A stretch of DNA of 64,000 nucleotides from a virus. Lineage: Duplodnaviria > Caudoviricetes. This document shows positions 1 to 64,000 of this stretch, one piece after another. Positions within the stretch are counted from its first letter, which is position 1; every line of letters begins with the position of its first letter. Under the pieces are notes generated by a model. The model saw only the letters and a list, made by a program, of their open reading frames with translations, made no database searches and was not told the origin of the DNA. The DNA lies in IMG/VR virus record IMGVR_UViG_3300022660_000065, positions 1 through 64,000 of that record. One strand, written 5' to 3'. A program made the translations under genes and the position numbers.

Positions 1-1
1 A

Positions 2-214
2 TATGCATGTAGGCCTGCAGCAAATTCAAAATATGACATCAAACAAGTCATTGATGCTGTAAAAAAATCGGCTGAAATGCCTAACGGAATTTTTTATAAA
101 CAAATAGCACATAGGTATGCCCCTGAACAGTCAACATATTGGATTATCGTCGAAATTGTACCAAAAGAAAATTACGGGAAGCAATTATCTCTCAATATGG
201 AAGATGAGCAATAG
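2..214 (+). CDS. 3' end of hypothetical protein (starts before window)
   Basis: Frame open from base 2 to TAG at 212-214, followed by a terminator hairpin. Confidence 0.6.
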   Translation, partial: YACRPAANSKYDIKQVIDAVKKSAEMPNGIFYKQIAHRYAPEQSTYWIIVEIVPKENYGKQLSLNMEDEQ

Positions 215-245
215 TTGTTTAAACAAACATAAGAAATTGAATTAA

Positions 246-270
246 AAAGGGAGGTTATTAACCTCCCTTT
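246..270. terminator. bidirectional intrinsic terminator
   Basis: AAAGGGAGGTT-att-AACCTCCCTTT between convergent genes. Confidence 0.75.
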
Positions 271-275
271 AATGT

Positions 276-1325
276 TTATTCTTTCCTAATAGGCCCGAGT
301 TTTCTAAATGCTTTTCTGTTACTCATTTGTTCCTCCACTTCATCGTAATACATTAATGCAGCCGATAACATATAGTGAAAATAATTTTTCAAATAAACAT
401 TAGTCCTTTTCAAAAACCAATTTTTAAATTTTTGTGGACTCATGCTTTTTTTCTCGCTGTAAAGATTTCTATATGCTTCCCAAAACCACGGTTCCCAGTA
501 ATTATTTAATTCAGCAATAGATTCTTTCAAAAGTTGATATTCGCTCCACGCCTGAGTGTTTTGTATATCTTTAGGTAAATTTTCTCTTACTCCTCCAACT
601 GACTTAAGGTATGAATAGGTAGATGTTGCCGCAGCAGATAATTCTGATTTATCCCATAAACGATGGAAAATATTCTCCATGTGTTTCCCATATTTATCGT
701 CCGTCAAATTCTTTTGAACTTCATTTGCTTTCAAACCCGCAACAAGAAATGTATCTTCATAATCACCTGTTTGTAAAAATTTTAATTGCCTTTTCCATGT
801 CTCATAAGCGTGATTAAGTTCATGATAAAGAACATTACGAATTGAATAATCAATTAATTCCCCTTCAACACAAAATCCTTTTAGAACAATAGATATACTA
901 TTTAATTTACCATCAACAATTTCATGGTCATTCCTAACAGTAGTATCACCTCTTCCAAATTCCAATGATTTATTTAGAGGTTCACTTTCAGGCATATCAA
1001 TGATTTGGACATTAAGTGTGAGGTTATTAATAAAATCAAAACCTCGTGTTACATTGGAAGGTACATTGAAAATCCATCCTTTCTTACCATTTTTGGTCTG
1101 TGAATTATAATCCGACATAAAGACATAGTCTTCAATATAATCTATCACCCCATCAATAGCCGCATTATATTTAAAACCCGCAACATGTTGTTTTTCAACA
1201 ATAAGTAAAGCCTTTGCTTCCGATTCCGTTAAATTATTCCTATATAAACTTATTTCGGAAGCAAGGGGCTTATTTTCAATGTTTCCTATAATTCCTAATA
1301 TCCTTTTTAAATCGGATTTTCCCAT
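276..1325 (-). CDS. zincin-like (HExxH) metallopeptidase-domain protein
   Basis: VLYHELNHAYE motif preceded by hydrophobic strands; 349 aa. Confidence 0.55.
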   Translation of the reverse strand: MGKSDLKRILGIIGNIENKPLASEISLYRNNLTESEAKALLIVEKQHVAGFKYNAAIDGVIDYIEDYVFMSDYNSQTKNGKKGWIFNVPSNVTRGFDFINNLTLNVQIIDMPESEPLNKSLEFGRGDTTVRNDHEIVDGKLNSISIVLKGFCVEGELIDYSIRNVLYHELNHAYETWKRQLKFLQTGDYEDTFLVAGLKANEVQKNLTDDKYGKHMENIFHRLWDKSELSAAATSTYSYLKSVGGVRENLPKDIQNTQAWSEYQLLKESIAELNNYWEPWFWEAYRNLYSEKKSMSPQKFKNWFLKRTNVYLKNYFHYMLSAALMYYDEVEEQMSNRKAFRKLGPIRKE

Positions 1326-1329
1326 AGAA

Positions 1330-3477
1330 CTAAATGTGCATTACTCGGTCATTAATCTCTTCTGTTTTACCTTTGTTCCAAAAAGTTGAGCCTATATAAC
1401 CGCAAGTTCTGCGGACAACTGTCAGTTTGTTTTTATCAGTACAGCCACATTGCGGGCAATACCAGGTTCCTTCATCATCACACGCCATTTCACCCATGAA
1501 ACCACACTCCCCACATGAATCACCATTTCGAGTATTGATTTCTGCATACTGTATTGTTTCATACATATAATCCACAATTTCTGAAAGAGCCTCAAGATTA
1601 TTATCCATATTAGGTACCTCTATATAAGAAACCGCACCACCCTTGCTTCTCTTTTGGAACTGAGACTCGAACTTAAGTTTTGCGAAAGCATCAATAGGTT
1701 CAAGAACATTTACATGGTAAGAATTTGTAAAATATTCCTTATCAGTAATATCCTTAATCACACCAAAACGCTTTGCTGTTTTCTGAGCGAACTTATAGGT
1801 AAGACTTTCAGAAGGAGTACCATAAAGTGAACAACCATGAAGACCCTTAATCTTTCGCCATTCAATTGTTTTTGCTTCAAGATAATCCATTACACGAAGA
1901 GCAAATTCTTCACCGGCCGGTGCAGTATTAGAGCAACCCTTCATGACTTTTACCATTTCATACACTCCTATGTAACCAAGTGAAATTGAACTATAACCTC
2001 CATCAAGAAGATGGTCAAGATTACCATCCTTCTCAAGACGGGCTATTGAACCGTACATCCAATGAATTGGTGATACTGTTGGCTTTGCTCCACGAATAAG
2101 GCCATCTCGAAGAATCAACGCTTCCTTACAAAGTTCAAGACGTTCATCAAGAATATCCCAAAAACGTGTTTCGTCTCCTTTTGCTGAAAGGGCGATGTCA
2201 ACCAAATTCAAAGTAACAACGCCACGATTAAAACGACCATAGAATTTATATTCACCATTTTTATCTTTCCATGGTGAAAGGAAACTTCTACAACCCATAC
2301 AAGGGAATACGTTGCCATCAAACTGCTCTCTCATGATTTTTGCTGAAATAAAATCAGGGTTCATACGTCTTGCTGCACATTTAACTGCGAGGTCGGTAAG
2401 CCAACGATATTCCGAATCCTGAGGAACATTATTTTCATCAAGAACATAGAGAAGTTTAGGGAAAGCCGGGGTTACTTTAACACCATATTCATTTTCCATG
2501 CCTTCATATCTAAGATTAATCATTTCTTCGATAATCATTGCAGTTTCTTTAATATATTCAGGTTTCTCGTTAAGCCACATAAAAATACTTACGAACGGAG
2601 TCTGTCCATTTGACGAACTAAATGTGTTTTCTTGAAACTGAATTGTCTGCACACCACCTTTTACCTCATCACGAGTTCTTTTCCACGCAATTGTTTCGAT
2701 ATCTTTAGCAGAAAGATTTGCATTAACCAAATTTGATTCTTCTTCAATCTTCTTCTTCCACTTTTCAAAAGAAATTCTCACAAATGGTGCAAGGTGCGAA
2801 ACTGAAAATGTTTGGCCGCCATATTGTCCATTAGCCACCTGAAGTGAAATCTGAGTAGCAACAGTACATGCTGTTTGGAATGACTTAGGTTTACGTATCT
2901 TCTTACCATTAATTACAGTTCCATTCTGCAACATATCATCGAGATTAATAAGCTGACAGTTGAAAATTCCCCTGTGAATCATATAATCAGTATCATGGAC
3001 ATGAATCAACCCTTCATTATGAGCATTAAGAAGATGCGTAGGCATAATATGTCGTTCAGTATAAGAACGGCTTTCTATACCAGCAATAAGGTCCCTCTGT
3101 GTTGAAATAAGTTGTCCATCTTTATTCGAATTTTCATCAAGAGTTGCTGTATTAGTACCATCAATCACCCCAAAAATAGCATCATCAACAATGCTAACTG
3201 ATTCCTGATAAGCCTTTGTCGTCTTATAACGCTCATAAGCACATGCAGTGAGTTCCTGCCCATATTCATTAAGTTTGTTTATTACAAACTTATCAACATC
3301 TTTAGATGCAACAGAATCTTTTTTGCTGAATCGTTCATCACACTCCTCAACAATAACATGAGCGATTCTTGGTCTAAGAAGTCCACTACCGCTTTTCATT
3401 GCGTTAATAATAGACTTATAGATTTTCGAAGAATCATATACCTGCTCCTGTTTGTTTTTCTTTATAAACCTAGCCAT
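1330..3477 (-). CDS. nrdD: anaerobic (class III) ribonucleoside-triphosphate reductase
   Basis: N-terminal ATP cone, HIHD-like HVHDTD, PCMGCRSFL, CxxC...CxxC zinc site, C-terminal glycyl-radical motif RRTCGYIG. Confidence 0.97.
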   Translation of the reverse strand: MARFIKKNKQEQVYDSSKIYKSIINAMKSGSGLLRPRIAHVIVEECDERFSKKDSVASKDVDKFVINKLNEYGQELTACAYERYKTTKAYQESVSIVDDAIFGVIDGTNTATLDENSNKDGQLISTQRDLIAGIESRSYTERHIMPTHLLNAHNEGLIHVHDTDYMIHRGIFNCQLINLDDMLQNGTVINGKKIRKPKSFQTACTVATQISLQVANGQYGGQTFSVSHLAPFVRISFEKWKKKIEEESNLVNANLSAKDIETIAWKRTRDEVKGGVQTIQFQENTFSSSNGQTPFVSIFMWLNEKPEYIKETAMIIEEMINLRYEGMENEYGVKVTPAFPKLLYVLDENNVPQDSEYRWLTDLAVKCAARRMNPDFISAKIMREQFDGNVFPCMGCRSFLSPWKDKNGEYKFYGRFNRGVVTLNLVDIALSAKGDETRFWDILDERLELCKEALILRDGLIRGAKPTVSPIHWMYGSIARLEKDGNLDHLLDGGYSSISLGYIGVYEMVKVMKGCSNTAPAGEEFALRVMDYLEAKTIEWRKIKGLHGCSLYGTPSESLTYKFAQKTAKRFGVIKDITDKEYFTNSYHVNVLEPIDAFAKLKFESQFQKRSKGGAVSYIEVPNMDNNLEALSEIVDYMYETIQYAEINTRNGDSCGECGFMGEMACDDEGTWYCPQCGCTDKNKLTVVRRTCGYIGSTFWNKGKTEEINDRVMHI

Positions 3478-3492
3478 TTTTTATCTCCTATA

Positions 3493-4002
3493 TTATTTTA
3501 AAAATCTTTTATTATCTTCAATATCGTCAGCCCTGACAAACTCTCCATTAGCATGTCTCCAAATTCGTTGGTTAGAGGAACCTCTAAATCTTAATTTTTT
3601 GCCCGCAAGGTGCTCTTTGAACTGTCCGTCAACAACATAGTCACAATTCTGAAGAATCATTTTCTGAGTTTCATCCAATTTACCATCAATCTTAAACCCC
3701 GTCCAAAGCCAAATCGTCTTTTCAGGAAATTTTACCTTAACCTCTTCCAATAGTTCAACAAGGGCTTGGCCCTGAATTAACGGTTCGCCACCCAACACAC
3801 TTAAACCATCACAATGTTCATCCTCCAAATATGAAAAAAGTTCTGATTTTGCATCATCATCAAAAATCTCCCCCGAGTTTTTATCCCACAATTCAGGATT
3901 AAAACATCCAGGGCAATGGAAATCGCAACCCGTAAAGAAAATAGAACATCTAATTCCACATCCGTTGCTTATATCATACCTCTTAATTTTAGAATAATTC
4001 AT
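3493..4002 (-). CDS. nrdG: anaerobic RNR activating radical-SAM enzyme
   Basis: GCDFHCPGCFN (CxxxCxxC), LGGEP, FRGSSNQR; directly upstream of nrdD. Confidence 0.95.
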   Translation of the reverse strand: MNYSKIKRYDISNGCGIRCSIFFTGCDFHCPGCFNPELWDKNSGEIFDDDAKSELFSYLEDEHCDGLSVLGGEPLIQGQALVELLEEVKVKFPEKTIWLWTGFKIDGKLDETQKMILQNCDYVVDGQFKEHLAGKKLRFRGSSNQRIWRHANGEFVRADDIEDNKRFLK

Positions 4003-4096
4003 ATCTCTTCTCCTTTTTGATTATAGGGTAAGTATAATTAGTTTATTAAATACAAAAATTACATTTCCACGAGGGGTGAAGCAATTTTGCAAAATA

Positions 4097-4151
4097 ATTG
4101 ATTATCAAGCAATTATAATTAGCATTTTTGTTTAACCGCTTGATAATCAAT
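4097..4151. repeat. perfect 14-bp inverted repeat, 27-nt spacer
   Basis: ATTGATTATCAAGC (4097-4110) and GCTTGATAATCAAT (4138-4151). Confidence 0.85.
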
Positions 4152-4171
4152 AGTGAAAATATTTTTAATTT

Positions 4172-5257
4172 TTATGCAATTTTTTTGTATCTACATTTCT
4201 CGTTAATCTTATCGAGAACCAAATTCTTAGTAAGTTTCAAGGACTTAGATTTTTTCATAGGAGTTTCATACATAAAATCATTCATAATTGTCTCCATAAT
4301 ATTTCTTAAGCCTCTCGCACCGACTTTGAGTTCATAGGCATATTTTGCAATTTCAGTGAGTGCATCTTTAGTGAAAGTAAGTTCGCAATCATCCATTTTA
4401 AAAAGTTTTTGATATTGGGAAACTAATGAATTTTTTGGTTCCGTTAAAATTAGTTTCAAATCATCAATTGTTAATTCATTAACATGAGTTATGACAGGAA
4501 AACGTCCAATGAATTCAGGAATAAGACCAAAAGTCTTAAAGTCCTGCGGTGTGGAGTATTTTATAAGTTCATCGCTCTTAACAACCGTTTTCTCATTAAT
4601 ATTGAATCCTATTTTACTGCCTCCAAGCCTGCTTTTAATAATATCTTCAATCCCCGGAAATGCACCTGAAGCAATAAAAAGAATGTTAGTTGTATCAATA
4701 TACAACAATTCCTGTTCAGGATGCTTTCTTCCTCCTTGTGGATGAACACCTACCATAGAACCTTCCACCATTTTAAGAAGTCCCTGTTCAACTCCTTCTC
4801 CTGACACATCTCGTGTTACCGAGACTCCCGCACCCTTTTTTGCAATTTTATCAATTTCATCAATGAACACAATTCCAATTTCGGCTGCAGGAATGTTGTA
4901 GTCACACTCACGAAGAAGACCTACCAATAACGATTCTATGTCGTCACCAACATATCCGCTTTCTGTTATTGAAGTTGCATTACCTATATAACAAGGAACT
5001 CCAAGCATTTTGGCAATTGTTTTAACAATAAGTGTCTTTCCACAGCCTGTATTTCCTGCAATAAGAATATTTGACTTTTCAAGTTCATCGTAACCATTGT
5101 TGTTGTTAAATATTTTCTTATAATGGTTATAAATTGCTACCGACAAAGCCTTTTTAGCATCATCCTGTCCAATAATATATTTGTCAAGATATTCTTTTAT
5201 CTCATGAGGCTTGTATTTCAAGCCAGTCTTTTCTAACTCTTTTCTAAAATCCGCCAT
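4172..5257 (-). CDS. clpX: ClpX-like AAA+ unfoldase without N-terminal zinc-binding domain
   Basis: IIGQDDAKK, Walker A GNTGCGKT, GYVG pore loop, DEIDKI, GGRKHP, IGF loop, GARGLR; ATG at 5257 preferred over ORF-track 5278 because the promoter lies at 5276-5307. Confidence 0.93.
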   Translation of the reverse strand: MADFRKELEKTGLKYKPHEIKEYLDKYIIGQDDAKKALSVAIYNHYKKIFNNNNGYDELEKSNILIAGNTGCGKTLIVKTIAKMLGVPCYIGNATSITESGYVGDDIESLLVGLLRECDYNIPAAEIGIVFIDEIDKIAKKGAGVSVTRDVSGEGVEQGLLKMVEGSMVGVHPQGGRKHPEQELLYIDTTNILFIASGAFPGIEDIIKSRLGGSKIGFNINEKTVVKSDELIKYSTPQDFKTFGLIPEFIGRFPVITHVNELTIDDLKLILTEPKNSLVSQYQKLFKMDDCELTFTKDALTEIAKYAYELKVGARGLRNIMETIMNDFMYETPMKKSKSLKLTKNLVLDKINEKCRYKKIA

Positions 5258-5275
5258 ATTATTTCTATTCTTAAG

Positions 5276-5307
5276 CAAAGATACTATTTTTTTAGAAACT
5301 TCCCAAA
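5276..5307 (-). promoter_or_regulatory. Bacteroidota housekeeping-sigma promoter
   Basis: TTTG-N20-TATCTTTG on minus strand upstream of clpX. Confidence 0.7.
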
Positions 5308-7038
5308 TTTTTGGGCACCAATTGTTTTTTTTACAGTTTTTTTTGTTTCTCCCTGAAGTTCTTGAATCATTTTTTTATAACCGTTTTGCGGAGCAAGATT
5401 AATTGCCATTTGTTTTCCAACAGGAATATCCAAAAGACGTTTAATTACTTCAAGTTTCTTTTTAATTTCAGCATTATGTTTATTACCCCTTTCTATCTTA
5501 AACTTATCTTCATTTATAAATTGAAGGGTTTGTTTTGCTCGTGTAATTGCTACATATTCGAGATTTTTTTCAGAAATAATCTCCCATTCCTTATCTGCGT
5601 ATACACTTGGCATAAGCGATTTTGAAAGGATGAAAACATTATCAGCCTCAAGACCTTTTGATTTATGAATTGTCGATAAGCACACTGCGTCATTTTTTCC
5701 CTCATTGAAGATTGTTTTAATCTTTTCAATCAACTCGTTACAAGTATTAATCCCCTCAGAAAGAATTTCTAATGAAGATATTGTATCGTAAAAATCCATA
5801 GCGGGGGCACTAAAACAAGCTTCATCTTCTGATAATGAATTCCGTTCCACCATAGTTTCAACTATCTTAAAATAGTTTTTATATAGATTACGGAATAATC
5901 CTTTATCGAATAATGATTTATTAAGTGGATAATCGTCACCTTCACCTTTGAATTGTTTTATAGTCTGAATTAGACTTTCTCCAATATCCTTCCCTCTAAT
6001 ATACGACTTTTTGTTAATTCTAAGATATTCGGTATATAGTTTTACGAGGGGATAAGTATTCCTACAAAGTACCATATCCCCCGGCTTTGGTGCATAAGGG
6101 TCCACATCATATTTAATACTCCCCATCATTGCATTTTCAGCAGCCTGAATCTCCGGTACAAATTTCTGCGCCATTTTAATCACCAATTCAGGGCAACGAT
6201 ACGATATCGGGAGTTTGAACTCTTTAGTATTAGGCATTTTTAGAAAATTATTAAACGCTTCAATATCAGCGCCCGCCCACGCATTGATACACTGTGAACT
6301 ATCCCCCACAGCACAAAACTTAGCTCCACGCTTGAAACATTTCTGAAATAATTTCTGTTGTACCGGTGAAGAGTCCTGAGCTTCATCCACGAAAATCCAA
6401 TCATAACTATGTTTTCTTGACCTTAAATCGAGTTCATAAGGTAACCATACCATATCAGTATAATCAACGGTTTCAAGGGCGGTTTTACCCCATTTTAAGA
6501 CGTTTTCAACAATCTTACACTCATTATCCACAAGAACAACATCATATTTATCTGCAATAGTTTCAATCTCTTTTTCTGATTGACATAAGTTGAAACGGGC
6601 ATAGTCGATTAGTTTCTCAATATTTTTAAGAAACGTACCGTAAAGAATTGGTGAAACCCCACCTTCATATCCAAGTTCGTAAAGGTTATTTCTGAAATAA
6701 GTTGTGTACTTATAATCATCCAATTCGGGTTTTCTTTTAAGGGATTCAGAAACAATTGAATAACCTAATGAATGATAAGTCATTATATTGACATTCGCAA
6801 CATCACCCACTTTTTCTTTGAGCGTATTCACAATATCCTTATTGAATGCAATGAAAAGTACTTTGCTGTTTTGTGGAATAAGCCTCAGTGCATTGACAAT
6901 CGTGGTTGATTTTCCCGAGCCTGCAACAGCATTAATGACCATATTAGAGGAACCATGTAATATATTCTCAAATATCAATTCCTGATATGGACTTGGTGTG
7001 AATTCTAAATTGTTATAATAAATCTTATGTTCTGACAT
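5284..7038 (-). CDS. UvrD/Rep-like superfamily 1 helicase
   Basis: AVAGSGKST, FVDEAQD, AVGDSSQCI, SYRCP, STIHKSKGLEAD, YVAITRAK; ATG at 7038 likely. Confidence 0.92.
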   Translation of the reverse strand: MSEHKIYYNNLEFTPSPYQELIFENILHGSSNMVINAVAGSGKSTTIVNALRLIPQNSKVLFIAFNKDIVNTLKEKVGDVANVNIMTYHSLGYSIVSESLKRKPELDDYKYTTYFRNNLYELGYEGGVSPILYGTFLKNIEKLIDYARFNLCQSEKEIETIADKYDVVLVDNECKIVENVLKWGKTALETVDYTDMVWLPYELDLRSRKHSYDWIFVDEAQDSSPVQQKLFQKCFKRGAKFCAVGDSSQCINAWAGADIEAFNNFLKMPNTKEFKLPISYRCPELVIKMAQKFVPEIQAAENAMMGSIKYDVDPYAPKPGDMVLCRNTYPLVKLYTEYLRINKKSYIRGKDIGESLIQTIKQFKGEGDDYPLNKSLFDKGLFRNLYKNYFKIVETMVERNSLSEDEACFSAPAMDFYDTISSLEILSEGINTCNELIEKIKTIFNEGKNDAVCLSTIHKSKGLEADNVFILSKSLMPSVYADKEWEIISEKNLEYVAITRAKQTLQFINEDKFKIERGNKHNAEIKKKLEVIKRLLDIPVGKQMAINLAPQNGYKKMIQELQGETKKTVKKTIGAQKFGKFLKK

Positions 7039-7059
7039 TTCTGTATAAGTTTTGTGGTG

Positions 7060-7090
7060 CAAAGATAGTGATTAAAAACGATTTTACAAA
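7060..7090 (-). promoter_or_regulatory. Bacteroidota housekeeping-sigma promoter
   Basis: TTTG-N19-TATCTTTG on minus strand upstream of the helicase. Confidence 0.7.
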
Positions 7091-7099
7091 CTATTTATA
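7089..7099 (+). promoter_or_regulatory. candidate late promoter AACTATTTATA (one of about 19 copies)
   Basis: Same motif recurs 10-60 nt upstream of structural and leader-bearing genes on both strands. Confidence 0.6.
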
Positions 7100-7124
7100 G
7101 TATATAACATTTGGAGGAGATAAT

Positions 7125-7496
7125 ATGGATAAGAAATATATTGACTTTATTTGCTCTTTACATGGGTACATGATTCGTGTAAAAGAAATACATTGGAGTA
7201 CAGATAATAATGCGGAACATCTTCTTTGTGATGAAGTTGAAGAAGCAATTCATGACCTTGAAGACCGTTTCGCTGAATGTGCAATGGGTATTACTGGTAA
7301 AAAAGTTAAAGTAGGTGACTTAAAACCTATGCTTCCCCATGCAACTAAGTTAAAAGACATGCTTAAGGAACTTGCTGACGAAACCATGGATATGAAAGAT
7401 AATTTCGATGGCTATCAGTATAGTGGTTTAGAGAATATCTGCGATGACATTATGGAAATGTGTGGAAAATACATGTATAGAACAACACAACGATAG
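7125..7496 (+). CDS. ferritin/Dps-like four-helix protein
   Basis: KEIHW...EHLLCDE...DRFAE pattern resembling Dps ferroxidase helices. Confidence 0.6.
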   Translation: MDKKYIDFICSLHGYMIRVKEIHWSTDNNAEHLLCDEVEEAIHDLEDRFAECAMGITGKKVKVGDLKPMLPHATKLKDMLKELADETMDMKDNFDGYQYSGLENICDDIMEMCGKYMYRTTQR

Positions 7497-8140
7497 TAAT
7501 GAAACTGAATTATAATGACATACGATATATAATTAATGAGACTACAAAGTGAATTATTGAAGGTGCTGAGTGGTCTCAAGGTCTTGCATGGGGTGGTGGT
7601 ACACGTGGCCGTAAAAACACAGCAAATCTCCACATCAACCAAGATAAAACTGACAAGGGCAATATCAGTGGTGATATGAATGCAGATACTCGTATGTTTG
7701 GTTCCAAAAATGATATATTATATGGTGATGGAACCATGAACAAAAATTATATGCCGTTAGCTCAAAGAGCAGGTCATTATAATTCTTTGAATAATTTTTA
7801 TCAACAAGTATTAGACTATTGCAACGGTAAAATACAATTATCCGATATTGATTTCCAAAATGCCCCATCTATACAAAGCAAAAATATACAAGAACTTATA
7901 AATAACGGGGTATCAACTGAAGACCTTAAAACTGAAATTTTAAGCCGCATATCACGTGATAATATGGATTCCACTGTAAAACAAATGACGTATAATAGAG
8001 TTCAACAAACAGCGAATCCTGAAAAAGTAAAACGTTATAATACAGGGATTGTTCCCGGCACTAACGTTAAGTTTATTGCATTATACACGATTAATGATTT
8101 TAACTTTAACGATGCAATCAAGCATGGTAAATTAAGGCCA

Positions 8141-8148
8141 AATAATAA
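8141..8148. repeat. 8-bp target site duplication, left (AATAATAA)
   Basis: Identical to 10426-10433. Confidence 0.92.
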
Positions 8149-8176
8149 GGGAACGATATACATGTTTACACTAAAA
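8149..8176 (+). repeat. left terminal inverted repeat
   Basis: GGGAACGATATACATGTTTACACTAAAA. Confidence 0.92.
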
Positions 8177-8192
8177 ATAGCGTAAATAACTG

Positions 8193-8222
8193 AAGTCCAG
8201 TCGAAAAAGACTGGACTTTTTG
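8193..8222 (+). terminator. intrinsic terminator inside IS left end
   Basis: AAGTCCAGTC-gaaaaa-GACTGGACTT followed by a T run; would block read-through into the transposase. Confidence 0.7.
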
Positions 8223-8279
8223 GTAACAACGGGTTAGATTATTGGTATATACTAATAACGAACTTAACCCGTTTGATAT

Positions 8280-9227
8280 ATGAAACTTCAGTTAGCACAT
8301 TTCAACTCACTCATTTCCCTCGTTACTTACTTCAACAACGACAAGCGTTGTCGTGATTTCATTACCGAACAGCGTTGGGGCGGCAATGTGACTTGCCCGT
8401 TCTGTGGATGCACCCATACTTACGTATGCTCCAACGGTGACAATCAGTTCAAGTGTGCAGATTGCAAGAAGCGTTTCTCTTGCCTCGTGGGTACAATCTT
8501 CCACAATACCAAATTGCCACTTCAGAAGTGGTTTATGGCAATGTACCTTATCTCATCACATAAGAAGGGTATCTCATCACACCAGTTGTCTCGTGACCTT
8601 GATGTGACACAGAAAACAGCGTGGTTTATTCTTCATAAGGTACGTACACTCTTTGCTCAGTACGATACTCCTGCTCTTGAGGGTGAGATTGAGTTAGATG
8701 AAATGTACCTTGGCGGTAGAGAGGCTAACAAACATCAGTCAAAGAAGACTGAAGGTACACAGGGACGTTCCACTAAAACGAAGACTCCAATCTTCGGTAT
8801 GGTTCAGCGTGACGGACTCGTTCACGCTCTTAAAGTGTCTGATACCAAGACATCAACCTTGCTCCCTATCATCAAGCAGTTCTGTGCTGAGAACTCTCAT
8901 TTCTTTACAGATGAGTTGAATTCGTACTCTTGCCTTGACAGAGCAGGAATCTCACATAGTGTTATTGAGCACGGCAAGAAGGAGTTCTCAAAGGATGGTA
9001 TCACTACCAATAGCATTGAGGGATTTTGGGGACACTTCAAGCGTATGGTTTTCGGTACATATCATTTCGTTAGCAAGGATTACCTTCAGCGTTATCTTGA
9101 TGAAGCGGTTTACCGCTATAATACACGAAAAGCGGACGAATCCGCCCGCTTTGCTGATATGTTTTGTAAGTCAATAGGTATCGTATCCTATGACGATGTG
9201 AAGATTACATCTATTGCTGTTGCATAG
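8280..9227 (+). CDS. IS1595-family DDE transposase
   Basis: Zinc ribbon CPFCG...CADC, HTH, ELDEMYLGG, FTDELNSY, TNSIEGFWGHFKR. Confidence 0.95.
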   Translation: MKLQLAHFNSLISLVTYFNNDKRCRDFITEQRWGGNVTCPFCGCTHTYVCSNGDNQFKCADCKKRFSCLVGTIFHNTKLPLQKWFMAMYLISSHKKGISSHQLSRDLDVTQKTAWFILHKVRTLFAQYDTPALEGEIELDEMYLGGREANKHQSKKTEGTQGRSTKTKTPIFGMVQRDGLVHALKVSDTKTSTLLPIIKQFCAENSHFFTDELNSYSCLDRAGISHSVIEHGKKEFSKDGITTNSIEGFWGHFKRMVFGTYHFVSKDYLQRYLDEAVYRYNTRKADESARFADMFCKSIGIVSYDDVKITSIAVA

Positions 9228-9963
9228 TTTGTTGATTCTTTTGCTGAATGGTTTGTAACCATTGATTACACAAATTTCGACCAATATTTAACACTTGCTG
9301 AACTGCGTTTCCCGTATTGTATTCAAACGTTTTATTGTACTGTGTTGACGAGGTAATATTAATTGTGCAAATACTATTACCGTTTGTTGTAAATGTGGCA
9401 TCACATGTAAATCCGTTACCATAGAACATATTCAATGTACATTCTATTTGTTTTCCTCTTGAATTATTAAGAATGGAATGTAATTGAGAAATTGCTTGTT
9501 GATTCACACGACTATTCGTTTTTAAGTCAACTCTATATTGTTGCCCCATACTCTCATTCAATACTCGTTTTACAGATTCTGTAATGACTTGTTTGAGTTC
9601 AGATTCTGAGATTCTAATCTTTTGTGGTCGCTTTGATTCGAATTGTACAGGACTACCATTACTTGCAGATGACACCCAATTGGAATTTGTATTCTTAGTT
9701 GTTATTTTCTTAGGAGCAACATTATCTGTAGTTATATTGACTCTCATTTGCGAGGTGTTATGAAGGTTTTTGTTAATCATATCTGAAACCATCTGAAAAA
9801 CTTCTTCCAAATCGCCATCTGTTATCACCCCACCGCCATTCTGTACGGTTCTAAGATGATTCTTCATATATGATGTAATCTGAGAAAATGAAGATGCTAT
9901 ATTAGCGTAAGCACCAGATAACATTTCTTCTTGCTCACTCCATTGTACCCTATTTCTTGCCAT
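9211..9963 (-). CDS. IS passenger protein with internal leader motif
   Basis: 250 aa; residues about 115-137 KIRISESELKQVITESVKRVLNE; GATATTTATA motif upstream (9997-10006). Confidence 0.8.
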   Translation of the reverse strand: MARNRVQWSEQEEMLSGAYANIASSFSQITSYMKNHLRTVQNGGGVITDGDLEEVFQMVSDMINKNLHNTSQMRVNITTDNVAPKKITTKNTNSNWVSSASNGSPVQFESKRPQKIRISESELKQVITESVKRVLNESMGQQYRVDLKTNSRVNQQAISQLHSILNNSRGKQIECTLNMFYGNGFTCDATFTTNGNSICTINITSSTQYNKTFEYNTGNAVQQVLNIGRNLCNQWLQTIQQKNQQTMQQQ

Positions 9964-10050
9964 ATCGTATTTGTTTTAAATTCACATTATTTCCTATATA
10001 AATATCTCGTAATTAGAAAAAAACATTAAATTCGCACAAATTCACACGCT

Positions 10051-10374
10051 ATGAAGTACGAAATATGCCTTAACGAATCAACTAACATAAGATTCCACGA
10101 AATTTGCAGACATTTACTAACAAATGATGCTTTAGAAATAACAAATATTGTTCTAACAAAGCATAGTAATTTTTGGGAAGCAACAGAATATATCCTTGAT
10201 TCAACATCAGTTAGTCGTATCACCAAAGTGCAAATTGTAACTTGCTTCTTGTATGCTGGTGGTAATGTGAAATTCAATGGGCAATTCTATAAGACATCAC
10301 AAGAGTATTCCTTTTGGAAATACTTGCTTGAGCACCAATTTATTTCAGAAGACGAGTACTATAGTTTAAAATAA
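10051..10374 (+). CDS. second IS passenger, hypothetical
   Basis: 107-aa ORF inside the TIRs, followed by a hairpin at 10375-10401. Confidence 0.65.
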   Translation: MKYEICLNESTNIRFHEICRHLLTNDALEITNIVLTKHSNFWEATEYILDSTSVSRITKVQIVTCFLYAGGNVKFNGQFYKTSQEYSFWKYLLEHQFISEDEYYSLK

Positions 10375-10397
10375 AAAACGCACTCAAAATGAATGCG

Positions 10398-10425
10398 TTT
10401 TAGTGTAAACAGGTATATCGTTCCC
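10398..10425 (-). repeat. right terminal inverted repeat
   Basis: Reverse complement GGGAACGATATACCTGTTTACACTAAAA, 27/28 identical to left TIR. Confidence 0.92.
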
Positions 10426-10433
10426 AATAATAA
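10426..10433. repeat. 8-bp target site duplication, right (AATAATAA)
   Basis: Identical to 8141-8148. Confidence 0.92.
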
Positions 10434-11513
10434 AGTTAAAGATAATACAGGATTAGAGGGTAAAAGAGGAAGTCATATTCCCGTTTCATATGATAATAAC
10501 AGTATCATTGCTGATGTTGAAAGCAACTTTTCATTAAAAGATGTAAGACCTCAGCACTACAAATCTCAATATAATTTAGGTGATAAAGAAGCATACACAT
10601 CCGTTCATCAATTTATTGATAAATCTGTAATGTATGCAGCCTCATCATTAAAAGATGAGAGTTTCATCCCTGATTATATTATCGCCCCACCATCATCTTC
10701 CAACTTCAATAGATATTATTGCATAAATCTAAGCCGTAAACTTGGGTGTGAGTTTGTTGATAATTTCTTTAAGAAAGGACTTTTCCGAGTTAAAGTTATG
10801 GGAGGTCAAGGTACTGAAATCATGAAGAAACATGGTTTTACTGATGAAAGCATTTTTAAATTTGAACAAAAGGTTAAAAATAGTGTTTTCCAGCAAATAT
10901 CATATGACATTCGTAAACCTATTGAACAATTTGTCACAAAATCTATATACACCAAAGCAATAGAAAATGCAATTTTAACTTACCCCCAATTAAAAAAGAA
11001 AACATATGAAGATGTTGTTGATATGATAATTGACGACATTCTCCATGTTTCGATTGATTATATTAAAGACAGGAGGATTGCACAAAATATTATCAATAAG
11101 GCCCTTGAAACTTATGATTATAAGGGAATGTTAGGTATTATTAAAAACCAACGTAATCGAAGAGATATACAAAAAGTTTGTATGACAGTTGCTAAACTGC
11201 TTGAATATTATTCTCAAACTCTAATTGATAGAGGTGGATTTAAGTTAAGGGATGTCCGTGGTGCTAAAATTACAGATTTTGAAAAACGTGAACGTGATTT
11301 CCTCGATGATTGTTATGTTGTTGCTGATAAAGAACTTTCCCAGAAAGGAGGATTGCTTTCAAGATATAAAAATAAAAATATCCTCATTTTTGATGAGGAT
11401 ATAAATAGCGGAGGTACTCTCCGTATGGCAATTAATGCACTTTCAGAACAGACAGGAGACCCGTCTAACAAAGGCGTTATGTGTCTTTGTAATGCTTATT
11501 CAAAAGCGGGATA

Positions 11514-12134
11514 TTAGGAAAATGCTCTCATAACAGTTTTTCCACTGTTAAACAAGCCTTCATATACATACCCTTCAACATATGAAGGGTATTTTTCATA
11601 TTCAAAATCTTCGTCATCAAATACAAAATCAATTTTTATTGTATAAACGTCCCCACATATGTTTCTCGTCTCTTCAATGATATTTTTAAGAATTAAATCA
11701 TTAACCCTATAATCAATTTCTTCATATCCATAATTTTCTACATCTATTGAAACTCTAACTTTCACTTTTTCCCACAAAATATCATCGGATTCTATGAAAG
11801 AACATAAATCTTTTCTAAAATCTATTTCATTATACCAATCAATAAACTTTTTTTCACTAAATTCTTCTTTAGTCATTTCAAGACCAATCGGGCTATCATA
11901 TATCGTTTTATATTCTAATTTAATAAGATAATAATCCTCGTAATTATTTTTCTCCATTTCAAGTAGGAAATTTTCTCTATCCACTATATTAAAACCACTA
12001 TCATTAATAAGTTTATTTGATAGGAGTTTCATGTCCTGTTGTGCTATATCCAAGTCAATATAAGGATATGTATTAACAACTAAACCATCAGTGTCATTTT
12101 CCCTTGTTACTGTAAGAATCCAAATTTTATCCAT
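11514..12134 (-). CDS. hypothetical protein
   Basis: 206-aa ATG ORF. Confidence 0.7.
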   Translation of the reverse strand: MDKIWILTVTRENDTDGLVVNTYPYIDLDIAQQDMKLLSNKLINDSGFNIVDRENFLLEMEKNNYEDYYLIKLEYKTIYDSPIGLEMTKEEFSEKKFIDWYNEIDFRKDLCSFIESDDILWEKVKVRVSIDVENYGYEEIDYRVNDLILKNIIEETRNICGDVYTIKIDFVFDDEDFEYEKYPSYVEGYVYEGLFNSGKTVMRAFS

Positions 12135-12194
12135 ATTTTTTTTAAAATTTATGTTTTAACTTAAATCACTACAAAAACCGTGCCAAATAAACAA

Positions 12195-12218
12195 AAAAGA
12201 GAGGTTTCCCTCTCTTTT
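12195..12218. terminator. intrinsic terminator
   Basis: AAAAGAGAGG-tttc-CCTCTCTTTT just after the stop at 12223. Confidence 0.7.
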
Positions 12219-12222
12219 CTTG

Positions 12223-13026
12223 TTAACTTACAGACTCTGCAAAATCTTCAGCCATTTTCTTGGCATCTTCTAATGTTTTGGCAGTCCATTCCTTTCCATT
12301 ATAATGAGCATCACCTTTCTTACATTTGGAACCTACACCAAAACCATATATTGCTCTATGGGACCAACCATACCATTTCTGTTCTTTTTCCGAAAAACCT
12401 ATATTGACGCCACGTTTTTCTATTCCATGCTTTTCAAAAAAATCTTTTGATTCCTTAAGATTTTTAATTTCCACATATTCTGAGAATGGTTTTCTTTGTT
12501 TTAAACCATCATAAAGCCATTTTTTGAATTTATCAACACCTATTTCTGTTATCGCCATAAACCCTTTCCAATCGGGGGTAAAATTTGCTTGATAAGCATC
12601 TTTGGCTTCTTCTTTGGTTTTAAAACCAAGCATCACCTTACTTTCATCAAATGACCCATCTTTTTTCTTTTGGTCAACAACAAACACTTTATCGAAATCA
12701 AGATATTCACCAATGAACACATCAATATGGTCACCATCATATCCTTCAGTATTTGAAAAATATCCGTAATGATTTTTCAAAACATTAAAACCTTTCTTTC
12801 CCTTATCATCAACCCAATATCTTTTTGAGCCCTTAGCATTTTCAATGGAAATCTTAAAACCACGGATTGTGACGTGGCCCATGGCATAATTGCCCGCTTC
12901 TTTCTGAGCAAGTGTGGGGGATTTATCAGCCTTTTCAGCCTCAGCATCAATGCTTTTCATATCATGATACATCTCCAAAAGAAGACGCTGATACTGTGAT
13001 TCCGTTACTATAATTTTCTTTGACAT
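12223..13026 (-). CDS. leader-tagged InPase (inorganic pyrophosphatase-like) domain protein
   Basis: MSKKIIVTESQYQRLLLE leader; PTLAQKEAGNY..GH, ISIEN.KGS, YGY...TEGYDGDHIDVFIG, VFVVDQ, FDESKVMLGF match the InPase domain of phage polyvalent proteins. Confidence 0.8.
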   Translation of the reverse strand: MSKKIIVTESQYQRLLLEMYHDMKSIDAEAEKADKSPTLAQKEAGNYAMGHVTIRGFKISIENAKGSKRYWVDDKGKKGFNVLKNHYGYFSNTEGYDGDHIDVFIGEYLDFDKVFVVDQKKKDGSFDESKVMLGFKTKEEAKDAYQANFTPDWKGFMAITEIGVDKFKKWLYDGLKQRKPFSEYVEIKNLKESKDFFEKHGIEKRGVNIGFSEKEQKWYGWSHRAIYGFGVGSKCKKGDAHYNGKEWTAKTLEDAKKMAEDFAESVS

Positions 13027-13029
13027 ATC

Positions 13030-13416
13030 TTACAAATGATTTACACTAAGGCCTCCATAAAGTCCTATTTTATCTTCATACCAATCTCTCATTACCTGTC
13101 CAAGAAATTTACTTCTTTCGTCTTCATCAACAAACATATTTTGAAATTTGTCAATTAGAAGGTCAAGGAGTTGATAATCATACATGTTCTGAGCAACATT
13201 ACCCGTTTGAGGATTTATCATTGCAACAATACAGGTATTTGACGGCATGCCATCATCACCAATACCTTCGAGGTTCCCTTTCTTGAAATTATTGTCAAGA
13301 TATTCTTTTACAACGAGAACTTTTTCAGGTGAATAAGGATATTGCTTGCCCATTTCCTCCTGAAGCATCATCTTATATAATTGTTTGCATTGTTTCTCAG
13401 TAATTATAATTTTCAT
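13030..13416 (-). CDS. leader-tagged hypothetical protein
   Basis: MKIIITEKQCKQLYKMMLQEE; late motif at 13439-13448. Confidence 0.75.
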   Translation of the reverse strand: MKIIITEKQCKQLYKMMLQEEMGKQYPYSPEKVLVVKEYLDNNFKKGNLEGIGDDGMPSNTCIVAMINPQTGNVAQNMYDYQLLDLLIDKFQNMFVDEDERSKFLGQVMRDWYEDKIGLYGGLSVNHL

Positions 13417-13524
13417 AACTATCTAATCTATATTATTATATAAATATCTTTTAAAATAACAATATATTTCCAGAAATTATTTAACTAATATATCTTTTTA
13501 ATAAGATATTTATTAGGAAACGAA

Positions 13525-13821
13525 ATGGTCATGGAATACTCTGAAACAGGAAACTTTTCCAAAGAACAACGTGCTTTATGTAAAAAAATCAGAGAGTTAA
13601 TCAACGCAGCAAAGAAAAAGGACCTTGTATTCAAAATCAACAAGAACAAACTTTGTGCATATCTTCTATCCGAACTTGAATTGGCCGCCGATGATAAGGC
13701 TGAAGACCTTAAAGATTATGACCACCCAATCAAATCCCTTAACTGTGGAATCATTAACCAAAACATTGGAGAACACGAGTATTATTGGGAAATTGACGAT
13801 ATGGAAAATGAGGAGGCTTAA
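13525..13821 (+). CDS. hypothetical protein
   Basis: 98-aa ATG ORF. Confidence 0.6.
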   Translation: MVMEYSETGNFSKEQRALCKKIRELINAAKKKDLVFKINKNKLCAYLLSELELAADDKAEDLKDYDHPIKSLNCGIINQNIGEHEYYWEIDDMENEEA

Positions 13822-14993
13822 TTTTCCTCCTCATCATCCGGTTTTATATGAACACTAATACTATCTTCTATTCCCGTAGCCCGTATTTCAAGTTTATCAT
13901 CGAAATCAACCGTAAAGATGAATTCTGATATTGGTTCATCCATATCTAATATCTTTTGAGTTATCCTGTCGAGAATTTCTGTTTCTATCGCTCTTGCAAT
14001 AGGACGTGCCCCATATTCCCTATCGGGTTCAATAATTTTCATCAGATAATCAACAACGCAATCATAATATGTGAACTTAAGCCCCCTTCGTGATAATGTG
14101 TTTTTTACTTCAGTAAGGCGATTATTAATTATCTGTCGTAAGTTATCATCATTTAATGGGTTGAAATATATAATATCATTAAAACGATTTAAGAACTCAG
14201 GAGGGAATTTCTTCTTCAATTCTTTAGTAAGAATGTTTCGCTGATTTTTTTCTTCATCCTCATTAAAGCCAATACCCTTCCCAAGACTTGAAGCAGTTTT
14301 GGCACCCACATTAGATGTGGCAATGATTATAACATTCTTAAAATCAATTTTCATGCCAGTATTATCAGTAAGAAACCCTTCGTCAAGTACTTGCAAGAAT
14401 AAATTATATATTTCAGTATCAGCCTTTTCAATTTCATCAAGAAGAAGCACACAATGTTTCTTGTTTTTAATTGCCTCTGTTAAAAGACCACCCTTCTCAT
14501 AGCCGATATATCCCGGATTTGAACCAATAAGTTTGCCAACAGCAGTTTTATCTGTGTACTCAGACAAATCAAAACGAACAATTTTATTTTCATCGCCGAA
14601 TAATTGTTCGGCTAACTTCTTGCCTATAAACGTATTATGACTCAAAATTCCATTACTATAATATCTATGATTACTATTTTCAGATAAAACCAAATCATAC
14701 ATATTATTATCCACATTTAAATTGTTTACAATAACAATAGTTTCAACCCCATCAATAGTCATAATTTTATCGCCTATCTCAAAATTTTTGGCGAATTTTT
14801 CATTCATGTTATTATCAAACAATATATGATTATCAGCACACCATAGCTCTTTATTGCCATTTGTTTTAATATAATACGTTAGATATGGGACTGTTTTAGT
14901 TATATTTTTAATATCAACCCATCCTTCATCTGTTTCAATTTCATAATCTTCAACATCCACTATATCAATAAATTTACGTTCTATTTTTTCCAT
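13818..14993 (-). CDS. IntC (120 aa) fused to C-terminal part of ClpC-type ATPase NBD2
   Basis: MEKIERK...LWCADNH...MYDLVL...GILSHN|TFIGK, then FDLSEY, GYIGY, LLLDEIEKA, IGF, PEFLNRF, YGARP. Confidence 0.9.
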   Translation of the reverse strand: MEKIERKFIDIVDVEDYEIETDEGWVDIKNITKTVPYLTYYIKTNGNKELWCADNHILFDNNMNEKFAKNFEIGDKIMTIDGVETIVIVNNLNVDNNMYDLVLSENSNHRYYSNGILSHNTFIGKKLAEQLFGDENKIVRFDLSEYTDKTAVGKLIGSNPGYIGYEKGGLLTEAIKNKKHCVLLLDEIEKADTEIYNLFLQVLDEGFLTDNTGMKIDFKNVIIIATSNVGAKTASSLGKGIGFNEDEEKNQRNILTKELKKKFPPEFLNRFNDIIYFNPLNDDNLRQIINNRLTEVKNTLSRRGLKFTYYDCVVDYLMKIIEPDREYGARPIARAIETEILDRITQKILDMDEPISEFIFTVDFDDKLEIRATGIEDSISVHIKPDDEEEN

Positions 14994-16117
14994 GATAAGA
15001 ATTCCAAACATTCATTTATTACATTATTTTCATTTTCCCTAAAATCACTTTCCCATACAGTCAAGACATTAAAACCGTTAAGTTCTGCAATGTTTTTTTT
15101 ATAAGCATCATATTCCCACATTTCTTTTGATGTTTTTTGGGGTTGGAATGGATTAGGATAGTCTGTTGCTTTAAATAATTTTGGGTTTCCATGATATATA
15201 TCACCATTGAATTCTATTATTTTACGTTGATTTAAATCTGTAAAATCAAAAATGTGATTAGAATCATTATGCCTAATATTATATTCACGATTTTTAGAAC
15301 CATAAAATATATAATCACGTAAATCTTCATCACAATATTTTATTAATGTGTCGAATAAATTTTGTGATACCATTGAGTAACCAACATGTAAATTATTATT
15401 CTCATGTAATTTTCTTTGCCATTTTTTTTGCCTCTTTTCCCATATTTCCACCCCTCTTTCTATACCATATTTTTCTACACAAATATCTTTTGAAAATAGA
15501 CGTTGTTTAGAACTAATATTTTTTATTGCTTCTTCTTCAGAAAAGCCCTGTTTTATCCAATATTCCTTGCAACGCCATGACCGTTCTCTTATTTTTTGAA
15601 TATCACAATTAGCTATTTTAGAGTTTTTTTTCTGTATTTCACTAATATTTTTTATCGCTTCTTTTTCAGAAAAACCCCGTTTTATCCAATATTCTTTACA
15701 TAAAATACTTTTTTCTTTAAAAAATTTATTAGCATCTTCCTTACCAAGTTTATCTATTATATCTTTTTTTGTAAATTTCACTCTTTGTTTACATTTTAGA
15801 GACCTATTACGTTGTTCTATACTGCTAAAATATCTTGCTTCTTCTTCAGAAAAGCCCTGTTTTATCCAATATTCTTTATAATTTTTATGTGTTTCTTTCC
15901 ATTTATTTTCACTTTTTTCAGCCTCTTCTTTACCGAATAAACTGTGTATTCTAACCCATTTATTTGGTGGATTATGTCCAATACAATTAATATTTTCACA
16001 TGTTTCTACGATTTTAGACCCCACACGATTTACATGATAGGATATTAATGACCCACATAATTGGCATATTGGCTGTGTATCTGATATCTTCTTATTACTA
16101 TAAAAAAAACCTGCCAT
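14981..16117 (-). CDS. free-standing Vsr-like homing endonuclease
   Basis: N-terminal Cys pairs, three KEYWIKxGFSExEA repeats, C-terminal IIEFNGDIYHG...LTVWESD. Confidence 0.8.
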   Translation of the reverse strand: MAGFFYSNKKISDTQPICQLCGSLISYHVNRVGSKIVETCENINCIGHNPPNKWVRIHSLFGKEEAEKSENKWKETHKNYKEYWIKQGFSEEEARYFSSIEQRNRSLKCKQRVKFTKKDIIDKLGKEDANKFFKEKSILCKEYWIKRGFSEKEAIKNISEIQKKNSKIANCDIQKIRERSWRCKEYWIKQGFSEEEAIKNISSKQRLFSKDICVEKYGIERGVEIWEKRQKKWQRKLHENNNLHVGYSMVSQNLFDTLIKYCDEDLRDYIFYGSKNREYNIRHNDSNHIFDFTDLNQRKIIEFNGDIYHGNPKLFKATDYPNPFQPQKTSKEMWEYDAYKKNIAELNGFNVLTVWESDFRENENNVINECLEFLSWKK

Positions 16118-16175
16118 AAAAAATCTTATTTTAATATAAATATTTTCTACATTTGGAAAAACCGGGCATTTTTAA

Positions 16176-18059
16176 TTATTTAATTTTTTTATAAAATTCT
16201 TCAATTGTAAGTGTTTCTATATCAAGCGTTTTTTTATTCCTGACTTTAATTAATGAATTACCTAAAATGCATTTACCAACTCCCGTTTTTCCAATAACAA
16301 AGAAACTTCCATAAGTTGCGCTGTTAGTGAAACCAACACGATTTCTTCTAATAGCATTGCAAATTTTGTCAATTGCTTCATCTTGGCCAATAACATATTC
16401 TTTCAATTTTTTATCAAGATTTGAAAGTGATTTCTTATCATTGGTATTAAGTTGAGCAAGAGGAATCTGCACAGACCTCGAAAATACTTCAAGGACATCA
16501 TTTCTTGTAATTAATATCGGGTTTGTTTTAATTGCTTTTTTATGCTCCGCTTCAATTTCAATAATTTTTACCGTAAGTTCCTTTGATTTTTTTTCTTTGG
16601 CTTCAGCCTCATCAAATTTATCGTTTTTCTTTAATTTTTCAACTTCTTTATCAATTTCATTTCTCTCAGAATAAAGTTCATCAAGGTCATCTGACCTGAA
16701 AAAATCTATATGGAACTGTGCGCCAACCTCGTCGAGTATATCAATTGCTGAATCAGGAAGATTTCTTTCGGTAAGATATTTGTCTGAAAGTTCGCAACAT
16801 GCAACAATTGCATCATCAGTATATTTTACTGAATGATATTTTTCATATTCAGGTTTTAAACCTTTTAGTATTTTAATTGTCTCATTTACTGATGGCGGGT
16901 CAATATTCACTTTTTGAAAACGACGGCTCATTGTAGGATTTGAATCTATGGTCGTGCGGTATCCCTTAAAATCTGTCGTGGCAATTATCTGAACGTCACC
17001 ATTTTCCAACAAAGAACCCCACACATTACCGGAATCTTTTTCCATTGTACTTTTTTCAGCAAATACAGAGGACACATCGTCAATGAAGAGAATACAATCC
17101 TTAGTTTTCTTTAATTCAGCAATAAGATTATTAAGACGTTCTTCAAACATCCCCCTCCATTGTGTTCCCGCCACAAGACTTGTTGGATTCAACATAAGGA
17201 TTCGTTTATTTCTAAGTTGTGCGGGCACTTTATAATCATTTATCATATGAGCCAAACCATGCACCAATGATGTTTTTCCAACACCGGCCCCGCCAACAAT
17301 TATTACATTGTTTTTCTTTCTTCGACAAAGAATACGAATCATTTCATCAAGGTCATTTTCTCTACCAATGATGTTATCAATCTTCTTTTTTCTTGCAAGT
17401 TCAGTTATATCACTACAATAACCATCCAAAATAGAATTTACTGTTTTTTTACTGTTTTTAACAGTATTACCAGACAATAAATCAGAAAGTTCATTAAACG
17501 AACTGACCCCAATCACTTCAACTCTTCGTGTCGGTGTATAACTTGTTGTTGGAGCCATTTCTTCAACAGATTCATTTTCGTCATTATTAGCCTCATTTTT
17601 TATCATTTCAACTTTTTTCATGACAATTTTGTAATCAACGCCCGCACGATTAAAAACCTTTTTCACTGAATTATTTGGAATATGTTCACCCAGGAGAGCA
17701 AGAAGAACATGAATACTATTCATGGTTTTATCACCCAACCCTTCCATCTCTTTTTCAGCATATCCTAAAATATCTTCAGCATTCTTATCCAATCTTATTT
17801 CCCTGTTAGGGTTGACAGCGGACAACGCTTTTTTATTAAGGAGTTCAAAATATGTATCATGAATTGTATTTAATGCAAGCGATGTTAAATAATTGGTAAG
17901 GATTCCGTATGCATAACAGTCTTTTTTCTGTAAAAAAGCAAGCACAAAATATTCTACCGATATAATCGGTGAAGGTAGTTCCCTACTCAATGAGTTCTCA
18001 ATAAATCCCAACAATTTCTTTAACTCATTAGAGAATTTCTCATTTTCCATGTACTTCAT
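16176..18059 (-). CDS. N-terminal part of ClpC-type ATPase fused to IntN (31 aa)
   Basis: Clp N domain, IIGRE, GGAGVGKT, AGTQWRGMFEERL, RRFQK, LPDSAIDILDE, UVR-like coiled coil, VIGQDEA, second Walker A GKTGVGK|CILGNS...KKIK*. Confidence 0.92.
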   Translation of the reverse strand: MKYMENEKFSNELKKLLGFIENSLSRELPSPIISVEYFVLAFLQKKDCYAYGILTNYLTSLALNTIHDTYFELLNKKALSAVNPNREIRLDKNAEDILGYAEKEMEGLGDKTMNSIHVLLALLGEHIPNNSVKKVFNRAGVDYKIVMKKVEMIKNEANNDENESVEEMAPTTSYTPTRRVEVIGVSSFNELSDLLSGNTVKNSKKTVNSILDGYCSDITELARKKKIDNIIGRENDLDEMIRILCRRKKNNVIIVGGAGVGKTSLVHGLAHMINDYKVPAQLRNKRILMLNPTSLVAGTQWRGMFEERLNNLIAELKKTKDCILFIDDVSSVFAEKSTMEKDSGNVWGSLLENGDVQIIATTDFKGYRTTIDSNPTMSRRFQKVNIDPPSVNETIKILKGLKPEYEKYHSVKYTDDAIVACCELSDKYLTERNLPDSAIDILDEVGAQFHIDFFRSDDLDELYSERNEIDKEVEKLKKNDKFDEAEAKEKKSKELTVKIIEIEAEHKKAIKTNPILITRNDVLEVFSRSVQIPLAQLNTNDKKSLSNLDKKLKEYVIGQDEAIDKICNAIRRNRVGFTNSATYGSFFVIGKTGVGKCILGNSLIKVRNKKTLDIETLTIEEFYKKIK

Positions 18060-18118
18060 TATAAAAACTTGTTTTTCTGAAATAATTTAACTATTTTTAC
18101 AACAAAAATCAATAGCAT

Positions 18119-18838
18119 ATGATATTAAAATCGGTTTATAATGAAAATACTTTAACTGAAAAAGTTTGGTATGATTCTTCATCCGTTGTATATTCGGAAT
18201 TCATCGAACATGAGAACGATAATAATGGTGAATTGTTCGTTACATTTAAAAATGGGGGAACTTATCACTACAAAAATGTGGATATGGTTCGAGATTATGT
18301 AATGTTCAAAAACGGGGGTCTTGATGGGTCACAAGGTAAGGCTTTGAATCAGCACATTAAATCTAAGTATGAATTTGAAAAACTTGAGAATAAGGATGTA
18401 CAGCTTCTTCTTGAAGAAATGAATAATACTATGACTGATATAGAAGCCAAATATAATACAATTTTTATTTCAGGGCATAGAAATATAACTGAAGAAGAAT
18501 TCAATAAAAATTACTGTGAACGTATCCGTGGGGAACTAATTGCCAATCCCGAACTTATGTTCGTCATCGGTGATTATCATGGGGTTGATATAATGGCACA
18601 GAATTTCCTTTTAGACCAACTTGAGATTAACCCTGAAAAAGTCACTGTTTACCACATGTGGGATAAACCAAGAAATGCAAATCCTAAGGTAATTAATTTC
18701 AAAGGTGGATTTACAAGTGATAGTGAACGCGATGAGGCAATGACAAAAGCATCATACCGAGATATTGCTTTTGTTAGAGATAATAAAGTAATGTCAGGCA
18801 CGGCAGAGAATATCCTACGTCGTTTTCTTATTGACTAA
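18119..18838 (+). CDS. KTSC-like plus YspA/SLOG-like fusion protein
   Basis: DSSSV...ELFVTFKNGGTYHY (KTSC-like); IFISGHR...VIGDYHGVDIMA (SLOG-like). Confidence 0.6.
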   Translation: MILKSVYNENTLTEKVWYDSSSVVYSEFIEHENDNNGELFVTFKNGGTYHYKNVDMVRDYVMFKNGGLDGSQGKALNQHIKSKYEFEKLENKDVQLLLEEMNNTMTDIEAKYNTIFISGHRNITEEEFNKNYCERIRGELIANPELMFVIGDYHGVDIMAQNFLLDQLEINPEKVTVYHMWDKPRNANPKVINFKGGFTSDSERDEAMTKASYRDIAFVRDNKVMSGTAENILRRFLID

Positions 18839-18880
18839 CTATTTATTACGAAAATAATGCATTATAAACAATAAATTACA

Positions 18881-19120
18881 ATGGAAAGATTACACAGAGA
18901 ACAGCCTATGGTTGAGGATGTAAAGTTCACCCCTGTTGTTGAGCAGATGGGTGTTGAATATCGTGGTATGAAAGGAGGCGAAGTAGAAGTTGATAACCTC
19001 CCTGTTGACACTATGGAAGGACTCATGGTTTCAACTATGATTCCTGAGGGTTTTTATGCTAAACCTGCAGCACCTGCTGAGGAACCTGAGGATGAGCCTA
19101 CAACAGAAGAAGATATATGA
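18881..19120 (+). CDS. small acidic, probably virion-associated protein
   Basis: Late motif at 18837-18846; codon usage resembles the capsid gene. Confidence 0.65.
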   Translation: MERLHREQPMVEDVKFTPVVEQMGVEYRGMKGGEVEVDNLPVDTMEGLMVSTMIPEGFYAKPAAPAEEPEDEPTTEEDI

Positions 19121-19132
19121 AGGGGAGGGACA

Positions 19133-19714
19133 GTGAAATTGTCCAATGATGTGCAGGCATCTACAGTTATTCAAATCGAAAAAGGGGTAAAATCTGAAGT
19201 TAACCTTAATGGTAAAACTATAACCGCCGGCGTTTTTACTGAAAGTAATGGTGAAGTACTTGAAGGTGCTTCAGACAGTTACACTTTTTGGGTTAAAGAT
19301 GGAGGAGAACTTGTTATCGAAGGTGATGGTAATGTAGTTGCACAGGAAGCAACATACAGTATGGCTGTATGGGCTCAGGGTGGTAACGTAATTATCAAGG
19401 ATGGTAAGTTCTACAATGGAGGTGATGGTTGTGACCTTATTTATGCGAGTGCAGGTGGTAAAGTATATATCTATGGTGGCGAATTCCACGCAACCAAACG
19501 CGAGGGAGGAGAGACCGGAACCAAAAATGAGTATTCCGCACTTAACATTAAGGACAAGGATAGAAATAATTCGGAGATTGTTGTTTATGGCGGTAAATTC
19601 TTTGGATTCAACCCAGCAAACAACGTATCAGAAGGACCAAATACTAATTTTGTTGCTGAGGGTTATAAATCAGTTGAAACAAGTGAAGGCGTTTGGGAAG
19701 TTATGGCTATCTAA
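19133..19714 (+). CDS. beta-helix-like repeat protein
   Basis: GGxVxIxGGxF-type repeats (QGGNVIIKDGKFY, AGGKVYIYGGEF, IVVYGGKF); same frame as the upstream ORF. Confidence 0.7.
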   Translation: MKLSNDVQASTVIQIEKGVKSEVNLNGKTITAGVFTESNGEVLEGASDSYTFWVKDGGELVIEGDGNVVAQEATYSMAVWAQGGNVIIKDGKFYNGGDGCDLIYASAGGKVYIYGGEFHATKREGGETGTKNEYSALNIKDKDRNNSEIVVYGGKFFGFNPANNVSEGPNTNFVAEGYKSVETSEGVWEVMAI

Positions 19715-19733
19715 TAAGAAGATGAAATTAATT

Positions 19734-19768
19734 GAAAAGACAGCGTTAAACGCTGTCTTTTCTTTTAT
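19734..19768 (+). terminator. intrinsic terminator
   Basis: GAAAAGACAGCG-ttaaa-CGCTGTCTTTTC plus T run. Confidence 0.75.
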
Positions 19769-19804
19769 TCTTTAAAAACTATTTATTGAAAAAATCTGTG
19801 TTTT

Positions 19805-20299
19805 ATGGGGAAGATACAATTAAGTGAAAATCAATTCAATGATTTCATATTAAATATTGTTAAAGAAAGTGTTGAACATTTTTTAGATAAATGGGAGTAT
19901 GATAATCATGATGCGGGTCAGCAAAGATTAATGAATAATTATGATGGCGAGGCCATTGATGAAATGGATTCTACTATTGAACGTTATGGTTGGGAAATTG
20001 CGCCTATTATGAAAACAGTTGTTAGGAATGGTAAAGAATATACTGCCTATATTTGTATCCCTAAAGAAGGCGCACAGAGAATTGGCGATTGGGCTTATGT
20101 TGCAGGTGACTTGAATATGATAGCAAACAAATATGGTATGGTGGTTGAACATGGTCGTTACAAAGGTATTGTAACCAATACCCCTGAGATGGAAGAGAAA
20201 CCTAAGAAAGTGAAAAGAGGGATGGAACCTGAGGCTACTGCCGATAAATCAGGTGCACATTTCTTTATAATCAAACCGCGTTCAGAATCAAATTTTTAA
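19805..20299 (+). CDS. leader-tagged hypothetical protein
   Basis: MGKIQLSENQFNDFILNIVKESVEHFL; late motif at 19777-19786. Confidence 0.75.
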   Translation: MGKIQLSENQFNDFILNIVKESVEHFLDKWEYDNHDAGQQRLMNNYDGEAIDEMDSTIERYGWEIAPIMKTVVRNGKEYTAYICIPKEGAQRIGDWAYVAGDLNMIANKYGMVVEHGRYKGIVTNTPEMEEKPKKVKRGMEPEATADKSGAHFFIIKPRSESNF

Positions 20300-20300
20300 T

Positions 20301-23300
20301 ATGAGTAAACAAGCAGGATATCGTTATAAAGAGGCTATAAACGAGTCTCAGGAATCGGAGTCAATTAAGGCTGCGAGGAAACTTTATATGCAACGCCGTG
20401 GGGTGGATGAGACTGAAGCCGACAGATGGGTTCGTATTGACCTTCGTGGTGATATTCCTGCATTAAGAAGTAAACAAGGCGGAAAATTCATATTTGGTGT
20501 AACAAGAATGTTCCTTGATGGGGAAATCAGAAATGCTGAGACAATTGAAGGCATAAATACTGCTGTTCAATATGCATCATCAGAAGCGCATATAAAGGAG
20601 TATGATAGAAATCTTAATAACCTTTCAGCACAAGAGTTTATAAATAAGTTTGCTGACATGGCAAAAGCAGATTCGCAGGCAGATAGACAAGCACGTTCAC
20701 AAGAAGAATATTTAGGTGATTCCGAATATCAAATAATTCCAATCAACTCATTTGATGAGGCATTACAATATCGGGATTATACAAGTTGGTGTATCACCCG
20801 ATATGAAAATATGTATGATTCATATACTTCCAACGGAGTTGCACAATTTTATTTTTGCCTGAAAAATGGATTTGAAAATATTAAACCTATTGCAGGACAC
20901 AACTGTCCTTTGGATGAATATGGGCTTTCAATGATTGCTGTTTGTGTTGACAAGGATGGACGTTTAAAAACATGTACTTGTAGATGGAACCATGACAAAG
21001 GGGGTAATGACCATGTTATGGGCACAAAACAGATAAGTCAAGTTATCAATAGAAATTTTTATGAGGTTTTTAAACCCAATGATAAATGGGAAATGGCTTT
21101 TCAAAAAATCAAAGCCGATTTAAAAGCTGGTAAAGAATATCATCAGATTTTTGAATTTGTTTCGTCCCCTTCTGAGGGTATTACCAAGGTAAAATATGCA
21201 AAACAATGGAATTTCCTTAATGAAAACCGTGAATTCATATCAGAAACGTGGTTTGACCTTGCAACTGATTTTGCCAACGGTATAGCCGGAATACGAATTG
21301 AAAATAAATGGAATTTCATTAACAAACAAGGTCAATATATTTCACAGGAATGGTTTGCCAATATAAGTTGGGTTGGTGGTTATGATATTGAGACAAAGCA
21401 ACCTATATCTTGGATTCCTGTACAAAAATTTGGGGACCATTCTTGGTATTTTATGAATTATGATGGAAATTTTATGTCTGACCAAGGATGGGAAGAAATT
21501 GATTCGTTTTATAATGGATGGGCAAGAGTTAAATGGAAAACACAATTTAATTACATTAATGCTAATAATGAACTTATTAGTGATGAATGGTTTGTTGAAG
21601 CCAATCCTTTTCGTAATGGGTATGCGTGTGTGTACAGCAATAAAAGAGGATGGAATTGGTTGTCAACTCGCGGTAATCTGATTCTTCCTGACCATTACGC
21701 CGACTATTTAAAAAACTTTGATAAAGATGGCTATGCATTATTCAGACATGATGGTAAATGGGGTGTAATAACAAATGAATGCGAGGTTGTTGTTGAACCG
21801 CAATATCGTCATATAGATGGGGAAAATAGAGGGGTTGCGAGAGTAGAAAATGATGAGGGATTAAACAATTACATTTATATACCTACAGGCGAGATACTTC
21901 TTGATAAATGGGTTTCACAAGGTAGATTACCTCGTTTATATAAAAATTGTATATATGCTGAAGTTTACTGGAATGATAACGACCCATATCCAGAAGATGT
22001 GTTATTGAAAAAAATGACGGGAAGTTTTATGAGTAGATTTAGACACAATGAAAATAAAACAATCATTATATCCGAAAGACAGGCTGAATTACTTAAAGAA
22101 CATATATTGAATGAAGGGCTTTCACAGATAGTATATCATTTTACATCTATTGATAGCCTTTATGGAATTGTTATCAATAATAAATTTTATTTAAAATCAG
22201 GTATTTTTGGTGGTGGCTCTGACCTTGGCGGTGGAAAACGTATGTTTTACCTATCAACCACAAGAAATAGGAACGCCAAAGAAGGCTATTCTTTTATGGG
22301 TAAAACAAGTGTGCGTATAACACTTGATGGTGAAAAACTTGCTCAGAAATATCATGGTCAACCTTTTAATTATTGGGGAGACGATTCTTTAGGCCGTATG
22401 AAATATCTTAATCCTGAAAAAGTAGGAATGCCAAAAAGATGGGGACCTGGAGTAGGCAGACATGCTGAAGATGAAACTGAAGACCGAGTATGGTCTTATA
22501 AAGCAACCATAGAAAATGCTCTTTCGTATATAAAAAGAGTTGATGTCTGTATTTTTAATGAGAATGAAATCACTGAACTTGATACGAGGATAGCAAATAT
22601 GGAATCTCAAGGTAAGACTGAACTTGTTTATGCTTTGAAAAGGAAAAAAGAAACGCTTCTTCAGGAAAATGAAGAAATGAAACGAAAAGTATTTGATTTA
22701 AAACGTTCTTTAAAAGATAGGCTTTTCATATACGATAATGATGAAGCATTTGCATTTGGTGGTAATGGTTATGTTAACCCTGAATGGCTAAATGATTGGT
22801 CTAATGATGAGGGTATTAGGGATAGAATTGCTAATGCTTCCCAACATTCCAACTTCCGAACACAAGCAACGACAAAAAGAGCGTTGGCTGCTGCATTGGC
22901 CATTATGGTAGGGAAAATGTCACCAAAAGATTATAGAAAAGCAATCATCAGGTTTTGTGAACAATATGGTTTTAAAGACCTTATTGATAATGATATATTT
23001 AGAATGGTGACTGATTATATGTGGCGTTATTCAAATGATATTGCTTACATTGCATCGGAAATAAATCCTTCGTATAATCACAATAGGGAAGATATTGCGA
23101 AAATACAAAATATGCTTACACATTGGATGAGGAAAAACGGTTATTCATCATTAAGAGATATTAAACTTTTCGAGAATGAAGAAATAAAAAAAGTTCGTCA
23201 AGGAATGATTGCGTATGAGGAACATGAGCCTGATTATGAAATTGGGTTTGAAGGACCTGATGCATCTGACTATGCGCACATAATAAGTGAGGATGTTAAT

Positions 23301-24047
23301 CCTGAAGATGTTGACCTTTCATCATTTGAAATTAAGAAAAAACTTAATCCAAAATTTTGGAAAGACAATAAACTTGATTCAAGAGTTAGGTTAAAATTAC
23401 TTGATATTGCAGACGATTTTACTGATTTTCTTAATGTGAATTGGGTTAAACCTTCGGATATAACAATGACTGGTTCATTGGCGAATTATACTTGGAATGA
23501 AGAATATTCTGACATTGACCTTCATATTATATTGAATTATAAAGATGTTGATGAAAGAACGGATTTTGTTAAAAACTATTTTGATGCTAAGAAAAAAGAA
23601 TGGAATGAAAAACATAAAGATATAAAGATTTATGGTTTCCCAGTCGAAGTATATGTACAAAATGAAAATGAGCCACACAAATCAAGTGGTGTATATTCGT
23701 TGGAAAAGAATGAGTGGGTAACAGAACCCGATGTAAATAACTTTAGTGAGGATGATTATGACAAAAATAACGTCAAAACAAAAGTTGCTGATTTCATGAA
23801 TAAGATTGATGGACTTGAAAATGATTTTAATACAACTGATGACGAACATCAAATTGAAATAATTTTTGATGATGCCGAAAGTCTATTCAACGATATCAAG
23901 GATGAACGGAAAAATGCTTTTAAAGAAACAGATAAAGAACTTTCTGACGGAAATATTGTGTTCAAAACACTTAGAAGAAACGGATATATAGAAAAAATAT
24001 CAGATTTAAAAAACAAAACATACGATAAAATTAACTCTTTAGATTAG
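20301..24047 (+). CDS. 1248-aa polyvalent protein: WC-motif domain, WG repeats, internal leader, YHFT domain, pol-beta-type nucleotidyltransferase
   Basis: TSWCITR; repeated F.NG.A.V...KWNFI; NKTIIISERQAELLKEHILNE; YHFT...LSTTR; TGSLANY...YSDIDLH...VEVYVQ. Confidence 0.75.
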   Translation: MSKQAGYRYKEAINESQESESIKAARKLYMQRRGVDETEADRWVRIDLRGDIPALRSKQGGKFIFGVTRMFLDGEIRNAETIEGINTAVQYASSEAHIKEYDRNLNNLSAQEFINKFADMAKADSQADRQARSQEEYLGDSEYQIIPINSFDEALQYRDYTSWCITRYENMYDSYTSNGVAQFYFCLKNGFENIKPIAGHNCPLDEYGLSMIAVCVDKDGRLKTCTCRWNHDKGGNDHVMGTKQISQVINRNFYEVFKPNDKWEMAFQKIKADLKAGKEYHQIFEFVSSPSEGITKVKYAKQWNFLNENREFISETWFDLATDFANGIAGIRIENKWNFINKQGQYISQEWFANISWVGGYDIETKQPISWIPVQKFGDHSWYFMNYDGNFMSDQGWEEIDSFYNGWARVKWKTQFNYINANNELISDEWFVEANPFRNGYACVYSNKRGWNWLSTRGNLILPDHYADYLKNFDKDGYALFRHDGKWGVITNECEVVVEPQYRHIDGENRGVARVENDEGLNNYIYIPTGEILLDKWVSQGRLPRLYKNCIYAEVYWNDNDPYPEDVLLKKMTGSFMSRFRHNENKTIIISERQAELLKEHILNEGLSQIVYHFTSIDSLYGIVINNKFYLKSGIFGGGSDLGGGKRMFYLSTTRNRNAKEGYSFMGKTSVRITLDGEKLAQKYHGQPFNYWGDDSLGRMKYLNPEKVGMPKRWGPGVGRHAEDETEDRVWSYKATIENALSYIKRVDVCIFNENEITELDTRIANMESQGKTELVYALKRKKETLLQENEEMKRKVFDLKRSLKDRLFIYDNDEAFAFGGNGYVNPEWLNDWSNDEGIRDRIANASQHSNFRTQATTKRALAAALAIMVGKMSPKDYRKAIIRFCEQYGFKDLIDNDIFRMVTDYMWRYSNDIAYIASEINPSYNHNREDIAKIQNMLTHWMRKNGYSSLRDIKLFENEEIKKVRQGMIAYEEHEPDYEIGFEGPDASDYAHIISEDVNPEDVDLSSFEIKKKLNPKFWKDNKLDSRVRLKLLDIADDFTDFLNVNWVKPSDITMTGSLANYTWNEEYSDIDLHIILNYKDVDERTDFVKNYFDAKKKEWNEKHKDIKIYGFPVEVYVQNENEPHKSSGVYSLEKNEWVTEPDVNNFSEDDYDKNNVKTKVADFMNKIDGLENDFNTTDDEHQIEIIFDDAESLFNDIKDERKNAFKETDKELSDGNIVFKTLRRNGYIEKISDLKNKTYDKINSLD

Positions 24048-24103
24048 TTTTCAAATATATAAGATATTTATTGCAAAATAAGGAAAAAAATATAATCGAT
24101 TAT

Positions 24104-25753
24104 ATGGCTAATTTTGATGCTCAGCTCCAACGCATGCAAAGTCTGATGACTTATGGTGCTGTCAAAGAAAACAAGAAACAGGCAAGTGGCACTATGGAAT
24201 ATCATGCTATTGGTGCTGACGGTAAGGCTTACGGTATAATCCGTGAGAATCAGAAATTCTATATAAAAACAGCTCCGAAACAACACGAAATGGTTGCAGA
24301 GGCTTATGATTATATAGGAGGTTTCAACAACAAGAAACAATATGAGTATACTATGCTCAGCGATGCTAAGAAAAATTTCGACATGAAACTCATGGCAATC
24401 AAGGAATCTTATGCACCTAAAACAAATTTCTCTTTGTCAGATTTTGAGGTGAAAGGAGATGTCATGAGCGAGTGTGGTAAAAATATGATGAACGAAATTG
24501 CTCGTCAGCGGCAGATTATGAATAATGCTGCAGCAATCATGAACGAGGCATCAACAATAGGGTGTTCAAACACAGGAAATCCTGAAGCCCCAAAAACAAC
24601 ATCTTTCAACGCTAAAGTTGGCGAACCATTCGAAGAGACTGCAACAGCAGAACTTGATAAGGATTTCAACAAGACAGCATCTGACCCTGAGAAACAGGGT
24701 GAGCCATTCGGTGATAATGCAAAGACTGAGGAACCGAAAGATGCTGAATACGTACCAAGTGGGTCTGTAGCAAATCAGAAGCCAAAGGGTGGTAAAGTTG
24801 TTAAGGTTGATGAGTCCACCATGAAAGTTTGGGAGATGATGGCAAAACTCGACAAGAATTTCAATATCAATGAGGCTTGTGAGGAGTGGGGCTCATGTGG
24901 TCTTCCTTCTGATGAGGGTGTTGGTAGCCCTGAAGGACATCTTATGGAAGATGAGGAAATAGCAGGCCTTGATGATGAGGGAATGGAATTTGCGGAAGAT
25001 GAATTTGAATCTGTAGAGGAAGAGATGCCTGAAATAGAAGGTGAAGAAGTTCCTGAAGCAGAGGAAGAATTCGATGAAGATGAATTTGATTTCGAAGAAT
25101 TCGATGATGAGAATGCTGAAGGCGCAGAGCCTGAAGAGCCTGAAGAGGCTGAGGGTGCTGAAGAGGCTGAGGCAGACATGGAAAACCCCGAATCAAGCGA
25201 ACTTGACGAACTCCGTGCTGAAATAGAATCTCTTAAGGCACAGCTCGCAGAACTTAAAGGCGAGGAACCTGAAATGGGTGAAGAACCGGTAGAAGATGAC
25301 CTTGGAATTGAGGAACCTAATTTTGATGAAACTGAAATGGATGGCGCTGATGAATTTGCAGAAGAGCCTGAGATGGAAGACGAGCCTGCAGGTGAAGAAG
25401 TTGAAGAAACATTTGACCCTGAAATAGATGCTAACTATGAGGATGAACCTGATTTCGGACTTGATGAGGCGAGGAAGGCTGAACTTGAGTCGATAATCGA
25501 AGGACTTACTCAGAGATATCTTAACGAAGACAAACTTAATGTTTTTGGAAAACATCCGGGTTACAGAAAGAAGCCAATGACACTCCCTGCAACAGGTTCT
25601 GATGGTGACGAGAAAACAACTGATTGGAATGATGAGTCTGTTTATTCAGAACAGCCGTTCGGAGAGAAAATCGGAGACAGCGCACCATTTGAAAAGGCTA
25701 TCGAAAAAATTGTTGATAGCGTAATGGAAGGAATTACTAAAAAAAAAATCTAA
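24104..25753 (+). CDS. acidic head core/scaffold-like protein
   Basis: Long E/D/P-rich tract; in head gene cluster; late motif 24063-24071 favours ATG at 24104. Confidence 0.65.
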   Translation: MANFDAQLQRMQSLMTYGAVKENKKQASGTMEYHAIGADGKAYGIIRENQKFYIKTAPKQHEMVAEAYDYIGGFNNKKQYEYTMLSDAKKNFDMKLMAIKESYAPKTNFSLSDFEVKGDVMSECGKNMMNEIARQRQIMNNAAAIMNEASTIGCSNTGNPEAPKTTSFNAKVGEPFEETATAELDKDFNKTASDPEKQGEPFGDNAKTEEPKDAEYVPSGSVANQKPKGGKVVKVDESTMKVWEMMAKLDKNFNINEACEEWGSCGLPSDEGVGSPEGHLMEDEEIAGLDDEGMEFAEDEFESVEEEMPEIEGEEVPEAEEEFDEDEFDFEEFDDENAEGAEPEEPEEAEGAEEAEADMENPESSELDELRAEIESLKAQLAELKGEEPEMGEEPVEDDLGIEEPNFDETEMDGADEFAEEPEMEDEPAGEEVEETFDPEIDANYEDEPDFGLDEARKAELESIIEGLTQRYLNEDKLNVFGKHPGYRKKPMTLPATGSDGDEKTTDWNDESVYSEQPFGEKIGDSAPFEKAIEKIVDSVMEGITKKKI

Positions 25754-25782
25754 CTGAAAGCGATATCGAAGAAAGGAAAGTA

Positions 25783-26247
25783 TTGAAAGTGGGCTCGAAA
25801 GAGAAAGCACCTGCAATGCCTGAAGTTCCTGAGATTCCTGAAGCACCTGCAGATGATATGGGGGAAGACCCTATGATGGGAGGACCTGAAATGCCTGCAG
25901 CGGAAGAGGAAATGCCTGAAGTACCTGAAGTTCCCGAAACAGAGGGGGATGATGACAGCACAATGTCAATTATTAACCAACTTTCTGACGAAGATAGGGA
26001 ATCGGTACGTGCTTATGCTGAAAGCATGTTAAATAAAAGTGAGGGTGAAAATGAAGAAACACCTGAAGTTCCCGAGACAGAAGACATTCCTCAGATGAAT
26101 CCACAGGAAGGAAAACGTTTTACCAAGAAACAACTTAAAGAAGAGTTCGGTGTTAAACCTGAAGAGGATAGCGAAAAAAGAATGGTAAACAAAAAACGTA
26201 CTGACATAAAAAAGGGGAATCCTTTCAATCCACCAAAATTTAACTAA
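25783..26247 (+). CDS. acidic ORF, probable -1 frame extension of the preceding gene
   Basis: TTG start only; frame open from the A10 run (KKNLTESDIEERKVLK...). Confidence 0.6.
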   Translation: MKVGSKEKAPAMPEVPEIPEAPADDMGEDPMMGGPEMPAAEEEMPEVPEVPETEGDDDSTMSIINQLSDEDRESVRAYAESMLNKSEGENEETPEVPETEDIPQMNPQEGKRFTKKQLKEEFGVKPEEDSEKRMVNKKRTDIKKGNPFNPPKFN

Positions 26248-26251
26248 TATC

Positions 26252-26279
26252 AAGCCCACCAAACACGGTGGGCTTTTTT
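26252..26279 (+). terminator. intrinsic terminator
   Basis: AAGCCCACC-aaacac-GGTGGGCTT plus T run. Confidence 0.8.
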
Positions 26280-26317
26280 AATGATATAAACTATTTATAT
26301 GAATAAAAGGAAATGTT

Positions 26318-26641
26318 ATGGCTAAAACAATCTATATAACAGAAGCACAGTTAAATACGCTTAAAAAATATATTCAAGAAGAAGGAAACTCATTGGAGAT
26401 TACTGTAACCCCTGATGAAGGTGAGACTGTGGATGATGCAATTGCAAATTCTAAGGAGAATATTGAACAGGTGGCAGGCTCTCAAGCCGCTGCTGATACC
26501 AAATTCACTTTAAAGGGTAATGCGTTCGAAGGAAAGACTTATACTAAAAAAGAGATTGAAAAAAGCCGTCTTCATAAGACATTGAAGGAAGGTAAAAAAT
26601 ATACAAAAGAAGAATTCACAAAACATATCCTTAACAAATGA
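26318..26641 (+). CDS. leader-tagged small head-cluster protein
   Basis: MAKTIYITEAQLNTLKKYIQEE; late motif 26289-26299. Confidence 0.75.
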   Translation: MAKTIYITEAQLNTLKKYIQEEGNSLEITVTPDEGETVDDAIANSKENIEQVAGSQAAADTKFTLKGNAFEGKTYTKKEIEKSRLHKTLKEGKKYTKEEFTKHILNK

Positions 26642-27816
26642 GTAAAACAATCATCATAAACGAAAAGATATTGAACTCCCCTTTATTAAAGGAGGGGATT
26701 CTTCTTAATGAACTCCCTGATGATATCCGTCAACAATTAAAAAACAACGATACATCATTGGGCTCAAGCCCGGCATTTCCTGATGAATATGGCGATTCTT
26801 TCGATACTAAACTCACATTGAAACGTTTCGAGGAAACTAAGAAAATGCTTGAACGTATTGGGAAAATTGAAGGATGTGACAGTATTGAAAATGCATTGCC
26901 AATGCTTATTGAAAAATGTAAGAAAATAGAAGAACCAATTAAGGCTAATCTCGAAAAAATTGCATATAATTTTATTGTGGAACATTTTAATGTCCCTGAA
27001 GGTTCCATTAATTTTTCCACAGAACTTAAAGATAATCTTGAAGGCATTGGTATGAACGTAAGGGTTCAATCAGAGGATACTGATTTCGAGTTTGAAAATT
27101 CCGTTCATAAAAAAGAACTTAATGACGATATTAGAAAACGCAGGGTTATCAATGCACTCATGACCGGTGCGGCATTGAGGATATCTTCAAATATTAAACT
27201 GTACATCGCCGAGATATATGATTTGGAACCCAAACTCCCTGACTTATATCGAAAGATATTGGCATTGAATGATTATCTTCTTTTTACTAACATAAATGAT
27301 GTACCTGAGGATAAAACAAATCAATTAGGTATGTCTAAAATAACAATTGGTAATGAAGAGACGAAATCAGAGGTTGTTGTTGAGGCTTGCATTTTTCCAA
27401 TTCTTATATATGAAGAGGTGAGAGCATTTTTAGAACTTTCTGCAGCACATGGTCTTCCAATGAAAAAAGAAGAAGCGAATTATGTTATGTCCAAAGCAGA
27501 TTATCTTCAGGCAGAACCTTGGGATATGAGGCTCGGTCCTGCCATGTGGGATAAATTGTCTGATATGATGGGTGATGTTGATTCCAAACTAATTCCTTAT
27601 GTTTTTATGGAAATCTGTAAGTTAAAACCATCTAAATTCAACCTTCTTATGCAGGAAGTGCTTAGTGGAACAAAGAAAGGACATAGGGTTATACAAAATA
27701 TTGTACAATATTGCACCGAAAATTACGAATACGATGATTTTCAAAATCGCATGAAAAAAATGAATGCTGATATTGCAATAATCAACGATGAATATATAAG
27801 GCCTGAGGAGTTATAG
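26638..27816 (+). CDS. leader-tagged head-cluster protein
   Basis: MSKTIIINEKILNSPLLKE; ATGA overlap with the upstream gene. Confidence 0.75.
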   Translation: MSKTIIINEKILNSPLLKEGILLNELPDDIRQQLKNNDTSLGSSPAFPDEYGDSFDTKLTLKRFEETKKMLERIGKIEGCDSIENALPMLIEKCKKIEEPIKANLEKIAYNFIVEHFNVPEGSINFSTELKDNLEGIGMNVRVQSEDTDFEFENSVHKKELNDDIRKRRVINALMTGAALRISSNIKLYIAEIYDLEPKLPDLYRKILALNDYLLFTNINDVPEDKTNQLGMSKITIGNEETKSEVVVEACIFPILIYEEVRAFLELSAAHGLPMKKEEANYVMSKADYLQAEPWDMRLGPAMWDKLSDMMGDVDSKLIPYVFMEICKLKPSKFNLLMQEVLSGTKKGHRVIQNIVQYCTENYEYDDFQNRMKKMNADIAIINDEYIRPEEL

Positions 27817-27867
27817 TTTTGTACATTAAAAACTATTTATCTACTAGACATTAAAACATTTAAAATC

Positions 27868-28596
27868 ATGTTGAAATCAAATCTTACTGAGATAACAAAA
27901 AATAAAGTTGGAACCGGTCTTCTTTTGGAAAACGATGGCTACATTTCAATGTCTGAAGGAGAGAATAAAAAACTATTCGAATCTGTTAAGAAGATAAATG
28001 AGGGACTTAATGACGGTGAGTTTTACTGCCCTTATCCTTTTGTCGTACATGCTGTGTTCCAAAAATTTGGTATTGAAAACGCTAACGGGCGTATATATCC
28101 GGAAGATGTACTTAAAAAGCAAGTGGCGATATATCAGCAAAAGATAAACGAGAAACGCGCTTATGGGGAAACAAATCATCCGGATTCAAGAACATCAGTA
28201 AATCTTGACCTTGTTTCAATGAATATCCTTGAACTTCATTGGGAAGGACAGACACTTGTCGGACAACTTGAAGTAATCACAACACCGGGTTTTAGAAAGT
28301 ATGGTATCGCAAGTTCAACAGGAGACCTTACAGCAAATTTACTTCTTCAGGGCCTTAAAATAGGCGTGTCTTCAAGAGGTGTTGGTTCTGTTGAACATAA
28401 ATTTGGAAAGTACATAGTGGGGGACGATTATGAAATCATTTGTTGGGATTATGTTAGTGACCCAAGCACCAGAAATGCATGGGTTGACATCGAAAAAGAA
28501 AAATTAACCCCATATCTTGAAAATACGGAAAATAAAAAACCAATTCTTTCAGAGAATACAAAATTGGATAAATTTAGTAAATGGTTGAATGATTAA
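27868..28596 (+). CDS. prohead protease (T4 gp21-like)
   Basis: NANGRIYP, GETNHP, GVSSRGVGS, WDYVSDPS. Confidence 0.9.
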   Translation: MLKSNLTEITKNKVGTGLLLENDGYISMSEGENKKLFESVKKINEGLNDGEFYCPYPFVVHAVFQKFGIENANGRIYPEDVLKKQVAIYQQKINEKRAYGETNHPDSRTSVNLDLVSMNILELHWEGQTLVGQLEVITTPGFRKYGIASSTGDLTANLLLQGLKIGVSSRGVGSVEHKFGKYIVGDDYEIICWDYVSDPSTRNAWVDIEKEKLTPYLENTENKKPILSENTKLDKFSKWLND

Positions 28597-28696
28597 TTAA
28601 TTCATTTATTTCTATCTAAATTGTTCGTTTTTAGATATTTTCTGAAAATATATGATATTTATTTTAAAAATAATGTAAAAAATTGCTTGTTTTCTA

Positions 28697-30109
28697 ATGA
28701 GTACAACTAATAAAAATAACAAAAAGACAGTTTCAGAGGCTCTCCTTGAAATGGATAAGGTGTCCAAAGCCCTCAAGGAAGAAAGCAAGGCTACTCTGTC
28801 TTCACTTCTCTCAGAGGCAATCAAAGAATATCTTAATGAAGAGATTGGTGCTGATGATGAGGAAGAGAAGGATGATGAATATTCAATCGAAGATGACGCT
28901 GCTGAGAATGAGAATGATGCTGACGAAACCACAGTAGATGATGAGGGTGCTGAAGAGGAAATACCTGCTGAGGAACCTGAGGCTAATGCTGAGGACCTGA
29001 ATGAACCTGAGGAAGGTGATGGTGAAGAATGGTCAGGACTTGACGACTTCAAAGTAGATGATGAAACATACGATTTGACTACCGGCGAGAAAGGCGATGA
29101 AACACTCGTAAAGGTTTATAAACTCCTTAAGGATACAGACCAAGTAGTTGTCAAACAAGAGGGTGACAGCGTATCATTGAAGGATAATGAAACTGGTGCT
29201 GAGTATGTCATAAAGACCGGATGCGAAGAAGAGGCTCCTGTCGCTGAAGAAAACGAATTTGAGTTTGAATTTGATGACGAGGAAGAGACTCCTGAAGCAG
29301 AAGGCGAATTTAATAACGACGAAGAAGACGAAAAAGTAATGGAAGGAAAAGAAATGGTATACGAGATTGACCTCGGATACACAGACAACTACCAAGATAA
29401 GGACCCAATTCAAGGACTTAGCAACAACGAGCCTTCTAAGTCGGGAAAATCTTGGCACAAAGGCGTTCCAACAGGAACTGAAAAACCTTGGGCTTCTAAA
29501 GGTGATGATGCACCGTTTGAGGAAAAAGCCGCATGTAATGAAGAGGAATTGCTCACCGACATCGCTGCAGATGATATTGCAAGCGGAGAGGAGATGCCTG
29601 TAGAGGAAGGAACTAATGTAACCCTCCCTAACAGAAGAAAAAAAAGCAAGAGCCATTCAATGCAGCAGAAGGATTATCCAAAGGTTGCACATCATGATTC
29701 ACAGAACGGAGACTATAAGGCTCTTGAGGAAATGGTGAAGAAACTTCAGAAGGAAAACAAGGAAATGAAGGCTATGATTCCTCAGATTAAGAAAGCGATG
29801 AATGAAAGTGTTCTTGTTAACTACAAACTTGGACGAATCGTTAAACTTATTTCTGAGAACGCAACAACAAGAAAAGAAAAGATTGATATCATCAATCGTT
29901 TCAATGAAAATGCTAAATCAATCAGCGAAACAAAGAGCCTCTACGAATCAATCAAGAGAGAACTTAACGCTTCAGCAAATTCAAAGAAACCTGTTCTTGA
30001 AAACAACGGAATCAAGGCTGAAAAACCACAGGTCGTTGAAACAACAGTATATCAGTCGAACGACCTTAAGGAAATGCTTGACTTCATGAAGAGAATGGAG
30101 AAATGCTAA
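28697..30109 (+). CDS. prohead core/scaffold protein (gp22-like position)
   Basis: Acidic middle, C-terminal coiled coil; between protease and capsid genes. Confidence 0.7.
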   Translation: MSTTNKNNKKTVSEALLEMDKVSKALKEESKATLSSLLSEAIKEYLNEEIGADDEEEKDDEYSIEDDAAENENDADETTVDDEGAEEEIPAEEPEANAEDLNEPEEGDGEEWSGLDDFKVDDETYDLTTGEKGDETLVKVYKLLKDTDQVVVKQEGDSVSLKDNETGAEYVIKTGCEEEAPVAEENEFEFEFDDEEETPEAEGEFNNDEEDEKVMEGKEMVYEIDLGYTDNYQDKDPIQGLSNNEPSKSGKSWHKGVPTGTEKPWASKGDDAPFEEKAACNEEELLTDIAADDIASGEEMPVEEGTNVTLPNRRKKSKSHSMQQKDYPKVAHHDSQNGDYKALEEMVKKLQKENKEMKAMIPQIKKAMNESVLVNYKLGRIVKLISENATTRKEKIDIINRFNENAKSISETKSLYESIKRELNASANSKKPVLENNGIKAEKPQVVETTVYQSNDLKEMLDFMKRMEKC

Positions 30110-30156
30110 TCCTTAAAAAACAAATAAATAAGAATAAACAACATTAGAACATAATT

Positions 30157-31977
30157 ATGGCTAACGAATTTTTAAGAAGTGGTCAGTTCGAAAGCATTGA
30201 ACTGAACGAACAGAAGAAAGTTAGAGGAATGATTAACGAGCGTTGGGACAAGCTCGGACTTACTGCAGGTCTCGACGGATATATCAAAGATAATATCGCA
30301 GCCCTCTACGAGAATGAGGTTAAATACCTCCTTAATGAAGCAACTGCTTCTGACAACAGCGGCTCATTCGAGACTGTTGTATTCCCTATCATCCGCCGTG
30401 TATTCAGCAAGCTCCTTGCTAACGACCTCGTGTCAGTACAGGCAATGAACCTTCCTATCGGAAAACTTTTCTTCATCCTCCCTGTAACTTCAGAGCGTCA
30501 GTGGAGCGCAGAGGAAATGGCTGATGGTGTAACAGGTTCACACTACGGACTTATGGGTTATGAAAGAACTGACCGTAAGGATGGTTCACAGCACAACCGC
30601 TTCTATCTTCCTGATGAGGCTGTTAACGGTGTTGACAGAACTAACCCTGAGGTAACTCAGTACATGGAGAAGTCTCTTTATGACCTTTTCTACAACGATT
30701 TCCTTTATGATAACTCTAAGGGTAAAATCACTATCAAGGTTTCTGATAAGGTAACTCCTAAGAAATGGGATAAGGGTGTCCTCGCTGATGCTGCTGAAGA
30801 TTTCTCAGATGTTCCTGTATTCGGTCTTGACGGTACTGTACGTAACGTAATCCTTGAGGTAGGTGGTTTCGCATCTTACAACGCAGGTAAACTTACAGGT
30901 CCTGACGGAAACGAAATGGATACTGAGGCATTCCTCGCATCTCTTAAGGTTATCGCTCCTGCTATCGACGGTGGTGAGAACGCTTCTTCTTTCGCAGAAG
31001 GTGAGTCTCTTCAGTTCCGCGTTGTAACTCAGAAGTATGGTAAGGGCATCGTAGAGTATGGCAACCCTTGCTCTGCAGAAGGTAAGATTCTCCTTGAGGT
31101 TGACCTTTCTAAGCCAGTTATCAAGCAGCAGGCAACTGTTGACGGTTATGTAGGTGTTCCTGCAGCAGCTCTCGCAGGTAAGAAGTTCCAGGTTGCTTGG
31201 GCTCAGTACGATTCACTCGAACTTGAGACTGAGATTGGTGAGGTTTCTTTCAAACTCGATTCAGTAACTGTATCAGTTGAGGAACGCAAACTTCGTGCTA
31301 CTTGGTCTCCTGAACTCGCACAGGACGTTGCAGCATTCCATAACATCGACGCTGAGGCTGAGCTTACCGCTATCCTCTCAGAGCAGATTGCAGCAGAGAT
31401 TGACCGTGAGATTCTCCGTGACCTCCGTAAACTCGCTCCATGGCAGGCTCGTTTCGATGTAAACGGTTGGAGACGTATGGCAGGTTATTCAACTAACTAT
31501 ACTCAGAAAGACTGGAATCAGGAACTTATCACTAAGGTAAATCAGATTTCTGCTCAGATTCAGAAGTCAACTCTCCGTGGTGGTGCTAACTGGCTCGTAG
31601 TTTCTTCAGAGATTAATGCTCTCCTTAACAACCTTGAGTATTTCCACGTAACTGACGCTTCAGCTGAGTCTGATACTTATAACATGGGTATCGAGCGCGT
31701 TGGTTCACTTCAGGGACGTTATCAGGTATATGTTGACCCATATGCTCCATCTTATTCACTTATCATGGGACACAAGGGTAAGTCACTCCTTGACACAGGA
31801 TACATCTATGCACCATACGTGCCAATGCAGTTGACTCCAACAATGTATAATCCTTTCAACTTTGCACCTGTTAAGGGAATCATGACGAGGTACGCAAAGA
31901 AATGTGTTAACAACAAATTTTATGGAGGCATAAAGGTCGATGGCCTTGTAACATGGAACATTAACGAACTTCGCTAA
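30157..31977 (+). CDS. major capsid protein (T4 gp23-like)
   Basis: PIIRRVF...LVSVQAMNLPIG, SWSPE-like ATWSPELAQD, AEIDREI, GYIYAPYVP, GIMTRY; strongly biased codons. Confidence 0.95.
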   Translation: MANEFLRSGQFESIELNEQKKVRGMINERWDKLGLTAGLDGYIKDNIAALYENEVKYLLNEATASDNSGSFETVVFPIIRRVFSKLLANDLVSVQAMNLPIGKLFFILPVTSERQWSAEEMADGVTGSHYGLMGYERTDRKDGSQHNRFYLPDEAVNGVDRTNPEVTQYMEKSLYDLFYNDFLYDNSKGKITIKVSDKVTPKKWDKGVLADAAEDFSDVPVFGLDGTVRNVILEVGGFASYNAGKLTGPDGNEMDTEAFLASLKVIAPAIDGGENASSFAEGESLQFRVVTQKYGKGIVEYGNPCSAEGKILLEVDLSKPVIKQQATVDGYVGVPAAALAGKKFQVAWAQYDSLELETEIGEVSFKLDSVTVSVEERKLRATWSPELAQDVAAFHNIDAEAELTAILSEQIAAEIDREILRDLRKLAPWQARFDVNGWRRMAGYSTNYTQKDWNQELITKVNQISAQIQKSTLRGGANWLVVSSEINALLNNLEYFHVTDASAESDTYNMGIERVGSLQGRYQVYVDPYAPSYSLIMGHKGKSLLDTGYIYAPYVPMQLTPTMYNPFNFAPVKGIMTRYAKKCVNNKFYGGIKVDGLVTWNINELR

Positions 31978-32007
31978 TCTAACTTGCTGAAAAGCAACTA
32001 CTTATAT

Positions 32008-32040
32008 AAAGGCTGTGAAATTAATCACAGCCTTTATTTT
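32008..32040 (+). terminator. intrinsic terminator after capsid gene
   Basis: AAAGGCTGTGA-aattaa-TCACAGCCTTT plus T run. Confidence 0.8.
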
Positions 32041-32174
32041 TGTATATTTTAATCCATTTAATTTTGTTTTTAATTGACGTTTTAGTGAACATTTCGTGTT
32101 ATTTACCGATTTTTTGTTGTTTTAGTGAATAATTATTTGTATATTTACAAAAATAATAAATAAAAAATGTTTTT

Positions 32175-34079
32175 ATGAGAGAATTTACCAATGAAGAAAT
32201 AACTTCAATAATTGAAGATTATTCTAACAAAATTAGCACTGTTAAAATTTCTAAAAAGTTTAGAACATCACCACAAAAAATAAAAAACATATTAATGGAT
32301 AACGGAATTGACATTCATGACCCATCTAAAACCGTAGGATTCACCCGTAAACCAAATAACTATTGGGAGAATAGGGATAATATATCCGAGGCTATGAAAA
32401 AATGTAAAACAAGAAGAGAGTTTTCACAAAAATATAGTCGTGCTTATTCTATTGCAAGAGAGAAAGGATGGTATGAAGAAATGGCAAATCTTTATTTTAA
32501 TAAAGAGGATTCATTTAACAATTATACTGCCAAAATTCATATGGTTTATGCTTATGAATTTAAAGAATTAAACCATGTTTATGTGGGGAGAACATTGGAT
32601 TTGAAGAGGAGACACCGTGAACATAGTAAAGATGAGAAAGATGGCGTTTTTAAATTTGCAAAAGATAATGGATGTAATATACCAAATGTTAGAATATTAG
32701 AAAAAGATTTAACAGCAGAAGAAAGTCAAATACAAGAAAATTTTTGGATTGAAGATTATTTAAGGCATAAATGGTTAATAATTAATAAATCATCAACAGG
32801 TATTAATAAAAGTTCATTGGGCGGTTCATTTAGAAAATGGAATTACGAAAAATGTAAGATAGCAGCCTCCAAATGCACAAGTAAAGAAGATTTTAAAAAT
32901 AAATTTGTTGGCGCATATAATATTTCACGAAAATATGGGTGGATTTATGATTTTTTCGATTTTAACTTAAAAAAAGAAAACGGTTGTTTTAATACATTTG
33001 AACAATGTATTAATGAAATCAAAAAATATAAAACTCTTGGGGGAATCAGAAAAAATTATCCATTTTTATATCATAAAATATGTAAAAACAAATGGAATGA
33101 TAAAGTTAGAGATATTTTGGGATATACCCCTAAACAGGTTTCAAAAAAAGTATATAAATTAAAAGATAAAGCAATAAAGGAAGAATATAAATTGTTGGAT
33201 GTAAATACAAAAAATCTAAGTAATAAAGAACTCATTTTTTATTATATGATATATGCCCCATCAGTCAATATTTACCCTAAAATTTTGAATATAAGCAAAT
33301 ATGGGGAAAAAACTATTTTTGTGATAGAAGATAAAAAAATCGCATTCGTTGTTATTGGTGTTAATAACTATAGAAACAAAAAAATAAATATTGAAAATAC
33401 ATACGGATATTCAGTACATGTTATATATGATTGTGAAATAAACCCCATGGATTTCAAATTAGAAAATAAAATTGATTCCATTTTAAACATTAGGCGAGAA
33501 CTTGGATGTATTACTTTAAATGCAAGAGATTGTAAAGTTGGAGAAATTTGTTCTCAATGCGCCAACGAATTTTTAAATACTAATCATATACAAGGTGAAT
33601 GTAGTTCCACAATTTATTTGGGTGCAACATATGATAACATTTTAGTTGGCGTCATGACTTTTAAGAATGGTTCTTTAACTAATAAAGGATGGGAGTTAAA
33701 TAGATTTGCAACAGATTTCCATTTTATAGTGAGAGGCTTGGGTAGTAAGATGTTTAAATATTTCATAAACCACTATAATGTTGATAGTGTAATATCATTT
33801 GCTGATAGAAGGTGGACATCTTCATTAAATAATGTTTACACCAAAATGGGGTTTGAATTCTGTCATATTACACCACCTTCATATAAATATCTATCCGTAG
33901 ATACATCTGACTCCAAATTGTATAATAAATTTGGGTTTAGGAAACAAACGTTACTTAGAAAACATCCCGGCTTTCTAACCCCTGAAATGACAGAAACGGA
34001 AATGGCTAAGAAACTTGGTTACGATAAAATATGGGATTGCGGACTCATAAAGTATATATGGAAAAAACCTGAGGAATAA
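32175..34079 (+). CDS. GIY-YIG-like endonuclease fused to a Hef/Mom-like GNAT-fold C-terminal domain
   Basis: VYAYEF...VYVGRT...RRHREH...E; C-terminal ELNRFA...GSKMFKYF...SFADRRW...YTKMGF...IWDCG; very AT-rich. Confidence 0.7.
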   Translation: MREFTNEEITSIIEDYSNKISTVKISKKFRTSPQKIKNILMDNGIDIHDPSKTVGFTRKPNNYWENRDNISEAMKKCKTRREFSQKYSRAYSIAREKGWYEEMANLYFNKEDSFNNYTAKIHMVYAYEFKELNHVYVGRTLDLKRRHREHSKDEKDGVFKFAKDNGCNIPNVRILEKDLTAEESQIQENFWIEDYLRHKWLIINKSSTGINKSSLGGSFRKWNYEKCKIAASKCTSKEDFKNKFVGAYNISRKYGWIYDFFDFNLKKENGCFNTFEQCINEIKKYKTLGGIRKNYPFLYHKICKNKWNDKVRDILGYTPKQVSKKVYKLKDKAIKEEYKLLDVNTKNLSNKELIFYYMIYAPSVNIYPKILNISKYGEKTIFVIEDKKIAFVVIGVNNYRNKKINIENTYGYSVHVIYDCEINPMDFKLENKIDSILNIRRELGCITLNARDCKVGEICSQCANEFLNTNHIQGECSSTIYLGATYDNILVGVMTFKNGSLTNKGWELNRFATDFHFIVRGLGSKMFKYFINHYNVDSVISFADRRWTSSLNNVYTKMGFEFCHITPPSYKYLSVDTSDSKLYNKFGFRKQTLLRKHPGFLTPEMTETEMAKKLGYDKIWDCGLIKYIWKKPEE

Positions 34080-34091
34080 ACCTCAGGTTTT
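34064..34091. terminator. intrinsic terminator
   Basis: AAAACCTGAGG-aataaa-CCTCAGGTTTT. Confidence 0.75.
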
Positions 34092-34106
34092 CATTTTTTT
34101 TACATT

Positions 34107-34216
34107 ATACACGAAATCGTGAACAGAGTGAGCGTTTTGCTGATATGTTCTGTAAGTCCATCTGCATTGTATCCTATGCTGATGTAAAGGTAGTTAAACA
34201 GAGCATTGCTGCTTAA
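34107..34216 (+). pseudogene. 3' remnant of an IS1595-family transposase
   Basis: Translates TRNREQSERFADMFCKSICIVSYADVKVVKQSIAA*, colinear with TRKADESARFADMFCKSIGIVSYDDVKITSIAVA* encoded at 9121-9227. Confidence 0.9.
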
Positions 34217-34495
34217 TTACCATCGTTTGGAATCAATTTGCTTCATAAAATTTGAAAGGAATTGTCTGTATTTTAGGGACACATCACCAAGATTATCAAG
34301 TTGCTCTTGAGGGATAACATCCAAATAGTCGTTTATTAAATAACGTGTAATTCTATTAATTTCAGTTAATTCATTCTGTACACCAGTATTCCCCCATGGC
34401 ATATACTCTTCACTTTCTTTCAATACTTTCTTTACTGATTCAGAAATAACTTTTTTCAAGTCAGATTCTGTTAATCTTATTGTGTTTTTCTTCAT
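34217..34495 (-). CDS. leader-tagged small protein
   Basis: MKKNTIRLTESDLKKVISESVKKVLKE; stop abuts the transposase remnant stop. Confidence 0.8.
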   Translation of the reverse strand: MKKNTIRLTESDLKKVISESVKKVLKESEEYMPWGNTGVQNELTEINRITRYLINDYLDVIPQEQLDNLGDVSLKYRQFLSNFMKQIDSKRW

Positions 34496-34516
34496 ATTTC
34501 ACTATTTTCATATTTT

Positions 34517-35023
34517 TTATTGATGTCTTTCATTAAAATCTTGTTCGTCAGGAGTAAGATGCCTTTTCTTATAAGTATCCAAATCCCAATATCTATAATT
34601 ATCTAATGCATAATCTAATTTTTTCTCAATATCATCTGCAACTTCATCATGTGACCTACCCCCAAATGTTGAATTAAATTTGTCTTTCTCATGACCTTTC
34701 AAAGAAACCAACTGTTTCTTTTTTCTTTGAACATAAGTTTGCACTTCAGAAAAAAGATTTTTTATTTTTTGCGCAAGAATTGGACCTTGCGTGTTTTCAG
34801 GTTGTTCATCATCTTTATACCAATGTTCATATGCTTCACCTTTCAATGCCTGTTGCATTTTATTACATGCTTCTTCAAAATCGTACATGGCACCATCAAG
34901 CATATCAACTCTGTTATCAGATTTCTTTACGGCATCTTCTGCAGTTCCCCAAGAGATTTCGTTTAAAATCCTTTTTGTTGATTCGACCAATATGTAATTA
35001 AATTCTTTCTCAGCCAGTTTCAT
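34517..35023 (-). CDS. leader-tagged protein
   Basis: MKLAEKEFNYILVESTKRILNE; late motif 35046-35056. Confidence 0.8.
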   Translation of the reverse strand: MKLAEKEFNYILVESTKRILNEISWGTAEDAVKKSDNRVDMLDGAMYDFEEACNKMQQALKGEAYEHWYKDDEQPENTQGPILAQKIKNLFSEVQTYVQRKKKQLVSLKGHEKDKFNSTFGGRSHDEVADDIEKKLDYALDNYRYWDLDTYKKRHLTPDEQDFNERHQ

Positions 35024-35115
35024 AATTAAAACCCAATTATCTCCCTATAAATAGTTTAATGAAACTAAATGTGTTTTTCTTCTATATTGGATATTTATAG
35101 TAAATGGTTTATTGC

Positions 35116-36570
35116 ATGAAAATTACTGAAAATCAACTCTATGAAATGTTCTCAAAGAGTGTTAACAAGATTTTGATGGAAGGGCCTTCACAACAGAATG
35201 GCCCGGATGTCGACGGAACATTTAATCAGGAGTATGTTGATAAGAATATAAAGAAACGTGGGCTTGTTGACCCGAGTCAAAATGGTAAAGCCAAGATTGA
35301 TGGAAAATATGCAGCGGTAAAAGGAGGGAAAACGGCTTTAGGCGCTGCTGGTATGAGGGTTGGCACAGTTCTTGGTGCTGCGGCAATGGGTGCAATTGCG
35401 GGAGTTGGTGGTGCAACACTTGCTCTTGGAAACATTCTTAACATCGCAGGCCTTGGTATTCTTGTGGGTAACTATGTTTCTAACATAAATGCACTGAATA
35501 AGGTTTCAAAACTTGAATTCCCCAAGAACCCACAAAGCGCAATGAAATATGCAAGATATGCTGCTGCCGAGAGGGTTAATGCTCAACAGATTTGTCTTAA
35601 CATTCAGCAGAATCTCAAAAATGCAATGAATGCGTGGAATCTTGTTTATACAGGAGAAACTTATGATTGGCAGACGCTTCTTAATACCATTAACAACCAA
35701 GGAGGACAGACAAAAGCACGTTTTAAGGACCGTGGTCAAACACAACAAATTGATGTTGATTTTGATAAAAATCTCACTGACAAAAATGCGGGACAGAACG
35801 AAAGCATTTATCATGGCGATTTGTTAGAAGCCACAGATTACGATAAAACAATAAAAAGCGTTGCTGAATTCAAGACCGATTTTCAGCAGGATAAAGCGGG
35901 GGGCGAACAGGTTCTTGTTGGACTTGGTGAAGCATATGTTAAATCATATGGAGTGTGGATGCAGTGGACACGTTATATTAACGTTCTTGTTCATAAATTT
36001 CAGAAATATGGAGTTACTTGGGAACGTGTAATTCATTCAAACAATGAGTTTGGTGTTAAAAACACATTGATTACATTTGCCAATGAATTGTTTGGTACTA
36101 AGATACCACTTCAGGGGCTTGATGGTAAGGAGGAATATCAGGGTAAATCTCAAACGAAAGAAATCATACTTCGCCTTGTTGCCAACAATTGGGGAACCGG
36201 TGCGAAATATGGACGTTACAAAGGAACATCATATACATTACTTCAGCAAGAAAAAACAAACAATTTCTTCGCACTTGAACCACTTGACTACACAACAATG
36301 CAGAGTAACGGAAGTTGGGTTGGGGGACGTTTGTATTCAAACCCACTTGGAAACGGTATGGTGGAGGTTATTAGAGTCAACAATGGACAAAATGCCCAAA
36401 ACACTAATTTGGGACAATGCCCTGATTTTGATAATTTAAGCAAGGGACAGGGAATCACCTTCAATTATGCACCAAACATGGTTTCAAATACTACACAGGA
36501 CCCTAATGGTAAAAACGTATATATATTGAAACCTAACGCCGCATTTAGTATGATTGTATTTGATGATTAA
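35116..36570 (+). CDS. leader-tagged protein with Gly/Ala-rich hydrophobic segment
   Basis: MKITENQLYEMFSKSVNKILME; ALGAAGMRVGTVLGAAAMGAIAGVGGATLALGNILNIAGLGILVG; late motif 35090-35099. Confidence 0.75.
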   Translation: MKITENQLYEMFSKSVNKILMEGPSQQNGPDVDGTFNQEYVDKNIKKRGLVDPSQNGKAKIDGKYAAVKGGKTALGAAGMRVGTVLGAAAMGAIAGVGGATLALGNILNIAGLGILVGNYVSNINALNKVSKLEFPKNPQSAMKYARYAAAERVNAQQICLNIQQNLKNAMNAWNLVYTGETYDWQTLLNTINNQGGQTKARFKDRGQTQQIDVDFDKNLTDKNAGQNESIYHGDLLEATDYDKTIKSVAEFKTDFQQDKAGGEQVLVGLGEAYVKSYGVWMQWTRYINVLVHKFQKYGVTWERVIHSNNEFGVKNTLITFANELFGTKIPLQGLDGKEEYQGKSQTKEIILRLVANNWGTGAKYGRYKGTSYTLLQQEKTNNFFALEPLDYTTMQSNGSWVGGRLYSNPLGNGMVEVIRVNNGQNAQNTNLGQCPDFDNLSKGQGITFNYAPNMVSNTTQDPNGKNVYILKPNAAFSMIVFDD

Positions 36571-36586
36571 AAAACAATAATTACGT

Positions 36587-37396
36587 ATGATAGAAAAATG
36601 GTATAGGGGACATGAAGGTTCAAGGCATGCACTTGACAATTTTGGGATAATATGGTTATCAGCCGACCCTGAATATGCTCAGTTATACGCCGATGAATAT
36701 CCTGATGGAATTGTGTCAACAGTGTGGGTTGATATGGATAAACTTAATTATTTCGATAATTATTATGATAATAATTTTGATGTGTATGACCCCGACATGA
36801 GATTGGTTAGGGAATATATGGAAGAGGGTGGAAATTGTTATACCTTTCCCGTGGGAGATGGAATAGATGTTCTTGCATTAGTTTCAACAGAACCGGTAAT
36901 AAAAGTAGAAAGAAAAATAGTTGAAAATATGAAACTTAATTACAATGATATTAGATATATCATGCACGAAGCAACAAAAAGAATTCTTTCAGAACGTTAT
37001 AATCACATGAAAGAGGAAGATTTCAGTATCGATATATTTGAACTTGAAATTGACCCATCATTTGAAGAGGAACTTGATGACTATTCACGAATGGAAGGTG
37101 GTATGAATGAAGTTCATGTAATATGTACATTTAATTGTTTTGAAGGCCAAGAGGGTTCTTATGAACAGGAACCAATATCCCCATATTGCAATCTTGAAGA
37201 TGTACAGCCGGGAAATAATGAAGGCCTTATGCAAAACATGTCTCCTGAATTGTTCGCAGCCGTAATTAACTCAGCTCTTGACTATGTTTGGAAGCATCAG
37301 CAAGAGTTTGAAGAGGATTTCATTACTGAGTGCGAACCGGACCCTATGGATTTCTTCGATGAGGATGAATATCGTTATAAAAAATTAGGATATTAA
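36587..37396 (+). CDS. ART-fold-like domain fused to a leader-tagged acidic domain
   Basis: WYRG...IWLSADPEYAQLYA; in-frame ATG at 36929 begins MKLNYNDIRYIMHEATKRILSE. Confidence 0.6.
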   Translation: MIEKWYRGHEGSRHALDNFGIIWLSADPEYAQLYADEYPDGIVSTVWVDMDKLNYFDNYYDNNFDVYDPDMRLVREYMEEGGNCYTFPVGDGIDVLALVSTEPVIKVERKIVENMKLNYNDIRYIMHEATKRILSERYNHMKEEDFSIDIFELEIDPSFEEELDDYSRMEGGMNEVHVICTFNCFEGQEGSYEQEPISPYCNLEDVQPGNNEGLMQNMSPELFAAVINSALDYVWKHQQEFEEDFITECEPDPMDFFDEDEYRYKKLGY

Positions 37397-37400
37397 TATT

Positions 37401-38531
37401 ATGACAAGGGTAACTGATGATGTAAAATCATTATTTAAGAGAGTTCGAACACTTCTTGGTGCACCAATTAGAATGGTCGAAATAAGTGATGAAGAATTTT
37501 GTAATCTTCTTGATATTTGTATTGAAGATTATGCTTCAAAAGTTCAAAACTTTCTCATTGACACACAGTGGCAGTCTCTTTATGGGAAGAAAATTGATGC
37601 TACTGACTTTGCTCATGCCCTTTCAACAAGAACTTTTGATTATACCAAGGATTATTCATATTGGTTCTCCAAGGAAGTTGGATTACAACAGGAGGGACCT
37701 TGGGAATTGAAAAAAGATTTCTTTGAAATAGAGAAGGGTAAACAAGTTTATGTTGTTCCTTCAGGAAGAACCATCAATAAGGTTATGTGGGTTAATCCAC
37801 CTGTATCGCAAGCAGCGTTGTTTGCTAACTATGGTGGTATTGATATTGGATTTGGTGGTGGTTTTGCACAACTTGGTGGTGGGGCTTATGGCCCTGTTGG
37901 GGGATTTTACACAGCGCCTGCAGCCGATGTTGCTTATCTTGCGACTGATATCCAATATAAGAACCGTCTTTTAAGGGGGGACCTCGTTTATAAAGTGACT
38001 GCAGGCCCTAACGGTACTCACCTTATTCATCTTATGTCAACGCCCGGTTCAAAACTTTCTTTTGGTTTCATGGGTGGTGTAAATGGTGGCATAGGACTTG
38101 TTGGATGTGAGGTTTGGTATACATATTATGATACAGTAACAAAAGAGGAAGAGGACCAATGTCGTCTCGATAATATCAATAATGTTGTATTGACGCCTGA
38201 CCAAGTTCCATTGAATAAAATGGATTGGAATTATCTTAATGATGCAACAAAAACAATTATCAGACAACTTCTTGTTGCAAAAGCGAAAGAAACATTAGGT
38301 ATCATACGAGGTACATTTAGTGGTAAAATCCATCTTCCACAGGCTGAAGCGCAAATGGATTATCAGATGTTGATAAATCAAGGACAAAGAGAGTATGAAC
38401 AAGTAATGCAGACTCTTGAAAAACGCCTTGAAAAACTTACACCCGAATCAATAGCCGAGCGTGAAGCCAATATTGTTAAGAATACATTAGAGAGACAAAA
38501 GGGTACACCTTTGGGAATATATCTGTTTTAA
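37401..38531 (+). CDS. neck/head-completion protein (T4 gp13-like)
   Basis: RTLLGAPIRMVEISDEE...CIEDY; end AKAKETLGIIRGTFSG...LP...DYQ. Confidence 0.75.
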   Translation: MTRVTDDVKSLFKRVRTLLGAPIRMVEISDEEFCNLLDICIEDYASKVQNFLIDTQWQSLYGKKIDATDFAHALSTRTFDYTKDYSYWFSKEVGLQQEGPWELKKDFFEIEKGKQVYVVPSGRTINKVMWVNPPVSQAALFANYGGIDIGFGGGFAQLGGGAYGPVGGFYTAPAADVAYLATDIQYKNRLLRGDLVYKVTAGPNGTHLIHLMSTPGSKLSFGFMGGVNGGIGLVGCEVWYTYYDTVTKEEEDQCRLDNINNVVLTPDQVPLNKMDWNYLNDATKTIIRQLLVAKAKETLGIIRGTFSGKIHLPQAEAQMDYQMLINQGQREYEQVMQTLEKRLEKLTPESIAEREANIVKNTLERQKGTPLGIYLF

Positions 38532-38615
38532 ATGATGGAGGGGGTGAACATATGGCCTCCTCTAAATCTTTATAATCAAAAGATTATACCCTATATTATT
38601 TTAGAAATATTTTGA

Positions 38616-40679
38616 ATGATGGCTAATAAGAATAGAAACATATTTTCGGGCTTGAATGACGTTCTTTTTGGTAGTTCCATACCAAAAGAATTTAAGAAAA
38701 CGACAACATATAATATCGGTAATTCAAACCCAGTTCTTTATTCAACCAATAGTAGAGAGGATTATGAACAGAAGAAACTTCAATTGAGGCAACAAAAACT
38801 CCTTTCCTATCAATGGGTGAAATCAGGCGTGGATAACATGCAGGATTCCCTTGCAGGTCTCACAAGTGTAAAACTTATGTACAGGGATGCTGACCTTATG
38901 TGCTCAGATACATATATTTCAAGTGCATTGGAGATTGTATCGGATGAGGCTTGCTGTATCAATTCCAAAGGAAAGATGCTTAATATCTATTCAAAATCAG
39001 AAAGAATAAAAGCAGTTCTTGAGGATTTGTTTGTTAACAGATTGGATGTTAATACAATACTTCCTGCAATATGTTATAACATGTTGAAATACGGTAACGA
39101 ATATATGCTCTTTAACCTTAATATTGAAGAGGGTATTACAGGATGGAGAGAGATACCACCATATGATATGGAACGTTATGAAAACGGTATGGATAGTCCT
39201 TATGTTGCACCCGCCAATTTGGTTCATGGTAATGGTTTAAAACCAGAAGAAACTAAATTTGTGCGTGTAGGTAAGAATGAAAGTCTTCCTTATAGGAGTT
39301 GGCAAATCGCCCATTTCCGTTATTTAACCGACACATTTTTCCTCCCTTATGGAGTTTCTTATATACATAAGGCACGTAGGGCTTGGAGAATGTTGTCAAT
39401 GATGGAAGACTCAATGTTGATATATCGTCTCGACAAAAGTGTTGAAAGAAGGGTATTCAAAATATATGTGGGCGCAATTGATGAACAGGATGTTCCTGCT
39501 TATGTACAGGATGTTGCTAACAATTTCAAACGCACACCGCTTATTGACCCCGCAACAGGACAACTCGACCTTAAAAAGGGGTATGCTGATGTGACTTCAG
39601 ATTATTTCATCCCTGTCCGTTCTGAGAACGCCCCTAACCCAATTGAAACTCTTCCAAGTGCACAGAACAACACACAGATGGATGATATTGAATATATGAA
39701 GAATAAGGTTCTTGCAGCACTTCGATTGCCTAAAACTTTCTTGAATTTCCAAGAAGCACAAGGAAAGGGGCAAAATCTTTCTATCATGGATATTCGTTTC
39801 TGTAGAATGGTTAATAGGGTACAGCAATTCCTTATTATGGAGTTGAATAAGATTGCCATTACCCATCTATATCTTCTTGGTTTTGAAGATGACCTTACCA
39901 ATTTCTCAATTACAATGAATAACCCATCGCCTCAGATAGAAGCACAGGAACTTGAAGATATTACTAAGAGGGCGACTGTGGCACAACAACTTCTTTCAGA
40001 CCCAGGTAATGGAATCCAAATGTGGAGTCTTCATAGAGTTCTTAAAGAAATCATGAAGATGACAGATAAGGAAATTGCCGACAACCTTAATGAGATACGT
40101 CTTGAAAAGGCTCTTGCTGCGGAACTTATGAAGACAGAACAGATTATTAAGAGAACAGGCCTCTTCGACCCTATTGATAATATCTATGGCGAAATTGATG
40201 CTGAATATCAGGAAGGTAACCCTCAGGAAGGTGGTGGCATGGGTGCCGGTGGAGCCATGGGAGGCGGTGGATTCGGTGCAGGCCTTGGTGGTGGAATGGA
40301 TGACATTGGAAGCGATGTTGACAGTCTCGGTGCCCCGGGAGCCGATACAAGTGGCGATATAGGCGGCGAAACAGGGACAGTTGATATGGGGGGAGCCGCT
40401 GCCGCTGATGCAGGAAATGCCACAATGGAAAACACAACAAAAAACAAGAATCTAATTCTCGAAAACATTTTTATGGGAAAGCATGATATCAAGAAATCGG
40501 TAATTAATGAATATATTAACCGCCTTAAAGAAAATGATATTGATGAAAACGAAAAGATGAACACCCGTGTTGATTTTGTCAGTGAAAATCTTATTCTAAA
40601 TGAAACAACCCAATCACTTTTAGATGGGCTTTCCAAAAGATTGAATGAGATTGATAAGGAAGGTGATAATGTTCTTTAA
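38616..40679 (+). CDS. portal protein (T4 gp20-like)
   Basis: IAHFR, PYGVSYI..ARR.W..L.MMED..LIYR...ERRVF.I.VG, DYFIP.R, IETLP, ALRLPK. Confidence 0.93.
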   Translation: MMANKNRNIFSGLNDVLFGSSIPKEFKKTTTYNIGNSNPVLYSTNSREDYEQKKLQLRQQKLLSYQWVKSGVDNMQDSLAGLTSVKLMYRDADLMCSDTYISSALEIVSDEACCINSKGKMLNIYSKSERIKAVLEDLFVNRLDVNTILPAICYNMLKYGNEYMLFNLNIEEGITGWREIPPYDMERYENGMDSPYVAPANLVHGNGLKPEETKFVRVGKNESLPYRSWQIAHFRYLTDTFFLPYGVSYIHKARRAWRMLSMMEDSMLIYRLDKSVERRVFKIYVGAIDEQDVPAYVQDVANNFKRTPLIDPATGQLDLKKGYADVTSDYFIPVRSENAPNPIETLPSAQNNTQMDDIEYMKNKVLAALRLPKTFLNFQEAQGKGQNLSIMDIRFCRMVNRVQQFLIMELNKIAITHLYLLGFEDDLTNFSITMNNPSPQIEAQELEDITKRATVAQQLLSDPGNGIQMWSLHRVLKEIMKMTDKEIADNLNEIRLEKALAAELMKTEQIIKRTGLFDPIDNIYGEIDAEYQEGNPQEGGGMGAGGAMGGGGFGAGLGGGMDDIGSDVDSLGAPGADTSGDIGGETGTVDMGGAAAADAGNATMENTTKNKNLILENIFMGKHDIKKSVINEYINRLKENDIDENEKMNTRVDFVSENLILNETTQSLLDGLSKRLNEIDKEGDNVL

Positions 40680-40715
40680 CAGACTATTTATTGTAAATTA
40701 AAAACGAAATTCATT

Positions 40716-41630
40716 ATGAAAAAAAACATATTATACGAATCAGTATCTAATGTCAACGACCTCGATACCCTTAATGAAATGAAAAACAAATTCATCTCTC
40801 TTTGCGAAAAGAGAGAAAAAGAGTTAAATGTTATTGCAGAGGCTGAAAATCTTAATACAAACTCATTTCTTTTTATTAAAGAAAGTTTTGCGAGTCTTTG
40901 CCCATCACTTATTAAAACAAAAAAAGGGGCTGCACTTATTAAAAAATATGTCAAGGAACATAAAGAAAATAAAGACCTTCGGAAAATGTTCAACATTTAT
41001 GAGAATATCACATCAATTGATAACACCATCAATGTTGAAACATTCGTGAATGAAATGAAAACAATGGTGGGAGACCTTGATTTTGACTCTTTAAATGAGG
41101 GTATTTCACGTTTAAATACAATTTTGAAGCAAGGATACATTGAAGTTGGAGAAGAGGCTAAAAACGCCGTTTCTGCACATAATAACAGGGTATTGGATGA
41201 ATCAGTAAACTATGTCTTCGGAAATACCAAGAAACTCGACAACATGGCCCGTTATAATCTATGTGTTAATGAGATTAAAAAATTTGTTGCTGAAAACAAG
41301 ATAAATCCTCTTTCATTCAAGAGCAATACCAATTTAGATAATCTTGTTGAAGAATTTAACAATCGTTTTTCCGCAGATATAATTGGAGAGAAGAATTTTG
41401 CTCTCATTAAGGAAATTCATGAATGTGAGAATAAAAACGAGATTTTTGAAAAGTATAAGAACGAGTGTATTAACAAAATTAACGAAGCAATTAATGCTAA
41501 CATCAGTCAGGAAACATGTAATCAACTCGTTGAATTCAGAACTCGCCTAACAAAAAAAGAATACAACCCTGAAACTTTGGGAATGGATATCACAAATTTC
41601 ATTGAACTTGGAGAAACTGTTTCAGAATAA
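40716..41630 (+). CDS. hypothetical late protein
   Basis: 304 aa, late motif 40682-40691. Confidence 0.7.
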   Translation: MKKNILYESVSNVNDLDTLNEMKNKFISLCEKREKELNVIAEAENLNTNSFLFIKESFASLCPSLIKTKKGAALIKKYVKEHKENKDLRKMFNIYENITSIDNTINVETFVNEMKTMVGDLDFDSLNEGISRLNTILKQGYIEVGEEAKNAVSAHNNRVLDESVNYVFGNTKKLDNMARYNLCVNEIKKFVAENKINPLSFKSNTNLDNLVEEFNNRFSADIIGEKNFALIKEIHECENKNEIFEKYKNECINKINEAINANISQETCNQLVEFRTRLTKKEYNPETLGMDITNFIELGETVSE

Positions 41631-41632
41631 AG

Positions 41633-41659
41633 AAAAGCCTGAGAAAATCTCAGGCTTTT
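41633..41659. terminator. bidirectional terminator
   Basis: AAAAGCCTGAGA-aaa-TCTCAGGCTTTT between convergent genes. Confidence 0.8.
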
Positions 41660-42052
41660 TTATTTTATATAAATTTTTAAATCTTCTGATATCGGAACGA
41701 TAAGTTTTCCTTGCGGAAAATCCACACCTTCCTCAGTAAGATTTCCGTGGAAATCTATCGTAAACTGCCCCTTATATACCCCGCTTTCCTTTGTATCACG
41801 TTCTCTCCAACGATATTCAATTACATATTTTTCTTCACATCCATCTGTTTTTGCGAGAATAACATTACAAGGCGCTTTAGATATTTTCAATACATCAGTA
41901 TCTACATTCCACATTGAAAATGTTATTGTAGCATCCTGTAATGATTTATTAATGATATCCGATTTAAGGAAATCAGTTCTTCCATCATTTATTAATTCAA
42001 TTCTGAGGTACGGAGCGGTAGCCCCCTTTATAATAAAAAATTCTTGATTCAT
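41660..42052 (-). CDS. Ig-like/BppU-N-like structural protein (tentative)
   Basis: FFIIKGATAPYLRIEL...YRW...DT..SG.YKGQFTIDF; late motif 42069-42079. Confidence 0.5.
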   Translation of the reverse strand: MNQEFFIIKGATAPYLRIELINDGRTDFLKSDIINKSLQDATITFSMWNVDTDVLKISKAPCNVILAKTDGCEEKYVIEYRWRERDTKESGVYKGQFTIDFHGNLTEEGVDFPQGKLIVPISEDLKIYIK

Positions 42053-42513
42053 GCCAATATATTTTCCTTATAAATAGTTTTCTTCTCAGGTTTATTGATT
42101 GCAAAGCCACTGTAATTGATTGTCTTCTTAAATTCTTTGAATAATTTTGGTGACAGTGAAATTGTTTCATCAAGAAGTTCTGAAGCGGTAGCACCTTTTG
42201 TTTGCTTTAAATGACATTGAACCGATAGATAAGATTTCTTACCAATTTTCATTCGTTCATAAGGTATTTCAACAGAACAGATATAATTCTTTTCAAAAAT
42301 AGGATTTTGATTAATGAAATTTTTTATATTATCATTAATTGATTTTTCCATGAAATCAGTATCCTCTTTATATTCATCTTTCTGCTGAAACGGAGTAACA
42401 AATACCCCGGTTTCAATATACACACTTGTGGGTTTTTCCCTATTAAGCATACCTATTTTAATTTTGAATCCGTCATCTTCAAATTTCTTTTCAATACCCA
42501 AACGTTTAGCCAT
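42049..42513 (-). CDS. hypothetical protein
   Basis: 154-aa ATG ORF. Confidence 0.7.
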   Translation of the reverse strand: MAKRLGIEKKFEDDGFKIKIGMLNREKPTSVYIETGVFVTPFQQKDEYKEDTDFMEKSINDNIKNFINQNPIFEKNYICSVEIPYERMKIGKKSYLSVQCHLKQTKGATASELLDETISLSPKLFKEFKKTINYSGFAINKPEKKTIYKENILA

Positions 42514-42712
42514 CTTAAAAATATATTTCCCTATTAATATAGGGAAATATATTCAAAAAGTCAAGAGGTAATAATGGAAAATTTAAAAAAAATGAAGGGA
42601 GGTCTTCTTCATGAAGAGCCTCCCCAGTCTTAATACGTAAGTATTTGACCTCAGCCAATCTGAGATTTAACTATGTTGTTAGTGTGCGTAAGTATTTTCG
42701 TATATACGAAGC

Positions 42713-43438
42713 CTACTCACCAAAATAGTTCAGAATTGTGTTGATAATCGGATTTCTAACCACATCTTCTTCCCCGAATTCAACGATTCCCATTCTATCA
42801 TCAGGGTATTCTTTAACTTTTTCAATTATATAATTGAGTCCTGATGTTTCCTTTTTAAGTTTTGGGTGGTCAATTTGGTCTGTATCACCCATTATAATAA
42901 ATTTTGCATTATATGATATTCTTGTCAACAAGGTTTTCATCCCCCGTATTGTTAGATTTTGCATTTCATCGCCCAAAACAATACAGTTTTTGAGATTTAC
43001 GCCTCTTAAAAAAGATATTGGCATGTATTCTATATAACCTTGTTCAAATAACTTTTCTCTACTTCCTTTCCCAATTAACTCATCTATAACAATTTGAAAA
43101 CTCATCATACTTGGATAGAGTTTCTCATTCACAGTTCCCGGTAACAAACCCAAAGGTTCTTCACTCTGTATTGAACTTGTTACAAGATATATTTTTTCAA
43201 ATTCTTCTTTTTCTTTTAAAAGTTCCAAGGCCTTGCAAACAGCGACGTAAGTTTTCCCACAGCCCGCTTTACCTTTCACAAACACCATTTCAACATTATC
43301 ATTATCAATGAGGTTTGCATAGTCCTTCTGTTTCTTGTTCTTGCACTTTAATCTCACCTTATAGGGGAGTTTCTTTTGAGGGATGTAGAGTTCTTCCTCG
43401 TTTGGTAACACCACCTCAGTCTTCTTTTTCTTTCCCAT
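42713..43438 (-). CDS. phoH: PhoH-family ATPase
   Basis: GKAGCGKT, GLLPGT..EKLYP, PISFLRG, GDEMQN, GDTDQID, VVRNP; ATG at 43438 likely. Confidence 0.92.
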   Translation of the reverse strand: MGKKKKTEVVLPNEEELYIPQKKLPYKVRLKCKNKKQKDYANLIDNDNVEMVFVKGKAGCGKTYVAVCKALELLKEKEEFEKIYLVTSSIQSEEPLGLLPGTVNEKLYPSMMSFQIVIDELIGKGSREKLFEQGYIEYMPISFLRGVNLKNCIVLGDEMQNLTIRGMKTLLTRISYNAKFIIMGDTDQIDHPKLKKETSGLNYIIEKVKEYPDDRMGIVEFGEEDVVRNPIINTILNYFGE

Positions 43439-43593
43439 TAAAAATTGGTTTCTGTCAATTATTTTGTTTATTCCGGAATAATTGCTTCTGATAATAAATA
43501 TCATATATTGATTGAATATTTTGTCATGGAAGATATCAAAAACAAAGAAAAAAGTTCCTATTTTACCTAACTATTTATATATAAATTACTTGA

Positions 43594-44988
43594 TTGGTTA
43601 TGATAAAACACACTTTTTTAGATAAATGTTGTACCATTGTCATGGGTTCTGATTTGAACACAGGATTGAACCCTGTTGCTGAATTGAATTGTGGTAATGG
43701 CGTGTCGAGGGCGTTAATTCATTTTGATATTGAAGGGCTTAAAAAAATGGAAAAAGAGAAACGTTTTCCAAATAGAAACAGCCTTAAACACATATTACAC
43801 CTTACCAATTGTGGTTCTGTAAATAATGATGTTCATAATCAAACCCTCACCTCATCAGGATGTATATCTAAAGAAAGAGCAACTTCATTCGATGTTATTT
43901 TATTTAAAGTTCCAATGGAATGGGATAATGGTAAAGGCGTTGATTTTAAAACTGATTTTTGGATAACTGACAATCATAAATATTCAACATCCGGTTGTAA
44001 TTGGTTTCAACCTAAAAACGGCTATTTGTGGGAAGAAGAAGGAATATATACCTCTCATAACCTTTCACTTGAATATGATAAGTTTTCAGCAGGTGAGGAT
44101 AGTCTGATTATATCCAGACAACATTTTGATATTGGTAATGAAAATTTTACTTTCGATATTACTGATTATGTAAATGACCTTATTGATGAAAAAGAAGAAA
44201 ATTACGGTCTCTGTCTTGCTTTTTCACCATTAGCGGAAATGAGTGAAACTGAGAAAACACAATATATTGGTTTCTTTGGGCCTTATACCAATACTTTTTT
44301 CCACCCATACCTTGAAACAACATATTACGAACCGATAAAAGACAATAGGAATAACTTCCATATTGGTGCTTTAAATCGTCTTTATTTCTATTGCGATGGT
44401 TTCAATTTGGATGAAATGCCAGTGTGCAAAATTGAGGGACTTAATGAGGCAATCAAGGTATATCAACAAACAACAGGGGTGTATTACGCTGAACTTGTAA
44501 TACCGATGGAATATGTTGAAGAAAATACAATTATGTACGACATATGGGATAATATCATCATAGAAGGAAAACTCCAACCATCATTTGAAAATGAATTCGT
44601 TGTTTTAGGCCCTAAAAAATTGTTCGGACACAGGGGTAACAATGAAGGTACATACATACCTTATACAACAGGTATTAACGATGATGAAAAATTGGCAATA
44701 GGAGAAACGAGGGAGGTTGAAATTACGTTCCGTAAAAAGTATTCAACCAATGAATATAAAGTATTTGATGATTCAGAATATCGTTTATACTGTATGGATG
44801 GCAGCAAAGAACTCATTGTTTTTGACTGGCAGCCGATAGACTCATACCCTTCATCCAATAGTTTCATGTTAGACACGAATAACTTGATACCAAATAGGTA
44901 TATTGTTGACATCAGAAAAGGAAACGATTATTTCAAGGATGTACTACGTTTTGAAGTGGTAAGCAACGTCAATAACAAATACATTTAA
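43594..44988 (+). CDS. putative structural protein (DNRLRE-like N-terminal domain, tentative)
   Basis: NTGLNPVAEL...SRALIHFD; beta-rich; late motif 43569-43579. Confidence 0.55.
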   Translation: MVMIKHTFLDKCCTIVMGSDLNTGLNPVAELNCGNGVSRALIHFDIEGLKKMEKEKRFPNRNSLKHILHLTNCGSVNNDVHNQTLTSSGCISKERATSFDVILFKVPMEWDNGKGVDFKTDFWITDNHKYSTSGCNWFQPKNGYLWEEEGIYTSHNLSLEYDKFSAGEDSLIISRQHFDIGNENFTFDITDYVNDLIDEKEENYGLCLAFSPLAEMSETEKTQYIGFFGPYTNTFFHPYLETTYYEPIKDNRNNFHIGALNRLYFYCDGFNLDEMPVCKIEGLNEAIKVYQQTTGVYYAELVIPMEYVEENTIMYDIWDNIIIEGKLQPSFENEFVVLGPKKLFGHRGNNEGTYIPYTTGINDDEKLAIGETREVEITFRKKYSTNEYKVFDDSEYRLYCMDGSKELIVFDWQPIDSYPSSNSFMLDTNNLIPNRYIVDIRKGNDYFKDVLRFEVVSNVNNKYI

Positions 44989-44999
44989 AAATAAATCAT

Positions 45000-46436
45000 A
45001 TGAGACTTACCCAAAATGATATAAGATATATAATTAACGAATCATCGAAAAGAATCCTTAATGAAATTAGCATTAAGGATTCCTATTTGCGTTTCTATCA
45101 AGATATAAAACAAACTGTTTTCAATTTAATTGTTGGAAAACTTAATGGAGGTACTTTAAACTATAATAACAATGCTGTTTTATTACCCGAAACAAAATGG
45201 GCTTTGCAGATATATAGAAAAAGTGGAGATATTGAAAAAGAAAGATTCCTTGAAGATATATACAAATTAAAAAATTCCGATGGGACAGGTTATCTTGACA
45301 TATTCATTCGTTTAAAAAACAGAAGAATGATATCAGGACCTGATGCAGACCTTAACAAATATAAAACAATCGGCGAACTTGGAAGATTTGTTAATTCTTT
45401 TGATTTAGATACTGTAATGGATAGGACTAAGGGTGAGATGTCAAATGCCGTTAATTCAGCAGCAAACGATATTGAAATCCCCTATGAGGATGAGGTTTGG
45501 AAAGTTGTTATTCCAAAAACATATGAGGCGTCATGCTATTGGGGAAAGGGTAGTGAATGGTGCACCGCAACAAGAGAAACTGATAAATATTACCGTACAT
45601 ATTCAAGCCAAGGCCCGCTTTATATAAACATTAATAAAACAAATTCAGCCGAAAAATATCAGTTTCATTTCGAATCAAAACAATTCATGGATATAGACGA
45701 TGTTGAAATTGATACCCCTATTTTTACTACTATAGGCGCTACCGAGGGTCTTATTAACTTTTACTCCAAAATACGTTCTGCAGATGATATAATGAATATG
45801 AAATATGAGCCACTTGGTGATGGGTGTTGGTTAATAGAAAAGAAGGGGAAATATAATATAATTAATAAAGAGCAATATCCGTTGTGCGATTTATGGTTTG
45901 ATGATATGGGCTACTTCTATGGTGGATACATGAAAATTCGTATCGGCGCAGCGATAAACTATATTAATACCCAAGGAGATATATTAAGTGAAGAATGGTT
46001 TGATACCTGCACCAATTTTTCAAGGGGATGGGCAGGAGTCGGTAAGAAAATAGGAAATCGGACATTGTGGAATGTACTGTTTGATGATGGAACAATCGGT
46101 TGTGACTTCATGTGGTTTGATAACATTATAGGAATGAATCATTTATTGGGAAAATGTGAAAAAGATGGTATATTTCTTAATTTATATAAAGACAAACGAC
46201 TTGTTGGTGCGAATAAAAACCATATAATAGCAATCAATTCTCTTGAGGAATTTTACACATATCGTAAATATATTTTTAAGGAGTATGTTAGAATGCGTAA
46301 AGAGGCTGAGGAAATGATGATGAACAGAAATTTCCAAAATCTCGAATTTAAAGAAGTGTATACTACGGAGTACATACGTAGGTCTTTGGGAATCGCCCCT
46401 GACTACCATATTAAACAAAACGATTTAGAAAAATAA
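45000..46436 (+). CDS. leader-tagged protein with WC-motif domain and WG repeats
   Basis: MRLTQNDIRYIINESSKRILNE; ASCYWGKGSEWCTA...YYRTY..QGPLY; WFD..F..GW repeats. Confidence 0.75.
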   Translation: MRLTQNDIRYIINESSKRILNEISIKDSYLRFYQDIKQTVFNLIVGKLNGGTLNYNNNAVLLPETKWALQIYRKSGDIEKERFLEDIYKLKNSDGTGYLDIFIRLKNRRMISGPDADLNKYKTIGELGRFVNSFDLDTVMDRTKGEMSNAVNSAANDIEIPYEDEVWKVVIPKTYEASCYWGKGSEWCTATRETDKYYRTYSSQGPLYININKTNSAEKYQFHFESKQFMDIDDVEIDTPIFTTIGATEGLINFYSKIRSADDIMNMKYEPLGDGCWLIEKKGKYNIINKEQYPLCDLWFDDMGYFYGGYMKIRIGAAINYINTQGDILSEEWFDTCTNFSRGWAGVGKKIGNRTLWNVLFDDGTIGCDFMWFDNIIGMNHLLGKCEKDGIFLNLYKDKRLVGANKNHIIAINSLEEFYTYRKYIFKEYVRMRKEAEEMMMNRNFQNLEFKEVYTTEYIRRSLGIAPDYHIKQNDLEK

Positions 46437-46459
46437 AGGTTGGCCATTGGCCAACCTTT
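46435..46459. terminator. bidirectional hairpin/terminator
   Basis: AAAGGTTGGCCA-t-TGGCCAACCTTT between convergent genes. Confidence 0.7.
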
Positions 46460-46463
46460 GAAT

Positions 46464-47126
46464 TTAAAATGGAAGTTCATCACCATTTAAACGCATTTTC
46501 TCATTTTCTTCCTTTATTTGTTTTAATATTTTTATCCTCCAATCAATAATATCATTTAATTTGGATAAAAATATTTCATAATCCATCTTTAATTCTTCAG
46601 CCATTGTCTGCATTAATAGTCTGAAATTGAAAGTTGTATGTTTTTCAAAAAGAACATCAAACTTATACGCAAAACTGTGTTCATAGAACATTTTTTCCTC
46701 CACAATTAGACGAGTTTCTTCATTATCATCAACACATTTTTTAAGTTTTTCATCATCAGATAATACGTTTGTCAGCATATAGCCTGCGAAATAATAATCA
46801 GCCCACGCTGTTTTTTCTTCTTTAGTAAGTTTTTCATTGCCCATAACACGATAGAAAATCTGTTCATCGAAATGAGTATCATCAAATGCCATGATACCGT
46901 AAGTTTTCCACAAGTATGCAAGGAGAACCGTGAAATCTGAGCCACAGTATCGCGCAATTGTCAAATAATCATCATCTTCAGTTGAATATAAAGTCAGTTG
47001 GCTATCACCGTATGCGATATACGGAAGAATTTCCCCTGATTCATTTTTTGGGGTTATAACCAAATTTTCATCATTTTTTAATTCACCAAGTGTTCTAACA
47101 CGGTGAAAATATACATCAATTCCCAT
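46464..47126 (-). CDS. hypothetical protein
   Basis: 220-aa ATG ORF. Confidence 0.7.
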   Translation of the reverse strand: MGIDVYFHRVRTLGELKNDENLVITPKNESGEILPYIAYGDSQLTLYSTEDDDYLTIARYCGSDFTVLLAYLWKTYGIMAFDDTHFDEQIFYRVMGNEKLTKEEKTAWADYYFAGYMLTNVLSDDEKLKKCVDDNEETRLIVEEKMFYEHSFAYKFDVLFEKHTTFNFRLLMQTMAEELKMDYEIFLSKLNDIIDWRIKILKQIKEENEKMRLNGDELPF

Positions 47127-47152
47127 ATTTTTTTAAAAAAATATGGGAATTG
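47117..47152. repeat. perfect 36-bp palindrome spanning a start codon
   Basis: CAATTCCCATA-T7-A7-TATGGGAATTG. Confidence 0.85.
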
Positions 47153-47169
47153 AAACAAAATGTAAAGAA

Positions 47170-48057
47170 TTAGTTTATTCTCACGTTCTTACTTAGAATT
47201 TCATTAAGGTCGTAATTGAAGAAACTTTCATTTCCTGATGGGAGAATTGTTGGCATTCCCGGATATGGGTGAGCGTGTTCTTTAAACATCCTAAGGAAAT
47301 ATCTTAAAAACTCAACAAGCGTATCACCATATGGGAGGACATGTGCTTTTTTCATAATATTCTCCATTTCCTCATCACTTATGAGTTCTTCATTATCCAC
47401 AGTATTGAAATATGTTTTACCCTCATTTGATATAAGATTAATTTGGTCCGCCACAAGAGTCGCAGTACTATTATATTTGTGGTCAAACCCGGTGAGGTCA
47501 TTTTTAACGGTTTTAGGAGTCTCACTGTATTTCATTTTCAAATAAGCAGGAGAGATGCGATTAAAACTCTGCCCTATTAAAGAGTTTGCATCTTCGATTC
47601 TTGCACCGCAACGAATTCTGATATCATCCTCTTTCATGATAATATCGCACCCTTTACGACCATAAAAGCCTATATCTTCAGTATCACAAAAAGCCCCTTT
47701 TGAATCAGGTATTCTATCATGAGCAACTTCGGGTTTAATAAATGTGTCGGGATACATTGAAAGAGCCCCTTCTGAATACCCATCATAATTCATCATCTGA
47801 GGTTGCGATATAATTGGCCCAATATAATATCTATTGGTATTGCCATCATTGACGCCTGTTAGGAGAACCAATACAGCCTCCCCAACTTTAGGTATCACAT
47901 GAAATATTTTTGGAAGAAGAGGATAAGCATATGGTATCTCAGCAATTGTTTTTCTATCATCCTCAGGATATAAACGAACTTTAATTCTATCCCCCTTCTG
48001 TTCATCAGATACTGAGATTACTTCACATATCTTAATTATAATATTACCATTAATCAT
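47170..48057 (-). CDS. baseplate spike/hub protein (gp5/gpV-like OB fold)
   Basis: EVISV.D...RIKVR...P..GEAVLV...YYIG; C-terminal HAHPYPG metal-binding-like tip. Confidence 0.65.
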   Translation of the reverse strand: MINGNIIIKICEVISVSDEQKGDRIKVRLYPEDDRKTIAEIPYAYPLLPKIFHVIPKVGEAVLVLLTGVNDGNTNRYYIGPIISQPQMMNYDGYSEGALSMYPDTFIKPEVAHDRIPDSKGAFCDTEDIGFYGRKGCDIIMKEDDIRIRCGARIEDANSLIGQSFNRISPAYLKMKYSETPKTVKNDLTGFDHKYNSTATLVADQINLISNEGKTYFNTVDNEELISDEEMENIMKKAHVLPYGDTLVEFLRYFLRMFKEHAHPYPGMPTILPSGNESFFNYDLNEILSKNVRIN

Positions 48058-48458
48058 CGCATAATTCCATTTCCCGATACCGGCATTATATTATTCGAAG
48101 TTACTATCACAGGGCCTCCTGAATTAGCACCCGTACCTATTGTTGTAATTCCCCCAGGAGGTATTGCAATTTCAACTTTGCCTTCCATTTTAAGAGCATT
48201 AACAATTTCATCCGCAACAACATAAAACATTTGGTTCATTAGGTTGGGACTTCCATCAATATTAACCCCAACAGGGGCACCAAAGTCTTGTTGCCTTGTA
48301 ATGATTCGAGAGGCAATAAGCATTGGTGACAACCCCGGTCTTTTTATTGTTGAACAAATCAACATGATGGCGGGTACAGGAATGAGCGGAATGCTCATTT
48401 TATTCATTATAAACGATGAAACGTTTTGTATTATACTTGTGATACTCATATTTAACAA
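48054..48458 (-). CDS. hypothetical, probably structural
   Basis: Coupled to the spike-like gene. Confidence 0.65.
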   Translation of the reverse strand: MLNMSITSIIQNVSSFIMNKMSIPLIPVPAIMLICSTIKRPGLSPMLIASRIITRQQDFGAPVGVNIDGSPNLMNQMFYVVADEIVNALKMEGKVEIAIPPGGITTIGTGANSGGPVIVTSNNIMPVSGNGIMR

Positions 48459-50443
48459 TTTGTATTTGAAACAGGAGTCTGTTTTAATTTTTCAAGTTCA
48501 GGGTCAATATCAGCATAATTAACTTGGTCAAGACGATTTCCATTACCAATACCGTTGCCACTATAATTAATGTCAAGACGATTATAAGCGCCAATACATG
48601 CAATCAACATATCTTCAATAAGTTTACGGTAGGCTTCAAGTTGTTCCATAACAATGCGAAGAGTAAAAATAGTTAAAAGAGGGGTTAGTTTTTCTATGAC
48701 CCAACTATATAACATTTCAACAATCATATCCTTAATTGATTTTATCACATTTGTAATAATATTCATAAAATATGGAAGGACATCATTAAATGTTACTATC
48801 TTTTTACCAAGTTCAAGAGGGTTACCCATTATTTCCGTGTTCAGAAGTATGATGGTCATAACTTTAGGAGTAAACAACGGCCTAATTAAAGGATATACAA
48901 GCATCCTAATAAGTTCAAATTGCCAATCATAGTTGAATTTCCATGAATTAGCAACCTTTGGATTTGATGAGCCATCAACAACCGATTTGGTTACACCTGA
49001 AAGTACATTTGATATAGTTGTTTTCGTATTCTCAGCCTCAGTACCAGAATCAATAACCCCAATCTGAGACATTAAATCATTTGTAATTTCAGTATTGTAA
49101 TCAGCGTTCTGACGACGTTTTAAAGCATTTTGAATCATGCTATCATATTCGTCATTAGAAAAGGTAAAATAACAATCATCTATTTCAGTATCTGATGTTT
49201 CAATGACTTTCTGAATTATATTATCAATGACTTCATTTAAAACCTCACTATCACGAGTGACAGAGAAGTTAAAAGAAAAATTACCTTGTCCAAATGTATT
49301 ACCGACAATTTGTGAAAGATAAGTCTTAGCATCATATAATTTGATACTCATCAAAAAGTCATGATTAAACTCAAAAATTGTTTTATTGATTTTCAATATG
49401 TCACTAACATTTTCCTTTTTACCTGTAAGTTTCCTTGTTTTATAATAATTGCTTGCCGCTAATCTAAATTGAAATGAATCTGATTTAATGCCATCCCCAT
49501 CAAGATAACGCACTTCAAGAATTTGGCGTTTTTTATAATTAGCCGTTTCGTTATATGCTGCAAGATAAGCATTGTCAAACGGTACCACACCATTTTCACC
49601 TTTATAAAGTGTTACACCCATTGAATTTTTAAAACCATCTTTTTTTGTAAAAAAACTCTCAGGTTTACGTTCATATTTGGTATAAGGACGGGTTTTGTAA
49701 CGGTTATCCCACATCAGTTTATTGCGTTCACTGAGATTTGCGTAAACACCTTTATTTTTAACAAACCACAAGAAAGCATTAAAGTCATCATGTTTCCATA
49801 AATCTTTTGTAGAAAGAGGTATTTCTTTCCACATGTACTTTCTTTCATCAACAACAATATAATCGCCGGCATAATCAGTTGGAACTGTATCTTGTGGTAT
49901 GGGAGTTACATCTTCAGGTAGTGCACCATCTTCAATTCTTGAATAAGAAAACTCACCCGTATGACAAGACATATAATTTGACCTCGCAACAACAGAATCA
50001 TCTGTAGGACAATTTCCCAGTACACCAGTAAAGTCAAGAGATGATAATGGTATTGTAACACCTTCGCCACTAAAATTTATTGATTTTGTGGAATCAGATA
50101 AAAATTGTGCACCGCCGATTAATCTATCCGGAATTATTGGACTCATTTCACAAGTTAATATACTTGTAAGATTTGCTTCCAAAACCATCTTTACAGTTTC
50201 TTCTATCCCTTGTAACCATGTCGAATTAGGGTCTGAAAGTTTATCACTAATTCCCTCGATAATCATTTCATCCAACGGTTTATCCGAGCACATATTAAAA
50301 AGTGCTGTAAGCAAATCAAAAGAACAGGTAAACCCACTTTCACTCACACCGAATGAAAATGGGAATTGTTCTACCATTGTCTGTGCTGCAGCAACGGACC
50401 CAAAAACTTGGGTTATTGATTTGTTGGAAACCTTGCTTGCCAT
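48452..50443 (-). CDS. large hypothetical, probably tail/baseplate
   Basis: 663 aa in a late-motif operon. Confidence 0.7.
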   Translation of the reverse strand: MASKVSNKSITQVFGSVAAAQTMVEQFPFSFGVSESGFTCSFDLLTALFNMCSDKPLDEMIIEGISDKLSDPNSTWLQGIEETVKMVLEANLTSILTCEMSPIIPDRLIGGAQFLSDSTKSINFSGEGVTIPLSSLDFTGVLGNCPTDDSVVARSNYMSCHTGEFSYSRIEDGALPEDVTPIPQDTVPTDYAGDYIVVDERKYMWKEIPLSTKDLWKHDDFNAFLWFVKNKGVYANLSERNKLMWDNRYKTRPYTKYERKPESFFTKKDGFKNSMGVTLYKGENGVVPFDNAYLAAYNETANYKKRQILEVRYLDGDGIKSDSFQFRLAASNYYKTRKLTGKKENVSDILKINKTIFEFNHDFLMSIKLYDAKTYLSQIVGNTFGQGNFSFNFSVTRDSEVLNEVIDNIIQKVIETSDTEIDDCYFTFSNDEYDSMIQNALKRRQNADYNTEITNDLMSQIGVIDSGTEAENTKTTISNVLSGVTKSVVDGSSNPKVANSWKFNYDWQFELIRMLVYPLIRPLFTPKVMTIILLNTEIMGNPLELGKKIVTFNDVLPYFMNIITNVIKSIKDMIVEMLYSWVIEKLTPLLTIFTLRIVMEQLEAYRKLIEDMLIACIGAYNRLDINYSGNGIGNGNRLDQVNYADIDPELEKLKQTPVSNTNC

Positions 50444-50847
50444 TAATTGTTGTTGTTCTTCAAATTATATTCTTGAGGCCCATCATTATCCATATCTTTA
50501 ATCTGTTTCTTAAGGGCCGTAATATCTAATTTTGTTACCTTACCAAGTGAAGGGTCATCCAATGTTTTATCAACATCACCTTTATTTTTAATGATTTCAC
50601 CCATGAACTTAGCGATATCAAATTTCATTGTAATTGCTTTCGCTTTATCACCCATAAGGTCATGAACCGCCTTGAAATATTTTGTTTTTTCATCCAAAGT
50701 AACATCCGAAAGGTTTGTTGAATTGGATAGTTTGCTTAATTCGTTTTGTATCTCATTGAAATGTTTTACAGATTGGTCATAAATTTCTTGCAGAAGCAAT
50801 TCAAGTTTCTCAATGGAATTAAGTTTAAGTATGTAATTTTTAGCCAT
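50443..50847 (-). CDS. hypothetical late protein
   Basis: Late motif 50864-50873. Confidence 0.7.
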   Translation of the reverse strand: MAKNYILKLNSIEKLELLLQEIYDQSVKHFNEIQNELSKLSNSTNLSDVTLDEKTKYFKAVHDLMGDKAKAITMKFDIAKFMGEIIKNKGDVDKTLDDPSLGKVTKLDITALKKQIKDMDNDGPQEYNLKNNNN

Positions 50848-50888
50848 AGTTTCCTTTTTACCAATAAATAGTTATAGAGTCAAAACTC

Positions 50889-51605
50889 CTATTCCAAAAC
50901 ATCATTCTTAATTAATTTATAAAGAACTTTATATTTTTTCATGCTATCACGTATTTCTTTCGTTCCAAGCAATGTTGTTTCTCTAACGAAGGAGAGAAAA
51001 GAACTTTTATTAAGTTTATTACTCCCGTTTTCAACAAGAACCTCTTCCCAATTGTCAAGAATATCAGTTAACGCCATACCTACCTTCAGTTCATTCTCAT
51101 TGAGCCCTTCACGTTGTTCAACAATTTTTTTAATTTCATTGGACATTTCTATTATAATTTTGGGGGCCGCAACTTTAAATGCATTTTGTTCATCAACAAA
51201 TTTTTCCTCCAACCCAAGGTCTTCAACAAACTCCTCATACGAAAGGTCGCGTACTTTATGCTTATTAAATTGATTATTCTTATATATAAGATAATTTTTA
51301 CAAACCGTACCACAATATGAATAAGCCTTAGTTCCTTTGTCGGGACTGAAATTATTCAACTTAGTCAGCATGAAAGACATTGTGTCATCAAATGTCTCCT
51401 GAAACTCTTCATCAGGAACATAAAGATTATATCGTCTGATAATTGATTCAACCATTTTTGTAAAGGCAGGACGAAGAACAATGTTGAATATTTTTTCTCG
51501 TTCATCATCATCATACGTATTAAGATAATCAACAACAGCCTGTTCCTGTTCCTCATAAAAGTACCCCTTACGTTCGTTCTTTGGTTTTCTACCACGTTTT
51601 GCCAT
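50889..51605 (-). CDS. sigma-factor-like protein (T4 gp55-like candidate)
   Basis: Region-2-like NNFSPDKGTKAYSYCGTVCKNYL preceded by helical KMVESII. Confidence 0.6.
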   Translation of the reverse strand: MAKRGRKPKNERKGYFYEEQEQAVVDYLNTYDDDEREKIFNIVLRPAFTKMVESIIRRYNLYVPDEEFQETFDDTMSFMLTKLNNFSPDKGTKAYSYCGTVCKNYLIYKNNQFNKHKVRDLSYEEFVEDLGLEEKFVDEQNAFKVAAPKIIIEMSNEIKKIVEQREGLNENELKVGMALTDILDNWEEVLVENGSNKLNKSSFLSFVRETTLLGTKEIRDSMKKYKVLYKLIKNDVLE

Positions 51606-51719
51606 TTTATATCTAAATGTTTTTTTAATATAAAGACAACATCAAAAACTTCTACACGCAAACGCACGTACTTTCCATCAATCATTCCAATAAAGGAATC
51701 TTACCTTTTTAAGATGCTG

Positions 51720-51744
51720 AAAAAGGGCGTGAAAACACGCCCTT
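51720..51744 (-). terminator. intrinsic terminator
   Basis: AAGGGCGTG-aaaa-CACGCCCTT with T run on minus strand. Confidence 0.7.
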
Positions 51745-51755
51745 ATTATATCTTA

Positions 51756-52547
51756 TTATTCGTTAGGGGTGCCCTCGTATTTCTTCTTACGGTCAGTTTT
51801 ATAAACATACTCTTCCTGAGCAACATTAAACCAAAAATCAATTTCAGCCTGAGCCATTTGCTGATATTCTGAAGTAAGAGAACCCATTCTATTTACAATA
51901 TGTTCATAACCAACCTTAGGAATTACATAAACCTTTTTTCCATTGTGCACATAGCGGAGAAGCATTTCATACCAAAAGAAAACCTTGATACTATTCTTCA
52001 CCCCACCAATTGCCAAGAAATCACTTTTTCTAAAAACACCACCAGAAACAATGAAATTGAAATGGGACTTTAAACTATGCTCATCAATATATCCCAATTC
52101 TTCAGAGAAAGCAGAAGCCCACACCGGTTCATTAGCATAAGCAACCGCACCTGCTTCACGCCTATTGAAATCCATTACTTCAATGAGTGGGAGGTACAGA
52201 GAAACATTCTCCAAAAAAGGTATATTCCTCTCAACTTCTTCCAACCACAGAGGTGTGAAATTATCATCAAATTCAAGAACTGTGAAATATTCGGTCTTCA
52301 CATCCTTGACTGCTTTATTGATTTGGAACGGAAGGTCAACGTTCTTTGAATTTGAAAGATAAAGAACCTCACGACCACCAAAATTATACTCCTTAACAAC
52401 CTTGATGGCAGAATCAGGACCCACGAAAATCAACGCAGCCTCTTCCCTGACATCGGCCTCAAGCACACTATTCAATGATTTATCATACATTTCTTTATGA
52501 GCCTCATTGTAGTCAACCAATGGTACAATTATAGTTAAATTTTTCAT
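51756..52547 (-). CDS. GT-A fold (GT2-like) glycosyltransferase
   Basis: LTIIVPL...INKAVK.VKTEYFTVLEFDD; GGVFRKSDFLAIGG. Confidence 0.75.
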   Translation of the reverse strand: MKNLTIIVPLVDYNEAHKEMYDKSLNSVLEADVREEAALIFVGPDSAIKVVKEYNFGGREVLYLSNSKNVDLPFQINKAVKDVKTEYFTVLEFDDNFTPLWLEEVERNIPFLENVSLYLPLIEVMDFNRREAGAVAYANEPVWASAFSEELGYIDEHSLKSHFNFIVSGGVFRKSDFLAIGGVKNSIKVFFWYEMLLRYVHNGKKVYVIPKVGYEHIVNRMGSLTSEYQQMAQAEIDFWFNVAQEEYVYKTDRKKKYEGTPNE

Positions 52548-52550
52548 ATA

Positions 52551-53648
52551 TTACTCGTTGTTTTCGTTATTATTTTTCATTCCGCTTAAAAGCTGACGGT
52601 ATTCATTTGCACGTGTTGCAACAATTGTATCGACAACCCCTTTTTGAATATCAGACTTTTGAATTTCAGGGTCAAAGATATTTTCAAGTTTCTTATAAAC
52701 CTCTACAAATTCATCCTTAATCTCATTCTTAGTCCAACCCCTAATTACCGATGCCAAAATATCATGGAGGTTTTCGAAATTATCAAACCAAATAATATCG
52801 TTGCGGATTTCACCATTTTCAATCATCCAATCAGGGACAACATCAGGAAGTTTTGCAATAAGAATGTTACCTGATTTTAAAGCCTGCAATGCTGTCGTGG
52901 CATTCGAGGTATCATCATCAGCCCATACTGCAATAGCACCTTCTCTAAGAACATTAGGATAAAGTTCAGGGGTCATAGGAGAACTCATATCACGGAAAGA
53001 AACCCATTTATATGCCGGATATTTCCAATAAAATGGTTTAAGAACCTTATTAAGGTCATTCCTATCTCTTGTGAGAAGATTTACAATAAGTTTCTTAGGT
53101 TTATCATCGGTGAAGAAACTCTTTCTTACTGCAGGTCTAATAATATGTGTTCTAAGGCCCGGGAAATAACTCTGAAGTAATGTTCCCACCTGTTGGTTAG
53201 GTACTATTGCATCAAAAATACCAAAATCAGACCATGATGCTCCGGCCGGAATAAATTCATAAAGGAATTCAGGGTTATGACAAACAGCAACACGACGACA
53301 AGGAAGTTCCTTGGTTTGAATCATGACATTACTATACACCTCAGGTATGAACAAGAAATCAGCTGCAGTTATCGCAACATTAGCAGTTTCAACATTTTCA
53401 TGAGGAAGAACAGCATATTTTTCCCCAAGCCAATCAAATGGACCAACAAAATCCTGCTCCTGATGAAGCATTACAACATCATATCCATTTTCATGTAAGT
53501 TAAAGGCGATGTTATAAATGTATTCAATTCCACCCTGAGGATTACCCTTGGTATCCATTACAAAGAAAAACATCTTAAAATTTTTAGTATCAAGATTAGA
53601 TATAATTGTTTCTAACTGTGATACCATTACTTCTTTTTTATTATCCAT
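52551..53648 (-). CDS. GT-B-like glycosyltransferase
   Basis: GGIEYIYNIA..L...GYDV, FLFIPEVY, ALQALKSG. Confidence 0.6.
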   Translation of the reverse strand: MDNKKEVMVSQLETIISNLDTKNFKMFFFVMDTKGNPQGGIEYIYNIAFNLHENGYDVVMLHQEQDFVGPFDWLGEKYAVLPHENVETANVAITAADFLFIPEVYSNVMIQTKELPCRRVAVCHNPEFLYEFIPAGASWSDFGIFDAIVPNQQVGTLLQSYFPGLRTHIIRPAVRKSFFTDDKPKKLIVNLLTRDRNDLNKVLKPFYWKYPAYKWVSFRDMSSPMTPELYPNVLREGAIAVWADDDTSNATTALQALKSGNILIAKLPDVVPDWMIENGEIRNDIIWFDNFENLHDILASVIRGWTKNEIKDEFVEVYKKLENIFDPEIQKSDIQKGVVDTIVATRANEYRQLLSGMKNNNENNE

Positions 53649-53657
53649 TGTATTTTA

Positions 53658-54053
53658 TTATTTTTCAGTTATTTCAATAAGAAAGCCTAAATGTGCAAGA
53701 CTATTAAATGCCACTGCAAATGAAATATTATCAAAAGGATGGTCATCATCTGATTGTCCAAGAATAATGGTTAAGAACATTTTAATTACATCATAAGTAA
53801 TCATGTCATTTTGTGGATTCGATGCACCAGTATTTTCCCTAATTACCCTTGAAGTCAGCGTCAAAAGGTCTGAATCTTCAGATAACCTTTCATACCCTTC
53901 AGTAATCTCATTGTCTCTAATGTTTTTTTCCTCCGATACAAGGCAATATTTTATGAGAGCATCAACATTAACAATAAAAATCTTATTGTCATATCTCACA
54001 TAATATTTTTTTGTAGAAATATCACTCATTTTATTCACCAAGATATTTTGCAA
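53658..54053 (-). CDS. hypothetical protein
   Basis: 131-aa ORF in operon. Confidence 0.65.
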   Translation of the reverse strand: MQNILVNKMSDISTKKYYVRYDNKIFIVNVDALIKYCLVSEEKNIRDNEITEGYERLSEDSDLLTLTSRVIRENTGASNPQNDMITYDVIKMFLTIILGQSDDDHPFDNISFAVAFNSLAHLGFLIEITEK

Positions 54054-54624
54054 CGTTATTTATGTCAGCGAAATAATCGCATATATTTTCATATACTTCA
54101 TCATATGGACTATCCTGATTATAGTCAGCAGCTATTTTAATAGCAATTTTACCTTCAGGTTTATTCTCTAAGAGTTTTGGATTAGCAGTAATAAGGACAT
54201 CACATTTATCCCAAATAGTTAAAGAATCGGTAGGGAAATATGTTTCACGAACCTTACACCCAAGTTTAGAAAGGAAAAAATAAGTACTTTGTATTGAAAG
54301 ACCATACTCCATAGGGGATACAATCACAACATCAATTGGTTCCTCAGTGTCGATATCTTTAAGTCTGTTTAACCATACTGTAAGTGAAGAAGGCACCTCT
54401 TTAGACATTGAATCACATTTACCGAACAATTCAAATGGATAATCCTGATAAACAAAACGATTATATTCCGTCTTGTTTTCAAAAGGGAAAACTTTTTCAA
54501 GATTGTTTGTTTTTATCTCAATTGTCTCACTATCAAAAGTGTAGTCATATTCCTGTTTAAATACCTTTGCGAAATTTCGAGTATATGCCCTTAAAACATC
54601 ATTTAAGTCAATTGCTATCTTCAT
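54031..54624 (-). CDS. HAD-family 5'(3')-deoxyribonucleotidase-like protein
   Basis: MKIAIDLNDVL (DxNxV variant of HAD motif I). Confidence 0.6.
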   Translation of the reverse strand: MKIAIDLNDVLRAYTRNFAKVFKQEYDYTFDSETIEIKTNNLEKVFPFENKTEYNRFVYQDYPFELFGKCDSMSKEVPSSLTVWLNRLKDIDTEEPIDVVIVSPMEYGLSIQSTYFFLSKLGCKVRETYFPTDSLTIWDKCDVLITANPKLLENKPEGKIAIKIAADYNQDSPYDEVYENICDYFADINNVAKYLGE

Positions 54625-54681
54625 AATTTCAATTTTTAATGAAAATAGGATGTAAATATCATAATGTAAAGAAAAACTCCG

Positions 54682-55704
54682 CTATTCTGCGGAGTTTTTT
54701 GAATTAAAATCAGAAATTTCAAGATTTTTTAAAAGATTAAGAGCCTCTTCAGTATCAAGGGTATTTTGTGCTTTCATCATTTCATAATCTTCCATTGAAA
54801 TAACTACCTCTTTGTTGTTTTTGCGGGCTTTCGTTTCATATTTTTCATCCATTTCTTTAGTTCTGAACTGTTCAGTCAAGTCGAGTTCATGACACATCTT
54901 AGGGGATGAATAAGTTATTACAAAATCCTTATCATACATACTCATTTTTTCATATTTCAAGTCTGAAAAATGGTATTCCATCAAGTCTTTAGCACCATAT
55001 GCTTTGTCGGTGACAAATTTTATTGAACAAATGTCAACCGTGTCAATGTTTCTTGTCTTTTTTCCATAGATATTCATCATTTCATTAATAAAAAGACTAT
55101 CACCGGGCATAAATTGCCTACAGTAACTTGAACAATACAAGTCAACTTTGATATCTTCTTCCCCTAATCTAACAACAACCTTTTTAACCCATTTTTCAAT
55201 TAAAAAACGAGGAAAAACATCACGTTCTATTTTTAATGTATAACGTTCTTTTTTATCTTCAGTAACAATATCACCTTCTTCCTCAACATTTTCAGTGCTT
55301 TCGACAAGGCCCTTAACAACAAGTTTATTATCTTGAACAATCAACACCTTATAATCTTCAGGGTTATACACTTTCAAATCAAGTTGAAGCATGTTTTTTG
55401 TTTTCGCGACAACATTGCCATTTCCTAAATATTGAAAATCATCTGCATGGCGAAGAACTCTATAATTGGTATCCCTAAGTTCCTTTACCTCTTGGGTTAT
55501 TTCTCCTCGTAAAAGGTCATTTAGAACCCCCTGCTCGTTTATTTGTTCTTCAACCCCACTACCGGCTACTTCACCTTCTTTTGTCATTCCCATCATTCGG
55601 TCATCAGCCGATTTCATACCCTTGAAAAAAGAATGAAAGAAGACAGACAGTTTAAAATGAAGATTGTTGAAGAAATTTTTAATCTTCCCAAACATAATCC
55701 TCAA
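54682..55704 (-). CDS. hypothetical protein
   Basis: 340-aa ORF. Confidence 0.7.
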   Translation of the reverse strand: MRIMFGKIKNFFNNLHFKLSVFFHSFFKGMKSADDRMMGMTKEGEVAGSGVEEQINEQGVLNDLLRGEITQEVKELRDTNYRVLRHADDFQYLGNGNVVAKTKNMLQLDLKVYNPEDYKVLIVQDNKLVVKGLVESTENVEEEGDIVTEDKKERYTLKIERDVFPRFLIEKWVKKVVVRLGEEDIKVDLYCSSYCRQFMPGDSLFINEMMNIYGKKTRNIDTVDICSIKFVTDKAYGAKDLMEYHFSDLKYEKMSMYDKDFVITYSSPKMCHELDLTEQFRTKEMDEKYETKARKNNKEVVISMEDYEMMKAQNTLDTEEALNLLKNLEISDFNSKNSAE

Positions 55705-56050
55705 GTTTTAACACTTTATTTTCAATATATCCCATTAATCTTTTATGGAGGGTTGATAAACGAGTATATTTGTTCCTGTTCTCAGACATTACAGGACGTC
55801 CCTCAACTTCATCAATTCTTAACATTTGCTCATAATAGAGAACAAGCATTCTAAGCATCCTCTCATTAGACTCAAGTTCCTGAACTGAAAGCCAATTCAT
55901 ATTTTTTGTCATTGGTGCAATAACGCCTTTCGTTGTACCTTCTAATGCCTCCAGTGTATCCTCCTCTTTTTCAATAATTTTTACAGGGGGGATATCAATT
56001 ATTTCATTTTCATGTGTTTTTTCAACTTTTTTTGTATTCTTTTTAGCCAT
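55679..56050 (-). CDS. hypothetical protein
   Basis: 123-aa ATG ORF. Confidence 0.65.
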   Translation of the reverse strand: MAKKNTKKVEKTHENEIIDIPPVKIIEKEEDTLEALEGTTKGVIAPMTKNMNWLSVQELESNERMLRMLVLYYEQMLRIDEVEGRPVMSENRNKYTRLSTLHKRLMGYIENKVLKLEDYVWED

Positions 56051-56123
56051 TTTAAAAACTTTTCATTAAAATACAAAAAAGTAATGTAAAGGTAAAGAAA
56101 AACAACGCCTTTTGGCGTTGTTT

Positions 56124-56852
56124 CTACTTATTATGAGCAATTGATTTAACCTCAACCCATTCAGATTCTTTATATTCTTCCAAAGAAGTTGAATTTGTAT
56201 ATGACATTGCAGATTTTAGGTAATCTATTTCATTTTCAACCCATCCATCAATGGTGTATTCAACTTTTTGATATTTAACGAGTCCCTCAGCAGTTTTCAA
56301 CTTAACATCTTTAAGACCGTTTGCTTCCGCTACATGTTTTTGCGCTGTTTTGGTACTCATACCATAATATTGTTTCCAAACAACAAATTCACCTTTCTTC
56401 CAACGCTCTTTCAACTTATCAAATTTAAGCCTATCAAGCTCTCTTCCATAATAAAGAAGTGTCTTTAGAGGACGAAGAATTTTATAACCACGAATATTCC
56501 AATAGAACTTACCATAAGTTGTTTTTCCTGCTGATTCAAATGCTTTATTAAAAAGACTTCCAATCATTACATAATCAGCATAAATAAGAGCCTTTTGGAT
56601 ATCTCTATATCCCTTGATACCTCCATCAGCAATAACTTTACACTTACCATCAATCTTCTTACGTTCCTCATGAATTTCTTTAAGAAGTGAGAAATAAGGC
56701 ATGTAAATACCTGTGTTTGAAGCAGTTAAACAGCCTGAATTATGGACAATAATTCCATTAATATTATATGAGCAATTATCTTTAACACTCAAATCATAAA
56801 CAAAACCATTATATTCATGCTTTGTTATTGATGTAATTTTCGTAATCTTCAT
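56124..56852 (-). CDS. guaC: IntC (38 aa) fused to C-terminal part of GMP reductase
   Basis: MKITKI...VYDLSV...YNINGIIVHN|SGCLT; IADGGI, YVMIGSLF, YYGMST, AEG. Confidence 0.88.
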   Translation of the reverse strand: MKITKITSITKHEYNGFVYDLSVKDNCSYNINGIIVHNSGCLTASNTGIYMPYFSLLKEIHEERKKIDGKCKVIADGGIKGYRDIQKALIYADYVMIGSLFNKAFESAGKTTYGKFYWNIRGYKILRPLKTLLYYGRELDRLKFDKLKERWKKGEFVVWKQYYGMSTKTAQKHVAEANGLKDVKLKTAEGLVKYQKVEYTIDGWVENEIDYLKSAMSYTNSTSLEEYKESEWVEVKSIAHNK

Positions 56853-57849
56853 CTTTAATTCTAATAAATTTACATTTTAATAATTCTTCTATTTCTTTTT
56901 GTCTTCTAACATCTTCTTCTTTTAATTCACCATAACGAAAATGAAATTTTTCATCGTACTCATACACAACATTATTTTCAGCATCATACCCATCAACCCA
57001 ATAGCCAAGTTCCTTAATAAAAAATTCGCCCCCATTCAATGCATGTTGTATATTAATATTCTCTCGCTCCATGATTACATCAAAAACCTCGCACCCCCTT
57101 CTATTAAAAGAAGGACCATTTTTTCTATCCCCATGCATATTGTACCATTGTAAACGTTTTTTAAGACGATATTCAGGGCTTTGTCTACTTTCTTTGAGTT
57201 TTTCAGAATTAAGCATTCCCTCTCTATGTCGTTTTTGCCATTCGGGATTTTTAAACATACTCTTCATTTTCTCCGATTGTTTTAATGACTCTGAAATCAT
57301 TTTTTTCGTTTCTTCAGTGTGACGTTTACCATAAAACCCGTTTTTCTCACCAGAACATTTTTCTGATATTTTTTCCTTGATTTTATTAACATACTCCTCC
57401 CCATATTTATCACTTAGCATAGCATAAACATTAACGCCAAACATGGGATTTTTTTCACCACATAATCTACCTTTATTAGATTGTGATATCATTTCTTTGG
57501 TTTTATTTGTATGTTTTTTACCATAGAAAAAATTTTTTTCCCCCGTTCTATTTTCAGACATTTTCTTTTTTTGCTCTTCTGAAAATTTATACCCAAACAT
57601 AGGGTTTTTTTCTCCCGCAACACGGCATCTAGAACAAAAATACTCATTCTCTACATGCCTTTTTTGTATTTTCTTAATTTTACTGATTTTTCCACAATTA
57701 GGACATTTTATTTCAAAATTAGTAAAACTAGAATATCTTATTTTTACAGTTTCGTCTTCAGAAACAATAAAAAATAAATGATGATTAATTTTTTCAATTT
57801 TCGTAAACCTTATACCATCTCTTAAAAGCACATTTTTTAAAATCTCCAT
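56815..57849 (-). CDS. free-standing EDxHD/Vsr-like homing endonuclease with NUMOD3 repeats
   Basis: CPNC...CSRC; repeated N.(M/F)(F/Y)GK.H.EETKK.IS; GEF...YWVDGYD...EYDEKFH. Confidence 0.85.
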   Translation of the reverse strand: MEILKNVLLRDGIRFTKIEKINHHLFFIVSEDETVKIRYSSFTNFEIKCPNCGKISKIKKIQKRHVENEYFCSRCRVAGEKNPMFGYKFSEEQKKKMSENRTGEKNFFYGKKHTNKTKEMISQSNKGRLCGEKNPMFGVNVYAMLSDKYGEEYVNKIKEKISEKCSGEKNGFYGKRHTEETKKMISESLKQSEKMKSMFKNPEWQKRHREGMLNSEKLKESRQSPEYRLKKRLQWYNMHGDRKNGPSFNRRGCEVFDVIMERENINIQHALNGGEFFIKELGYWVDGYDAENNVVYEYDEKFHFRYGELKEEDVRRQKEIEELLKCKFIRIKDEDYENYINNKA

Positions 57850-57907
57850 ATATTTTATATTTATATATAAATAGTATGACTATTTAAGAAATGGCATTGG
57901 GGGTGAA

Positions 57908-58735
57908 CTACAACTCAATTAAACTTTCATTTTCTTTATCAATTAACCACACAGGTTTCCAATAAGCATATTCATGAATATTTTCATCATTTATTTTATC
58001 AATATCTTCATTTTTAACTACATAAAATTCATGATTTTCAGTACATTCAATACCATTTATTTCGTAAATTGTGTCATTCTTTTCAAACTTATGTTTTTCA
58101 AGTACTTCTTTGAATTCACCAGTATGTGTCTGTACACAATCACCTATTTCAATGTCTTTTATTCTCTTTAAGCCTTTATTAGTTTTAACCTCCATATTTT
58201 CCGTGAAGCAGCCCCCACCAATTCCAACTCTTACATAATCTACTCTCGCCTTTTCATATTCAATATATGTCTTAGGATTCGCAATATTTCCTGTCATGAT
58301 AACAATTTCAGGATGCTTCATCTTAATTGCCTTAACGATATCAAGAAGATTCTCCATATGACCGTTTGCAAGGTCAATACAAATTTTGCATCCCCACCCA
58401 TTCTTTATAGTATCATAAAAAACATATTTCTCAAGATTATTGTCAACGAACAAATCCTTTGCTTCACTGAGAGAAAAAGCAACAAAATTATTAATCTCGA
58501 AAAGCATCTGAATACGATTTGACAAAGGTACGGTACGTGGAACTACAATGTTAAGTGAGTTTCGCGCAAAGTCATCATAATTTCCTTCATTAATTACCGT
58601 ATCCATTGGTGAAACAAAAATTGGTAGCCTACCAAATTCATCGCATGGGTTACACTCATTACGTGTCTTTATTTTAGTTATAATCGCAGGTACAATCGCG
58701 ACATCATCATAACCAAGTTTTAATCTATCACTCAT
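57908..58735 (-). CDS. guaC: N-terminal part of GMP reductase fused to IntN (100 aa)
   Basis: LGYDDVAIVP, SPMDTV, IDLANGH, GNIA, RVGIGGG|CFTENM...CTENHEF. Confidence 0.9.
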   Translation of the reverse strand: MSDRLKLGYDDVAIVPAIITKIKTRNECNPCDEFGRLPIFVSPMDTVINEGNYDDFARNSLNIVVPRTVPLSNRIQMLFEINNFVAFSLSEAKDLFVDNNLEKYVFYDTIKNGWGCKICIDLANGHMENLLDIVKAIKMKHPEIVIMTGNIANPKTYIEYEKARVDYVRVGIGGGCFTENMEVKTNKGLKRIKDIEIGDCVQTHTGEFKEVLEKHKFEKNDTIYEINGIECTENHEFYVVKNEDIDKINDENIHEYAYWKPVWLIDKENESLIEL

Positions 58736-58985
58736 AATTTCTTTCGTTTATATTAATACGCAATTCTTCAAAGTCAAATTTAGGTGTTATGGTATCAAGA
58801 ATTTCAAAATCAGCAGTTAAATCCCAAAATGTTAGATTTTGAACATTTCTCCACTTGACATATTTCCCTGAATCAGAAAACTCAAGAACGGTCATCTCAA
58901 ATGGATTGTCAAGACAACCATTAGCACGAGTTGCAACAAATCTTTTTTCAATGTTATTTTTATCAGCAGTTAGTAACTTTCTCAT
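58728..58985 (-). CDS. hypothetical protein
   Basis: 85 aa, overlap-coupled on both sides. Confidence 0.65.
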   Translation of the reverse strand: MRKLLTADKNNIEKRFVATRANGCLDNPFEMTVLEFSDSGKYVKWRNVQNLTFWDLTADFEILDTITPKFDFEELRININERNYE

Positions 58986-59545
58986 TTTGTCCTCTCCTTT
59001 TCAATCGCATATGCAAGTTCATTTGCCTGTAAAACTATAAGTGAAATGATATTGATAAGTTGTTTCTGAGACTTTAACTCATCGCCATCCTTATCGAGAA
59101 CCCTCATGGCTTCAAACTCAATTGGGGTGAATTTAACCCCAGCATTAGTGGCAAGACAAAGACTCCTCTCACCCACTTTCAACACACCTTCAGTATTGGC
59201 AAACTTATATTTATATCCCCTTTTAAGCCCCCAAGTATCATCGTTTTCAACGAACATTTCTGTCTTGGCTATCTGATGAAGAAGACATACTTTAACTAAC
59301 GAATTATCATCAATATTCGGGAAGGTACCTGAAATATTCTTAGCAATTTTTCTTGCAAGTCCCAAAACCAAATTACAATGCATGACAAGACCTCCCGGAA
59401 AAGCATTGCCTGTATCTTCCGACATTCCTGCAGGTGCATTAAAAAGTTTATTTTCATTAACAATATCAAGCGGACTGATATTGATTTTCATTAATTCTGA
59501 GCAAAAATTTGTATACTCAACATTTTGTCGTTCTTGTGTTAGCAT
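58982..59545 (-). CDS. HD-superfamily-like protein (HQ variant)
   Basis: PGGLVMHC...CLLHQIAK; ATG at 59545 favoured by promoter position. Confidence 0.55.
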   Translation of the reverse strand: MLTQERQNVEYTNFCSELMKINISPLDIVNENKLFNAPAGMSEDTGNAFPGGLVMHCNLVLGLARKIAKNISGTFPNIDDNSLVKVCLLHQIAKTEMFVENDDTWGLKRGYKYKFANTEGVLKVGERSLCLATNAGVKFTPIEFEAMRVLDKDGDELKSQKQLINIISLIVLQANELAYAIEKERTK

Positions 59546-59569
59546 AATAAATAAAATTTTATCCAATGG

Positions 59570-59600
59570 CAAAGATAGTTTTTTATTTTCAAAAAACAAA
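59570..59600 (-). promoter_or_regulatory. Bacteroidota housekeeping-sigma promoter
   Basis: TTTG-N19-TATCTTTG on minus strand. Confidence 0.7.
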
Positions 59601-59601
59601 A

Positions 59602-59628
59602 AACTGCGAGTAAAAAACACTCGCAGTT
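59602..59628 (-). terminator. intrinsic terminator
   Basis: AACTGCGAGT-aaaaaac-ACTCGCAGTT. Confidence 0.7.
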
Positions 59629-59658
59629 AAAAAAAACAATTTAATATGGATGATAGAA

Positions 59659-60891
59659 TCACGATTTCTTGACAATCTCTTTATACCAAGCAGCACGTTC
59701 TGCCGTTACATTAGACAAATTATATTTATCTTTAATTGTCTCGTGAAGGTTAGTTCTTAATTTTTCAATATAGTCAGGGTTCTTGACAAGTTTTTCAATG
59801 GCTTTAGCCCAATCCTTATCTTTTTTCATATTATCAATGAGAATTACATTTCCCTCTTCATTGATTTTTCCCCCTTTTTCAAAGAAATTTTTAGTTCCAA
59901 TCTTATACGGACCAAAATCAGAAACAATTACGGCCTTCTTCATCATACCAGCTTCAATAAGTTTCAACTCAGATTTAAATGAATTGAATTTATTATCAGC
60001 AAGAGGAACCATTAGGACATCAATTTCATTATAATGAGTACAATAGTTCATAATATCTTTTGTCCAACATCTTTTATAAGGTTCATTGTCAACATTAGGA
60101 TACTGAACATTTGGCATATATGCTTTTAAGAATTCGCTATAATGAGGTGAAACTGTTTTATAATCATCAGTCAAAAGTTTTTCATAAACATACCACACGC
60201 TTTCAGTTGGTTTAATAGGACGTGTTGTCATTTCACCCCTTTCATTAAACATCTGTATCGTTCCGCGAAGGTCATAGCCACAAAGGACAATCTGAATCTT
60301 ATCCATAATATCCTTAGGAAGTCTATTAACCATACCCCTTACAATTTCAAGGTCGTGCTGATGAGAGGAACCCATAATGAAACCAAACCTAATTCTATCA
60401 GTCTTTTTAATATCCTTAGGAATGAACTGTTCTTCCTCAGGGTCAATAGCATTAACGAAAATCTTAACATTTGGATTAAACTTTTTCAACTCAGCCTCAA
60501 AAATAGGGGTTGTTGTGGTAACATAATCCGCAAGAGGGACGTTTTCCTTAATAATCTTATCAATACCTGTATTCTTATACCCCAAATAATTAGGATGGAA
60601 CGGCCCGAGGTCCCAATAATCATCAATATCCATTACTGTAGTAATGTTATTTTCCTTACAGAATTGAAGAGCCTTGCGAAATCCTTCAATATCATTGTAC
60701 ACACCTTTGTGAAAATGTACAATATCCTGTTTCTTAATAGTTTCAAGGTCTCGCCAATTGAAATCGTATTTTATTGTAACATCAAATTCATCAGGATAAA
60801 GTTCCTGTAGTTTAGTATGAGGTCTAAGAGAACGATAGTAACCACACCCAAAGGTATCACTTGGTACAACCAATACTTTTATTTTTTTCAT
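59659..60891 (-). CDS. GT-B (GT4-like) glycosyltransferase
   Basis: GCGYYR...P, DIDDYW, ADYVTTTT..., PLADNKFNSFKSELKLIEAG. Confidence 0.8.
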   Translation of the reverse strand: MKKIKVLVVPSDTFGCGYYRSLRPHTKLQELYPDEFDVTIKYDFNWRDLETIKKQDIVHFHKGVYNDIEGFRKALQFCKENNITTVMDIDDYWDLGPFHPNYLGYKNTGIDKIIKENVPLADYVTTTTPIFEAELKKFNPNVKIFVNAIDPEEEQFIPKDIKKTDRIRFGFIMGSSHQHDLEIVRGMVNRLPKDIMDKIQIVLCGYDLRGTIQMFNERGEMTTRPIKPTESVWYVYEKLLTDDYKTVSPHYSEFLKAYMPNVQYPNVDNEPYKRCWTKDIMNYCTHYNEIDVLMVPLADNKFNSFKSELKLIEAGMMKKAVIVSDFGPYKIGTKNFFEKGGKINEEGNVILIDNMKKDKDWAKAIEKLVKNPDYIEKLRTNLHETIKDKYNLSNVTAERAAWYKEIVKKS

Positions 60892-60940
60892 TCTTTAACT
60901 TTTTAAGGAAAATACGCTCTTTTTTGAAAAATGTAAATAA

Positions 60941-60966
60941 AAAAGAGGTTATTTCTAACCTCTTTT
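60941..60966. terminator. intrinsic terminator
   Basis: AAAAGAGGTTA-tttc-TAACCTCTTTT. Confidence 0.7.
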
Positions 60967-61560
60967 CTTATTCTTCTGTTCATTAACATTTCCTTTATAT
61001 TCGAGAACTGCTGAAAAAACATTTCCCGCATGGTCTGTTAACATGATTTTTCCTTCTTTTAGGCGCACCCCTTTAATTACACTTTCATTAAGCGATTTCA
61101 GTTTTCTATCAAGACATTCATCAACAATAGATTTAAACCATTCGCGGTCAAGACCAAAACCATCAGGCTGAGATACAACCCCTTCATTGATAGCCCTTTT
61201 TCCCCTTTCCTGACGTTCATTTTCAGCAATTATTGCTTCCATTCCCGCATAAAAGTTTTTTTCACGTTGATAATCAGGATTAAGACAATCAACATTGATT
61301 TCGGTTTCCATAAATGATTTTTTTATAACATCAGGAAGTCCTGATTCACTAATGGACCTACCTCCACCTTGTTGTTTACCTGTTATCTGTGAAAGGTCAT
61401 ATCCCGCTTCATAAAGTTGGCCTTCAGTCATATAAGTTTCAGGTGCCGCATCGAAGTTAACCGAAGAAATACCCTGCCCGCGATATTCGCTCATTTTTTT
61501 CTCCATATCAGGGCTACACAATGCCTGTGCCCTTCGTAATGATTCCGCATTAAATCCCAT
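60955..61560 (-). CDS. hypothetical protein
   Basis: 201 aa in late-motif operon. Confidence 0.7.
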   Translation of the reverse strand: MGFNAESLRRAQALCSPDMEKKMSEYRGQGISSVNFDAAPETYMTEGQLYEAGYDLSQITGKQQGGGRSISESGLPDVIKKSFMETEINVDCLNPDYQREKNFYAGMEAIIAENERQERGKRAINEGVVSQPDGFGLDREWFKSIVDECLDRKLKSLNESVIKGVRLKEGKIMLTDHAGNVFSAVLEYKGNVNEQKNKKRG

Positions 61561-61581
61561 TTTTAAAATATTTTCTTTTTA

Positions 61582-62505
61582 TTAAGAAAGTCCCCATTCT
61601 TTACGTATTGCTTCAATGTCATCATTCGAGAGTTCATATTCAACGCCTCTATTGTTAACATCCGCTTTAGTTATCGGGGATGAACCTGCAGGTTTAATTG
61701 TGCTACTTCCCACAGGGCTTGAATTTCCAATATCTGTTTTTGTAATTGGCTTTGTCTGTGGCGCATTAATTTTATCTGCAGTCTTTCCTTTAATAATATT
61801 AAAGAGTTCTTGCTCATTGTCAAGCCTTTCCCCACGTTTCTTTGCTTGAGCAAGTTTTCTACGGGCATTATCCTTATCAATTTGCTTCATCATTTCAGGA
61901 GAAACCATTCGTTTATTAGGAGTATTAACCTGAGCCTTGATTCCTTGTAATGGGTCTTCATGTTGAGGTACATATTTCATGAGGTCCTGAACTATTTCTT
62001 CCGACCCATATTGTTCGCCTTGTTTCAATGCACTATCAATTTCCTTTTCTCTTTCTTTTGGAGAAACATCGGCCTTTGTTATAGGTTCATTACCAATCTT
62101 AGGAAACTGTACTGTTTTAGGTCGCCCTTTAATATCAGCAATGTTATATACAATACTCATTGATTCGTCTCCATTTTCATTAAAGCCATTCAAAACTTCA
62201 CCCTTAAATGTCTTTTTTAATGGACGCCATCTTTTAATTCTGTCAAGGCGGAAAAATTTCCATGCAGGGACTTTCGTCTTGGTATCACCATACGGTTCAA
62301 ATGCTCTTATGACAGGATTCCCCGATTTTGTGAGACCATAAGCCACAGGATATATGATGCGACGACCTGTTGCAACCGGCTCCCCCCCCGAATTATAACG
62401 TATTTCCACCTGAGTTAGGTTGTTAATAGCGTCATTCACGTTGGACACTGTTGCAATACTTTCATTAATGAAAGCCTCTTCCAATAGTCTCTTGAAATAA
62501 TCCAT
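61582..62505 (-). CDS. WYL-domain protein without HTH
   Basis: VEIRY...RRIIYP...G...IRAFE...WKFFRLDRIK; C-terminal PITK(A/T)D x3. Confidence 0.7.
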   Translation of the reverse strand: MDYFKRLLEEAFINESIATVSNVNDAINNLTQVEIRYNSGGEPVATGRRIIYPVAYGLTKSGNPVIRAFEPYGDTKTKVPAWKFFRLDRIKRWRPLKKTFKGEVLNGFNENGDESMSIVYNIADIKGRPKTVQFPKIGNEPITKADVSPKEREKEIDSALKQGEQYGSEEIVQDLMKYVPQHEDPLQGIKAQVNTPNKRMVSPEMMKQIDKDNARRKLAQAKKRGERLDNEQELFNIIKGKTADKINAPQTKPITKTDIGNSSPVGSSTIKPAGSSPITKADVNNRGVEYELSNDDIEAIRKEWGLS

Positions 62506-62512
62506 AATAAAA

Positions 62513-62914
62513 TTACTTTATGAAAAACTGTCCGTCTTCGATATTTGCTGAAGTATCAATACTATTTAAACCGTATTGATTATCCTTATCATAAATGTTA
62601 ATTGTCTGAAGCCATTTACGGCCACCATCAACACCTGGACGCCCATTGATGTCATATGCACCGCCACCATTCTCAGTGTCAATTTGCGGGCTAATGCGAT
62701 TTTTAGTCAATTCATTATATCCCATAGGTACGGTATGCTGATGCCCGCCTGAACGGGTACCTTTTCCAAGTGGCTTGGTTACATCACCCTCATGCCATAC
62801 AGCAGTATCATGGTCGGGACCATAAGGATTAGTTTTCTTAATATCGTTTCTAACAAGTTCATGCTCATTTCTGCGCTCGAAACCGATTTTTTCGAGATTT
62901 GACTGTTTAGCCAT
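62513..62914 (-). CDS. hypothetical late protein
   Basis: 133 aa. Confidence 0.7.
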   Translation of the reverse strand: MAKQSNLEKIGFERRNEHELVRNDIKKTNPYGPDHDTAVWHEGDVTKPLGKGTRSGGHQHTVPMGYNELTKNRISPQIDTENGGGAYDINGRPGVDGGRKWLQTINIYDKDNQYGLNSIDTSANIEDGQFFIK

Positions 62915-62933
62915 TTCCTATACTATTTTATTT

Positions 62934-63623
62934 TTATTCTTGGTAAGTTATACCATTATTATTCTTTTTTGTATGGGCCTGCCCATTACCTGAATTTTTA
63001 GTACCCCCTGCTTTCTGATAGACATTTTCAAAACCCATCGCAGCGCGGTTTGCCTTATCGCTTTCCACAGCACCCCTATATGATTTCAATGAGTTCTGAA
63101 CCCATTGTTCCATTTTTTCGCCACCAATGAGATTATAGTTGTTAATATCCTTTTTACCTTCTCTTTCAAAAAAACTTTTCAGTTGTTTCATCTCATCATA
63201 TTTGATATTCCTCTGATTGATAAGGTTATTAAGACGGTCCCAACCTGCAGCATTTTTATCCCCGTTATACATCCTGCAATTATTCTGTAATTGAGAATAT
63301 AATTCTTCCGGAATGGTCCAAGTCCTACCCTGACCCATAGGGACATTCTCACTCAATGTTTTTTTTTTCTCTGCACTGCAATTCATTACAAGAGGCTGAT
63401 GACGTGAAGTACCATTAAAGCCATATGTCTTAGATAAAGTCCTTGCATAATCATCACCCGTCATTGGGTTACCATCCTTTTTCTTGGATAATTTACCACT
63501 AACAGAAACCTCAGTATTTCCATTGAATTCTTTAAAATCCCCTTCCATATTATCAAGATATGAAGAATCAACACCGAGTATTTCATTTAATTGTCTTTCA
63601 GATATGATAATCGTTTTTCCCAT
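62934..63623 (-). CDS. leader-tagged hypothetical protein
   Basis: MGKTIIISERQLNEIL; late motif 63643-63652. Confidence 0.75.
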   Translation of the reverse strand: MGKTIIISERQLNEILGVDSSYLDNMEGDFKEFNGNTEVSVSGKLSKKKDGNPMTGDDYARTLSKTYGFNGTSRHQPLVMNCSAEKKKTLSENVPMGQGRTWTIPEELYSQLQNNCRMYNGDKNAAGWDRLNNLINQRNIKYDEMKQLKSFFEREGKKDINNYNLIGGEKMEQWVQNSLKSYRGAVESDKANRAAMGFENVYQKAGGTKNSGNGQAHTKKNNNGITYQE

Positions 63624-63662
63624 TAGTATACAATATATAACGATAAATAGTTGAATAAAAGA

Positions 63663-63687
63663 AAACCACCTCGAAATGAGGTGGTTT
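63663..63687. terminator. intrinsic terminator
   Basis: AAACCACCTC-gaaat-GAGGTGGTTT. Confidence 0.7.
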
Positions 63688-63689
63688 AA

Positions 63690-64000
63690 TTATGCGTAAA
63701 TTGTCCAAATTTCTTTAAACTTATTAAGGTCTTTGTTTTTCACTAATGTATAACCATCAGAACCATATGAACTACCCCATGAATTTCTTATAATTATACC
63801 ATCGGTATTATACCCAACTATTGAAACTGCATGGTAACCGACAAAATCGCCATACTTTTCATTCCAAAACTCGTCAGCACTATCGGAATTATAAACCGGG
63901 AGAACACCAACACAAGGTCCATTTGCAACTACAGCAAATTTAATAGCAGGGATTGATTTTACCATTGCATAACTTCCTATCTTATAGTTGCCTTTTTTAG
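63690..64000 (-). CDS. papain-like (C1) cysteine peptidase, 3' part
   Basis: GYHAVSIVGY...IIRNSWG..YG.DGY; frame open to window edge. Confidence 0.85.
   Translation of the reverse strand, partial: KKGNYKIGSYAMVKSIPAIKFAVVANGPCVGVLPVYNSDSADEFWNEKYGDFVGYHAVSIVGYNTDGIIIRNSWGSSYGSDGYTLVKNKDLNKFKEIWTIYA

Follow-up and report, generated by a model that had tools for sequence, protein, structure and literature searches.

A motif of about 28 residues, an IRLTESDL-type strand followed by an ESVKRVLxE-type helix, is common to many unrelated proteins of a jumbo phage and its relatives. This tag is probably a head-loading propeptide, that is, a long-form functional analogue of the T4 capsid-targeting sequence (CTS). 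The window (the whole stretch of 64,000 nucleotides that was analysed) belongs to a contig that represents part of a jumbo phage genome; the phage is distantly T4-like, and its hosts are rumen Prevotella-type bacteria. Complete relatives of this phage have genomes of 295-413 kb. In one of them, G001 (complete, 363 kb), about 25 proteins are tagged, about 20 of them at the N-terminus and most from residue 1-6.

Occurrence of the tag

The sequence-only reading of the window named 14 places for a shared leader, and the motif was present at all 14. The placements that it gave were also right: N-terminal at 13026 (-), 13416 (-), 19805 (+), 26318 (+), 26638 (+), 34495 (-), 35023 (-), 35116 (+), 45000 (+) and 63623 (-), and internal in 9211-9963 (from 9630, -), 20301-24047 (from 22056, +) and 36587-37396 (from 36929, +). 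The copy at 7499 is interrupted: an in-frame TGA follows its 17th codon, where a paralogue has AGA, and the reading frame continues to 8185. The copies in the window, with one adjoining gene, are as follows.

7499..8185, + strand: broken tag gene with in-frame TGA at 7550-7552, a probable nonsense mutation or pseudogene (translation, paralogue)
8280..9227, + strand: IS1595-family transposase adjoining the tagged passenger 9211-9963
9541..9630, - strand: internal tag in 9211-9963, a passenger gene convergent to the IS1595 transposase (profile)
12937..13026, - strand: N-terminal tag of the InPase + Tad6 protein 12223-13026 (profile)
13327..13416, - strand: N-terminal tag of the 128-aa protein 13030-13416, operon head with late-type motif (profile)
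19805..19900, + strand: N-terminal tag with a 4-residue insertion, 164-aa protein 19805-20299 (profile)
22056..22130, + strand: internal tag in the 1248-aa multi-domain protein 20301-24047 with WG repeats, YHFT domain and nucleotidyltransferase (profile)
26318..26407, + strand: N-terminal tag of the 107-aa protein 26318-26641 at the T4 gp67 position (profile, synteny)
26638..26727, + strand: N-terminal tag of the 392-aa protein 26638-27816 at the T4 gp68 position (profile; the G001 orthologue is tagged too)
34406..34495, - strand: most canonical N-terminal tag, 92-aa protein 34217-34495 (profile match, E 5e-12)
34934..35023, - strand: 168-aa protein 34517-35023, tagged at the N-terminus and preceded at 34 nt by a late-type motif
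35116..35205, + strand: N-terminal tag of protein 35116-36570 with a Gly/Ala-rich hydrophobic segment (profile, translation)
36929..37018, + strand: internal tag in 36587-37396, preceded by a conserved N-domain (WYRGH type) and followed by a swappable C-domain
45000..45089, + strand: N-terminal tag of the WG-repeat protein 45000-46436 (profile)
63534..63623, - strand: N-terminal tag, first half only, of the 229-aa protein 62934-63623 (profile)

Two further copies lie on the same contig past the window, at 69640 (-) and 71859 (+). The contig total is 16 carriers in 88 kb, including 12 N-terminal carriers. The tag almost always sits at residue 1-10; in multi-tag proteins, it is also often internal or C-terminal.

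A profile made from 11 copies recovered four copies outside its training set (E 1e-4 to 0.1), and the best match of the same profile in a reversed-sequence control had E 0.5. Among 80 related loci, 53 matches with E<=0.01 fell in gene residues 1-40 versus 1 in control residues 46-85. Conserved residues of the tag use many synonymous codons, including both TTR and CTN for Leu and both TCN and AGY for Ser, and same-codon use at identical tag residues is only 46%. The tag is far above chance, and selection acts on the protein and not on the DNA.

A metagenomic profile search found the tag in 1,848 to 9,324 protein clusters; the larger figure may be inflated in its low-score tail, as the helix half resembles generic idealised helices. 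Many of these proteins have 2-4 tags, and many of the multi-tag proteins are acidic and of low complexity, like core proteins. About half of the copies among the top metagenomic matches are internal or C-terminal, and internal copies often retain Met and a conserved upstream stretch. Neither carrier scans nor the tag profile gave a match to the tag in Pfam, and the tag was found in none of the cultured phages. PHROG matches to it were weak (e.g., phrog_6420 at positions 4-31, E 0.002-0.05), and a PDB profile search returned designed helical repeats only.

Cleavage-type sites, late-type motif and head module

Two (I/L/V)-x-E sites are kept in the tag, with E10 and E27 at least 90% conserved and I, L or V at P3. 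The first site is found at residues 5-14 (mode 9) in 73/77 N-terminal tags, versus 27% of other N-termini, and the second at residues 18-36 (mode 26) in 70/77, versus 41%. The middle Glu of the tag (I-x-E-S) is not conserved. In carriers of unrelated cargo, similarity ends directly after the second L-x-E, and cargo is swapped exactly at the tag. At the level of the motif, the tag ends in (L/I)-x-E of the type cut by gp21.

The motif CTATTTAT stands upstream of genes in 18 of its 20 occurrences on the contig, and the genes with this motif before them include those for portal, protease, scaffold and sheath. The earlier claim that a late-type motif lies before the tagged units holds for 11/12 tag genes, either directly or at the first gene of the operon. 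In G001, the motif is found upstream of 9/19 tag genes and of 56/423 other genes (p=5e-4). Judged by this promoter-like motif, which they have in common with structural genes, the tag genes appear mostly to lie in late-type units.

The head module of the contig contains the following further genes.

24104..25753, + strand: portal-position protein (synteny with T4, immuto and G001)
27868..28596, + strand: prohead protease, Peptidase_S77 (T4 gp21 type), with a conserved N-terminal L-x-E (profile)
28697..30109, + strand: scaffold-position protein, 470 aa, N-terminal region weakly like the second half of the tag
30157..31977, + strand: gp23-type major capsid protein

The order is portal, acidic protein, tagged 26318, tagged 26638, S77 protease, scaffold and major capsid protein. 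It mirrors T4 genes 20-67-68-21-22-23, as does that of G001. In distant relatives, tagged genes immediately flank the protease gene. The N-terminal L-x-E of the S77 protease is near-invariant, and T4 gp21 has a comparable LIE-9 (PMC9026906). The protease is present in 11/16 tag-bearing IMG/VR contigs and in 5/6 of those at least 90% complete; it was not seen in one tag-bearing contig rated 95% complete. Accessory carriers are hypervariable among relatives, like the T4 ip loci.

Cargo of the tagged proteins

The cargo named by the sequence-only reading was found in large part. InPase, nucleotidyltransferase (NTP_transf_2) and WG repeats were all recognised, and the membrane-like segment can be read directly as a Gly/Ala-rich hydrophobic stretch in the translation of 35104-36570. 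The proposed PRTase domain had no match, and the ART-like identity of the N-domain of 36587-37396 (WYRGH type) is a weak lead only. The protein 12223-13026 combines InPase and Tad6, with PHROG matches to polyvalent, DarB-like and minor head proteins; InPase of this type has been predicted to be virion-packaged (PMC5512222). The protein 20301-24047 combines WG_beta_rep and NTP_transf_2, and its gene adjoins the portal gene. In G001, an ArdA gene start/stop-overlaps the gp68-like gene near the protease. Other cargo in relatives includes SAM lyase, NUDIX and InPase. Cargo such as ArdA, SAM lyase, NUDIX, Tad6 and InPase has to act at DNA entry, and we count its presence in late head operons in favour of head loading.

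A probable head-loading propeptide

In the mechanism that we favour, the tag would form a short strand (I-R-L-T-E) and then an N-capped amphipathic helix ending in (I/V)-(L/I)-x-E. It would dock its carrier into the scaffold core of the assembling prohead. There, each conserved Glu (at about residues 9-10 and 26-27) would mark a site after which the gp21-type serine protease cuts. The cut would free the cargo inside the head, and the cargo would be retained in the virion and leave with the DNA at the next infection. Multi-tag proteins would be cut into separate modules. The indirect lines of evidence that could be tested all agree with head loading, and the reading as a whole is partly supported. 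The leader-like N-terminal bias of the original proposal stands (53:1). It needs correction in that internal and C-terminal copies are common as well, and such copies, being unexpected for a strict N-terminal signal, count against head loading itself. So do the unconserved middle Glu, the lack of detectable sequence similarity to the T4 CTS, the tagged genes on IS1595 elements in Prevotellaceae chromosomes and the contig rated 95% complete in which no protease was seen.

Comparison with known systems

In T4, the CTS is found on IPI, IPII, IPIII and Alt (Mullaney & Black 1996; Repoila et al. 1994; PMC9026906, PMC12373910). The Ips have only the N-terminal leader in common and are injected anti-restriction proteins (PMC12373910, PMC3012670), and Alt is trimmed at both ends (PMC9026906). 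Like the CTS, the tag is a short N-terminal peptide on otherwise unrelated proteins and ends in (L/I)-x-E. A gp21-type protease in the genome, late-type expression signals, hypervariable accessory carriers and anti-restriction cargo are further likenesses to T4, and the core proteins at the gp67 and gp68 positions also begin with such peptides. However, the tag has about 28 residues and two conserved sites, whereas the T4 CTS has 10-19 residues. There are 16 carriers in the 88 kb here versus 3-4 in T4, the cargo here is enzymatic (InPase, NTase, NUDIX, SAM lyase), many copies lie inside the protein or at its C-terminus, some proteins have several, and some copies ride IS1595 transposons in host chromosomes. 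The suggested likeness to the T4 leader was not detectable by sequence: tag profiles scored <=5 bits on IPI-III, gp67, gp68, gp21, gp22 and gp24 (CTS of the MKTYQEFIAE type). The tag thus appears to be an analogue of the T4 CTS and not a demonstrable homologue.

In phiKZ, 201phi2-1 and SPN3US, a T4-related protease cuts head, inner-body and ejection proteins after Glu (PMC5694885, PMC7411985, PMC10052503). These are also jumbo phages with many head-loaded proteins, sometimes with several sites per protein. Their propeptides are long, with no common sequence and the motif (S/A/G)-x-E (PMC5694885, PMC7411985, PMC10052503), whereas here one conserved tag occurs again and again, and its P3 residue is aliphatic. 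Polyvalent proteins (Iyer et al. 2017, PMC5512222) are late-expressed combinations of InPase, NTase, ART-type and WG-type modules, for which packaging and injection have been predicted. Both the 1248-aa protein 20301-24047 and the InPase + Tad6 protein 12223-13026 resemble them, with at least two conflict-related domains each. Processing of polyvalent proteins has been proposed to depend on built-in MPTase peptidase domains (PMC5512222). In our case, the tag lies between the modules and would itself be the target of the head protease; most carriers are single-domain. Pfam detected no peptidase domain in the carriers scanned, where remote versions could escape it.

The tag resembles the cargo-loading peptides of encapsulins in its mode of working only. 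Those peptides are short, transferable and terminal, and they direct diverse cargo into an HK97-fold shell. They are usually C-terminal and uncleaved, and they work without a protease or DNA co-packaging.

If the tag works as proposed, it would serve as a handle on the uncultured giant phages that infect gut and rumen Bacteroidota: head-carried, DNA-co-delivered proteins could be identified from sequence alone. Protein clusters with the tag number 1,848 at the least and about 9,300 at the most. Most of them have no known function, and those that can be recognised act against restriction or defence (ArdA, SAM lyase, Tad6, InPase). The T4 internal-protein principle would then hold for a repertoire far larger and more modular than that of T4. 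It would also yield a candidate list for new anti-defence proteins and a longer, two-site targeting peptide for phage-based protein delivery.

Alternative explanations and copies in host chromosomes

The tag may be a core-assembly helix only, its carriers being prohead core or scaffold filler like T4 gp67, gp68 and gp22 that is degraded and expelled, with enzyme cargo incidental. The conserved carriers at the gp67 and gp68 positions, the acidic, low-complexity nature of many multi-tag metagenomic proteins and the weak likeness of the scaffold N-terminus to the second tag half all fit this explanation. Still, we think it unlikely, since ArdA, SAM lyase, Tad6, InPase, NUDIX and NTase would be odd as late-expressed disposable filler and the accessory carriers vary between relatives in the manner of T4 ip loci.

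The exact tag was also found at 27 loci in Prevotellaceae/Bacteroidales genomes, isolates included, in low-GC islands. An IS1595 transposase or its remnant lies directly downstream at 15/27 of them, the same layout as in the window. The GC of these islands is phage-like and 11/27 retain the phage late-type motif upstream, which suggests that they are of phage origin. Because tagged genes are also on IS1595 elements in host chromosomes, the earlier statement extrapolates when it turns any fused domain into an injected effector. These host copies raise a separate question, that of cassette traffic between phage and host. It is conceivable, if quite unlikely, that the tag and the late-promoter motif make up a portable cassette that IS1595 carries from jumbo phages into Prevotellaceae chromosomes and back. 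In the chromosome, the copies would then be silent until such a phage infects, be transcribed by its late machinery and be loaded into progeny heads, as a host-resident reservoir of injectable anti-defence cargo or as a host 'Trojan horse' sabotaging progeny virions.

The IS1595-linked copies of hosts and window could instead mean that the tag has a transposon- or host-linked function apart from capsids, e.g., as half of a ribbon-helix-helix (RHH)-like dimerising or regulatory element of IS1595 passengers, and that phages merely acquired the cassettes. Weak sub-threshold matches point the same way; they concern Omega_Repress and a PHROG called 'DNA binding protein'. We hold this to be most unlikely, because most phage copies are not IS-linked, conserved head-module genes among them, and the host islands bear the phage-like features given above. 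In addition, the PDB profile search brought up no RHH protein, and the tag, with about 22 residues from the strand to the last Glu, is too short for a full RHH of about 45 residues (strand, helix A and helix B).

The chance is very remote that the tag is a recognition signal for a phage AAA+ unfoldase, for timed degradation or unfolding. The contig does encode both a ClpX-like (4172-5257) and a split ClpC-like ATPase (13818-18059), the ClpC-like gene is conserved in G001 near the head module, and the Met-basic-hydrophobic starts of N-terminal tags are loosely reminiscent of known ClpX N-degrons. Yet G001 is without a ClpX-like counterpart in spite of its tagged proteins, and the (I/L/V)-x-E pattern and the head-module synteny would be left unexplained.

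Conservation at the nucleotide level, as a recombination or translation-initiation cassette with a functionless peptide, would account for the precise exchange of cargo at the tag and for the Met and upstream stretch of internal copies, but it is scarcely credible and largely refuted by the scrambling of synonymous codons, including the non-interconvertible Leu and Ser families. The copies in the window speak against it too, having diverged in sequence yet retained the hydrophobic and Glu pattern. Recombination at the tag may be a secondary consequence.

A peptide tag shared by unrelated proteins

The motif of about 28 residues, here called the tag, was confirmed at every coordinate where the sequence-only reading had placed it as a leader peptide for head packaging, and two more carriers lie on the same contig outside the window. 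In its canonical form, K-x-I-R-L-T-E-S-D-L is followed by a helix ending in E-S-V-K-(R/K)-(V/I)-L-x-E; a second group retains mainly the first half (M-x-K-x-I-I-I-T-E-x-Q). Across 29 aligned canonical copies, conservation is 90% or higher at positions I6, E10, L13, S20, V21 and E27, and directly after E27 the copies cease to resemble one another. A profile of the leader retrieves copies absent from its own building set and nothing from reversed sequences, and at 80 related loci 53 matches fall within the first 40 residues of genes against 1 in the internal control. Chance or low complexity as the origin of the tag is ruled out by these reversed-sequence and internal-segment controls.

The N-terminal tags of relatives contain two candidate cleavage sites. 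An (I/L/V)-x-E ends at residues 5-14 (mode 9) in 73 of 77 tags against 27% of other N-termini, and 70 of 77 have another ending at residues 18-36 (mode 26), against 41%. Three sites had been envisaged at the outset; two of the Glu sites are conserved, and since the middle Glu is not, the picture becomes one of two sites.

Searches of known families returned little. In the search for cultured relatives, the tag was absent from 50,697 phage records (tblastn, with the tag and a two-tag protein as queries), and a profile scan gave no significant match in Flavobacterium phage immuto, Microcystis phage Mel-JY01 or the huge phage LR756508. No Pfam family lies over the tag, PHROGs gave weak matches only, and a related-locus search with the 92-aa protein that has the most canonical tag (34217-34495) yielded no confirmable match.

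Head module and prohead protease

The window covers the first 64 kb of a contig of 88,186 bp and codes for a Peptidase_S77 / T4 gp21-type prohead protease (27868-28596) and a gp23-type major capsid protein (MCP; 30157-31977). The MCP matches those of cultured phages at 37-41% identity at the most. IMG/VR contains over 597 relatives of it, and the nearest ones, at 64-69% identity, come from complete genomes of 295-413 kb. Given this divergence and these genome sizes, the contig is, judged by its sequence, part of a jumbo-phage genome of a distant T4-like type. It is truncated inside a large gene, as a 901-codon open frame (L002:1483-4185:+, contig 85483-88185) extends past its end; the first gene calling had left the 85-88 kb tail ORF-free, which was rejected because this one long frame covers it.

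The genes run portal, acidic protein, tagged 26318, tagged 26638, protease, scaffold and MCP, the same order as genes 20-67-68-21-22-23 in a direct comparison with T4, and the layout in immuto and Mel-JY01 agrees. G001, at 363 kb the closest complete relative, encodes about 25 tagged proteins, mostly with the tag at residue 1-6, including the 26638 orthologue and genes between protease and scaffold. In distant relatives (MCP 54-63% identical), small genes immediately beside the protease carry variant tags. The protease itself retains a near-invariant N-terminal L-x-E, which recalls LIE-9 of T4 gp21 (PMC9026906). An S77 protease is encoded on 11 of 16 tag-bearing IMG/VR contigs and on five of the six that are at least 90% complete; one tag-bearing contig rated 95% complete has none.

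In (I/L)-x-E density per protein the scaffold does not stand out, with 2.3 per 100 aa where the mean is 1.6, and the MCP N-terminus allowed no usable inference of a cleavage site. The highest density of the contig, 5.3 per 100 aa, belongs to a 304-aa late-type protein (40716-41630), perhaps a core or scaffold-like component that undergoes extensive processing. HNH/homing-endonuclease-type genes interrupt the head module in the window (32175-34079) and in G001 (259596-260951 and 261653-262624), where they flank the protease on both sides. In two other genomes (G009 125480-127138, G013 222089-222991) the S77 match is split in two (frames of 609 and 386 aa), and these protease genes may bear inteins or other inserts.

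Cargo and proposed function

The tag is probably a long-form analogue of the T4 capsid-targeting sequence (CTS), to which it has no demonstrable homology. By this analogy, we infer that the tag would dock its carrier protein into the prohead core and that the S77 protease would cut behind the two Glu residues; the freed cargo would then remain with the DNA and be injected with it. In the T4 CTS, exchanging Glu for Asp at the site prevents processing.

Cargo in the window comprises InPase joined in one carrier to Tad6 (a ThsB-binding Thoeris inhibitor family), WG repeats with a nucleotidyltransferase in one carrier and WG repeats in another, and a Gly/Ala-rich hydrophobic segment. All of these except Tad6 had been named from sequence alone; a PRTase had been named as well, for which no carrier gave a family match, and an ART-like domain, which is a weak lead only. 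InPase of the same subtype has been predicted to be packaged in virions (PMC5512222). Cargo in relatives includes ArdA, SAM lyase/DUF3293, NUDIX, InPase, DUF3008 and DUF4258. The tag-ArdA gene of G001 (L101:3402-4160:-, G001 263402-264160) lies two genes from the prohead protease, and its start overlaps the stop of a gp68-like head gene. The presence of anti-restriction genes within a late-type head operon is intelligible only on the view that their products are carried into the next cell. Beside such cargo, a tag that is purely a core-assembly helix, as the gp67/gp68 positions of 26318 and 26638 could also be read, is an unlikely explanation.

Two tagged genes of G001 (L088:16098-16775:- and L088:6440-7216:-), one of the DUF3293 / SAM-lyase type, stand directly behind tRNA-like 3' ends, resembling T4 ipI, which adjoins a tRNA cluster.

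Conserved and variable carriers

Tagged orthologues exist in G001 for six carriers (InPase, 13030, the large portal-adjacent protein, 26638, 62934 and 68756), and ten without one are located between conserved structural genes. This echoes the T-even phages, with their conserved core proteins and hypervariable ip loci (PMC3012670, PMC12373910). The tag also behaves as a module. The domain past the internal tag of 20301-24047 recurs at 40% identity in G001, in a gene where it stands behind an N-terminal tag. Homologues of 36587-37396 have the N-domain and tag in common, followed by at least five unrelated C-termini, and one consists of the tag and the same C-domain alone. An AlphaFold model of 36587-37396 (17 homologues) is confident for the C-domain (pLDDT 82-92) and low for the N-domain and tag helix; a structure search with it found no clear match (best Z 5.1).

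Copies in host chromosomes

The exact tag occurs at 27 loci, all in low-GC islands, of Prevotellaceae/Bacteroidales genomes, isolates among them, and these include rumen Prevotella/Segatella. At 15 of the 27 an IS1595 transposase or remnant is directly downstream and convergent, and at 11 the tagged gene is preceded by a GATATTTAT-type motif. This layout recurs in the window at 8280-9963, where an IS1595 transposase converges on a tagged passenger as in the Prevotella/Segatella/Bacteroidales islands (L139-L162). A transposon- or host-linked function of the tag, for which such neighbours would speak, is nevertheless improbable.

TAnnTTTG boxes are typical of Bacteroidota promoters. Boxes of this type precede early-looking genes (clpX-like, helicase; window 4172-7038), unlike the CTATTTAT units. 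Together with the exact tag copies, they point to Prevotella/Segatella and other Bacteroidales as the host group.

Late-type promoter motif

The motif (A/G)(A/C)CTATTTAT is nearly limited to gene starts. Its proposed association with the tag held up, as it stands upstream of structural genes and, for 11 of 12 tag genes, upstream of the gene itself or of the head of its operon; in G001 it precedes 9 of 19 tag genes against 56 of 423 others (p=5e-4). The nrdD, clpX, helicase and glycosyltransferase genes lack both tag and motif, as had been stated. That the tag is addressed to phage AAA+ ATPases is very improbable.

Selection on the peptide and spread in metagenomes

Conserved tag residues use many synonymous codons, including non-interconvertible Leu and Ser codon families, so selection acts on the peptide and not on DNA or RNA; this codon analysis rules out a nucleotide-level element and largely refutes a nucleotide-level cassette, the faintest of the alternatives.

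At E<=1e-3 the canonical profile matched 9,324 representative clusters, a count whose low-scoring tail may be inflated since designed helices are the sole PDB matches of the profile; at E<=1e-10 it matched 1,848. The top matches mostly carry two to four tags at a spacing of about 115 residues. In 178 profile-matched proteins, 143 copies are N-terminal, 175 internal and 23 C-terminal. Internal copies often retain Met, and in P0030-P0178 a conserved (N/D)-E-S-(K/R)-N stretch usually lies ahead of them, which suggests fused former genes or internal starts, or possibly an additional cleavage site. Modelled from its single sequence, the two-tag protein P0030 gave an AlphaFold result too poor (pLDDT 48) to bear on pairing between tags.

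Finally, gene 7499-8185 has an in-frame TGA (7550-7552) at the K/R position of its tag, where the paralogue 36929 has AGA. A nonsense mutation, a pseudogene or a mistake in the assembly is the probable reading, and read-through a less likely one.

Follow-up and report, generated by a model that had tools for sequence, protein, structure and literature searches.

The IS1595 family includes passenger-carrying elements known as 'transporter IS' (tIS), among them MTnSag1/tISSag10 and tISCpe8 (PMC5704250; Siguier et al., 2009, cited there). A second system that bears on this work is that of the T4 internal proteins IPI, IPII and IPIII, which carry capsid targeting sequences (CTS) with the gp21 cleavage pattern L/I-x-E and whose loci are variable in T-even phages (PMC9026906). 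Here, we analysed a 64,000-nt stretch of a viral record (the window, to which all coordinates refer unless a contig is named) and found an IS1595-family element within a phage gene. Few insertion sequences are known from the genomes of lytic phages, and the known passengers of IS1595 are resistance or mobilisation genes. Our literature searches turned up no publication that deals with IS1595 in phages of Bacteroidales, with the motif strings described below or with PDC-M24, and we found none describing IS1595 carriage of helix-tagged cargo between host and phage.

The element occupies 8149-10425 (2,277 bp) and is intact, with a 315-aa transposase and two passengers, p1 and p2. Its parts are:

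8141-8148, no strand: target-site duplication, left copy AATAATAA, identical to 10426-10433
8149-8176, plus strand: left terminal inverted repeat (IRL), GGGAACGATATACATGTTTACACTAAAA, complementary to the right one (IRR)
8193-8218, no strand: terminator-like hairpin with a 10-bp stem, just inside IRL
8280-9227, plus strand: intact IS1595-family DDE transposase, 315 aa (Pfam PF12762 and PF12760)
9211-9963, minus strand: passenger p1, ORF of 250 aa, convergent to the transposase gene
9553-9618, minus strand: 22-aa helix motif IRISESELKQVITESVKRVLNE with L-x-E at its end, p1 residues 116-137, from motif scans
9997-10006, minus strand: GATATTTATA box, 33 nt before the p1 ATG
10051-10374, plus strand: passenger p2, ORF of 107 aa without known family, divergent from p1
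10375-10401, no strand: terminator-like hairpin with a 12-bp stem, 3' of p2 and overlapping the start of IRR
10398-10425, minus strand: right terminal inverted repeat (IRR)
10426-10433, no strand: target-site duplication, right copy AATAATAA

The first-pass annotation had described a complete IS1595-family element with two passengers, 28-bp terminal inverted repeats (TIRs) and an enclosing target-site duplication (TSD), and the ORFs, Pfam matches and ends bore this out: IRL and IRR pair at 27/28 positions, with an A/C mismatch at position 14, and the same 8 bp stand at both borders. The transposase matched the full DDE_Tnp_IS1595 profile (PF12762; E = 3e-44, positions 2-153 of 153), and its residues 20-64 matched Zn_ribbon_IS1595 (PF12760; E = 8e-10). 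In addition, it retains every invariant column of alignment A1, in which the zinc-ribbon Cys/His columns are invariant, and the GGGAAC.ATATAC core of the ends, common to relatives in bacteria and phages, was kept in 52 relatives. The element is a complete 'transporter IS' of the IS1595 family with a DDE transposase, 28-bp ends and an AT-rich 8-bp duplication, and it is probably still mobile. It shares with the tIS the zinc-ribbon DDE transposase, ends of about 25-28 bp, the 8-bp duplication and the placing of passengers between the transposase gene and one end; p1 and p2 sit between the transposase gene and IRR, inside the inverted repeats, as do the passengers of L010, L012, L018 and other copies. 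Unlike the tIS, whose passengers are host-benefit genes (lincomycin resistance) or mobilisation functions, this family carries diverse unannotated small proteins with one helix and one upstream box, both shared with jumbo phages, and it has copies in lytic-type phage genomes, where stranded cargo persists. The element may also resemble the ISNwi1 and ISNwi1+ subgroups of IS1595 (ISfinder), whose ends begin GGnnAT.TAT-like and which have an 8-bp duplication and passenger-bearing derivatives. The last 17 nt of p1 overlap the 3' end of the transposase gene convergently, as had been noted at first pass. The GC content of the transposase gene, p1 and p2 is 44, 35 and 32%, respectively, and bacterial copies show the same pattern. 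The hairpin just inside IRL may insulate the transposase gene against transcription from outside; a similar hairpin is retained beside a transposase remnant in the related phage L127.

The insertion divides a phage gene into two parts:

7499-8148, plus strand: interrupted phage gene, 5' part, with leader-type N-terminus MKLNYNDIRYIINETTK and an in-frame TGA at 7553-7555 (translation)
10426-11517, plus strand: interrupted phage gene, 3' part, supported by homologs, with a weak phosphoribosyltransferase-like C-terminal motif (weak PF00156 match)

In-silico excision of the element and one duplication copy produced one open frame from 7676 to 11517, and both halves are colinear with one 579-aa protein (P0142) of a related phage. 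The 5' part aligned to residues 1-216 of P0142, and the 3' part was matched by 100 homologs, most of them 570-600 aa long, via their residues from about 210 to the end. A chance origin is excluded because excision restores a single frame and the halves align colinearly to P0142. Furthermore, P0142 adjoins S77 protease and Gp23 capsid genes in a related phage, and more than 40 diverse homologs of the target gene start with IxLTExQL...LxEG, an N-terminal leader in which LxE is followed by G. The element has split a conserved, leader-bearing gene of a T4-like jumbo phage from the herbivore gut. The empty site, which the first-pass annotation had proposed to look for in related phages, did not appear in a junction-pattern search of IMG/VR, and no contig of four sequencing runs spans it; the target gene as a query returned no close relatives from IMG/VR.

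Both passengers gave nothing reliable against Pfam, PHROGs, NCBIfam and PADLOC and no usable match in the ESM Atlas. In p1, a helical N-module (residues 1-70, low confidence) and a disordered linker precede the helix motif (116-137), and an alpha/beta C-module (140-250) follows, which alone is confident in the AF2 model (mean pLDDT 60). Foldseek found no match of p1 in BFVD at E <= 0.001, and VIA-align against 48,161 PDB chains found generic helical-hairpin matches only (best Z 7.2; C-module Z 6.0). Weak PADLOC matches linked p1 to PprPIWI (E = 3e-5) and the leader N-terminus of another gene of the window (34517-35023) to the candidate PDC-M24A (E = 3e-4). The cargo gene pool is very diverse, with about 33% GC, and the position of p2 is taken by unrelated genes in copies elsewhere. 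Cargo dN/dS was 0.06-0.16, and the cargo of bacterial copies is intact and under purifying selection. Relatives of p1 share one module and differ in the other, with the motif as the border, and in the syntenic relative L124 a 95% nucleotide identity breaks off exactly where the leader ends. The modules that flank the helix are exchanged by recombination. In Rhs and CDI toxin tips, a short conserved peptide likewise marks the border where unrelated N- or C-terminal modules swap; unlike those systems, the carrier here is an IS and not a large scaffold gene, and Pfam matched almost nothing in 79 cargo ORFs, with no toxin or immunity domains detected.

The helix motif is amphipathic and spans 22 aa, with L (34/39), x and E (37/39) at positions 20-22. 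The 39 instances draw on all six Leu codons and on both families of Ser codons, a pattern that points to selection at the protein level. A DNA-level recombination or binding site was ruled out because synonymous codons vary freely. The first-pass annotation had called the motif a leader of p1; it is present there but is internal (116-137 of 250), not N-terminal, and in some relatives, such as p1 of L010, it is C-terminal, which is not what a plain N-terminal leader would lead one to expect. The fossil cargo genes described below (34495, 35023) and P0133/P0134 have it at the N-terminus, and in jumbo phages it heads or joins many proteins. Among the best 80 bacterial loci, 43 had a motif ORF at most 2.5 kb from the transposase gene and none had one farther out; about one-third of bacterial copies lack a motif ORF at the threshold used. 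Scans of five whole bacterial genomes, about 14 Mb in total, gave four motif hits, each within about 0.5 kb downstream of a transposase gene of the clade. The 355-kb phage G001, which contains two such elements, has 15 motif hits, only 3 of them inside IS copies and 12 without an adjacent transposase.

The box of p1 was found as described at first pass (GATATTTATA on the minus strand, 10006-9997), and in motif and box scans both the p1 motif and the TATTTAT box turned up at many other genes of this phage. In the cargo pool, a TATTTAT box lies 15-25 nt before the ATG. In sense orientation and at fixed spacing, the box precedes 37/79 cargo ORFs of bacterial copies versus 11/189 flanking ORFs, and in the same form and spacing it precedes 27/85 ORFs of this phage, the head protease gene among them. 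Of ten phage genes that follow a box, PHROG annotation put a name to two, the protease and a homing endonuclease. The box 8-mer CTATTTAT overall was only about twofold more frequent than in mononucleotide shuffles, in cargo and phage; the signal lies in position and orientation, not in total count. The box could be a phage late-class promoter element, a reading to which we give somewhat less than an even chance. A canonical Bacteroides TAnnTTTG element immediately precedes the box in about eight cargo genes, so that the box could instead belong to the 5' UTR or act as an operator, and not be a phage promoter.

The transposase had 7,674 homologs at E <= 1e-30, and relatives of 94-60% identity are abundant in metagenomes. 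Species genomes dominated by Bacteroidales gave at least 477 transposase matches, of which the best 80 were nearly all from Bacteroidales; these 80 loci yielded 52 TIR pairs, 42 with a perfect 8-bp TSD, and a median length of 2,530 bp. Transposases of 77-92% identity, with the same ends and gene layout, occur in Bacteroidales chromosomes and genome bins. An 80%-identical copy (L012, 4877-7512) lies between ksgA/aspS and ppa/sufBD with the TSD TAAAAATT and flanks of 51% GC, and a Bacteroidales MAG holds a 77%-identical copy. The copies with 77-80% identical transposases are flanked by bacterial housekeeping genes and share the three-gene layout, the helix motif in the convergent passenger, the upstream box and the GC pattern. 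In nearly all members of the clade, the transposase gene is followed by 0.5-2.3 kb of cargo. Because phage contigs can be misassigned to MAG bins, the bacterial origin of some copies may be mistaken; that of L012, of the complete chromosome L050 and of the isolate L051 is secure. In the transposase tree, phage-borne members form three separate supported clades nested among bacterial ones. A blastn search of the IS against 50,697 phage records gave no match, and IMG/VR contained no exact TIR and no close relative of p1 or of the Thg1 neighbour of a further copy, L109. The clade of the element is large and resides mainly in Bacteroidales chromosomes.

Elsewhere in the window, the remains of a second insertion and a head gene were recognised:

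27868-28593, plus strand: T4 gp21-type head maturation protease, preceded by a TATTTAT box (PF03420, 67 bits, over the cut-off)
34109-34216, plus strand: fossil of a second related IS, the last 34 or so transposase codons (blastn 82%; tblastn)
34217-35023, minus strand: two leader-first genes (34217-34495 and 34517-35023) directly adjoining the fossil, placed as convergent cargo would be

The fossil corresponds to transposase residues 282-315 (tblastn, 62% identity, E = 6e-8). The two genes beside it gave the strongest motif matches in the genome, their layout is that of the intact IS and of L009, an IS copy with two tagged passengers, and they are presumed to be stranded cargo. In addition, L127 and L124 have transposase C-terminal remnants beside stand-alone leader genes, and we read these leader-tagged genes of related phages as fossil cargo. 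Such genes beside decayed copies argue that the family does move them in jumbo phages, which supports the first-pass proposal of cargo transfer there.

The head protease matched PHROG 207 (head maturation protease, E = 2e-39), PF03420 was over the cut-off in both G000 and G001, and the syntenic relative L120 encodes Gp23 (PF07068). A candidate for a prohead core or scaffold gene lies at 28697-30106. As with the T4 internal proteins, unrelated bodies stand behind a shared short leader ending in L/I-x-E, the phage has a gp21-type protease and, in L120, a Gp23-type capsid protein, and the bodies are poorly conserved between relatives, with homology stopping at the leader's end. Unlike the T4 CTS (about 10 residues, N-terminal), the helix has 22 residues, may be internal or C-terminal and is without sequence similarity to it; unlike the T4 internal protein genes, the cargo is IS-carried and occurs in host chromosomes. 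The LxE end of the helix and the gp21-type protease would fit capsid targeting, and by analogy with T4 the helix might be a capsid-targeting propeptide cut after L-x-E by that protease, which we put forward tentatively, as less likely than not.

We consider it likely that the element is a cargo IS that shuttles phage-style cassettes between a Bacteroidales host and T4-like jumbo phage. The IS clade would reside mainly in Bacteroidales and carry cargo with the GC content, box and helix of phage; it would insert into phage, where decay of the transposase would leave the leader-tagged gene behind, and the family would in this way shuttle and shuffle cassettes between host chromosomes and phage genomes. 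Cargo with phage hallmarks, module exchange and transposase decay together argue for a family that acts as shuttle and shuffler.

The first-pass annotation had instead proposed a phage-specialised transposon, adapted to the late programme and head packaging and moving virion cargo between jumbo phages or paying rent to its phage. Outside this phage, the exact p1/p2 pair was found only in contexts that are AT-rich, phage-like or unresolved, the cargo has the GC, box and helix of phage, fossil cargo is retained in phage genomes and G001 has two elements, all as that proposal would have it. However, layout, motif, box and GC pattern are found in bacterial copies too and were therefore not acquired as an adaptation in this phage; the clade, with its at least 477 matches in Bacteroidales-dominated genomes and the same ends, is overwhelmingly chromosomal, a partial census already suggests that independent insertions are mostly bacterial, with copies no less intact or recently mobile than those of phage, and the transposase tree puts the phage copies at three points within bacterial groups. 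Moreover, the element destroys a conserved phage gene here and does not add a function at a neutral site. Phage specificity thus does not hold, and a phage-specialised element is unlikely. Close copies lie, as the annotation had named as the contrary outcome, largely in bacterial chromosomes, although not with the same passenger, the modules differing between copies.

Shuttling by a mainly chromosomal family also has to be weighed against the cargo being a conflict module (defence, counter-defence or an addiction pair p1/p2) used by the bacterium or the element. In favour of this, the cargo of bacterial copies has stayed intact under purifying selection, with a box that phage also has and a helix found otherwise only in phage; it is extremely diverse, which is typical of conflict genes; p1 and p2 are a divergently transcribed pair; and the weak PDC-M24A match points the same way. 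Such a module could stay silent until a box-reading phage infects, whereupon the helix would draw the product into assembly as a 'Trojan horse'. The proposal is improbable: the cargo lacks a robust match among defence, toxin and antitoxin families, phage genomes themselves contain cargo of the same type, and some cargo genes also have the canonical host promoter element and may therefore be expressed constitutively. Least probable of all is an ordinary Bacteroidales IS that hopped accidentally into phage, with phage leader genes as leftovers of earlier insertions and with helix and box serving the element (the helix docking cargo to the transposase or regulating transposition, the box as its own promoter or operator), for, although the motif in bacteria is confined to the neighbourhood of the transposase, an HMM trained mostly on IS cargo has 3 of its 4 strongest hits in the 88-kb fragment of this phage at IS-associated genes and fossils show that cargo can be stranded, it conflicts with the 12/15 motif hits of the complete phage G001 that are not adjacent to a transposase, with a conserved gene family beside head genes whose more than 40 diverse members have an N-terminal leader, with the box before the head protease and other non-cargo phage genes, and with a cargo GC content that matches the phage and not the host or the transposase gene.

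Through dozens of independent insertions, one IS clade is linked to one uncharacterised peptide tag and one upstream box, which in bacteria occur essentially only inside the element and which T4-like jumbo phages from the same habitat commonly have. This link suggests a route by which giant phages may acquire small accessory proteins, some of them possibly ejected, and make them more diverse, and how phage-type genes may come to rest in host chromosomes, and the fossils would form a time series of cargo domestication in phage. A more far-reaching version, in which the IS1595 clade is a dedicated vehicle for virion-delivered effectors that are late-read, loaded into the head by a cleavable helix, moved between Bacteroidales chromosomes and phage genomes and reshuffled at the tag, seeding phage genes once the transposase decays, is doubtful. 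In a sharper variant, chromosomal copies may be armed only on infection, their products entering progeny heads as host sabotage or in the self-interest of the element. If the tag is unrelated to capsids, it would still be a strongly selected module and the mark of a vast hidden gene pool in gut Bacteroidales.

L010, L028 and L109, the closest relatives of this element, come from contigs that are short or of unresolved origin. In other samples, this IS was found at other sites with the same cargo, and in three of four sequencing runs only the IS was found, with various foreign flanks; contigs and cover from RNA libraries indicate presence of the IS only, not transcription. In the L109 copy, p2 is nearly identical, with one residue different. 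The surroundings of L109, which do not match G001, include DnaJ, Thg1 and IS607-type genes and a gene for a WG-repeat protein.

The IS1595-family element described in the first-pass annotation, with 27/28 matching terminal inverted repeats, a target-site duplication (TSD), a transposase gene and two passengers, is present in full at 8141-10433, and the convergent overlap and upstream motif reported for the passenger at 9211-9963 were likewise found. The features are as follows.

8141-8148 and 10426-10433: TSD, direct repeat AATAATAA, flanking both ends of the element
8149-10425: IS element, 2,277 bp, with 28-bp inverted repeats (27/28 matching)
8280-9227, plus strand: transposase gene, 315 aa, Pfam DDE_Tnp_IS1595 and IS1595 zinc-ribbon
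9211-9963, minus strand: passenger p1, 250 aa, convergent, its final 17 nt shared with the transposase gene
33 nt 5' of the p1 start: box GATATTTATA
10051-10374, plus strand: passenger p2, a 107-aa ORF
near each terminus, on the inner side: one hairpin

The transposase matched the entire DDE_Tnp_IS1595 profile (E 3e-44) as well as the zinc-ribbon (E 8e-10). Cargo-carrying IS1595 elements such as tISSag10/MTnSag1 and tISCpe8 are already known (PMC5704250), and by every feature tested the element is a member of this kind. The motif reported as a leader of p1 exists, but not at the N-terminus: it is an internal helix at residues 116-137. The C-module of p1 that follows was confident in the structure model and had no structural match.

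Transposases of 60-94% identity to that of the element were abundant in metagenomes. An 80%-identical relative, on a 153-kb contig, is bracketed by ksgA/aspS on one side and ppa/sufBD on the other; it has ends GGGAACGATATAT..., duplication TAAAAATT and flanks of 51% GC, and was also present at additional sites. In Bacteroidales MAGs a 77%-identical relative was found, with Fic, resolvase and GH43 genes as neighbours. When one genome of each prokaryote species was scanned, 477 matches were obtained, and the best 80 of these came nearly all from Prevotellaceae, Bacteroidaceae, Muribaculaceae, Paludibacteraceae and unclassified Bacteroidales of ruminant, horse and other guts. These 80 loci yielded 52 inverted-repeat pairs, 42 of them with a perfect 8-bp AT-rich TSD. 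Since the enclosed elements were between 1,570 and 3,478 bp long, with a median of 2,530 bp, nearly all of these copies carry cargo. Furthermore, the three phage-borne copies (the window copy, L005 and L006) fell into three separate well-supported groups of the transposase tree, and in each case the surrounding branches are copies found in bacterial bins. The element is not phage-specific, and a phage-specialised transposon is unlikely. The earlier interpretation is thus partly supported; what stands of it is an IS1595 cargo element whose cargo moves in jumbo phages. In one 91%-identical copy from a Bacteroidales MAG, an IS4-family transposase (DUF4372 and DDE_Tnp_1; L029:5525-6724) was inserted in the cargo region.

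The element also looks active, judging from its distribution. A different site (L109, L112, L113) was occupied by a copy that is 94% identical across 2,287 bp and has this pair of p1 and p2. Contigs from three independent runs, among them a 2015 bovine gut sample and a metatranscriptome library of bovine origin, covered 8143-10433 alone, ended at the repeats and had several distinct foreign flanks. In run X13, one DNA contig joined the transposase 3' end (9127) to the right repeat (10399), omitting 1,271 bp; it is a relative with different cargo or without cargo. In L108 (6787-8348) and L110, the transposase gene of the same IS was cut by an IS605-type OrfB/TnpB gene (431 aa), and an IS607-type resolvase and Cas12f-like TnpB pair lay 3 kb off; mobile elements are therefore nested in this AT-rich context.

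All close relatives have a common layout, in which a convergent p1 runs over the stop of the transposase gene and a divergent p2 is often present. Comparison of the passengers among copies, as the first-pass annotation had suggested, showed that layout and helix are common and that the protein bodies are mostly unrelated: among 79 cargo ORFs, just 8 pairs had at least 50% identity across at least 80% of their length, and almost none was named by Pfam. The 22-aa helix has the consensus I-[RK]-L-[TN]-E-S-[DQ]-L-x-x-[IV]-[IV]-K-E-S-V-[KN]-[KR]-[VI]-L-[NK]-E and is N-terminal, internal or C-terminal. It is selected as protein, because all synonymous codon families are used at the conserved Leu and Ser positions. 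In 43/80 bacterial loci a motif ORF was found no more than 2.5 kb away from the transposase gene, and none beyond that distance; five whole Bacteroidales genomes (~14 Mb) contained only 4 motif matches, each on the downstream side of a transposase gene that belongs to this clade, at ~0.5 kb or less. The complete related jumbo phage G001 (355 kb) had 15 matches, of which 12 have no transposase next to them, and the 88-kb fragment of the window phage had 7. C-terminal copies or variants of the helix in an endonuclease-like protein with repeated Zn-finger modules (L006:583-1626) and a WG-repeat protein (L109:7846-8391) mean that the tag is not limited to N-termini in phage proteins. The N-terminal 47 residues of the ORF at 34517-35023, helix included, weakly matched the PADLOC defence-candidate model PDC-M24A (E 3e-4), on which no literature was found.

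In bacterial copies, sense TATTTAT preceded 37/79 cargo ORFs, mostly at 15-23 nt from the ATG, and just 11/189 flanking ORFs. In the phage, the box has the same AAC/AGA-TATTTAT-A form and a similar distance to the start; it preceded 27/85 ORFs, among them that of the head protease. Several p2-type cargo genes of bacterial copies (L039, L048, L053, L063, L081) had a canonical Bacteroides TAnnTTTG element ~10 nt upstream of the box, which would thus lie at or just past the host transcription start; this hints at dual control, or at a 5'-UTR or operator role. GC was 44, 35 and 32% for transposase, p1 and p2 in bacterial copies, with flanks of 45-51%. Since bacterial copies carry the same low-GC passengers, low GC is not an adaptation made in the window phage; it agrees with the phage gene pool.

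The modules of these proteins are swapped at the helix. Among p1 relatives, the same N-module was joined to four other C-modules, a different N-module was joined to the same C-module, and 140-aa proteins consisted of the helix followed by the same C-module. A similar exchange was found in the syntenic phage relative L124, where L124:5553-5986 was 95% identical to window positions 7124-7557 through the target-gene leader and the identity stopped exactly at the leader end; beyond it, an unrelated 545-aa P-loop protein replaces the PRTase-like body. Phage genomes thus exchange cassettes at the leader as well.

In-silico removal of the element and one TSD copy restored a single frame at 7676-11517. 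The 3' half of this split gene, used as query in an exhaustive protein search, gave 100 relatives, most of 570-600 aa and most aligning from residue ~210 to their end. In the best, P0142 (579 aa), residues 60-216 aligned to the 5' half and residues 212-578 to the 3' half, and the P0142 gene adjoins the Peptidase_S77 head protease and Gp23 major capsid genes in a related phage. The true start is the ATG at 7499, which encodes a leader-type N-terminus resembling that of P0142. An in-frame TGA at 7553-7555, where P0142 has Arg, breaks the leader region (7499-7558), so that together with the IS insertion the gene is doubly disrupted; recoding of this TGA is unlikely, because other long ORFs are open under table 11. 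The empty site looked for in related phages was not found at the nucleotide level among IMG/VR relatives and sequencing-run contigs.

What the helix may do is suggested by phage T4, whose capsid targeting sequences are short propeptides that load unrelated internal proteins, the proteins themselves being poorly conserved between relatives (PMC9026906). The helix terminates in L-x-E, which is the T4 gp21 cleavage pattern (PMC9026906); phages of this group have genes for a gp21-type protease and for a Gp23-type capsid protein; and the target-gene family has over 40 diverse homologs that begin IxLTExQL...LxE, then G. From these features we reasonably infer that the helix may be a cleavable capsid-loading tag, although its internal and C-terminal positions misfit a simple leader.

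Cargo movement in jumbo phages, as first proposed, is supported by tagged genes beside transposase remnants in the window phage, L127 and L124. At 34109-34216, a related transposase is reduced to its last ~34 codons and abutted, in cargo position, by two leader-first genes. L127, a related phage contig, and L124 carry stand-alone 140-aa genes with C-terminal transposase remnants on the opposite strand just downstream (L127: 30 residues, 70% identical, E 3e-11; L124: degenerate, with a stop inside). By their arrangement, these fossils show what appears to be cargo delivered to, then stranded in, phage genomes. In addition, G001 contains a second, distant IS1595 element (transposase 41% identical) with two leader-first passengers. 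New relative to the searched literature are the cargo class, the finding that in bacteria it is linked exclusively to this IS clade, the finding that jumbo phages share it, module swapping at the tag and fossil cargo in phage genomes; the window supplies an independent, intact, gene-splitting copy and one fossil, along with cassette swaps in syntenic context and whole-genome controls.

The window belongs to an 88-kb IMG/VR record (CheckV completeness 25%), and runs containing this phage were animal faeces and bovine gut metagenomes. Because it encodes a gp21-type head protease and has genes in common with G001, a phage whose complete genome of 354,809 bp has terminal repeats, we call it a T4-like jumbo phage. 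Its head region seems to be a hotspot of selfish elements. A 634-aa GIY-YIG-type ORF (32175-34079) directly adjoins the IS fossil, a similar 634-aa gene is located after the capsid gene in L122, and the window ORF at 56818-57849 matches homing-endonuclease PHROGs.

Follow-up and report, generated by a model that had tools for sequence, protein, structure and literature searches.

The locus considered here raises the question of how a virus could make a two-ring AAA+ unfoldase from a gene that is broken within an ATP-binding loop. The window, which is the whole stretch of DNA that was analysed (64,000 nucleotides, positions 1 to 64,000 of IMG/VR record IMGVR_UViG_3300022660_000065), has at this place three ORFs, all on the minus strand and all free of frameshifts and internal stops. 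Their parts are as follows.

16176-18059, minus strand: N-half, 627 aa, ending in GKTGVGK and then a 31-aa tail (CILGNS...KKIK) and TAA
16272..18059, minus strand: N-extein, 596 aa; Clp N-domain, D1 AAA+ module and lid, short middle coil, then D2 as far as the Walker A Lys
16179..16271, minus strand: IntN, 31 aa, with the predicted nucleophile Cys1 first; TAA stop at 16176-16178
16118..16175, minus strand: spacer of 58 nt, separating the N-half from the nuclease gene
14981..16117, minus strand: putative Vsr-like (PD-(D/E)xK-type) homing endonuclease gene, free-standing, 378 aa
13818-15011, minus strand: C-half, 397 aa (first ATG) or 391 aa (ATG at 14993)
14634..14993, minus strand: IntC, exactly 120 aa (126 aa with the ATG at 15011)
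13818..14633, minus strand: C-extein, 271 aa and stop, with Thr+1 first, completing the Walker A motif GKTGVGK-T

An earlier note on this DNA had placed and dissected the three ORFs correctly to the base, and its description of an N-half that stops at the second Walker A motif and a C-half that opens with IntC followed by TFIGK is borne out, the run being TFIGKK in full, by the translations. The ATG at 14993 is the C-half start in public gene calls, and the nuclease gene, through its stop codon, overlaps the C-half from that ATG by 13 nt. The intein halves lie on separate ORFs, one closed by a stop codon after 31 intein residues and the other starting at an ATG of its own, which is the anatomy of an atypical split; ORF 14981-16117 stands between them on the same strand, which is that of a fractured gene in the sense of Dassa 2009. 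Read from its sequence, the element is a split intein in the D2 Walker A motif with a nuclease gene between its pieces, and the matches given below go well beyond chance expectation.

The host gene is assigned by its domain matches to the class-I Clp/Hsp100 proteins, as a ClpC-like unfoldase. The N-half matches Pfam Clp_N, AAA and AAA_lid_9, and the C-extein AAA_2 (1.1e-47) and ClpB_D2-small (5.8e-14). The ClpC-type fractured host proposed earlier is upheld in that the halves cover adjacent stretches of the phage Clp profile phrog_4871 (19-514 and 510-737) and of the ClpA model TIGR02639 (23-509 and 503-720), and in that Staphylococcus aureus ClpC is the solved structure which the C-extein matches best (6em8, E 4.3e-56); relatives of the C-half all align only from residue 126/127 on. 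Membership in the ClpA or ClpB equivalog families was considered and rejected, the scores lying far under the curated cut-offs both for the two halves (367 and 242 bits vs 993 for ClpA, TIGR02639) and for the intact orthologue L085 (597 vs 993 for ClpA, 616 vs 1232 for ClpB, TIGR03346); the protein is placed instead in the divergent phage family phrog_4871. The motifs of D2 are intact (Walker B DE in LLLDEIEKA, the GYIGY pore loop, GARP). In D1 the Walker B Glu is replaced (IDD here, IDN in the close relatives L082-L085). A GIGF loop in the C-extein aligns with the AGF loop of S. aureus ClpC, its GF is invariant among relatives, and it is predicted to dock ClpP. The closest large relative, G001, has a ClpP gene (E 3e-57), and none is found in the 88-kb fragment of the present phage. 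The same phage also encodes a separate ClpX-like unfoldase (4172-5278).

The two flanks of the break have the residues of a class 1 intein. Cys1 directly follows the N-extein (GKTGVGK/C, with Cys1 at 16269-16271), and IntC has WCADNH as block B, MYDL as block F and, as its closing block G, ILSHN, followed by TFIGKKLAEQLF, so that the block B His, the block F Asp, the His-Asn pair and a Thr at +1 are all present; H56, D100, H119, N120 and T121 are invariant in the alignment. The usual Thr of block B is replaced by Ala (CADNH), as it is in VidaL (CAFNH), and this absence, like Thr+1, is common to the whole family, VidaL included. Of the three +1 nucleophiles, Thr is generally the weakest. Independent recognition of IntN comes from a profile built on the N-terminal 34 residues of 18 contiguous inteins whose hosts are terminase- and helicase-like (non-Clp): among all 1,661 six-frame ORFs in the window, its sole significant match is the C-terminal 31-residue stretch of the N-half (E 1.2e-9; next best E 1.2). 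IntN bears a net charge of +3 and IntC of -11, a complementarity that holds across the family.

Against the PDB, IntC matches (phmmer) VidaL (6vgv, 8.6e-6), CatC (6dsl, 0.002) and gp41-1 (0.02), and the alignments with VidaL and CatC run from its first residues, in register with CatC, an atypically split consensus intein. At E<=1e-3 it has relatives in 890 protein clusters, in most of which the domain is N-terminal. Sequence kinship thus marks the intein as an ordinary member of a large TerL/Cat/VidaL-type family. That it adopts the HINT fold is judged by proxy, from an AF2 model (pLDDT 88) of its contiguous homologue L035: the top Foldseek match is VidaL (E 8.5e-9), the other matches listed are inteins or related BIL (Hint) domains, and the sole stretch of low confidence is a linker that lies exactly at the split point of the present gene.

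Relatives supply both empty and contiguous alleles of the site. The closest homologues (L082, L083 and L085, 57-62% identity) are single ORFs of ~875 aa that run GK-TL(I/L)AKK; these closest orthologues are without interruption and read GKTGVGK-T at the insertion site, and the P-loop is intact in 78 of the 80 best homologues of the C-extein. At the same site L035 carries a contiguous mini-intein of 173 aa in a single reading frame, and IntN aligns with its residues 1-31. L084 has the complete three-gene layout found here, and a nuclease gene also lies between the halves in L009 and others. The N-half tails of 20 related loci are 28-39 aa long and share the pattern G.TGVGK/C...RNK..., with Cys1 after GK in all 20; the junction motifs GK/C (end of the N-half) and SHN/T (end of IntC) recur in ~20 diverged loci.

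The cassette is foreign to its host gene in base composition, its GC lying 6-14 points under that of the exteins (IntN 0.204, nuclease 0.274 and IntC 0.253 vs 0.337 and 0.341). Comparison of L015 with L025 gives 85-100% identity for the IntN-nuclease cassette and 50-80% for the exteins. For the intein pieces omega is 0.17-0.25 against the closest fractured relative, a value that supports purifying selection only loosely because dS (1-2) is saturated.

The protein encoded between the halves has a Cys-rich segment at its N-terminus, a nuclease domain at its C-terminus and, besides, the repeat EYWIKxGFSxxEA in three copies. It matches phrog_22677 at 1.8e-18. Pfam DUF559 falls below its cut-off (7.5e-4, 19.8 bits vs 20.6), and a profile of the nuclease family has Escherichia coli Vsr as its sole PDB match, at an E of ~0.7 that by itself is not significant, with the motifs in register. 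With an AF2 model of the nuclease domain (pLDDT 89.7), Foldseek places Vsr at the top (1cw0, E 2.4e-3, probability 1.0, and 1vsr); I-Bth0305I follows at rank 15 (TM 0.63 on target). The Vsr-type catalytic core is therefore assigned mainly by fold and weakly by sequence. The residues invariant in the family (D291, E302, H309) are all present, and the D...E..GD..H...VW-E motifs align with the catalytic region of Vsr. Unlike Vsr and I-Bth0305I (3r3p), the protein has N-terminal two-thirds (the Cys cluster and the three repeats) without known counterpart; and I-Bth0305I resides in an intron, the present gene in an intein.

These facts suffice for a proposal. In a giant gut or rumen phage of roughly 350 kb, a mobile cassette would have entered the D2 Walker A motif, between its invariant Lys and its invariant Thr, as a class-1 mini-intein, itself interrupted by a Vsr-like homing endonuclease gene that stands free. 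Three products would be made: the N-extein (596 aa) with a basic IntN, the endonuclease, and an acidic IntC with the C-extein (271 aa). IntN would dock on IntC and complete the HINT fold, Cys1 would form the thioester, the N-extein would be transferred to Thr+1, and the terminal Asn would cyclise. Very probably the outcome of protein trans-splicing is a restored ClpC-like unfoldase of 867 aa, which would have an intact GKTGVGKT loop, hydrolyse ATP in D2 and display the GIGF loop for docking of ClpP. The earlier note had assembly of the hexamer depend on splicing; put more exactly, what would depend on it is the ATPase activity of D2 and the covalent joining of D2 to the part that docks ClpP. 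The endonuclease may spread the cassette by cutting intein-less alleles in co-infecting relatives.

The notion that the intein pieces no longer splice, leaving two separate polypeptides as a two-chain ATPase held non-covalently by IntN and IntC or a D2 ring without function, has some chemistry in its favour, Thr+1 and a block B without its Thr being suboptimal; D1 by itself could still assemble into a ring, and the ClpX-like protein supplies the phage with another unfoldase. The catalytic positions checked are nevertheless kept here, and Cys1 after GK and SHN before Thr+1 are kept in ~20 loci whose identity has fallen to 45-60%. VidaL, with the same residue pattern, splices with a half-time of ~1 min (PMC13014065), and an unspliced D2 would have to hold 151 foreign residues in its P-loop. 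A loss of splicing is accordingly given a small chance. Outright decay, in which insertion of the nuclease killed the ClpC gene and left it out of use, is less probable still: the replaced Walker B Glu of D1 does make this an already atypical protein throughout its clade, and most relatives keep an uninterrupted gene, but all three ORFs and the D2 motifs are intact, the same protein is found on 21 contigs, and many diverged phages retain the layout.

Least credible is removal at the RNA level by a group I or group II intron that carries the nuclease ORF, a reading already strongly disfavoured. Group I introns are a documented location of Vsr-like homing endonucleases (PMC2677866), those of recA among them, and I-Bth0305I is among the fold matches of the nuclease. 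Yet a permissive Rfam scan of 13500-18400 on both strands gave no match, no significant hairpin was found in the spacer (z -0.36), the nuclease gene is flanked by in-frame intein-coding sequence with significant protein homology, and L035 reads through as a contiguous protein intein.

Fractured genes were described, mainly from phages, by Dassa, London, Stoddard, Schueler-Furman and Pietrokovski in 2009, with gp41 helicase, IMPDH, DNA polymerase, NrdA/NrdJ, ligase and terminase as hosts, and neither "Clp" nor "chaperone" occurs in the text of that paper (PMC2677866). The present locus resembles them in its co-oriented host pieces with split-intein halves, its overlapping frames and the Vsr-like nuclease gene in between, a parallel that the earlier note had drawn and that holds up. 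The best-known inteins of that set (gp41-1, NrdJ-1, IMPDH-1) are reportedly split at the canonical site, with an IntN of ~90-105 aa; that of the present intein is only 31 aa. With the TerL-type atypical inteins (GOS-TerL, AceL-TerL, Cat 6dsl, VidaL 6vgv) it shares not only the sequence family but a short IntN and long IntC, Cys1, a C-A/S-x-N-H block B and a P-loop GK/T or GK/S site; it differs from them in its host, the P-loop of a Clp/Hsp100 D2 and not a terminase, and in its low identity to the solved members. The IntN of VidaL, at 16 aa, is shorter than the 31 aa found here. Annotated TerL P-loop inteins of cultured phages, such as those of Klebsiella phage Magnus (annotated as an intein within one terminase precursor), Vibrio phage VAP7 and Salicola phage SCTP-2, are 37-51% identical to IntC, and none of the copies listed lies within a Clp gene. 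The present intein has in common with them the "classic" insertion, with the Walker A Lys on one side and Thr on the other (PMC5050341).

Two claims of novelty come out of this comparison in part. The atypical split into a 31-aa IntN and a 120-aa IntC with Thr+1 stands; its rarity does not, since 31 aa falls within the published natural range of 15-37 aa for atypically split inteins (PMC13014065) and the family is large, so that as an intein it is not unusual. That no Clp/Hsp100 example was known agrees with literature searches, which found no report of a split-intein host of this kind; the layout itself is common in metagenomes and not singular, the IntC/ClpC junction being spanned by at least 120 protein clusters and the fractured ClpC layout being carried by ~30 IMG/VR contigs. 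The kind of element, the intein family and the nuclease are already known, and ClpC as their host appears, no paper having been found, to be unpublished. A list of split phage genes dominated so far by enzymes of replication, nucleotide metabolism and packaging would gain a motor of protein quality control, and the classic P-loop Lys/Thr site is seen to be hit in an AAA+ unfoldase with two rings as well. Protein engineers seek natural short-IntN inteins, which are few; the ClpC branch offers many diverged natural pairs (IntN 28-39 aa, Thr+1), and the relatives in three pieces add co-resident natural pairs, perhaps orthogonal ones.

A wider reading, which we hold to be unlikely, would make the Clp unfoldase gene a recurrent homing hot spot in a clade of giant phages, struck in one or both Walker A loops by atypical split inteins of one family, some genes being in three pieces and needing two co-resident, mutually orthogonal pairs that are only 36-67% identical to each other. 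With the D1 Walker B Glu lost here, a phage ClpC-ClpP protease would have trans-splicing in D2 as its one obligatory step of activation; during infection this step might serve as a post-translational timer or a gate set by concentration, not as a neutral parasite.

The spacer, finally, holds ATATTTATA (16135-16143), and the nuclease ATG lies 18 nt downstream of it; as a weak lead, the 9-mer may be a promoter-like element. A relaxed form of the motif is not enriched; the exact 9-mer occurs 7 times vs 3.1 expected, two other copies lie just upstream of minus-strand genes, and L084 has TATTTATA at the equivalent position of its spacer.

Three open reading frames (ORFs), all in the same orientation, occupy positions 13818-18059 of the minus strand:

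16176-18059, minus strand: N-half, 627 aa (Clp_N, D1 AAA+ module, AAA_lid_9)
14981-16117, minus strand: nuclease gene, 378 aa (the middle ORF)
13818-14993/15011, minus strand: C-half, 391/397 aa (AAA_2, ClpB_D2-small)

The N- and C-halves cover 19-514 and 510-737, respectively, of phrog_4871 ('ATP-dependent protease'), and 23-509 and 503-720 of the ClpA model; judged by sequence, they represent neighbouring stretches of a single family of proteins. The D2 Walker A motif holds the break: the N-half reads GKTGVGK, continues for 31 residues starting with Cys (IntN), and stops. The C-half, whose start overlaps the nuclease stop by 13 nt, opens with 120 residues that have ILSHN at their end (IntC), followed by TFIGKKLAEQLF. 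C-half alignments of all phage relatives begin only at residue 126/127 (numbering of the 397-aa ORF). An alignment with Vibrio phage P018-4 that began 13 residues inside IntC was rejected: that gene is one uninterrupted 724-aa coding sequence, and the overlap is therefore due to chance. The predicted spliced product (596 + 271 = 867 aa) fits the uninterrupted genes of relatives (about 875 aa). ORFs, profile coverage and intein homology together bear out the proposal of the earlier note that a ClpC-type gene is fractured here by a split intein around a Vsr-like endonuclease. The fractured gene is real and well supported, and it gives an element of known kind a new host.

A profile built from the first 34 residues of 18 contiguous non-Clp inteins was run against every six-frame ORF of the window (1,661 in all). 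It picks out a sole significant match, the 31 C-terminal residues of the N-half (E 1.2e-9; the next best has 1.2). A search with IntC alone against 1.84 billion representatives gives 890 clusters at E<=1e-3. In most of these the match begins no more than a few residues into the protein, so that they are IntC-extein fusions, and the family of atypically split inteins is a large one. It also has contiguous members, in terminases and helicase-like proteins, whose N-terminal ~30 residues resemble the N-half tail. Among solved structures, the best sequence match of IntC is the atypically split intein VidaL (E 8.6e-6), followed by CatC, a consensus of atypical inteins (0.002), and gp41-1; the CatC alignment starts at residue 14 of both proteins, and the split register is therefore the same. 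The class-1 catalytic positions that were checked are all present: Cys1, the block B His of CADNH, the block F Asp of MYDL, and the penultimate His and terminal Asn of IntC followed by Thr+1. The two pieces are opposite in net charge (basic IntN, +3; acidic IntC, -11), a pattern that recurs in 12 of 13 related pairs examined. On these sequence grounds the 31-aa tail and the 120-aa piece are the halves of one intein, and the atypical 31/120-aa division with Thr+1 that had been read from the DNA stands, on the strength of the ORFs, the VidaL and CatC matches and the IntN profile. The genome holds no further intein copies; a 17-aa IntN-like match at genome positions 64796-64846 is the ordinary C-terminus of another ORF.

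The same fractured layout is found on ~30 IMG/VR contigs (scan using IntC plus C-extein). All N-half tails in these loci read G.TGVGK↓C...RNK... (↓, intein junction), are 28-39 aa long and end at a stop; every IntC ends YYTNGILSHN↓T. L084, on a 392,823-bp contig, has the exact three-gene layout with a full-length nuclease; in L021, L022, L023 and L029 the nuclease gene is truncated, and in L012 the gene is split without one. In L035 the ORF is uninterrupted and contains a 173-aa mini-intein at this site; IntN aligns to residues 1-31 of the mini-intein, and IntC from about residue 50. In the AF2 model of this mini-intein (mean pLDDT 88) the sole internal stretch of low confidence is the linker between the two aligned parts; the best fold match is VidaL (E 8.5e-9, TM 0.82 on target), and the remaining listed matches are inteins or related BIL (Hint) domains. 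A second scan, with the C-extein only, shows an intact P-loop in 78 of the 80 best homologues, and the closest (L082, L083 and L085; 57-62% identity) are single ORFs of ~875 aa reading GKTG(V/T)GK-TL(I/L)AKKLAKE. Across the IntC/ClpC junction at least 120 database clusters match at 57-73% identity, and the sole name among them, 'AAA family ATPase', comes from a metagenome-assembled genome (MAG) labelled as that of an archaeon, Methanosphaera sp.: the fractured ClpC layout is abundant in sequence databases yet unannotated. The protein bearing that name (P0183, 383 aa, an IntC-ClpC C-half in an NCBI MAG) probably comes from a phage contig binned into the archaeal MAG.

Removal of the interruption as an RNA intron is disfavoured: a permissive Rfam scan of the region gives no match, the spacer upstream of the nuclease gene folds without significant structure (z -0.36), intein homology at the protein level lies on both flanks of the nuclease gene, and the contiguous intervening sequence of L035 is a protein intein. 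That the locus is a pseudogene is likewise disfavoured by the intactness of all its ORFs and the conservation of the layout. A pair of intein halves that does not splice is improbable: the family conserves the junction residues and counts the fast-splicing VidaL among its members (PMC13014065).

The signs that this cassette is mobile lie in its composition, divergence and distribution. The exteins have a GC content of 0.337 and 0.341, against 0.204 (IntN), 0.274 (nuclease gene) and 0.253 (IntC). L015 and L025 share 85-100% identity over the IntN-nuclease segment and 50-80% over the flanking Clp sequence; for IntN of this pair dN = dS = 0. Usable dS values came from just two locus pairs; between the present locus and L084, its closest fractured relative, dS is saturated. 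The cassette is patchily distributed among close relatives.

The 378-aa nuclease protein matches phrog_22677 (1.8e-18) and scores just below the cut-off for DUF559; homologues occupy the same position in most fractured loci, also those in other host genes. Its family profile retrieves only the three E. coli Vsr entries from the PDB, with catalytic motifs in register at an E of ~0.7 that is not significant alone. For the C-terminal 164 residues, the AF2 model (pLDDT 89.7) has Vsr as its top fold match (1cw0, E 2.4e-3, prob 1.0); I-Bth0305I, a homing endonuclease encoded in an intron, ranks lower in the list. Dassa et al. defined a Vsr-like family for fractured genes, and the protein is consistent with it. 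Its N-terminal part, with a Cys cluster and three EYWIKxGFSxxEA repeats, has a putative role in DNA binding. The exact 9-mer ATATTTATA, which lies in the spacer upstream of the gene, shows a mild overall enrichment (7 copies, 3.1 expected); a relaxed 10-mer version does not, which makes this possible promoter motif a weak lead. A free-standing 172-aa ORF outside the window (G000:C1:82800-83315, plus strand) has a related nuclease domain (tblastn E 1.4e-5) and no intein pieces on its flanks.

Among solved structures, S. aureus ClpC comes closest to the C-extein (E 4.3e-56), with GIGF aligned at the AGF loop and GF invariant in relatives. The host protein scores under the ClpA and ClpB equivalog cut-offs, and 'ClpC-like' therefore denotes architecture, not established family membership. 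G001, the closest large relative genome (280 kb), encodes ClpP (E 3.1e-57); none was found in the 88-kb record. The D1 Walker B motif is ILFIDD in place of the usual IDE (17055-17090, minus strand; N-half residues 324-335); the closest relatives have IDN (L082-L085), L009 has IDD, and more distant relatives keep IDELH. D1 may bind ATP without hydrolysing it, in which case the fractured D2 would be the sole motor.

The architecture is that of the fractured genes of Dassa et al. 2009 (PMC2677866), among whose hosts, unlike here, Clp does not figure. The insertion is at P-loop Lys↓Thr, a 'classic' intein site (PMC5050341), and the same intein family is annotated in the terminases of many cultured phages. 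The short IntN had been thought a rarity; published natural IntN pieces of atypical inteins span 15-37 aa (PMC13014065), and 31 aa is therefore ordinary. The absence of a known Clp/Hsp100 split intein has held up: the literature searched yielded no paper on an intein in ClpA, ClpB, ClpC or ClpX, the sole Clp case being a chloroplast ClpP intein. The main value of the locus lies in natural inteins with short N-pieces.

Related Clp genes carry further inteins. The D1 Walker A is also cut (GEPGVGK↓C ... SHN↓T(A/S)IVEGLA) in L024 (2170-9116), L028, L011 and L061, and is the only site cut in L031-L034; this intein is atypically split, belongs to the D2 family and often has its own Vsr-like nuclease gene. 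With both sites cut, the Clp genes of L024, L028 and L011 are in three pieces. Co-resident D1 and D2 inteins are 36-47% (IntN) and 52-67% (IntC) identical, so low that they are possible natural orthogonal pairs. L007 (3599-6645) has a different split intein at D1, with Cys+1 and with its insertion point in the P-loop two residues closer to the N-terminus (GEPG↓C ... VVSHN↓CGKT). The in-frame ~360-aa D1 insertion of L003-L005 (L003, 3297-6206), ending THN↓T, is probably a full-length contiguous intein. Of two further proteins, P0005 is a C-half of ClpC that opens with the same IntC and has another intein, a contiguous one, deeper in its sequence (KLHG↓CFTPE...), and P0004 has the same IntC family ahead of a ClpX-like C-extein (SHN↓TLLVKSIAKMLDVP...), and a further intein.

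The window, a piece of a large phage genome, has genes for a major head and a portal protein, a helicase and NrdD, the anaerobic ribonucleotide reductase; the record measures 88,186 bp at an estimated completeness of 25%. The C-half protein is found on 21 contigs (the largest 349,824 bp), and a nucleotide search of cultured phages gave no match. The NrdD-like reductase (1330-3477, minus strand) and its radical-SAM activase (Fer4_12; 3493-4002, minus strand) point to an anaerobic host. A second, single-ring unfoldase of ClpX-like architecture (368 aa, AAA_2 plus ClpB_D2-small; 4172-5278, minus strand) lies ~9 kb from the fractured ClpC gene.

Follow-up and report, generated by a model that had tools for sequence, protein, structure and literature searches.

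A probable decayed IS1595-family passenger cassette next to a homing-endonuclease-like gene in a T4-like jumbo phage

The locus and its genes

The locus consists of a GIY-YIG homing-endonuclease-like gene, a hairpin with a T-run at its stop codon and the remnant of a transposase, which face two short genes, p92 and p168, on the opposite strand (Table 1). The window, meaning the whole 64-kb stretch of DNA analysed here, is the first part of an 88,186-bp IMG/VR virus contig with a CheckV completeness of ~25%. Its capsid protein is 74% identical to the counterpart in a complete 354,809-bp phage with direct terminal repeats and has hundreds of relatives, on contigs as long as 412 kb. An identical contig has gene calls that describe a T4-type head module (Gp23, Peptidase_S77, Portal_T4 and gp13), in which a 242-aa product (27868-28596) with PF03420 on record matches the PHROG head maturation protease (1.6e-39), as expected of a prohead protease of the gp21/S77 family. 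The window is part of the genome of a T4-like jumbo phage of ~350 kb, recovered from ruminant or gut metagenomic DNA, and Bacteroidales/Prevotella are suggested as its host group. No Pfam or PHROGs family was found for p92, p168, p488, p269, the 250-aa passenger described below or the ORF at 10051-10374.

Both p92 and p168 begin with a leader, a motif of ~27 residues ending in (I/V)LxE. Residues 1-27 of p92 end in VLKE and residues 1-22 of p168 in ILNE; as a sequence pattern, each is an N-terminal propeptide ending in L/I-x-E. The leader is frequent in these phages, with six strict motif matches in the 88-kb contig and occurrences in 16 of 80 capsid-gene neighbourhoods. Twelve of the 17 leader genes tested, including IS copies in bacterial chromosomes, are preceded by a TATTTAT-type motif at a distance of 19-41 nt; p92 has none upstream. 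Since the spacer that separates p92 from p168 is too short for a promoter motif, p92 is probably read through from p168; the spacer is also too short for a right IS end.

Table 1. Features of the locus and of the intact reference element (window coordinates)
Feature	Coordinates	Strand	Remarks
Intact reference IS	8149..10425	+	2277 bp; 28-nt TIRs (27/28); 8-bp duplication AATAATAA at 8141-8148 and 10426-10433
Passenger terminator-like hairpin and U-run	9129..9152	-	Inside transposase codons ~283-291 of the intact IS
GIY-YIG homing-endonuclease-like gene	32175..34079	+	Neighbour; not the cause of the truncation
Hairpin and T-run at endonuclease stop	34064..34104		Hairpin 34064-34091 holds the stop codon; left junction of the relic
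Transposase relic	34106..34216	+	Last ~37 codons and TAA, IS1595 family; non-coding now; in the p92 3' untranslated region
p92	34217..34495	-	92 aa, leader-tagged, by its relatives a former IS passenger; purifying selection; relatives keep the transposase tail
Spacer, p168 stop to p92 start	34496..34516		21 nt; 21-22 nt junction also in L155 and L253
p168	34517..35023	-	Resident leader-tagged gene outside the IS-derived unit; TATTTATA-type motif ~30 nt upstream (~35046-35054)

An intact IS1595-family element and its group

The window also contains an intact element with which the relic can be compared. Its ORF at 8280-9227 encodes an IS1595-family transposase with a DDE domain (PF12762, 3e-44) and a zinc ribbon (PF12760, 8e-10), and this transposase, the TIRs and the 8-bp duplication place the whole element in the IS1595 family. 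Within it lie a convergent, leader-bearing passenger of 250 aa (9211-9963) and a 107-aa ORF (10051-10374). The element interrupts a gene whose halves are found at 7676-8148 and 10434-11517; once the IS and a single duplication copy are taken out, the flanks join in frame to give 518 codons, and G003 and G004, two complete phages related to this one, have both halves in one open frame (654 and 604 aa). Neither IS region had a blastn match in the INPHARED phage collection.

A profile search recovered 15 close copies in jumbo-phage contigs, 1.5-3.1 kb long and all with passenger ORFs, whose TIRs start with GGGAAC or GGCAAT and whose duplications are of 8 bp and AT-rich; the TIR of the group begins GGGAACGATATAC. 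About 28 further copies occur in the chromosomes of Bacteroidales metagenome-assembled genomes (MAGs). The group is common in ruminant Bacteroidales and Prevotella MAGs, where the duplications are perfect and the flanks bacterial (superoxide dismutase, sodium:alanine symporter, beta-galactosidase, HsdM). No phage capsid protein match was obtained in five IS-bearing MAGs; a search for the leader in four MAGs, three of which belong to the capsid-negative five, located it inside the IS only, and a complete Prevotella chromosome gave no leader match. A convergent ORF abuts the transposase stop in 63 of 119 distinct full-length copies and bears a leader in 31 of these 63, which makes the tail-to-tail layout that the earlier note had likened to the intact IS a standard one in the group.

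Two of the fetched loci, L165 and L166, carry transposases 91-92% identical to that of the intact copy, on contigs assigned by binning to 'Candidatus Scatovivens' and to a Bacteroidales MAG from water buffalo; the assignment may point to the host group or to mis-binned phage contigs. The interval downstream of the capsid gene has been struck independently by the group in L156, where a solo left end at 7478 (minus strand) is followed by genes for 164-aa and 88-aa (leader) products, and in L004, where an intact 1729-bp IS (3868-5596) lies ~55 nt past the capsid gene stop.

The transposase relic

Frame 1 of 34100-34216 is open up to a TAA at 34214-34216, and tblastn within the window aligns it with residues 281-314 of the intact transposase at 62% identity over 34 aa (E 8.6e-11), which bears out the earlier note's reading of this 110-bp stretch as a colinear transposase C-terminus. 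At the nucleotide level, the two copies are 82% identical over 57 nt. Six of the eight changed codons in the conserved block are synonymous, in keeping with the many synonymous changes noted before, and the relic and the intact copy therefore appear to have diverged as working genes before one was truncated. Colinearity spans residues 278-315 of this PF12762-scoring transposase and of ~30 relatives, the nearest intact tails being those of L166 (77%) and L165 (71%). The relic lies beyond the Pfam domain, so that its IS1595 membership rests on tail homology.

Both borders of the relic are where the earlier note had put them. On one side, transposase homology starts at ~34106, a position placed by comparison with the empty site of L154, directly after the T-run of the endonuclease terminator; on the other, the base that follows the TAA of the relic begins the stop codon of p92. 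Beyond the relic and the intact copy, a contig search detected no transposase homology in the 88 kb, and the missing 5' part was found nowhere in the contig, including the stretch between the capsid gene and the endonuclease. The absence of a TIR was upheld by each search made: a 28-nt pattern allowing up to three mismatches matched at 8149 and 10425 only, with none near the relic; 30 TIR variants scanned over 31900-35400 gave no excess above shuffled controls; and the whole contig holds no other IS ends than those of the intact IS. With both ends missing, no 8-bp target site duplication can be defined at the relic.

The relic diverges from those of L158 and L161 by 0.15, close to the dS of p92 (0.16-0.18), and is neutral DNA in the p92 3' untranslated region. 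Although their p92 genes are nearly identical (dS 0.02), the L158 and L161 relics themselves (L158:1546-1617 and L161:407-478) show 17 differences over 74 positions, confined to the 5' half; these differences may reflect separate junction events or patchy conversion.

Transposase-less cassettes and the retained tail

Complete elements without a transposase exist among the relatives. The one at L254:3865-4541 (and in L255) is 677 bp long and has both IS ends, in the order right end with a subterminal hairpin, ATATTTAT motif, gene, last 36 transposase codons, left-end hairpin and left TIR. Its ends match both ends of the intact IS of the window, and it is flanked by ttattttt and tatttttt. L097 contributes another complete cassette, of ~680 bp (6922-7603). 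If a mobile insertion cassette is taken to have both ends and no transposase, these elements belong to that class and the unit in the window does not. Other derivatives are less complete. L160, L158/L159 and L012 have the left end only, whole or in part, and five of six further tail-only relics (L014, L019, L072, L097 and L164) abut a leader-tagged gene. In L012, a tail-only relic abuts a 405-aa gene whose N-terminus resembles the passengers of L088 (337 aa) and L091 (235 aa).

What is retained is not arbitrary. A strong hairpin with a U-run on the passenger strand, inside transposase codons ~282-291, is present in 37 of the 63 copies with a convergent ORF versus 5 of the 56 without one (odds ratio 14.5; Fisher p 8e-9, a value that overstates independence because the IS copies are phylogenetically related). 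Relics and cassettes alike start at codons 277-284, a short way before this hairpin. The usual retention of the tail would seem to follow from the position of the passenger terminator inside the coding region of the transposase: we read the retained tail as the 3' untranslated region and putative terminator of the passenger, so that deletions sparing it would leave a working gene. In the window, the corresponding stretch (~34118-34145) no longer folds (z -1.2 vs -4.2 for the intact copy, against shuffles), and the hairpin is still intact in the relic that L253 has at this locus. The endonuclease hairpin ~20 nt further on probably replaces the decayed one.

p92 as cargo and p168 as a resident

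The p92 gene is under purifying selection, with dN/dS of 0.18-0.49. Its full-length relatives, 39-88% identical, occur in four other contexts and once at the locus of the window itself, and every one found keeps the transposase tail abutting the gene stop. Those of L158, L159 and L161 (87-88% identical) adjoin a convergent PhoH gene, and in L158 and L159 the tail runs directly into the initial 11 nt of the left TIR. A third context, L160, has a relative 72% identical with the tail fused to 46 nt of the left end; the L254/L255 relatives (39%) lie beside SSB and NUDIX genes; and L253, which shares the locus of the window, encodes a 110-aa relative (42-47%). No intact IS with a p92-type body was present among the ~250 loci fetched, and the exact junction pattern, p92 3' end plus tail, had 0 matches in metagenome and viral contig collections, from which records close to the genome of the window may be missing. 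Judged by these sequences, p92 is IS cargo.

The PhoH gene at L158:1543-2672 has two outward-pointing left IS ends on its flanks, one belonging to the p92 cassette relic (1623, minus strand) and one to the start of a full IS (2584, plus strand). Its orientation relative to a neighbouring gene for 126-130 aa differs among the window, G001 and L158, which suggests IS-mediated inversion.

The status of p168 is different. Its homologues, with 51-83% identity, stand between the gp23 capsid and gp13/portal genes, on the strand opposite to these, in L154, L155, L156 and L253, and L154 and L156 have the homologue without p92 or a relic. By its synteny, p168 reads as a resident gene, not as demonstrated cargo. 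Its N-terminal 38 residues resemble those of some IS passengers (L165 and L169) at 39-42% identity, and it may have an older IS origin, of which nothing at the window locus gives a sign. The earlier proposal that leader-tagged genes arrive here as IS cargo is thus sustained for p92, by the tail kept in its relatives and by the complete cassette, and is not supported for p168; the finding that it had named as fatal to itself, conservation of these genes in relatives with no IS association, applies to p168 alone.

In L154, a 290-aa protein (6001-6873) combines the N-terminal domain of p269, whose gene lies at 36587-37396 of the window (51% identity over 134 aa), with a leader and then the body of p168. 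L253 encodes the p269-type N-domain on its own, in a 128-aa ORF immediately preceding p168. From the composition of the 290-aa protein, the leader seems also to serve as a joint for domain shuffling.

The endonuclease and the junctions

The neighbouring gene qualifies as a GIY-YIG homing endonuclease by its matches to PF01541 (8.7e-6), phrog_3339 (4e-56) and phrog_559 (3e-40). Its terminator, which has an A-run and a T-run on its two sides, probably also ends the p168-p92 transcript. L154 provides the empty site: 41 nt separate the p168 stop from the endonuclease gene, with neither p92 nor a relic between them. The last ~65 nt of the L154 endonuclease gene and its terminator are 90% identical to those of the window, the remaining protein only 26%, and the indel between the two sequences, ~396 nt, equals relic, p92 and spacer. 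The phage of the window, L155 and L253 have both junctions in common, i.e. codon ~278 adjoining the T-run and a gap of 21-22 nt from the p168 stop to the cargo start, and the truncated state therefore predates their split. L253 lacks the endonuclease body and retains its last ~45 nt, with one codon turned into a stop. As these comparisons read, the truncated state is independent of the endonuclease body. The earlier note had suggested that insertion of the endonuclease cut the transposase short and that a relative lacking it might hold a full IS; L154 has the terminator without the relic, and L253, the relative in question, has the relic at the identical junction.

In L155, the sequence upstream of the relic was considered as a left-TIR remnant and rejected, as it aligns better as a secondary deletion inside a relic of the window type. 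The C-terminal half of the window endonuclease has two paralogues in the contig beyond the window (77322-78383 and 80832-81701), and the L154 endonuclease gave a weak ROS_MUCR Pfam match, with no GIY-YIG match listed; modular endonucleases sharing a 3' module are suggested.

Origin of the unit

On balance, 34106-34495 is best explained as a decayed IS1595-family passenger cassette, composed of the transposase tail and p92, in the genome of a jumbo phage, and we regard this as likely. The parent IS group circulates in the chromosomes of Bacteroidales/Prevotella and in their jumbo phages, usually with a convergent gene whose product has the ~27-residue motif, and also occurs as transposase-less cassettes of ~680 bp that comprise left end, tail, passenger, promoter motif and right end. 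The cassette at the window locus would have come by transposition, most likely already without the transposase, since the deletion endpoint at codon ~278 matches that of complete cassettes. Both ends and the promoter region of the passenger itself would then have been lost, leaving p92 behind the resident p168 at its present distance, where the two are probably co-transcribed.

At some later time, recombination seems to have replaced the cargo body, acting between leader and transposase tail. Three bodies lie between the same junctions: p92 in the window, the 110-aa relative in L253 (~45%) and a 104-aa protein in L155 that shares with p92 the leader alone, at ~25 of 26 positions, in a pair of phages with p168 proteins just 78% identical. 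Tail types also differ among the three. The p92 body and distal tail of the window have 88-91% DNA identity to the PhoH-locus unit of L158 and L161, and this homology stops at the p92 start. Replacement of the body would fit recombination with leader and tail as arms, and the present content of the window may stem from a second event. The cassette itself could have entered by recombination, because no TIR, duplication or passenger promoter survives at the locus.

That last consideration shades into an account that is clearly less probable than the cassette and is the most substantial of its competitors, in which no IS-type insertion ever took place here and a resident leader gene behind p168 was converted by homologous recombination with an IS- or cassette-borne copy, crossovers in the leader and near the terminator importing the p92 body together with the transposase tail. 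The common outer junctions of the window phage, L155 and L253 around differing bodies and tail types agree with it, as do the near-identity of the window and L155 leaders against the lower identity of the p168 proteins and the halt of the L158/L161 homology at the p92 start. However, the codon ~278 endpoint also occurs in complete cassettes, for which one original cassette insertion is the simplest explanation, and the empty site of L154 has no convertible leader gene behind p168. An entirely fortuitous adjacency, with p92 a resident phage gene beside which an unrelated IS inserted and decayed, could draw on the frequency of leader-tagged genes in these phages but is hardly credible: the stop-to-stop junction of p92 and tail recurs in four other contexts and in the complete 677-bp element, the same layout is found in more than half of the distinct IS copies, and this recurrence already refutes it.

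Two further accounts concern the truncation and the persistence of the tail. A complete IS with both p92 and p168 may be imagined to have inserted and to have lost its transposase to a later endonuclease insertion, as the exact start of the relic at the endonuclease terminator and the likeness of the p168 N-terminus to the L165 and L169 passengers might suggest. It is very improbable and already largely refuted by the p168 homologues that L154 and L156 have at the same position without p92 or relic, by the endonuclease 3' end and terminator of L154 without a relic, by the L253 relic at the identical junction without an endonuclease body and by the lack of any 5' transposase piece between the capsid gene and the endonuclease. 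Only slightly better placed, and improbable too, is the notion that the relic has been retained for a function as p92 terminator, small peptide or regulatory RNA. Sister relics and intact copies do have a strong hairpin and U-run on the passenger strand, but in the window this region folds no better than shuffles, a separate terminator stands close by, divergence is about the synonymous rate, and the sole in-frame ATG, which would give a 23-residue peptide, is missing from L158. The decayed cassette thus remains the preferred reading.

Possible role of the leader and of the shuttling unit

In T4, gp21 cleaves after L/I-x-E, and internal proteins reach the head via short N-terminal targeting peptides (PMC9026906). 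The capsid protein of the window has, in its N-terminal region (30157-30360), LLNE followed by A around residue 61; this site resembles the end of the leader motif and is a likely maturation cleavage site. Since (I/V)LxE fits the gp21 rule and the capsid carries LLNE/A, it is plausible by analogy that the leader, as in T4, targets proteins to the capsid and is cleaved by the prohead protease. The presence of the leader in IS copies in bacterial chromosomes, where there is no phage head, counts against a capsid-loading role.

A bolder and rather doubtful extension would make the IS1595 subgroup and its cassettes a shuttle or exchange system for head-loaded phage proteins, with fixed arms, silent host copies and loading upon infection. 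Its arms would be the leader with the late-promoter motif at one end and the tail with its embedded terminator at the other, bodies being swapped between them; copies in Bacteroidales chromosomes would be expressed only on infection by a jumbo phage, whose capsids would then take up their products. Such a system might constitute a shared accessory pool for phages or a Trojan horse of the host or the IS.

Phage genomes seldom contain insertion sequences, and those that occur are usually regarded as damage. The present data point instead to one IS lineage that, with its transposase-less derivatives, repeatedly brings small phage-type genes to jumbo phages and to the chromosomes of their likely Bacteroidales hosts, the carrier decaying after delivery and the gene staying under selection. 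The window locus would represent the end state of this process, with the gene kept, both IS ends gone and 111 nt of transposase left, and the locus and its relatives display the site in its empty form, an intermediate of greater age and, within one and the same pair of junctions, three gene bodies. These observations give a concrete way in which large phages could replace their putative injected head proteins.

Comparison with known systems

Our literature search found no paper on passenger-carrying IS1595 elements or transposase-less cassettes in jumbo phages, and the paper on Jug phages (PMC12880540) makes no mention of transposase or IS. Passenger-carrying IS1595 elements and such cassettes are known kinds of element (PMC3129680). 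Passenger-carrying IS1595 elements have been termed 'transporter IS' (Siguier, Gagnevin and Chandler 2009, cited in PMC3129680). They and the subgroup studied here have in common DDE_Tnp_IS1595 with an N-terminal zinc ribbon, short TIRs, 8-bp duplications and internal passengers. Unlike them, the subgroup occurs in Bacteroidales and jumbo phages, its passengers are of phage type with the ~27-residue motif and a TATTTAT-type upstream motif, the passenger terminator is embedded in the transposase coding tail, and the window copy is a relic without ends.

The complete cassettes resemble mobile insertion cassettes (MICs), of which MIC231 of IS231 is an example (De Palmenaer et al. 2004, cited in PMC3129680). 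Like MICs, the elements at L254:3865-4541 and L097:6922-7603 have IS ends around a passenger and no transposase, and were presumably moved in trans by an intact IS; unlike MICs, they keep the last ~36 transposase codons. The window unit, in which neither end is present, is a dead derivative and not a MIC.

With the T4 internal proteins IPI, IPII, IPIII and Alt (PMC9026906), the p92 and p168 products would share the setting of a T4-type head module with an S77 protease, an N-terminal tag whose (I/V)LxE fits L/I-x-E, and mutually unrelated bodies behind the same tag. In contrast to T4, the tag is of 27 residues instead of 10-19, and it occurs within longer proteins and in bacterial chromosomal IS copies as well. 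Finally, the relic resembles the partial IS copies of ISfinder/ISsaga (PMC3129680), in which a short non-functional transposase fragment marks a past mobile-element event. It differs from such scars in that the retained part is non-random across many loci, being the terminator-bearing tail, and flanks a gene body that can be swapped.
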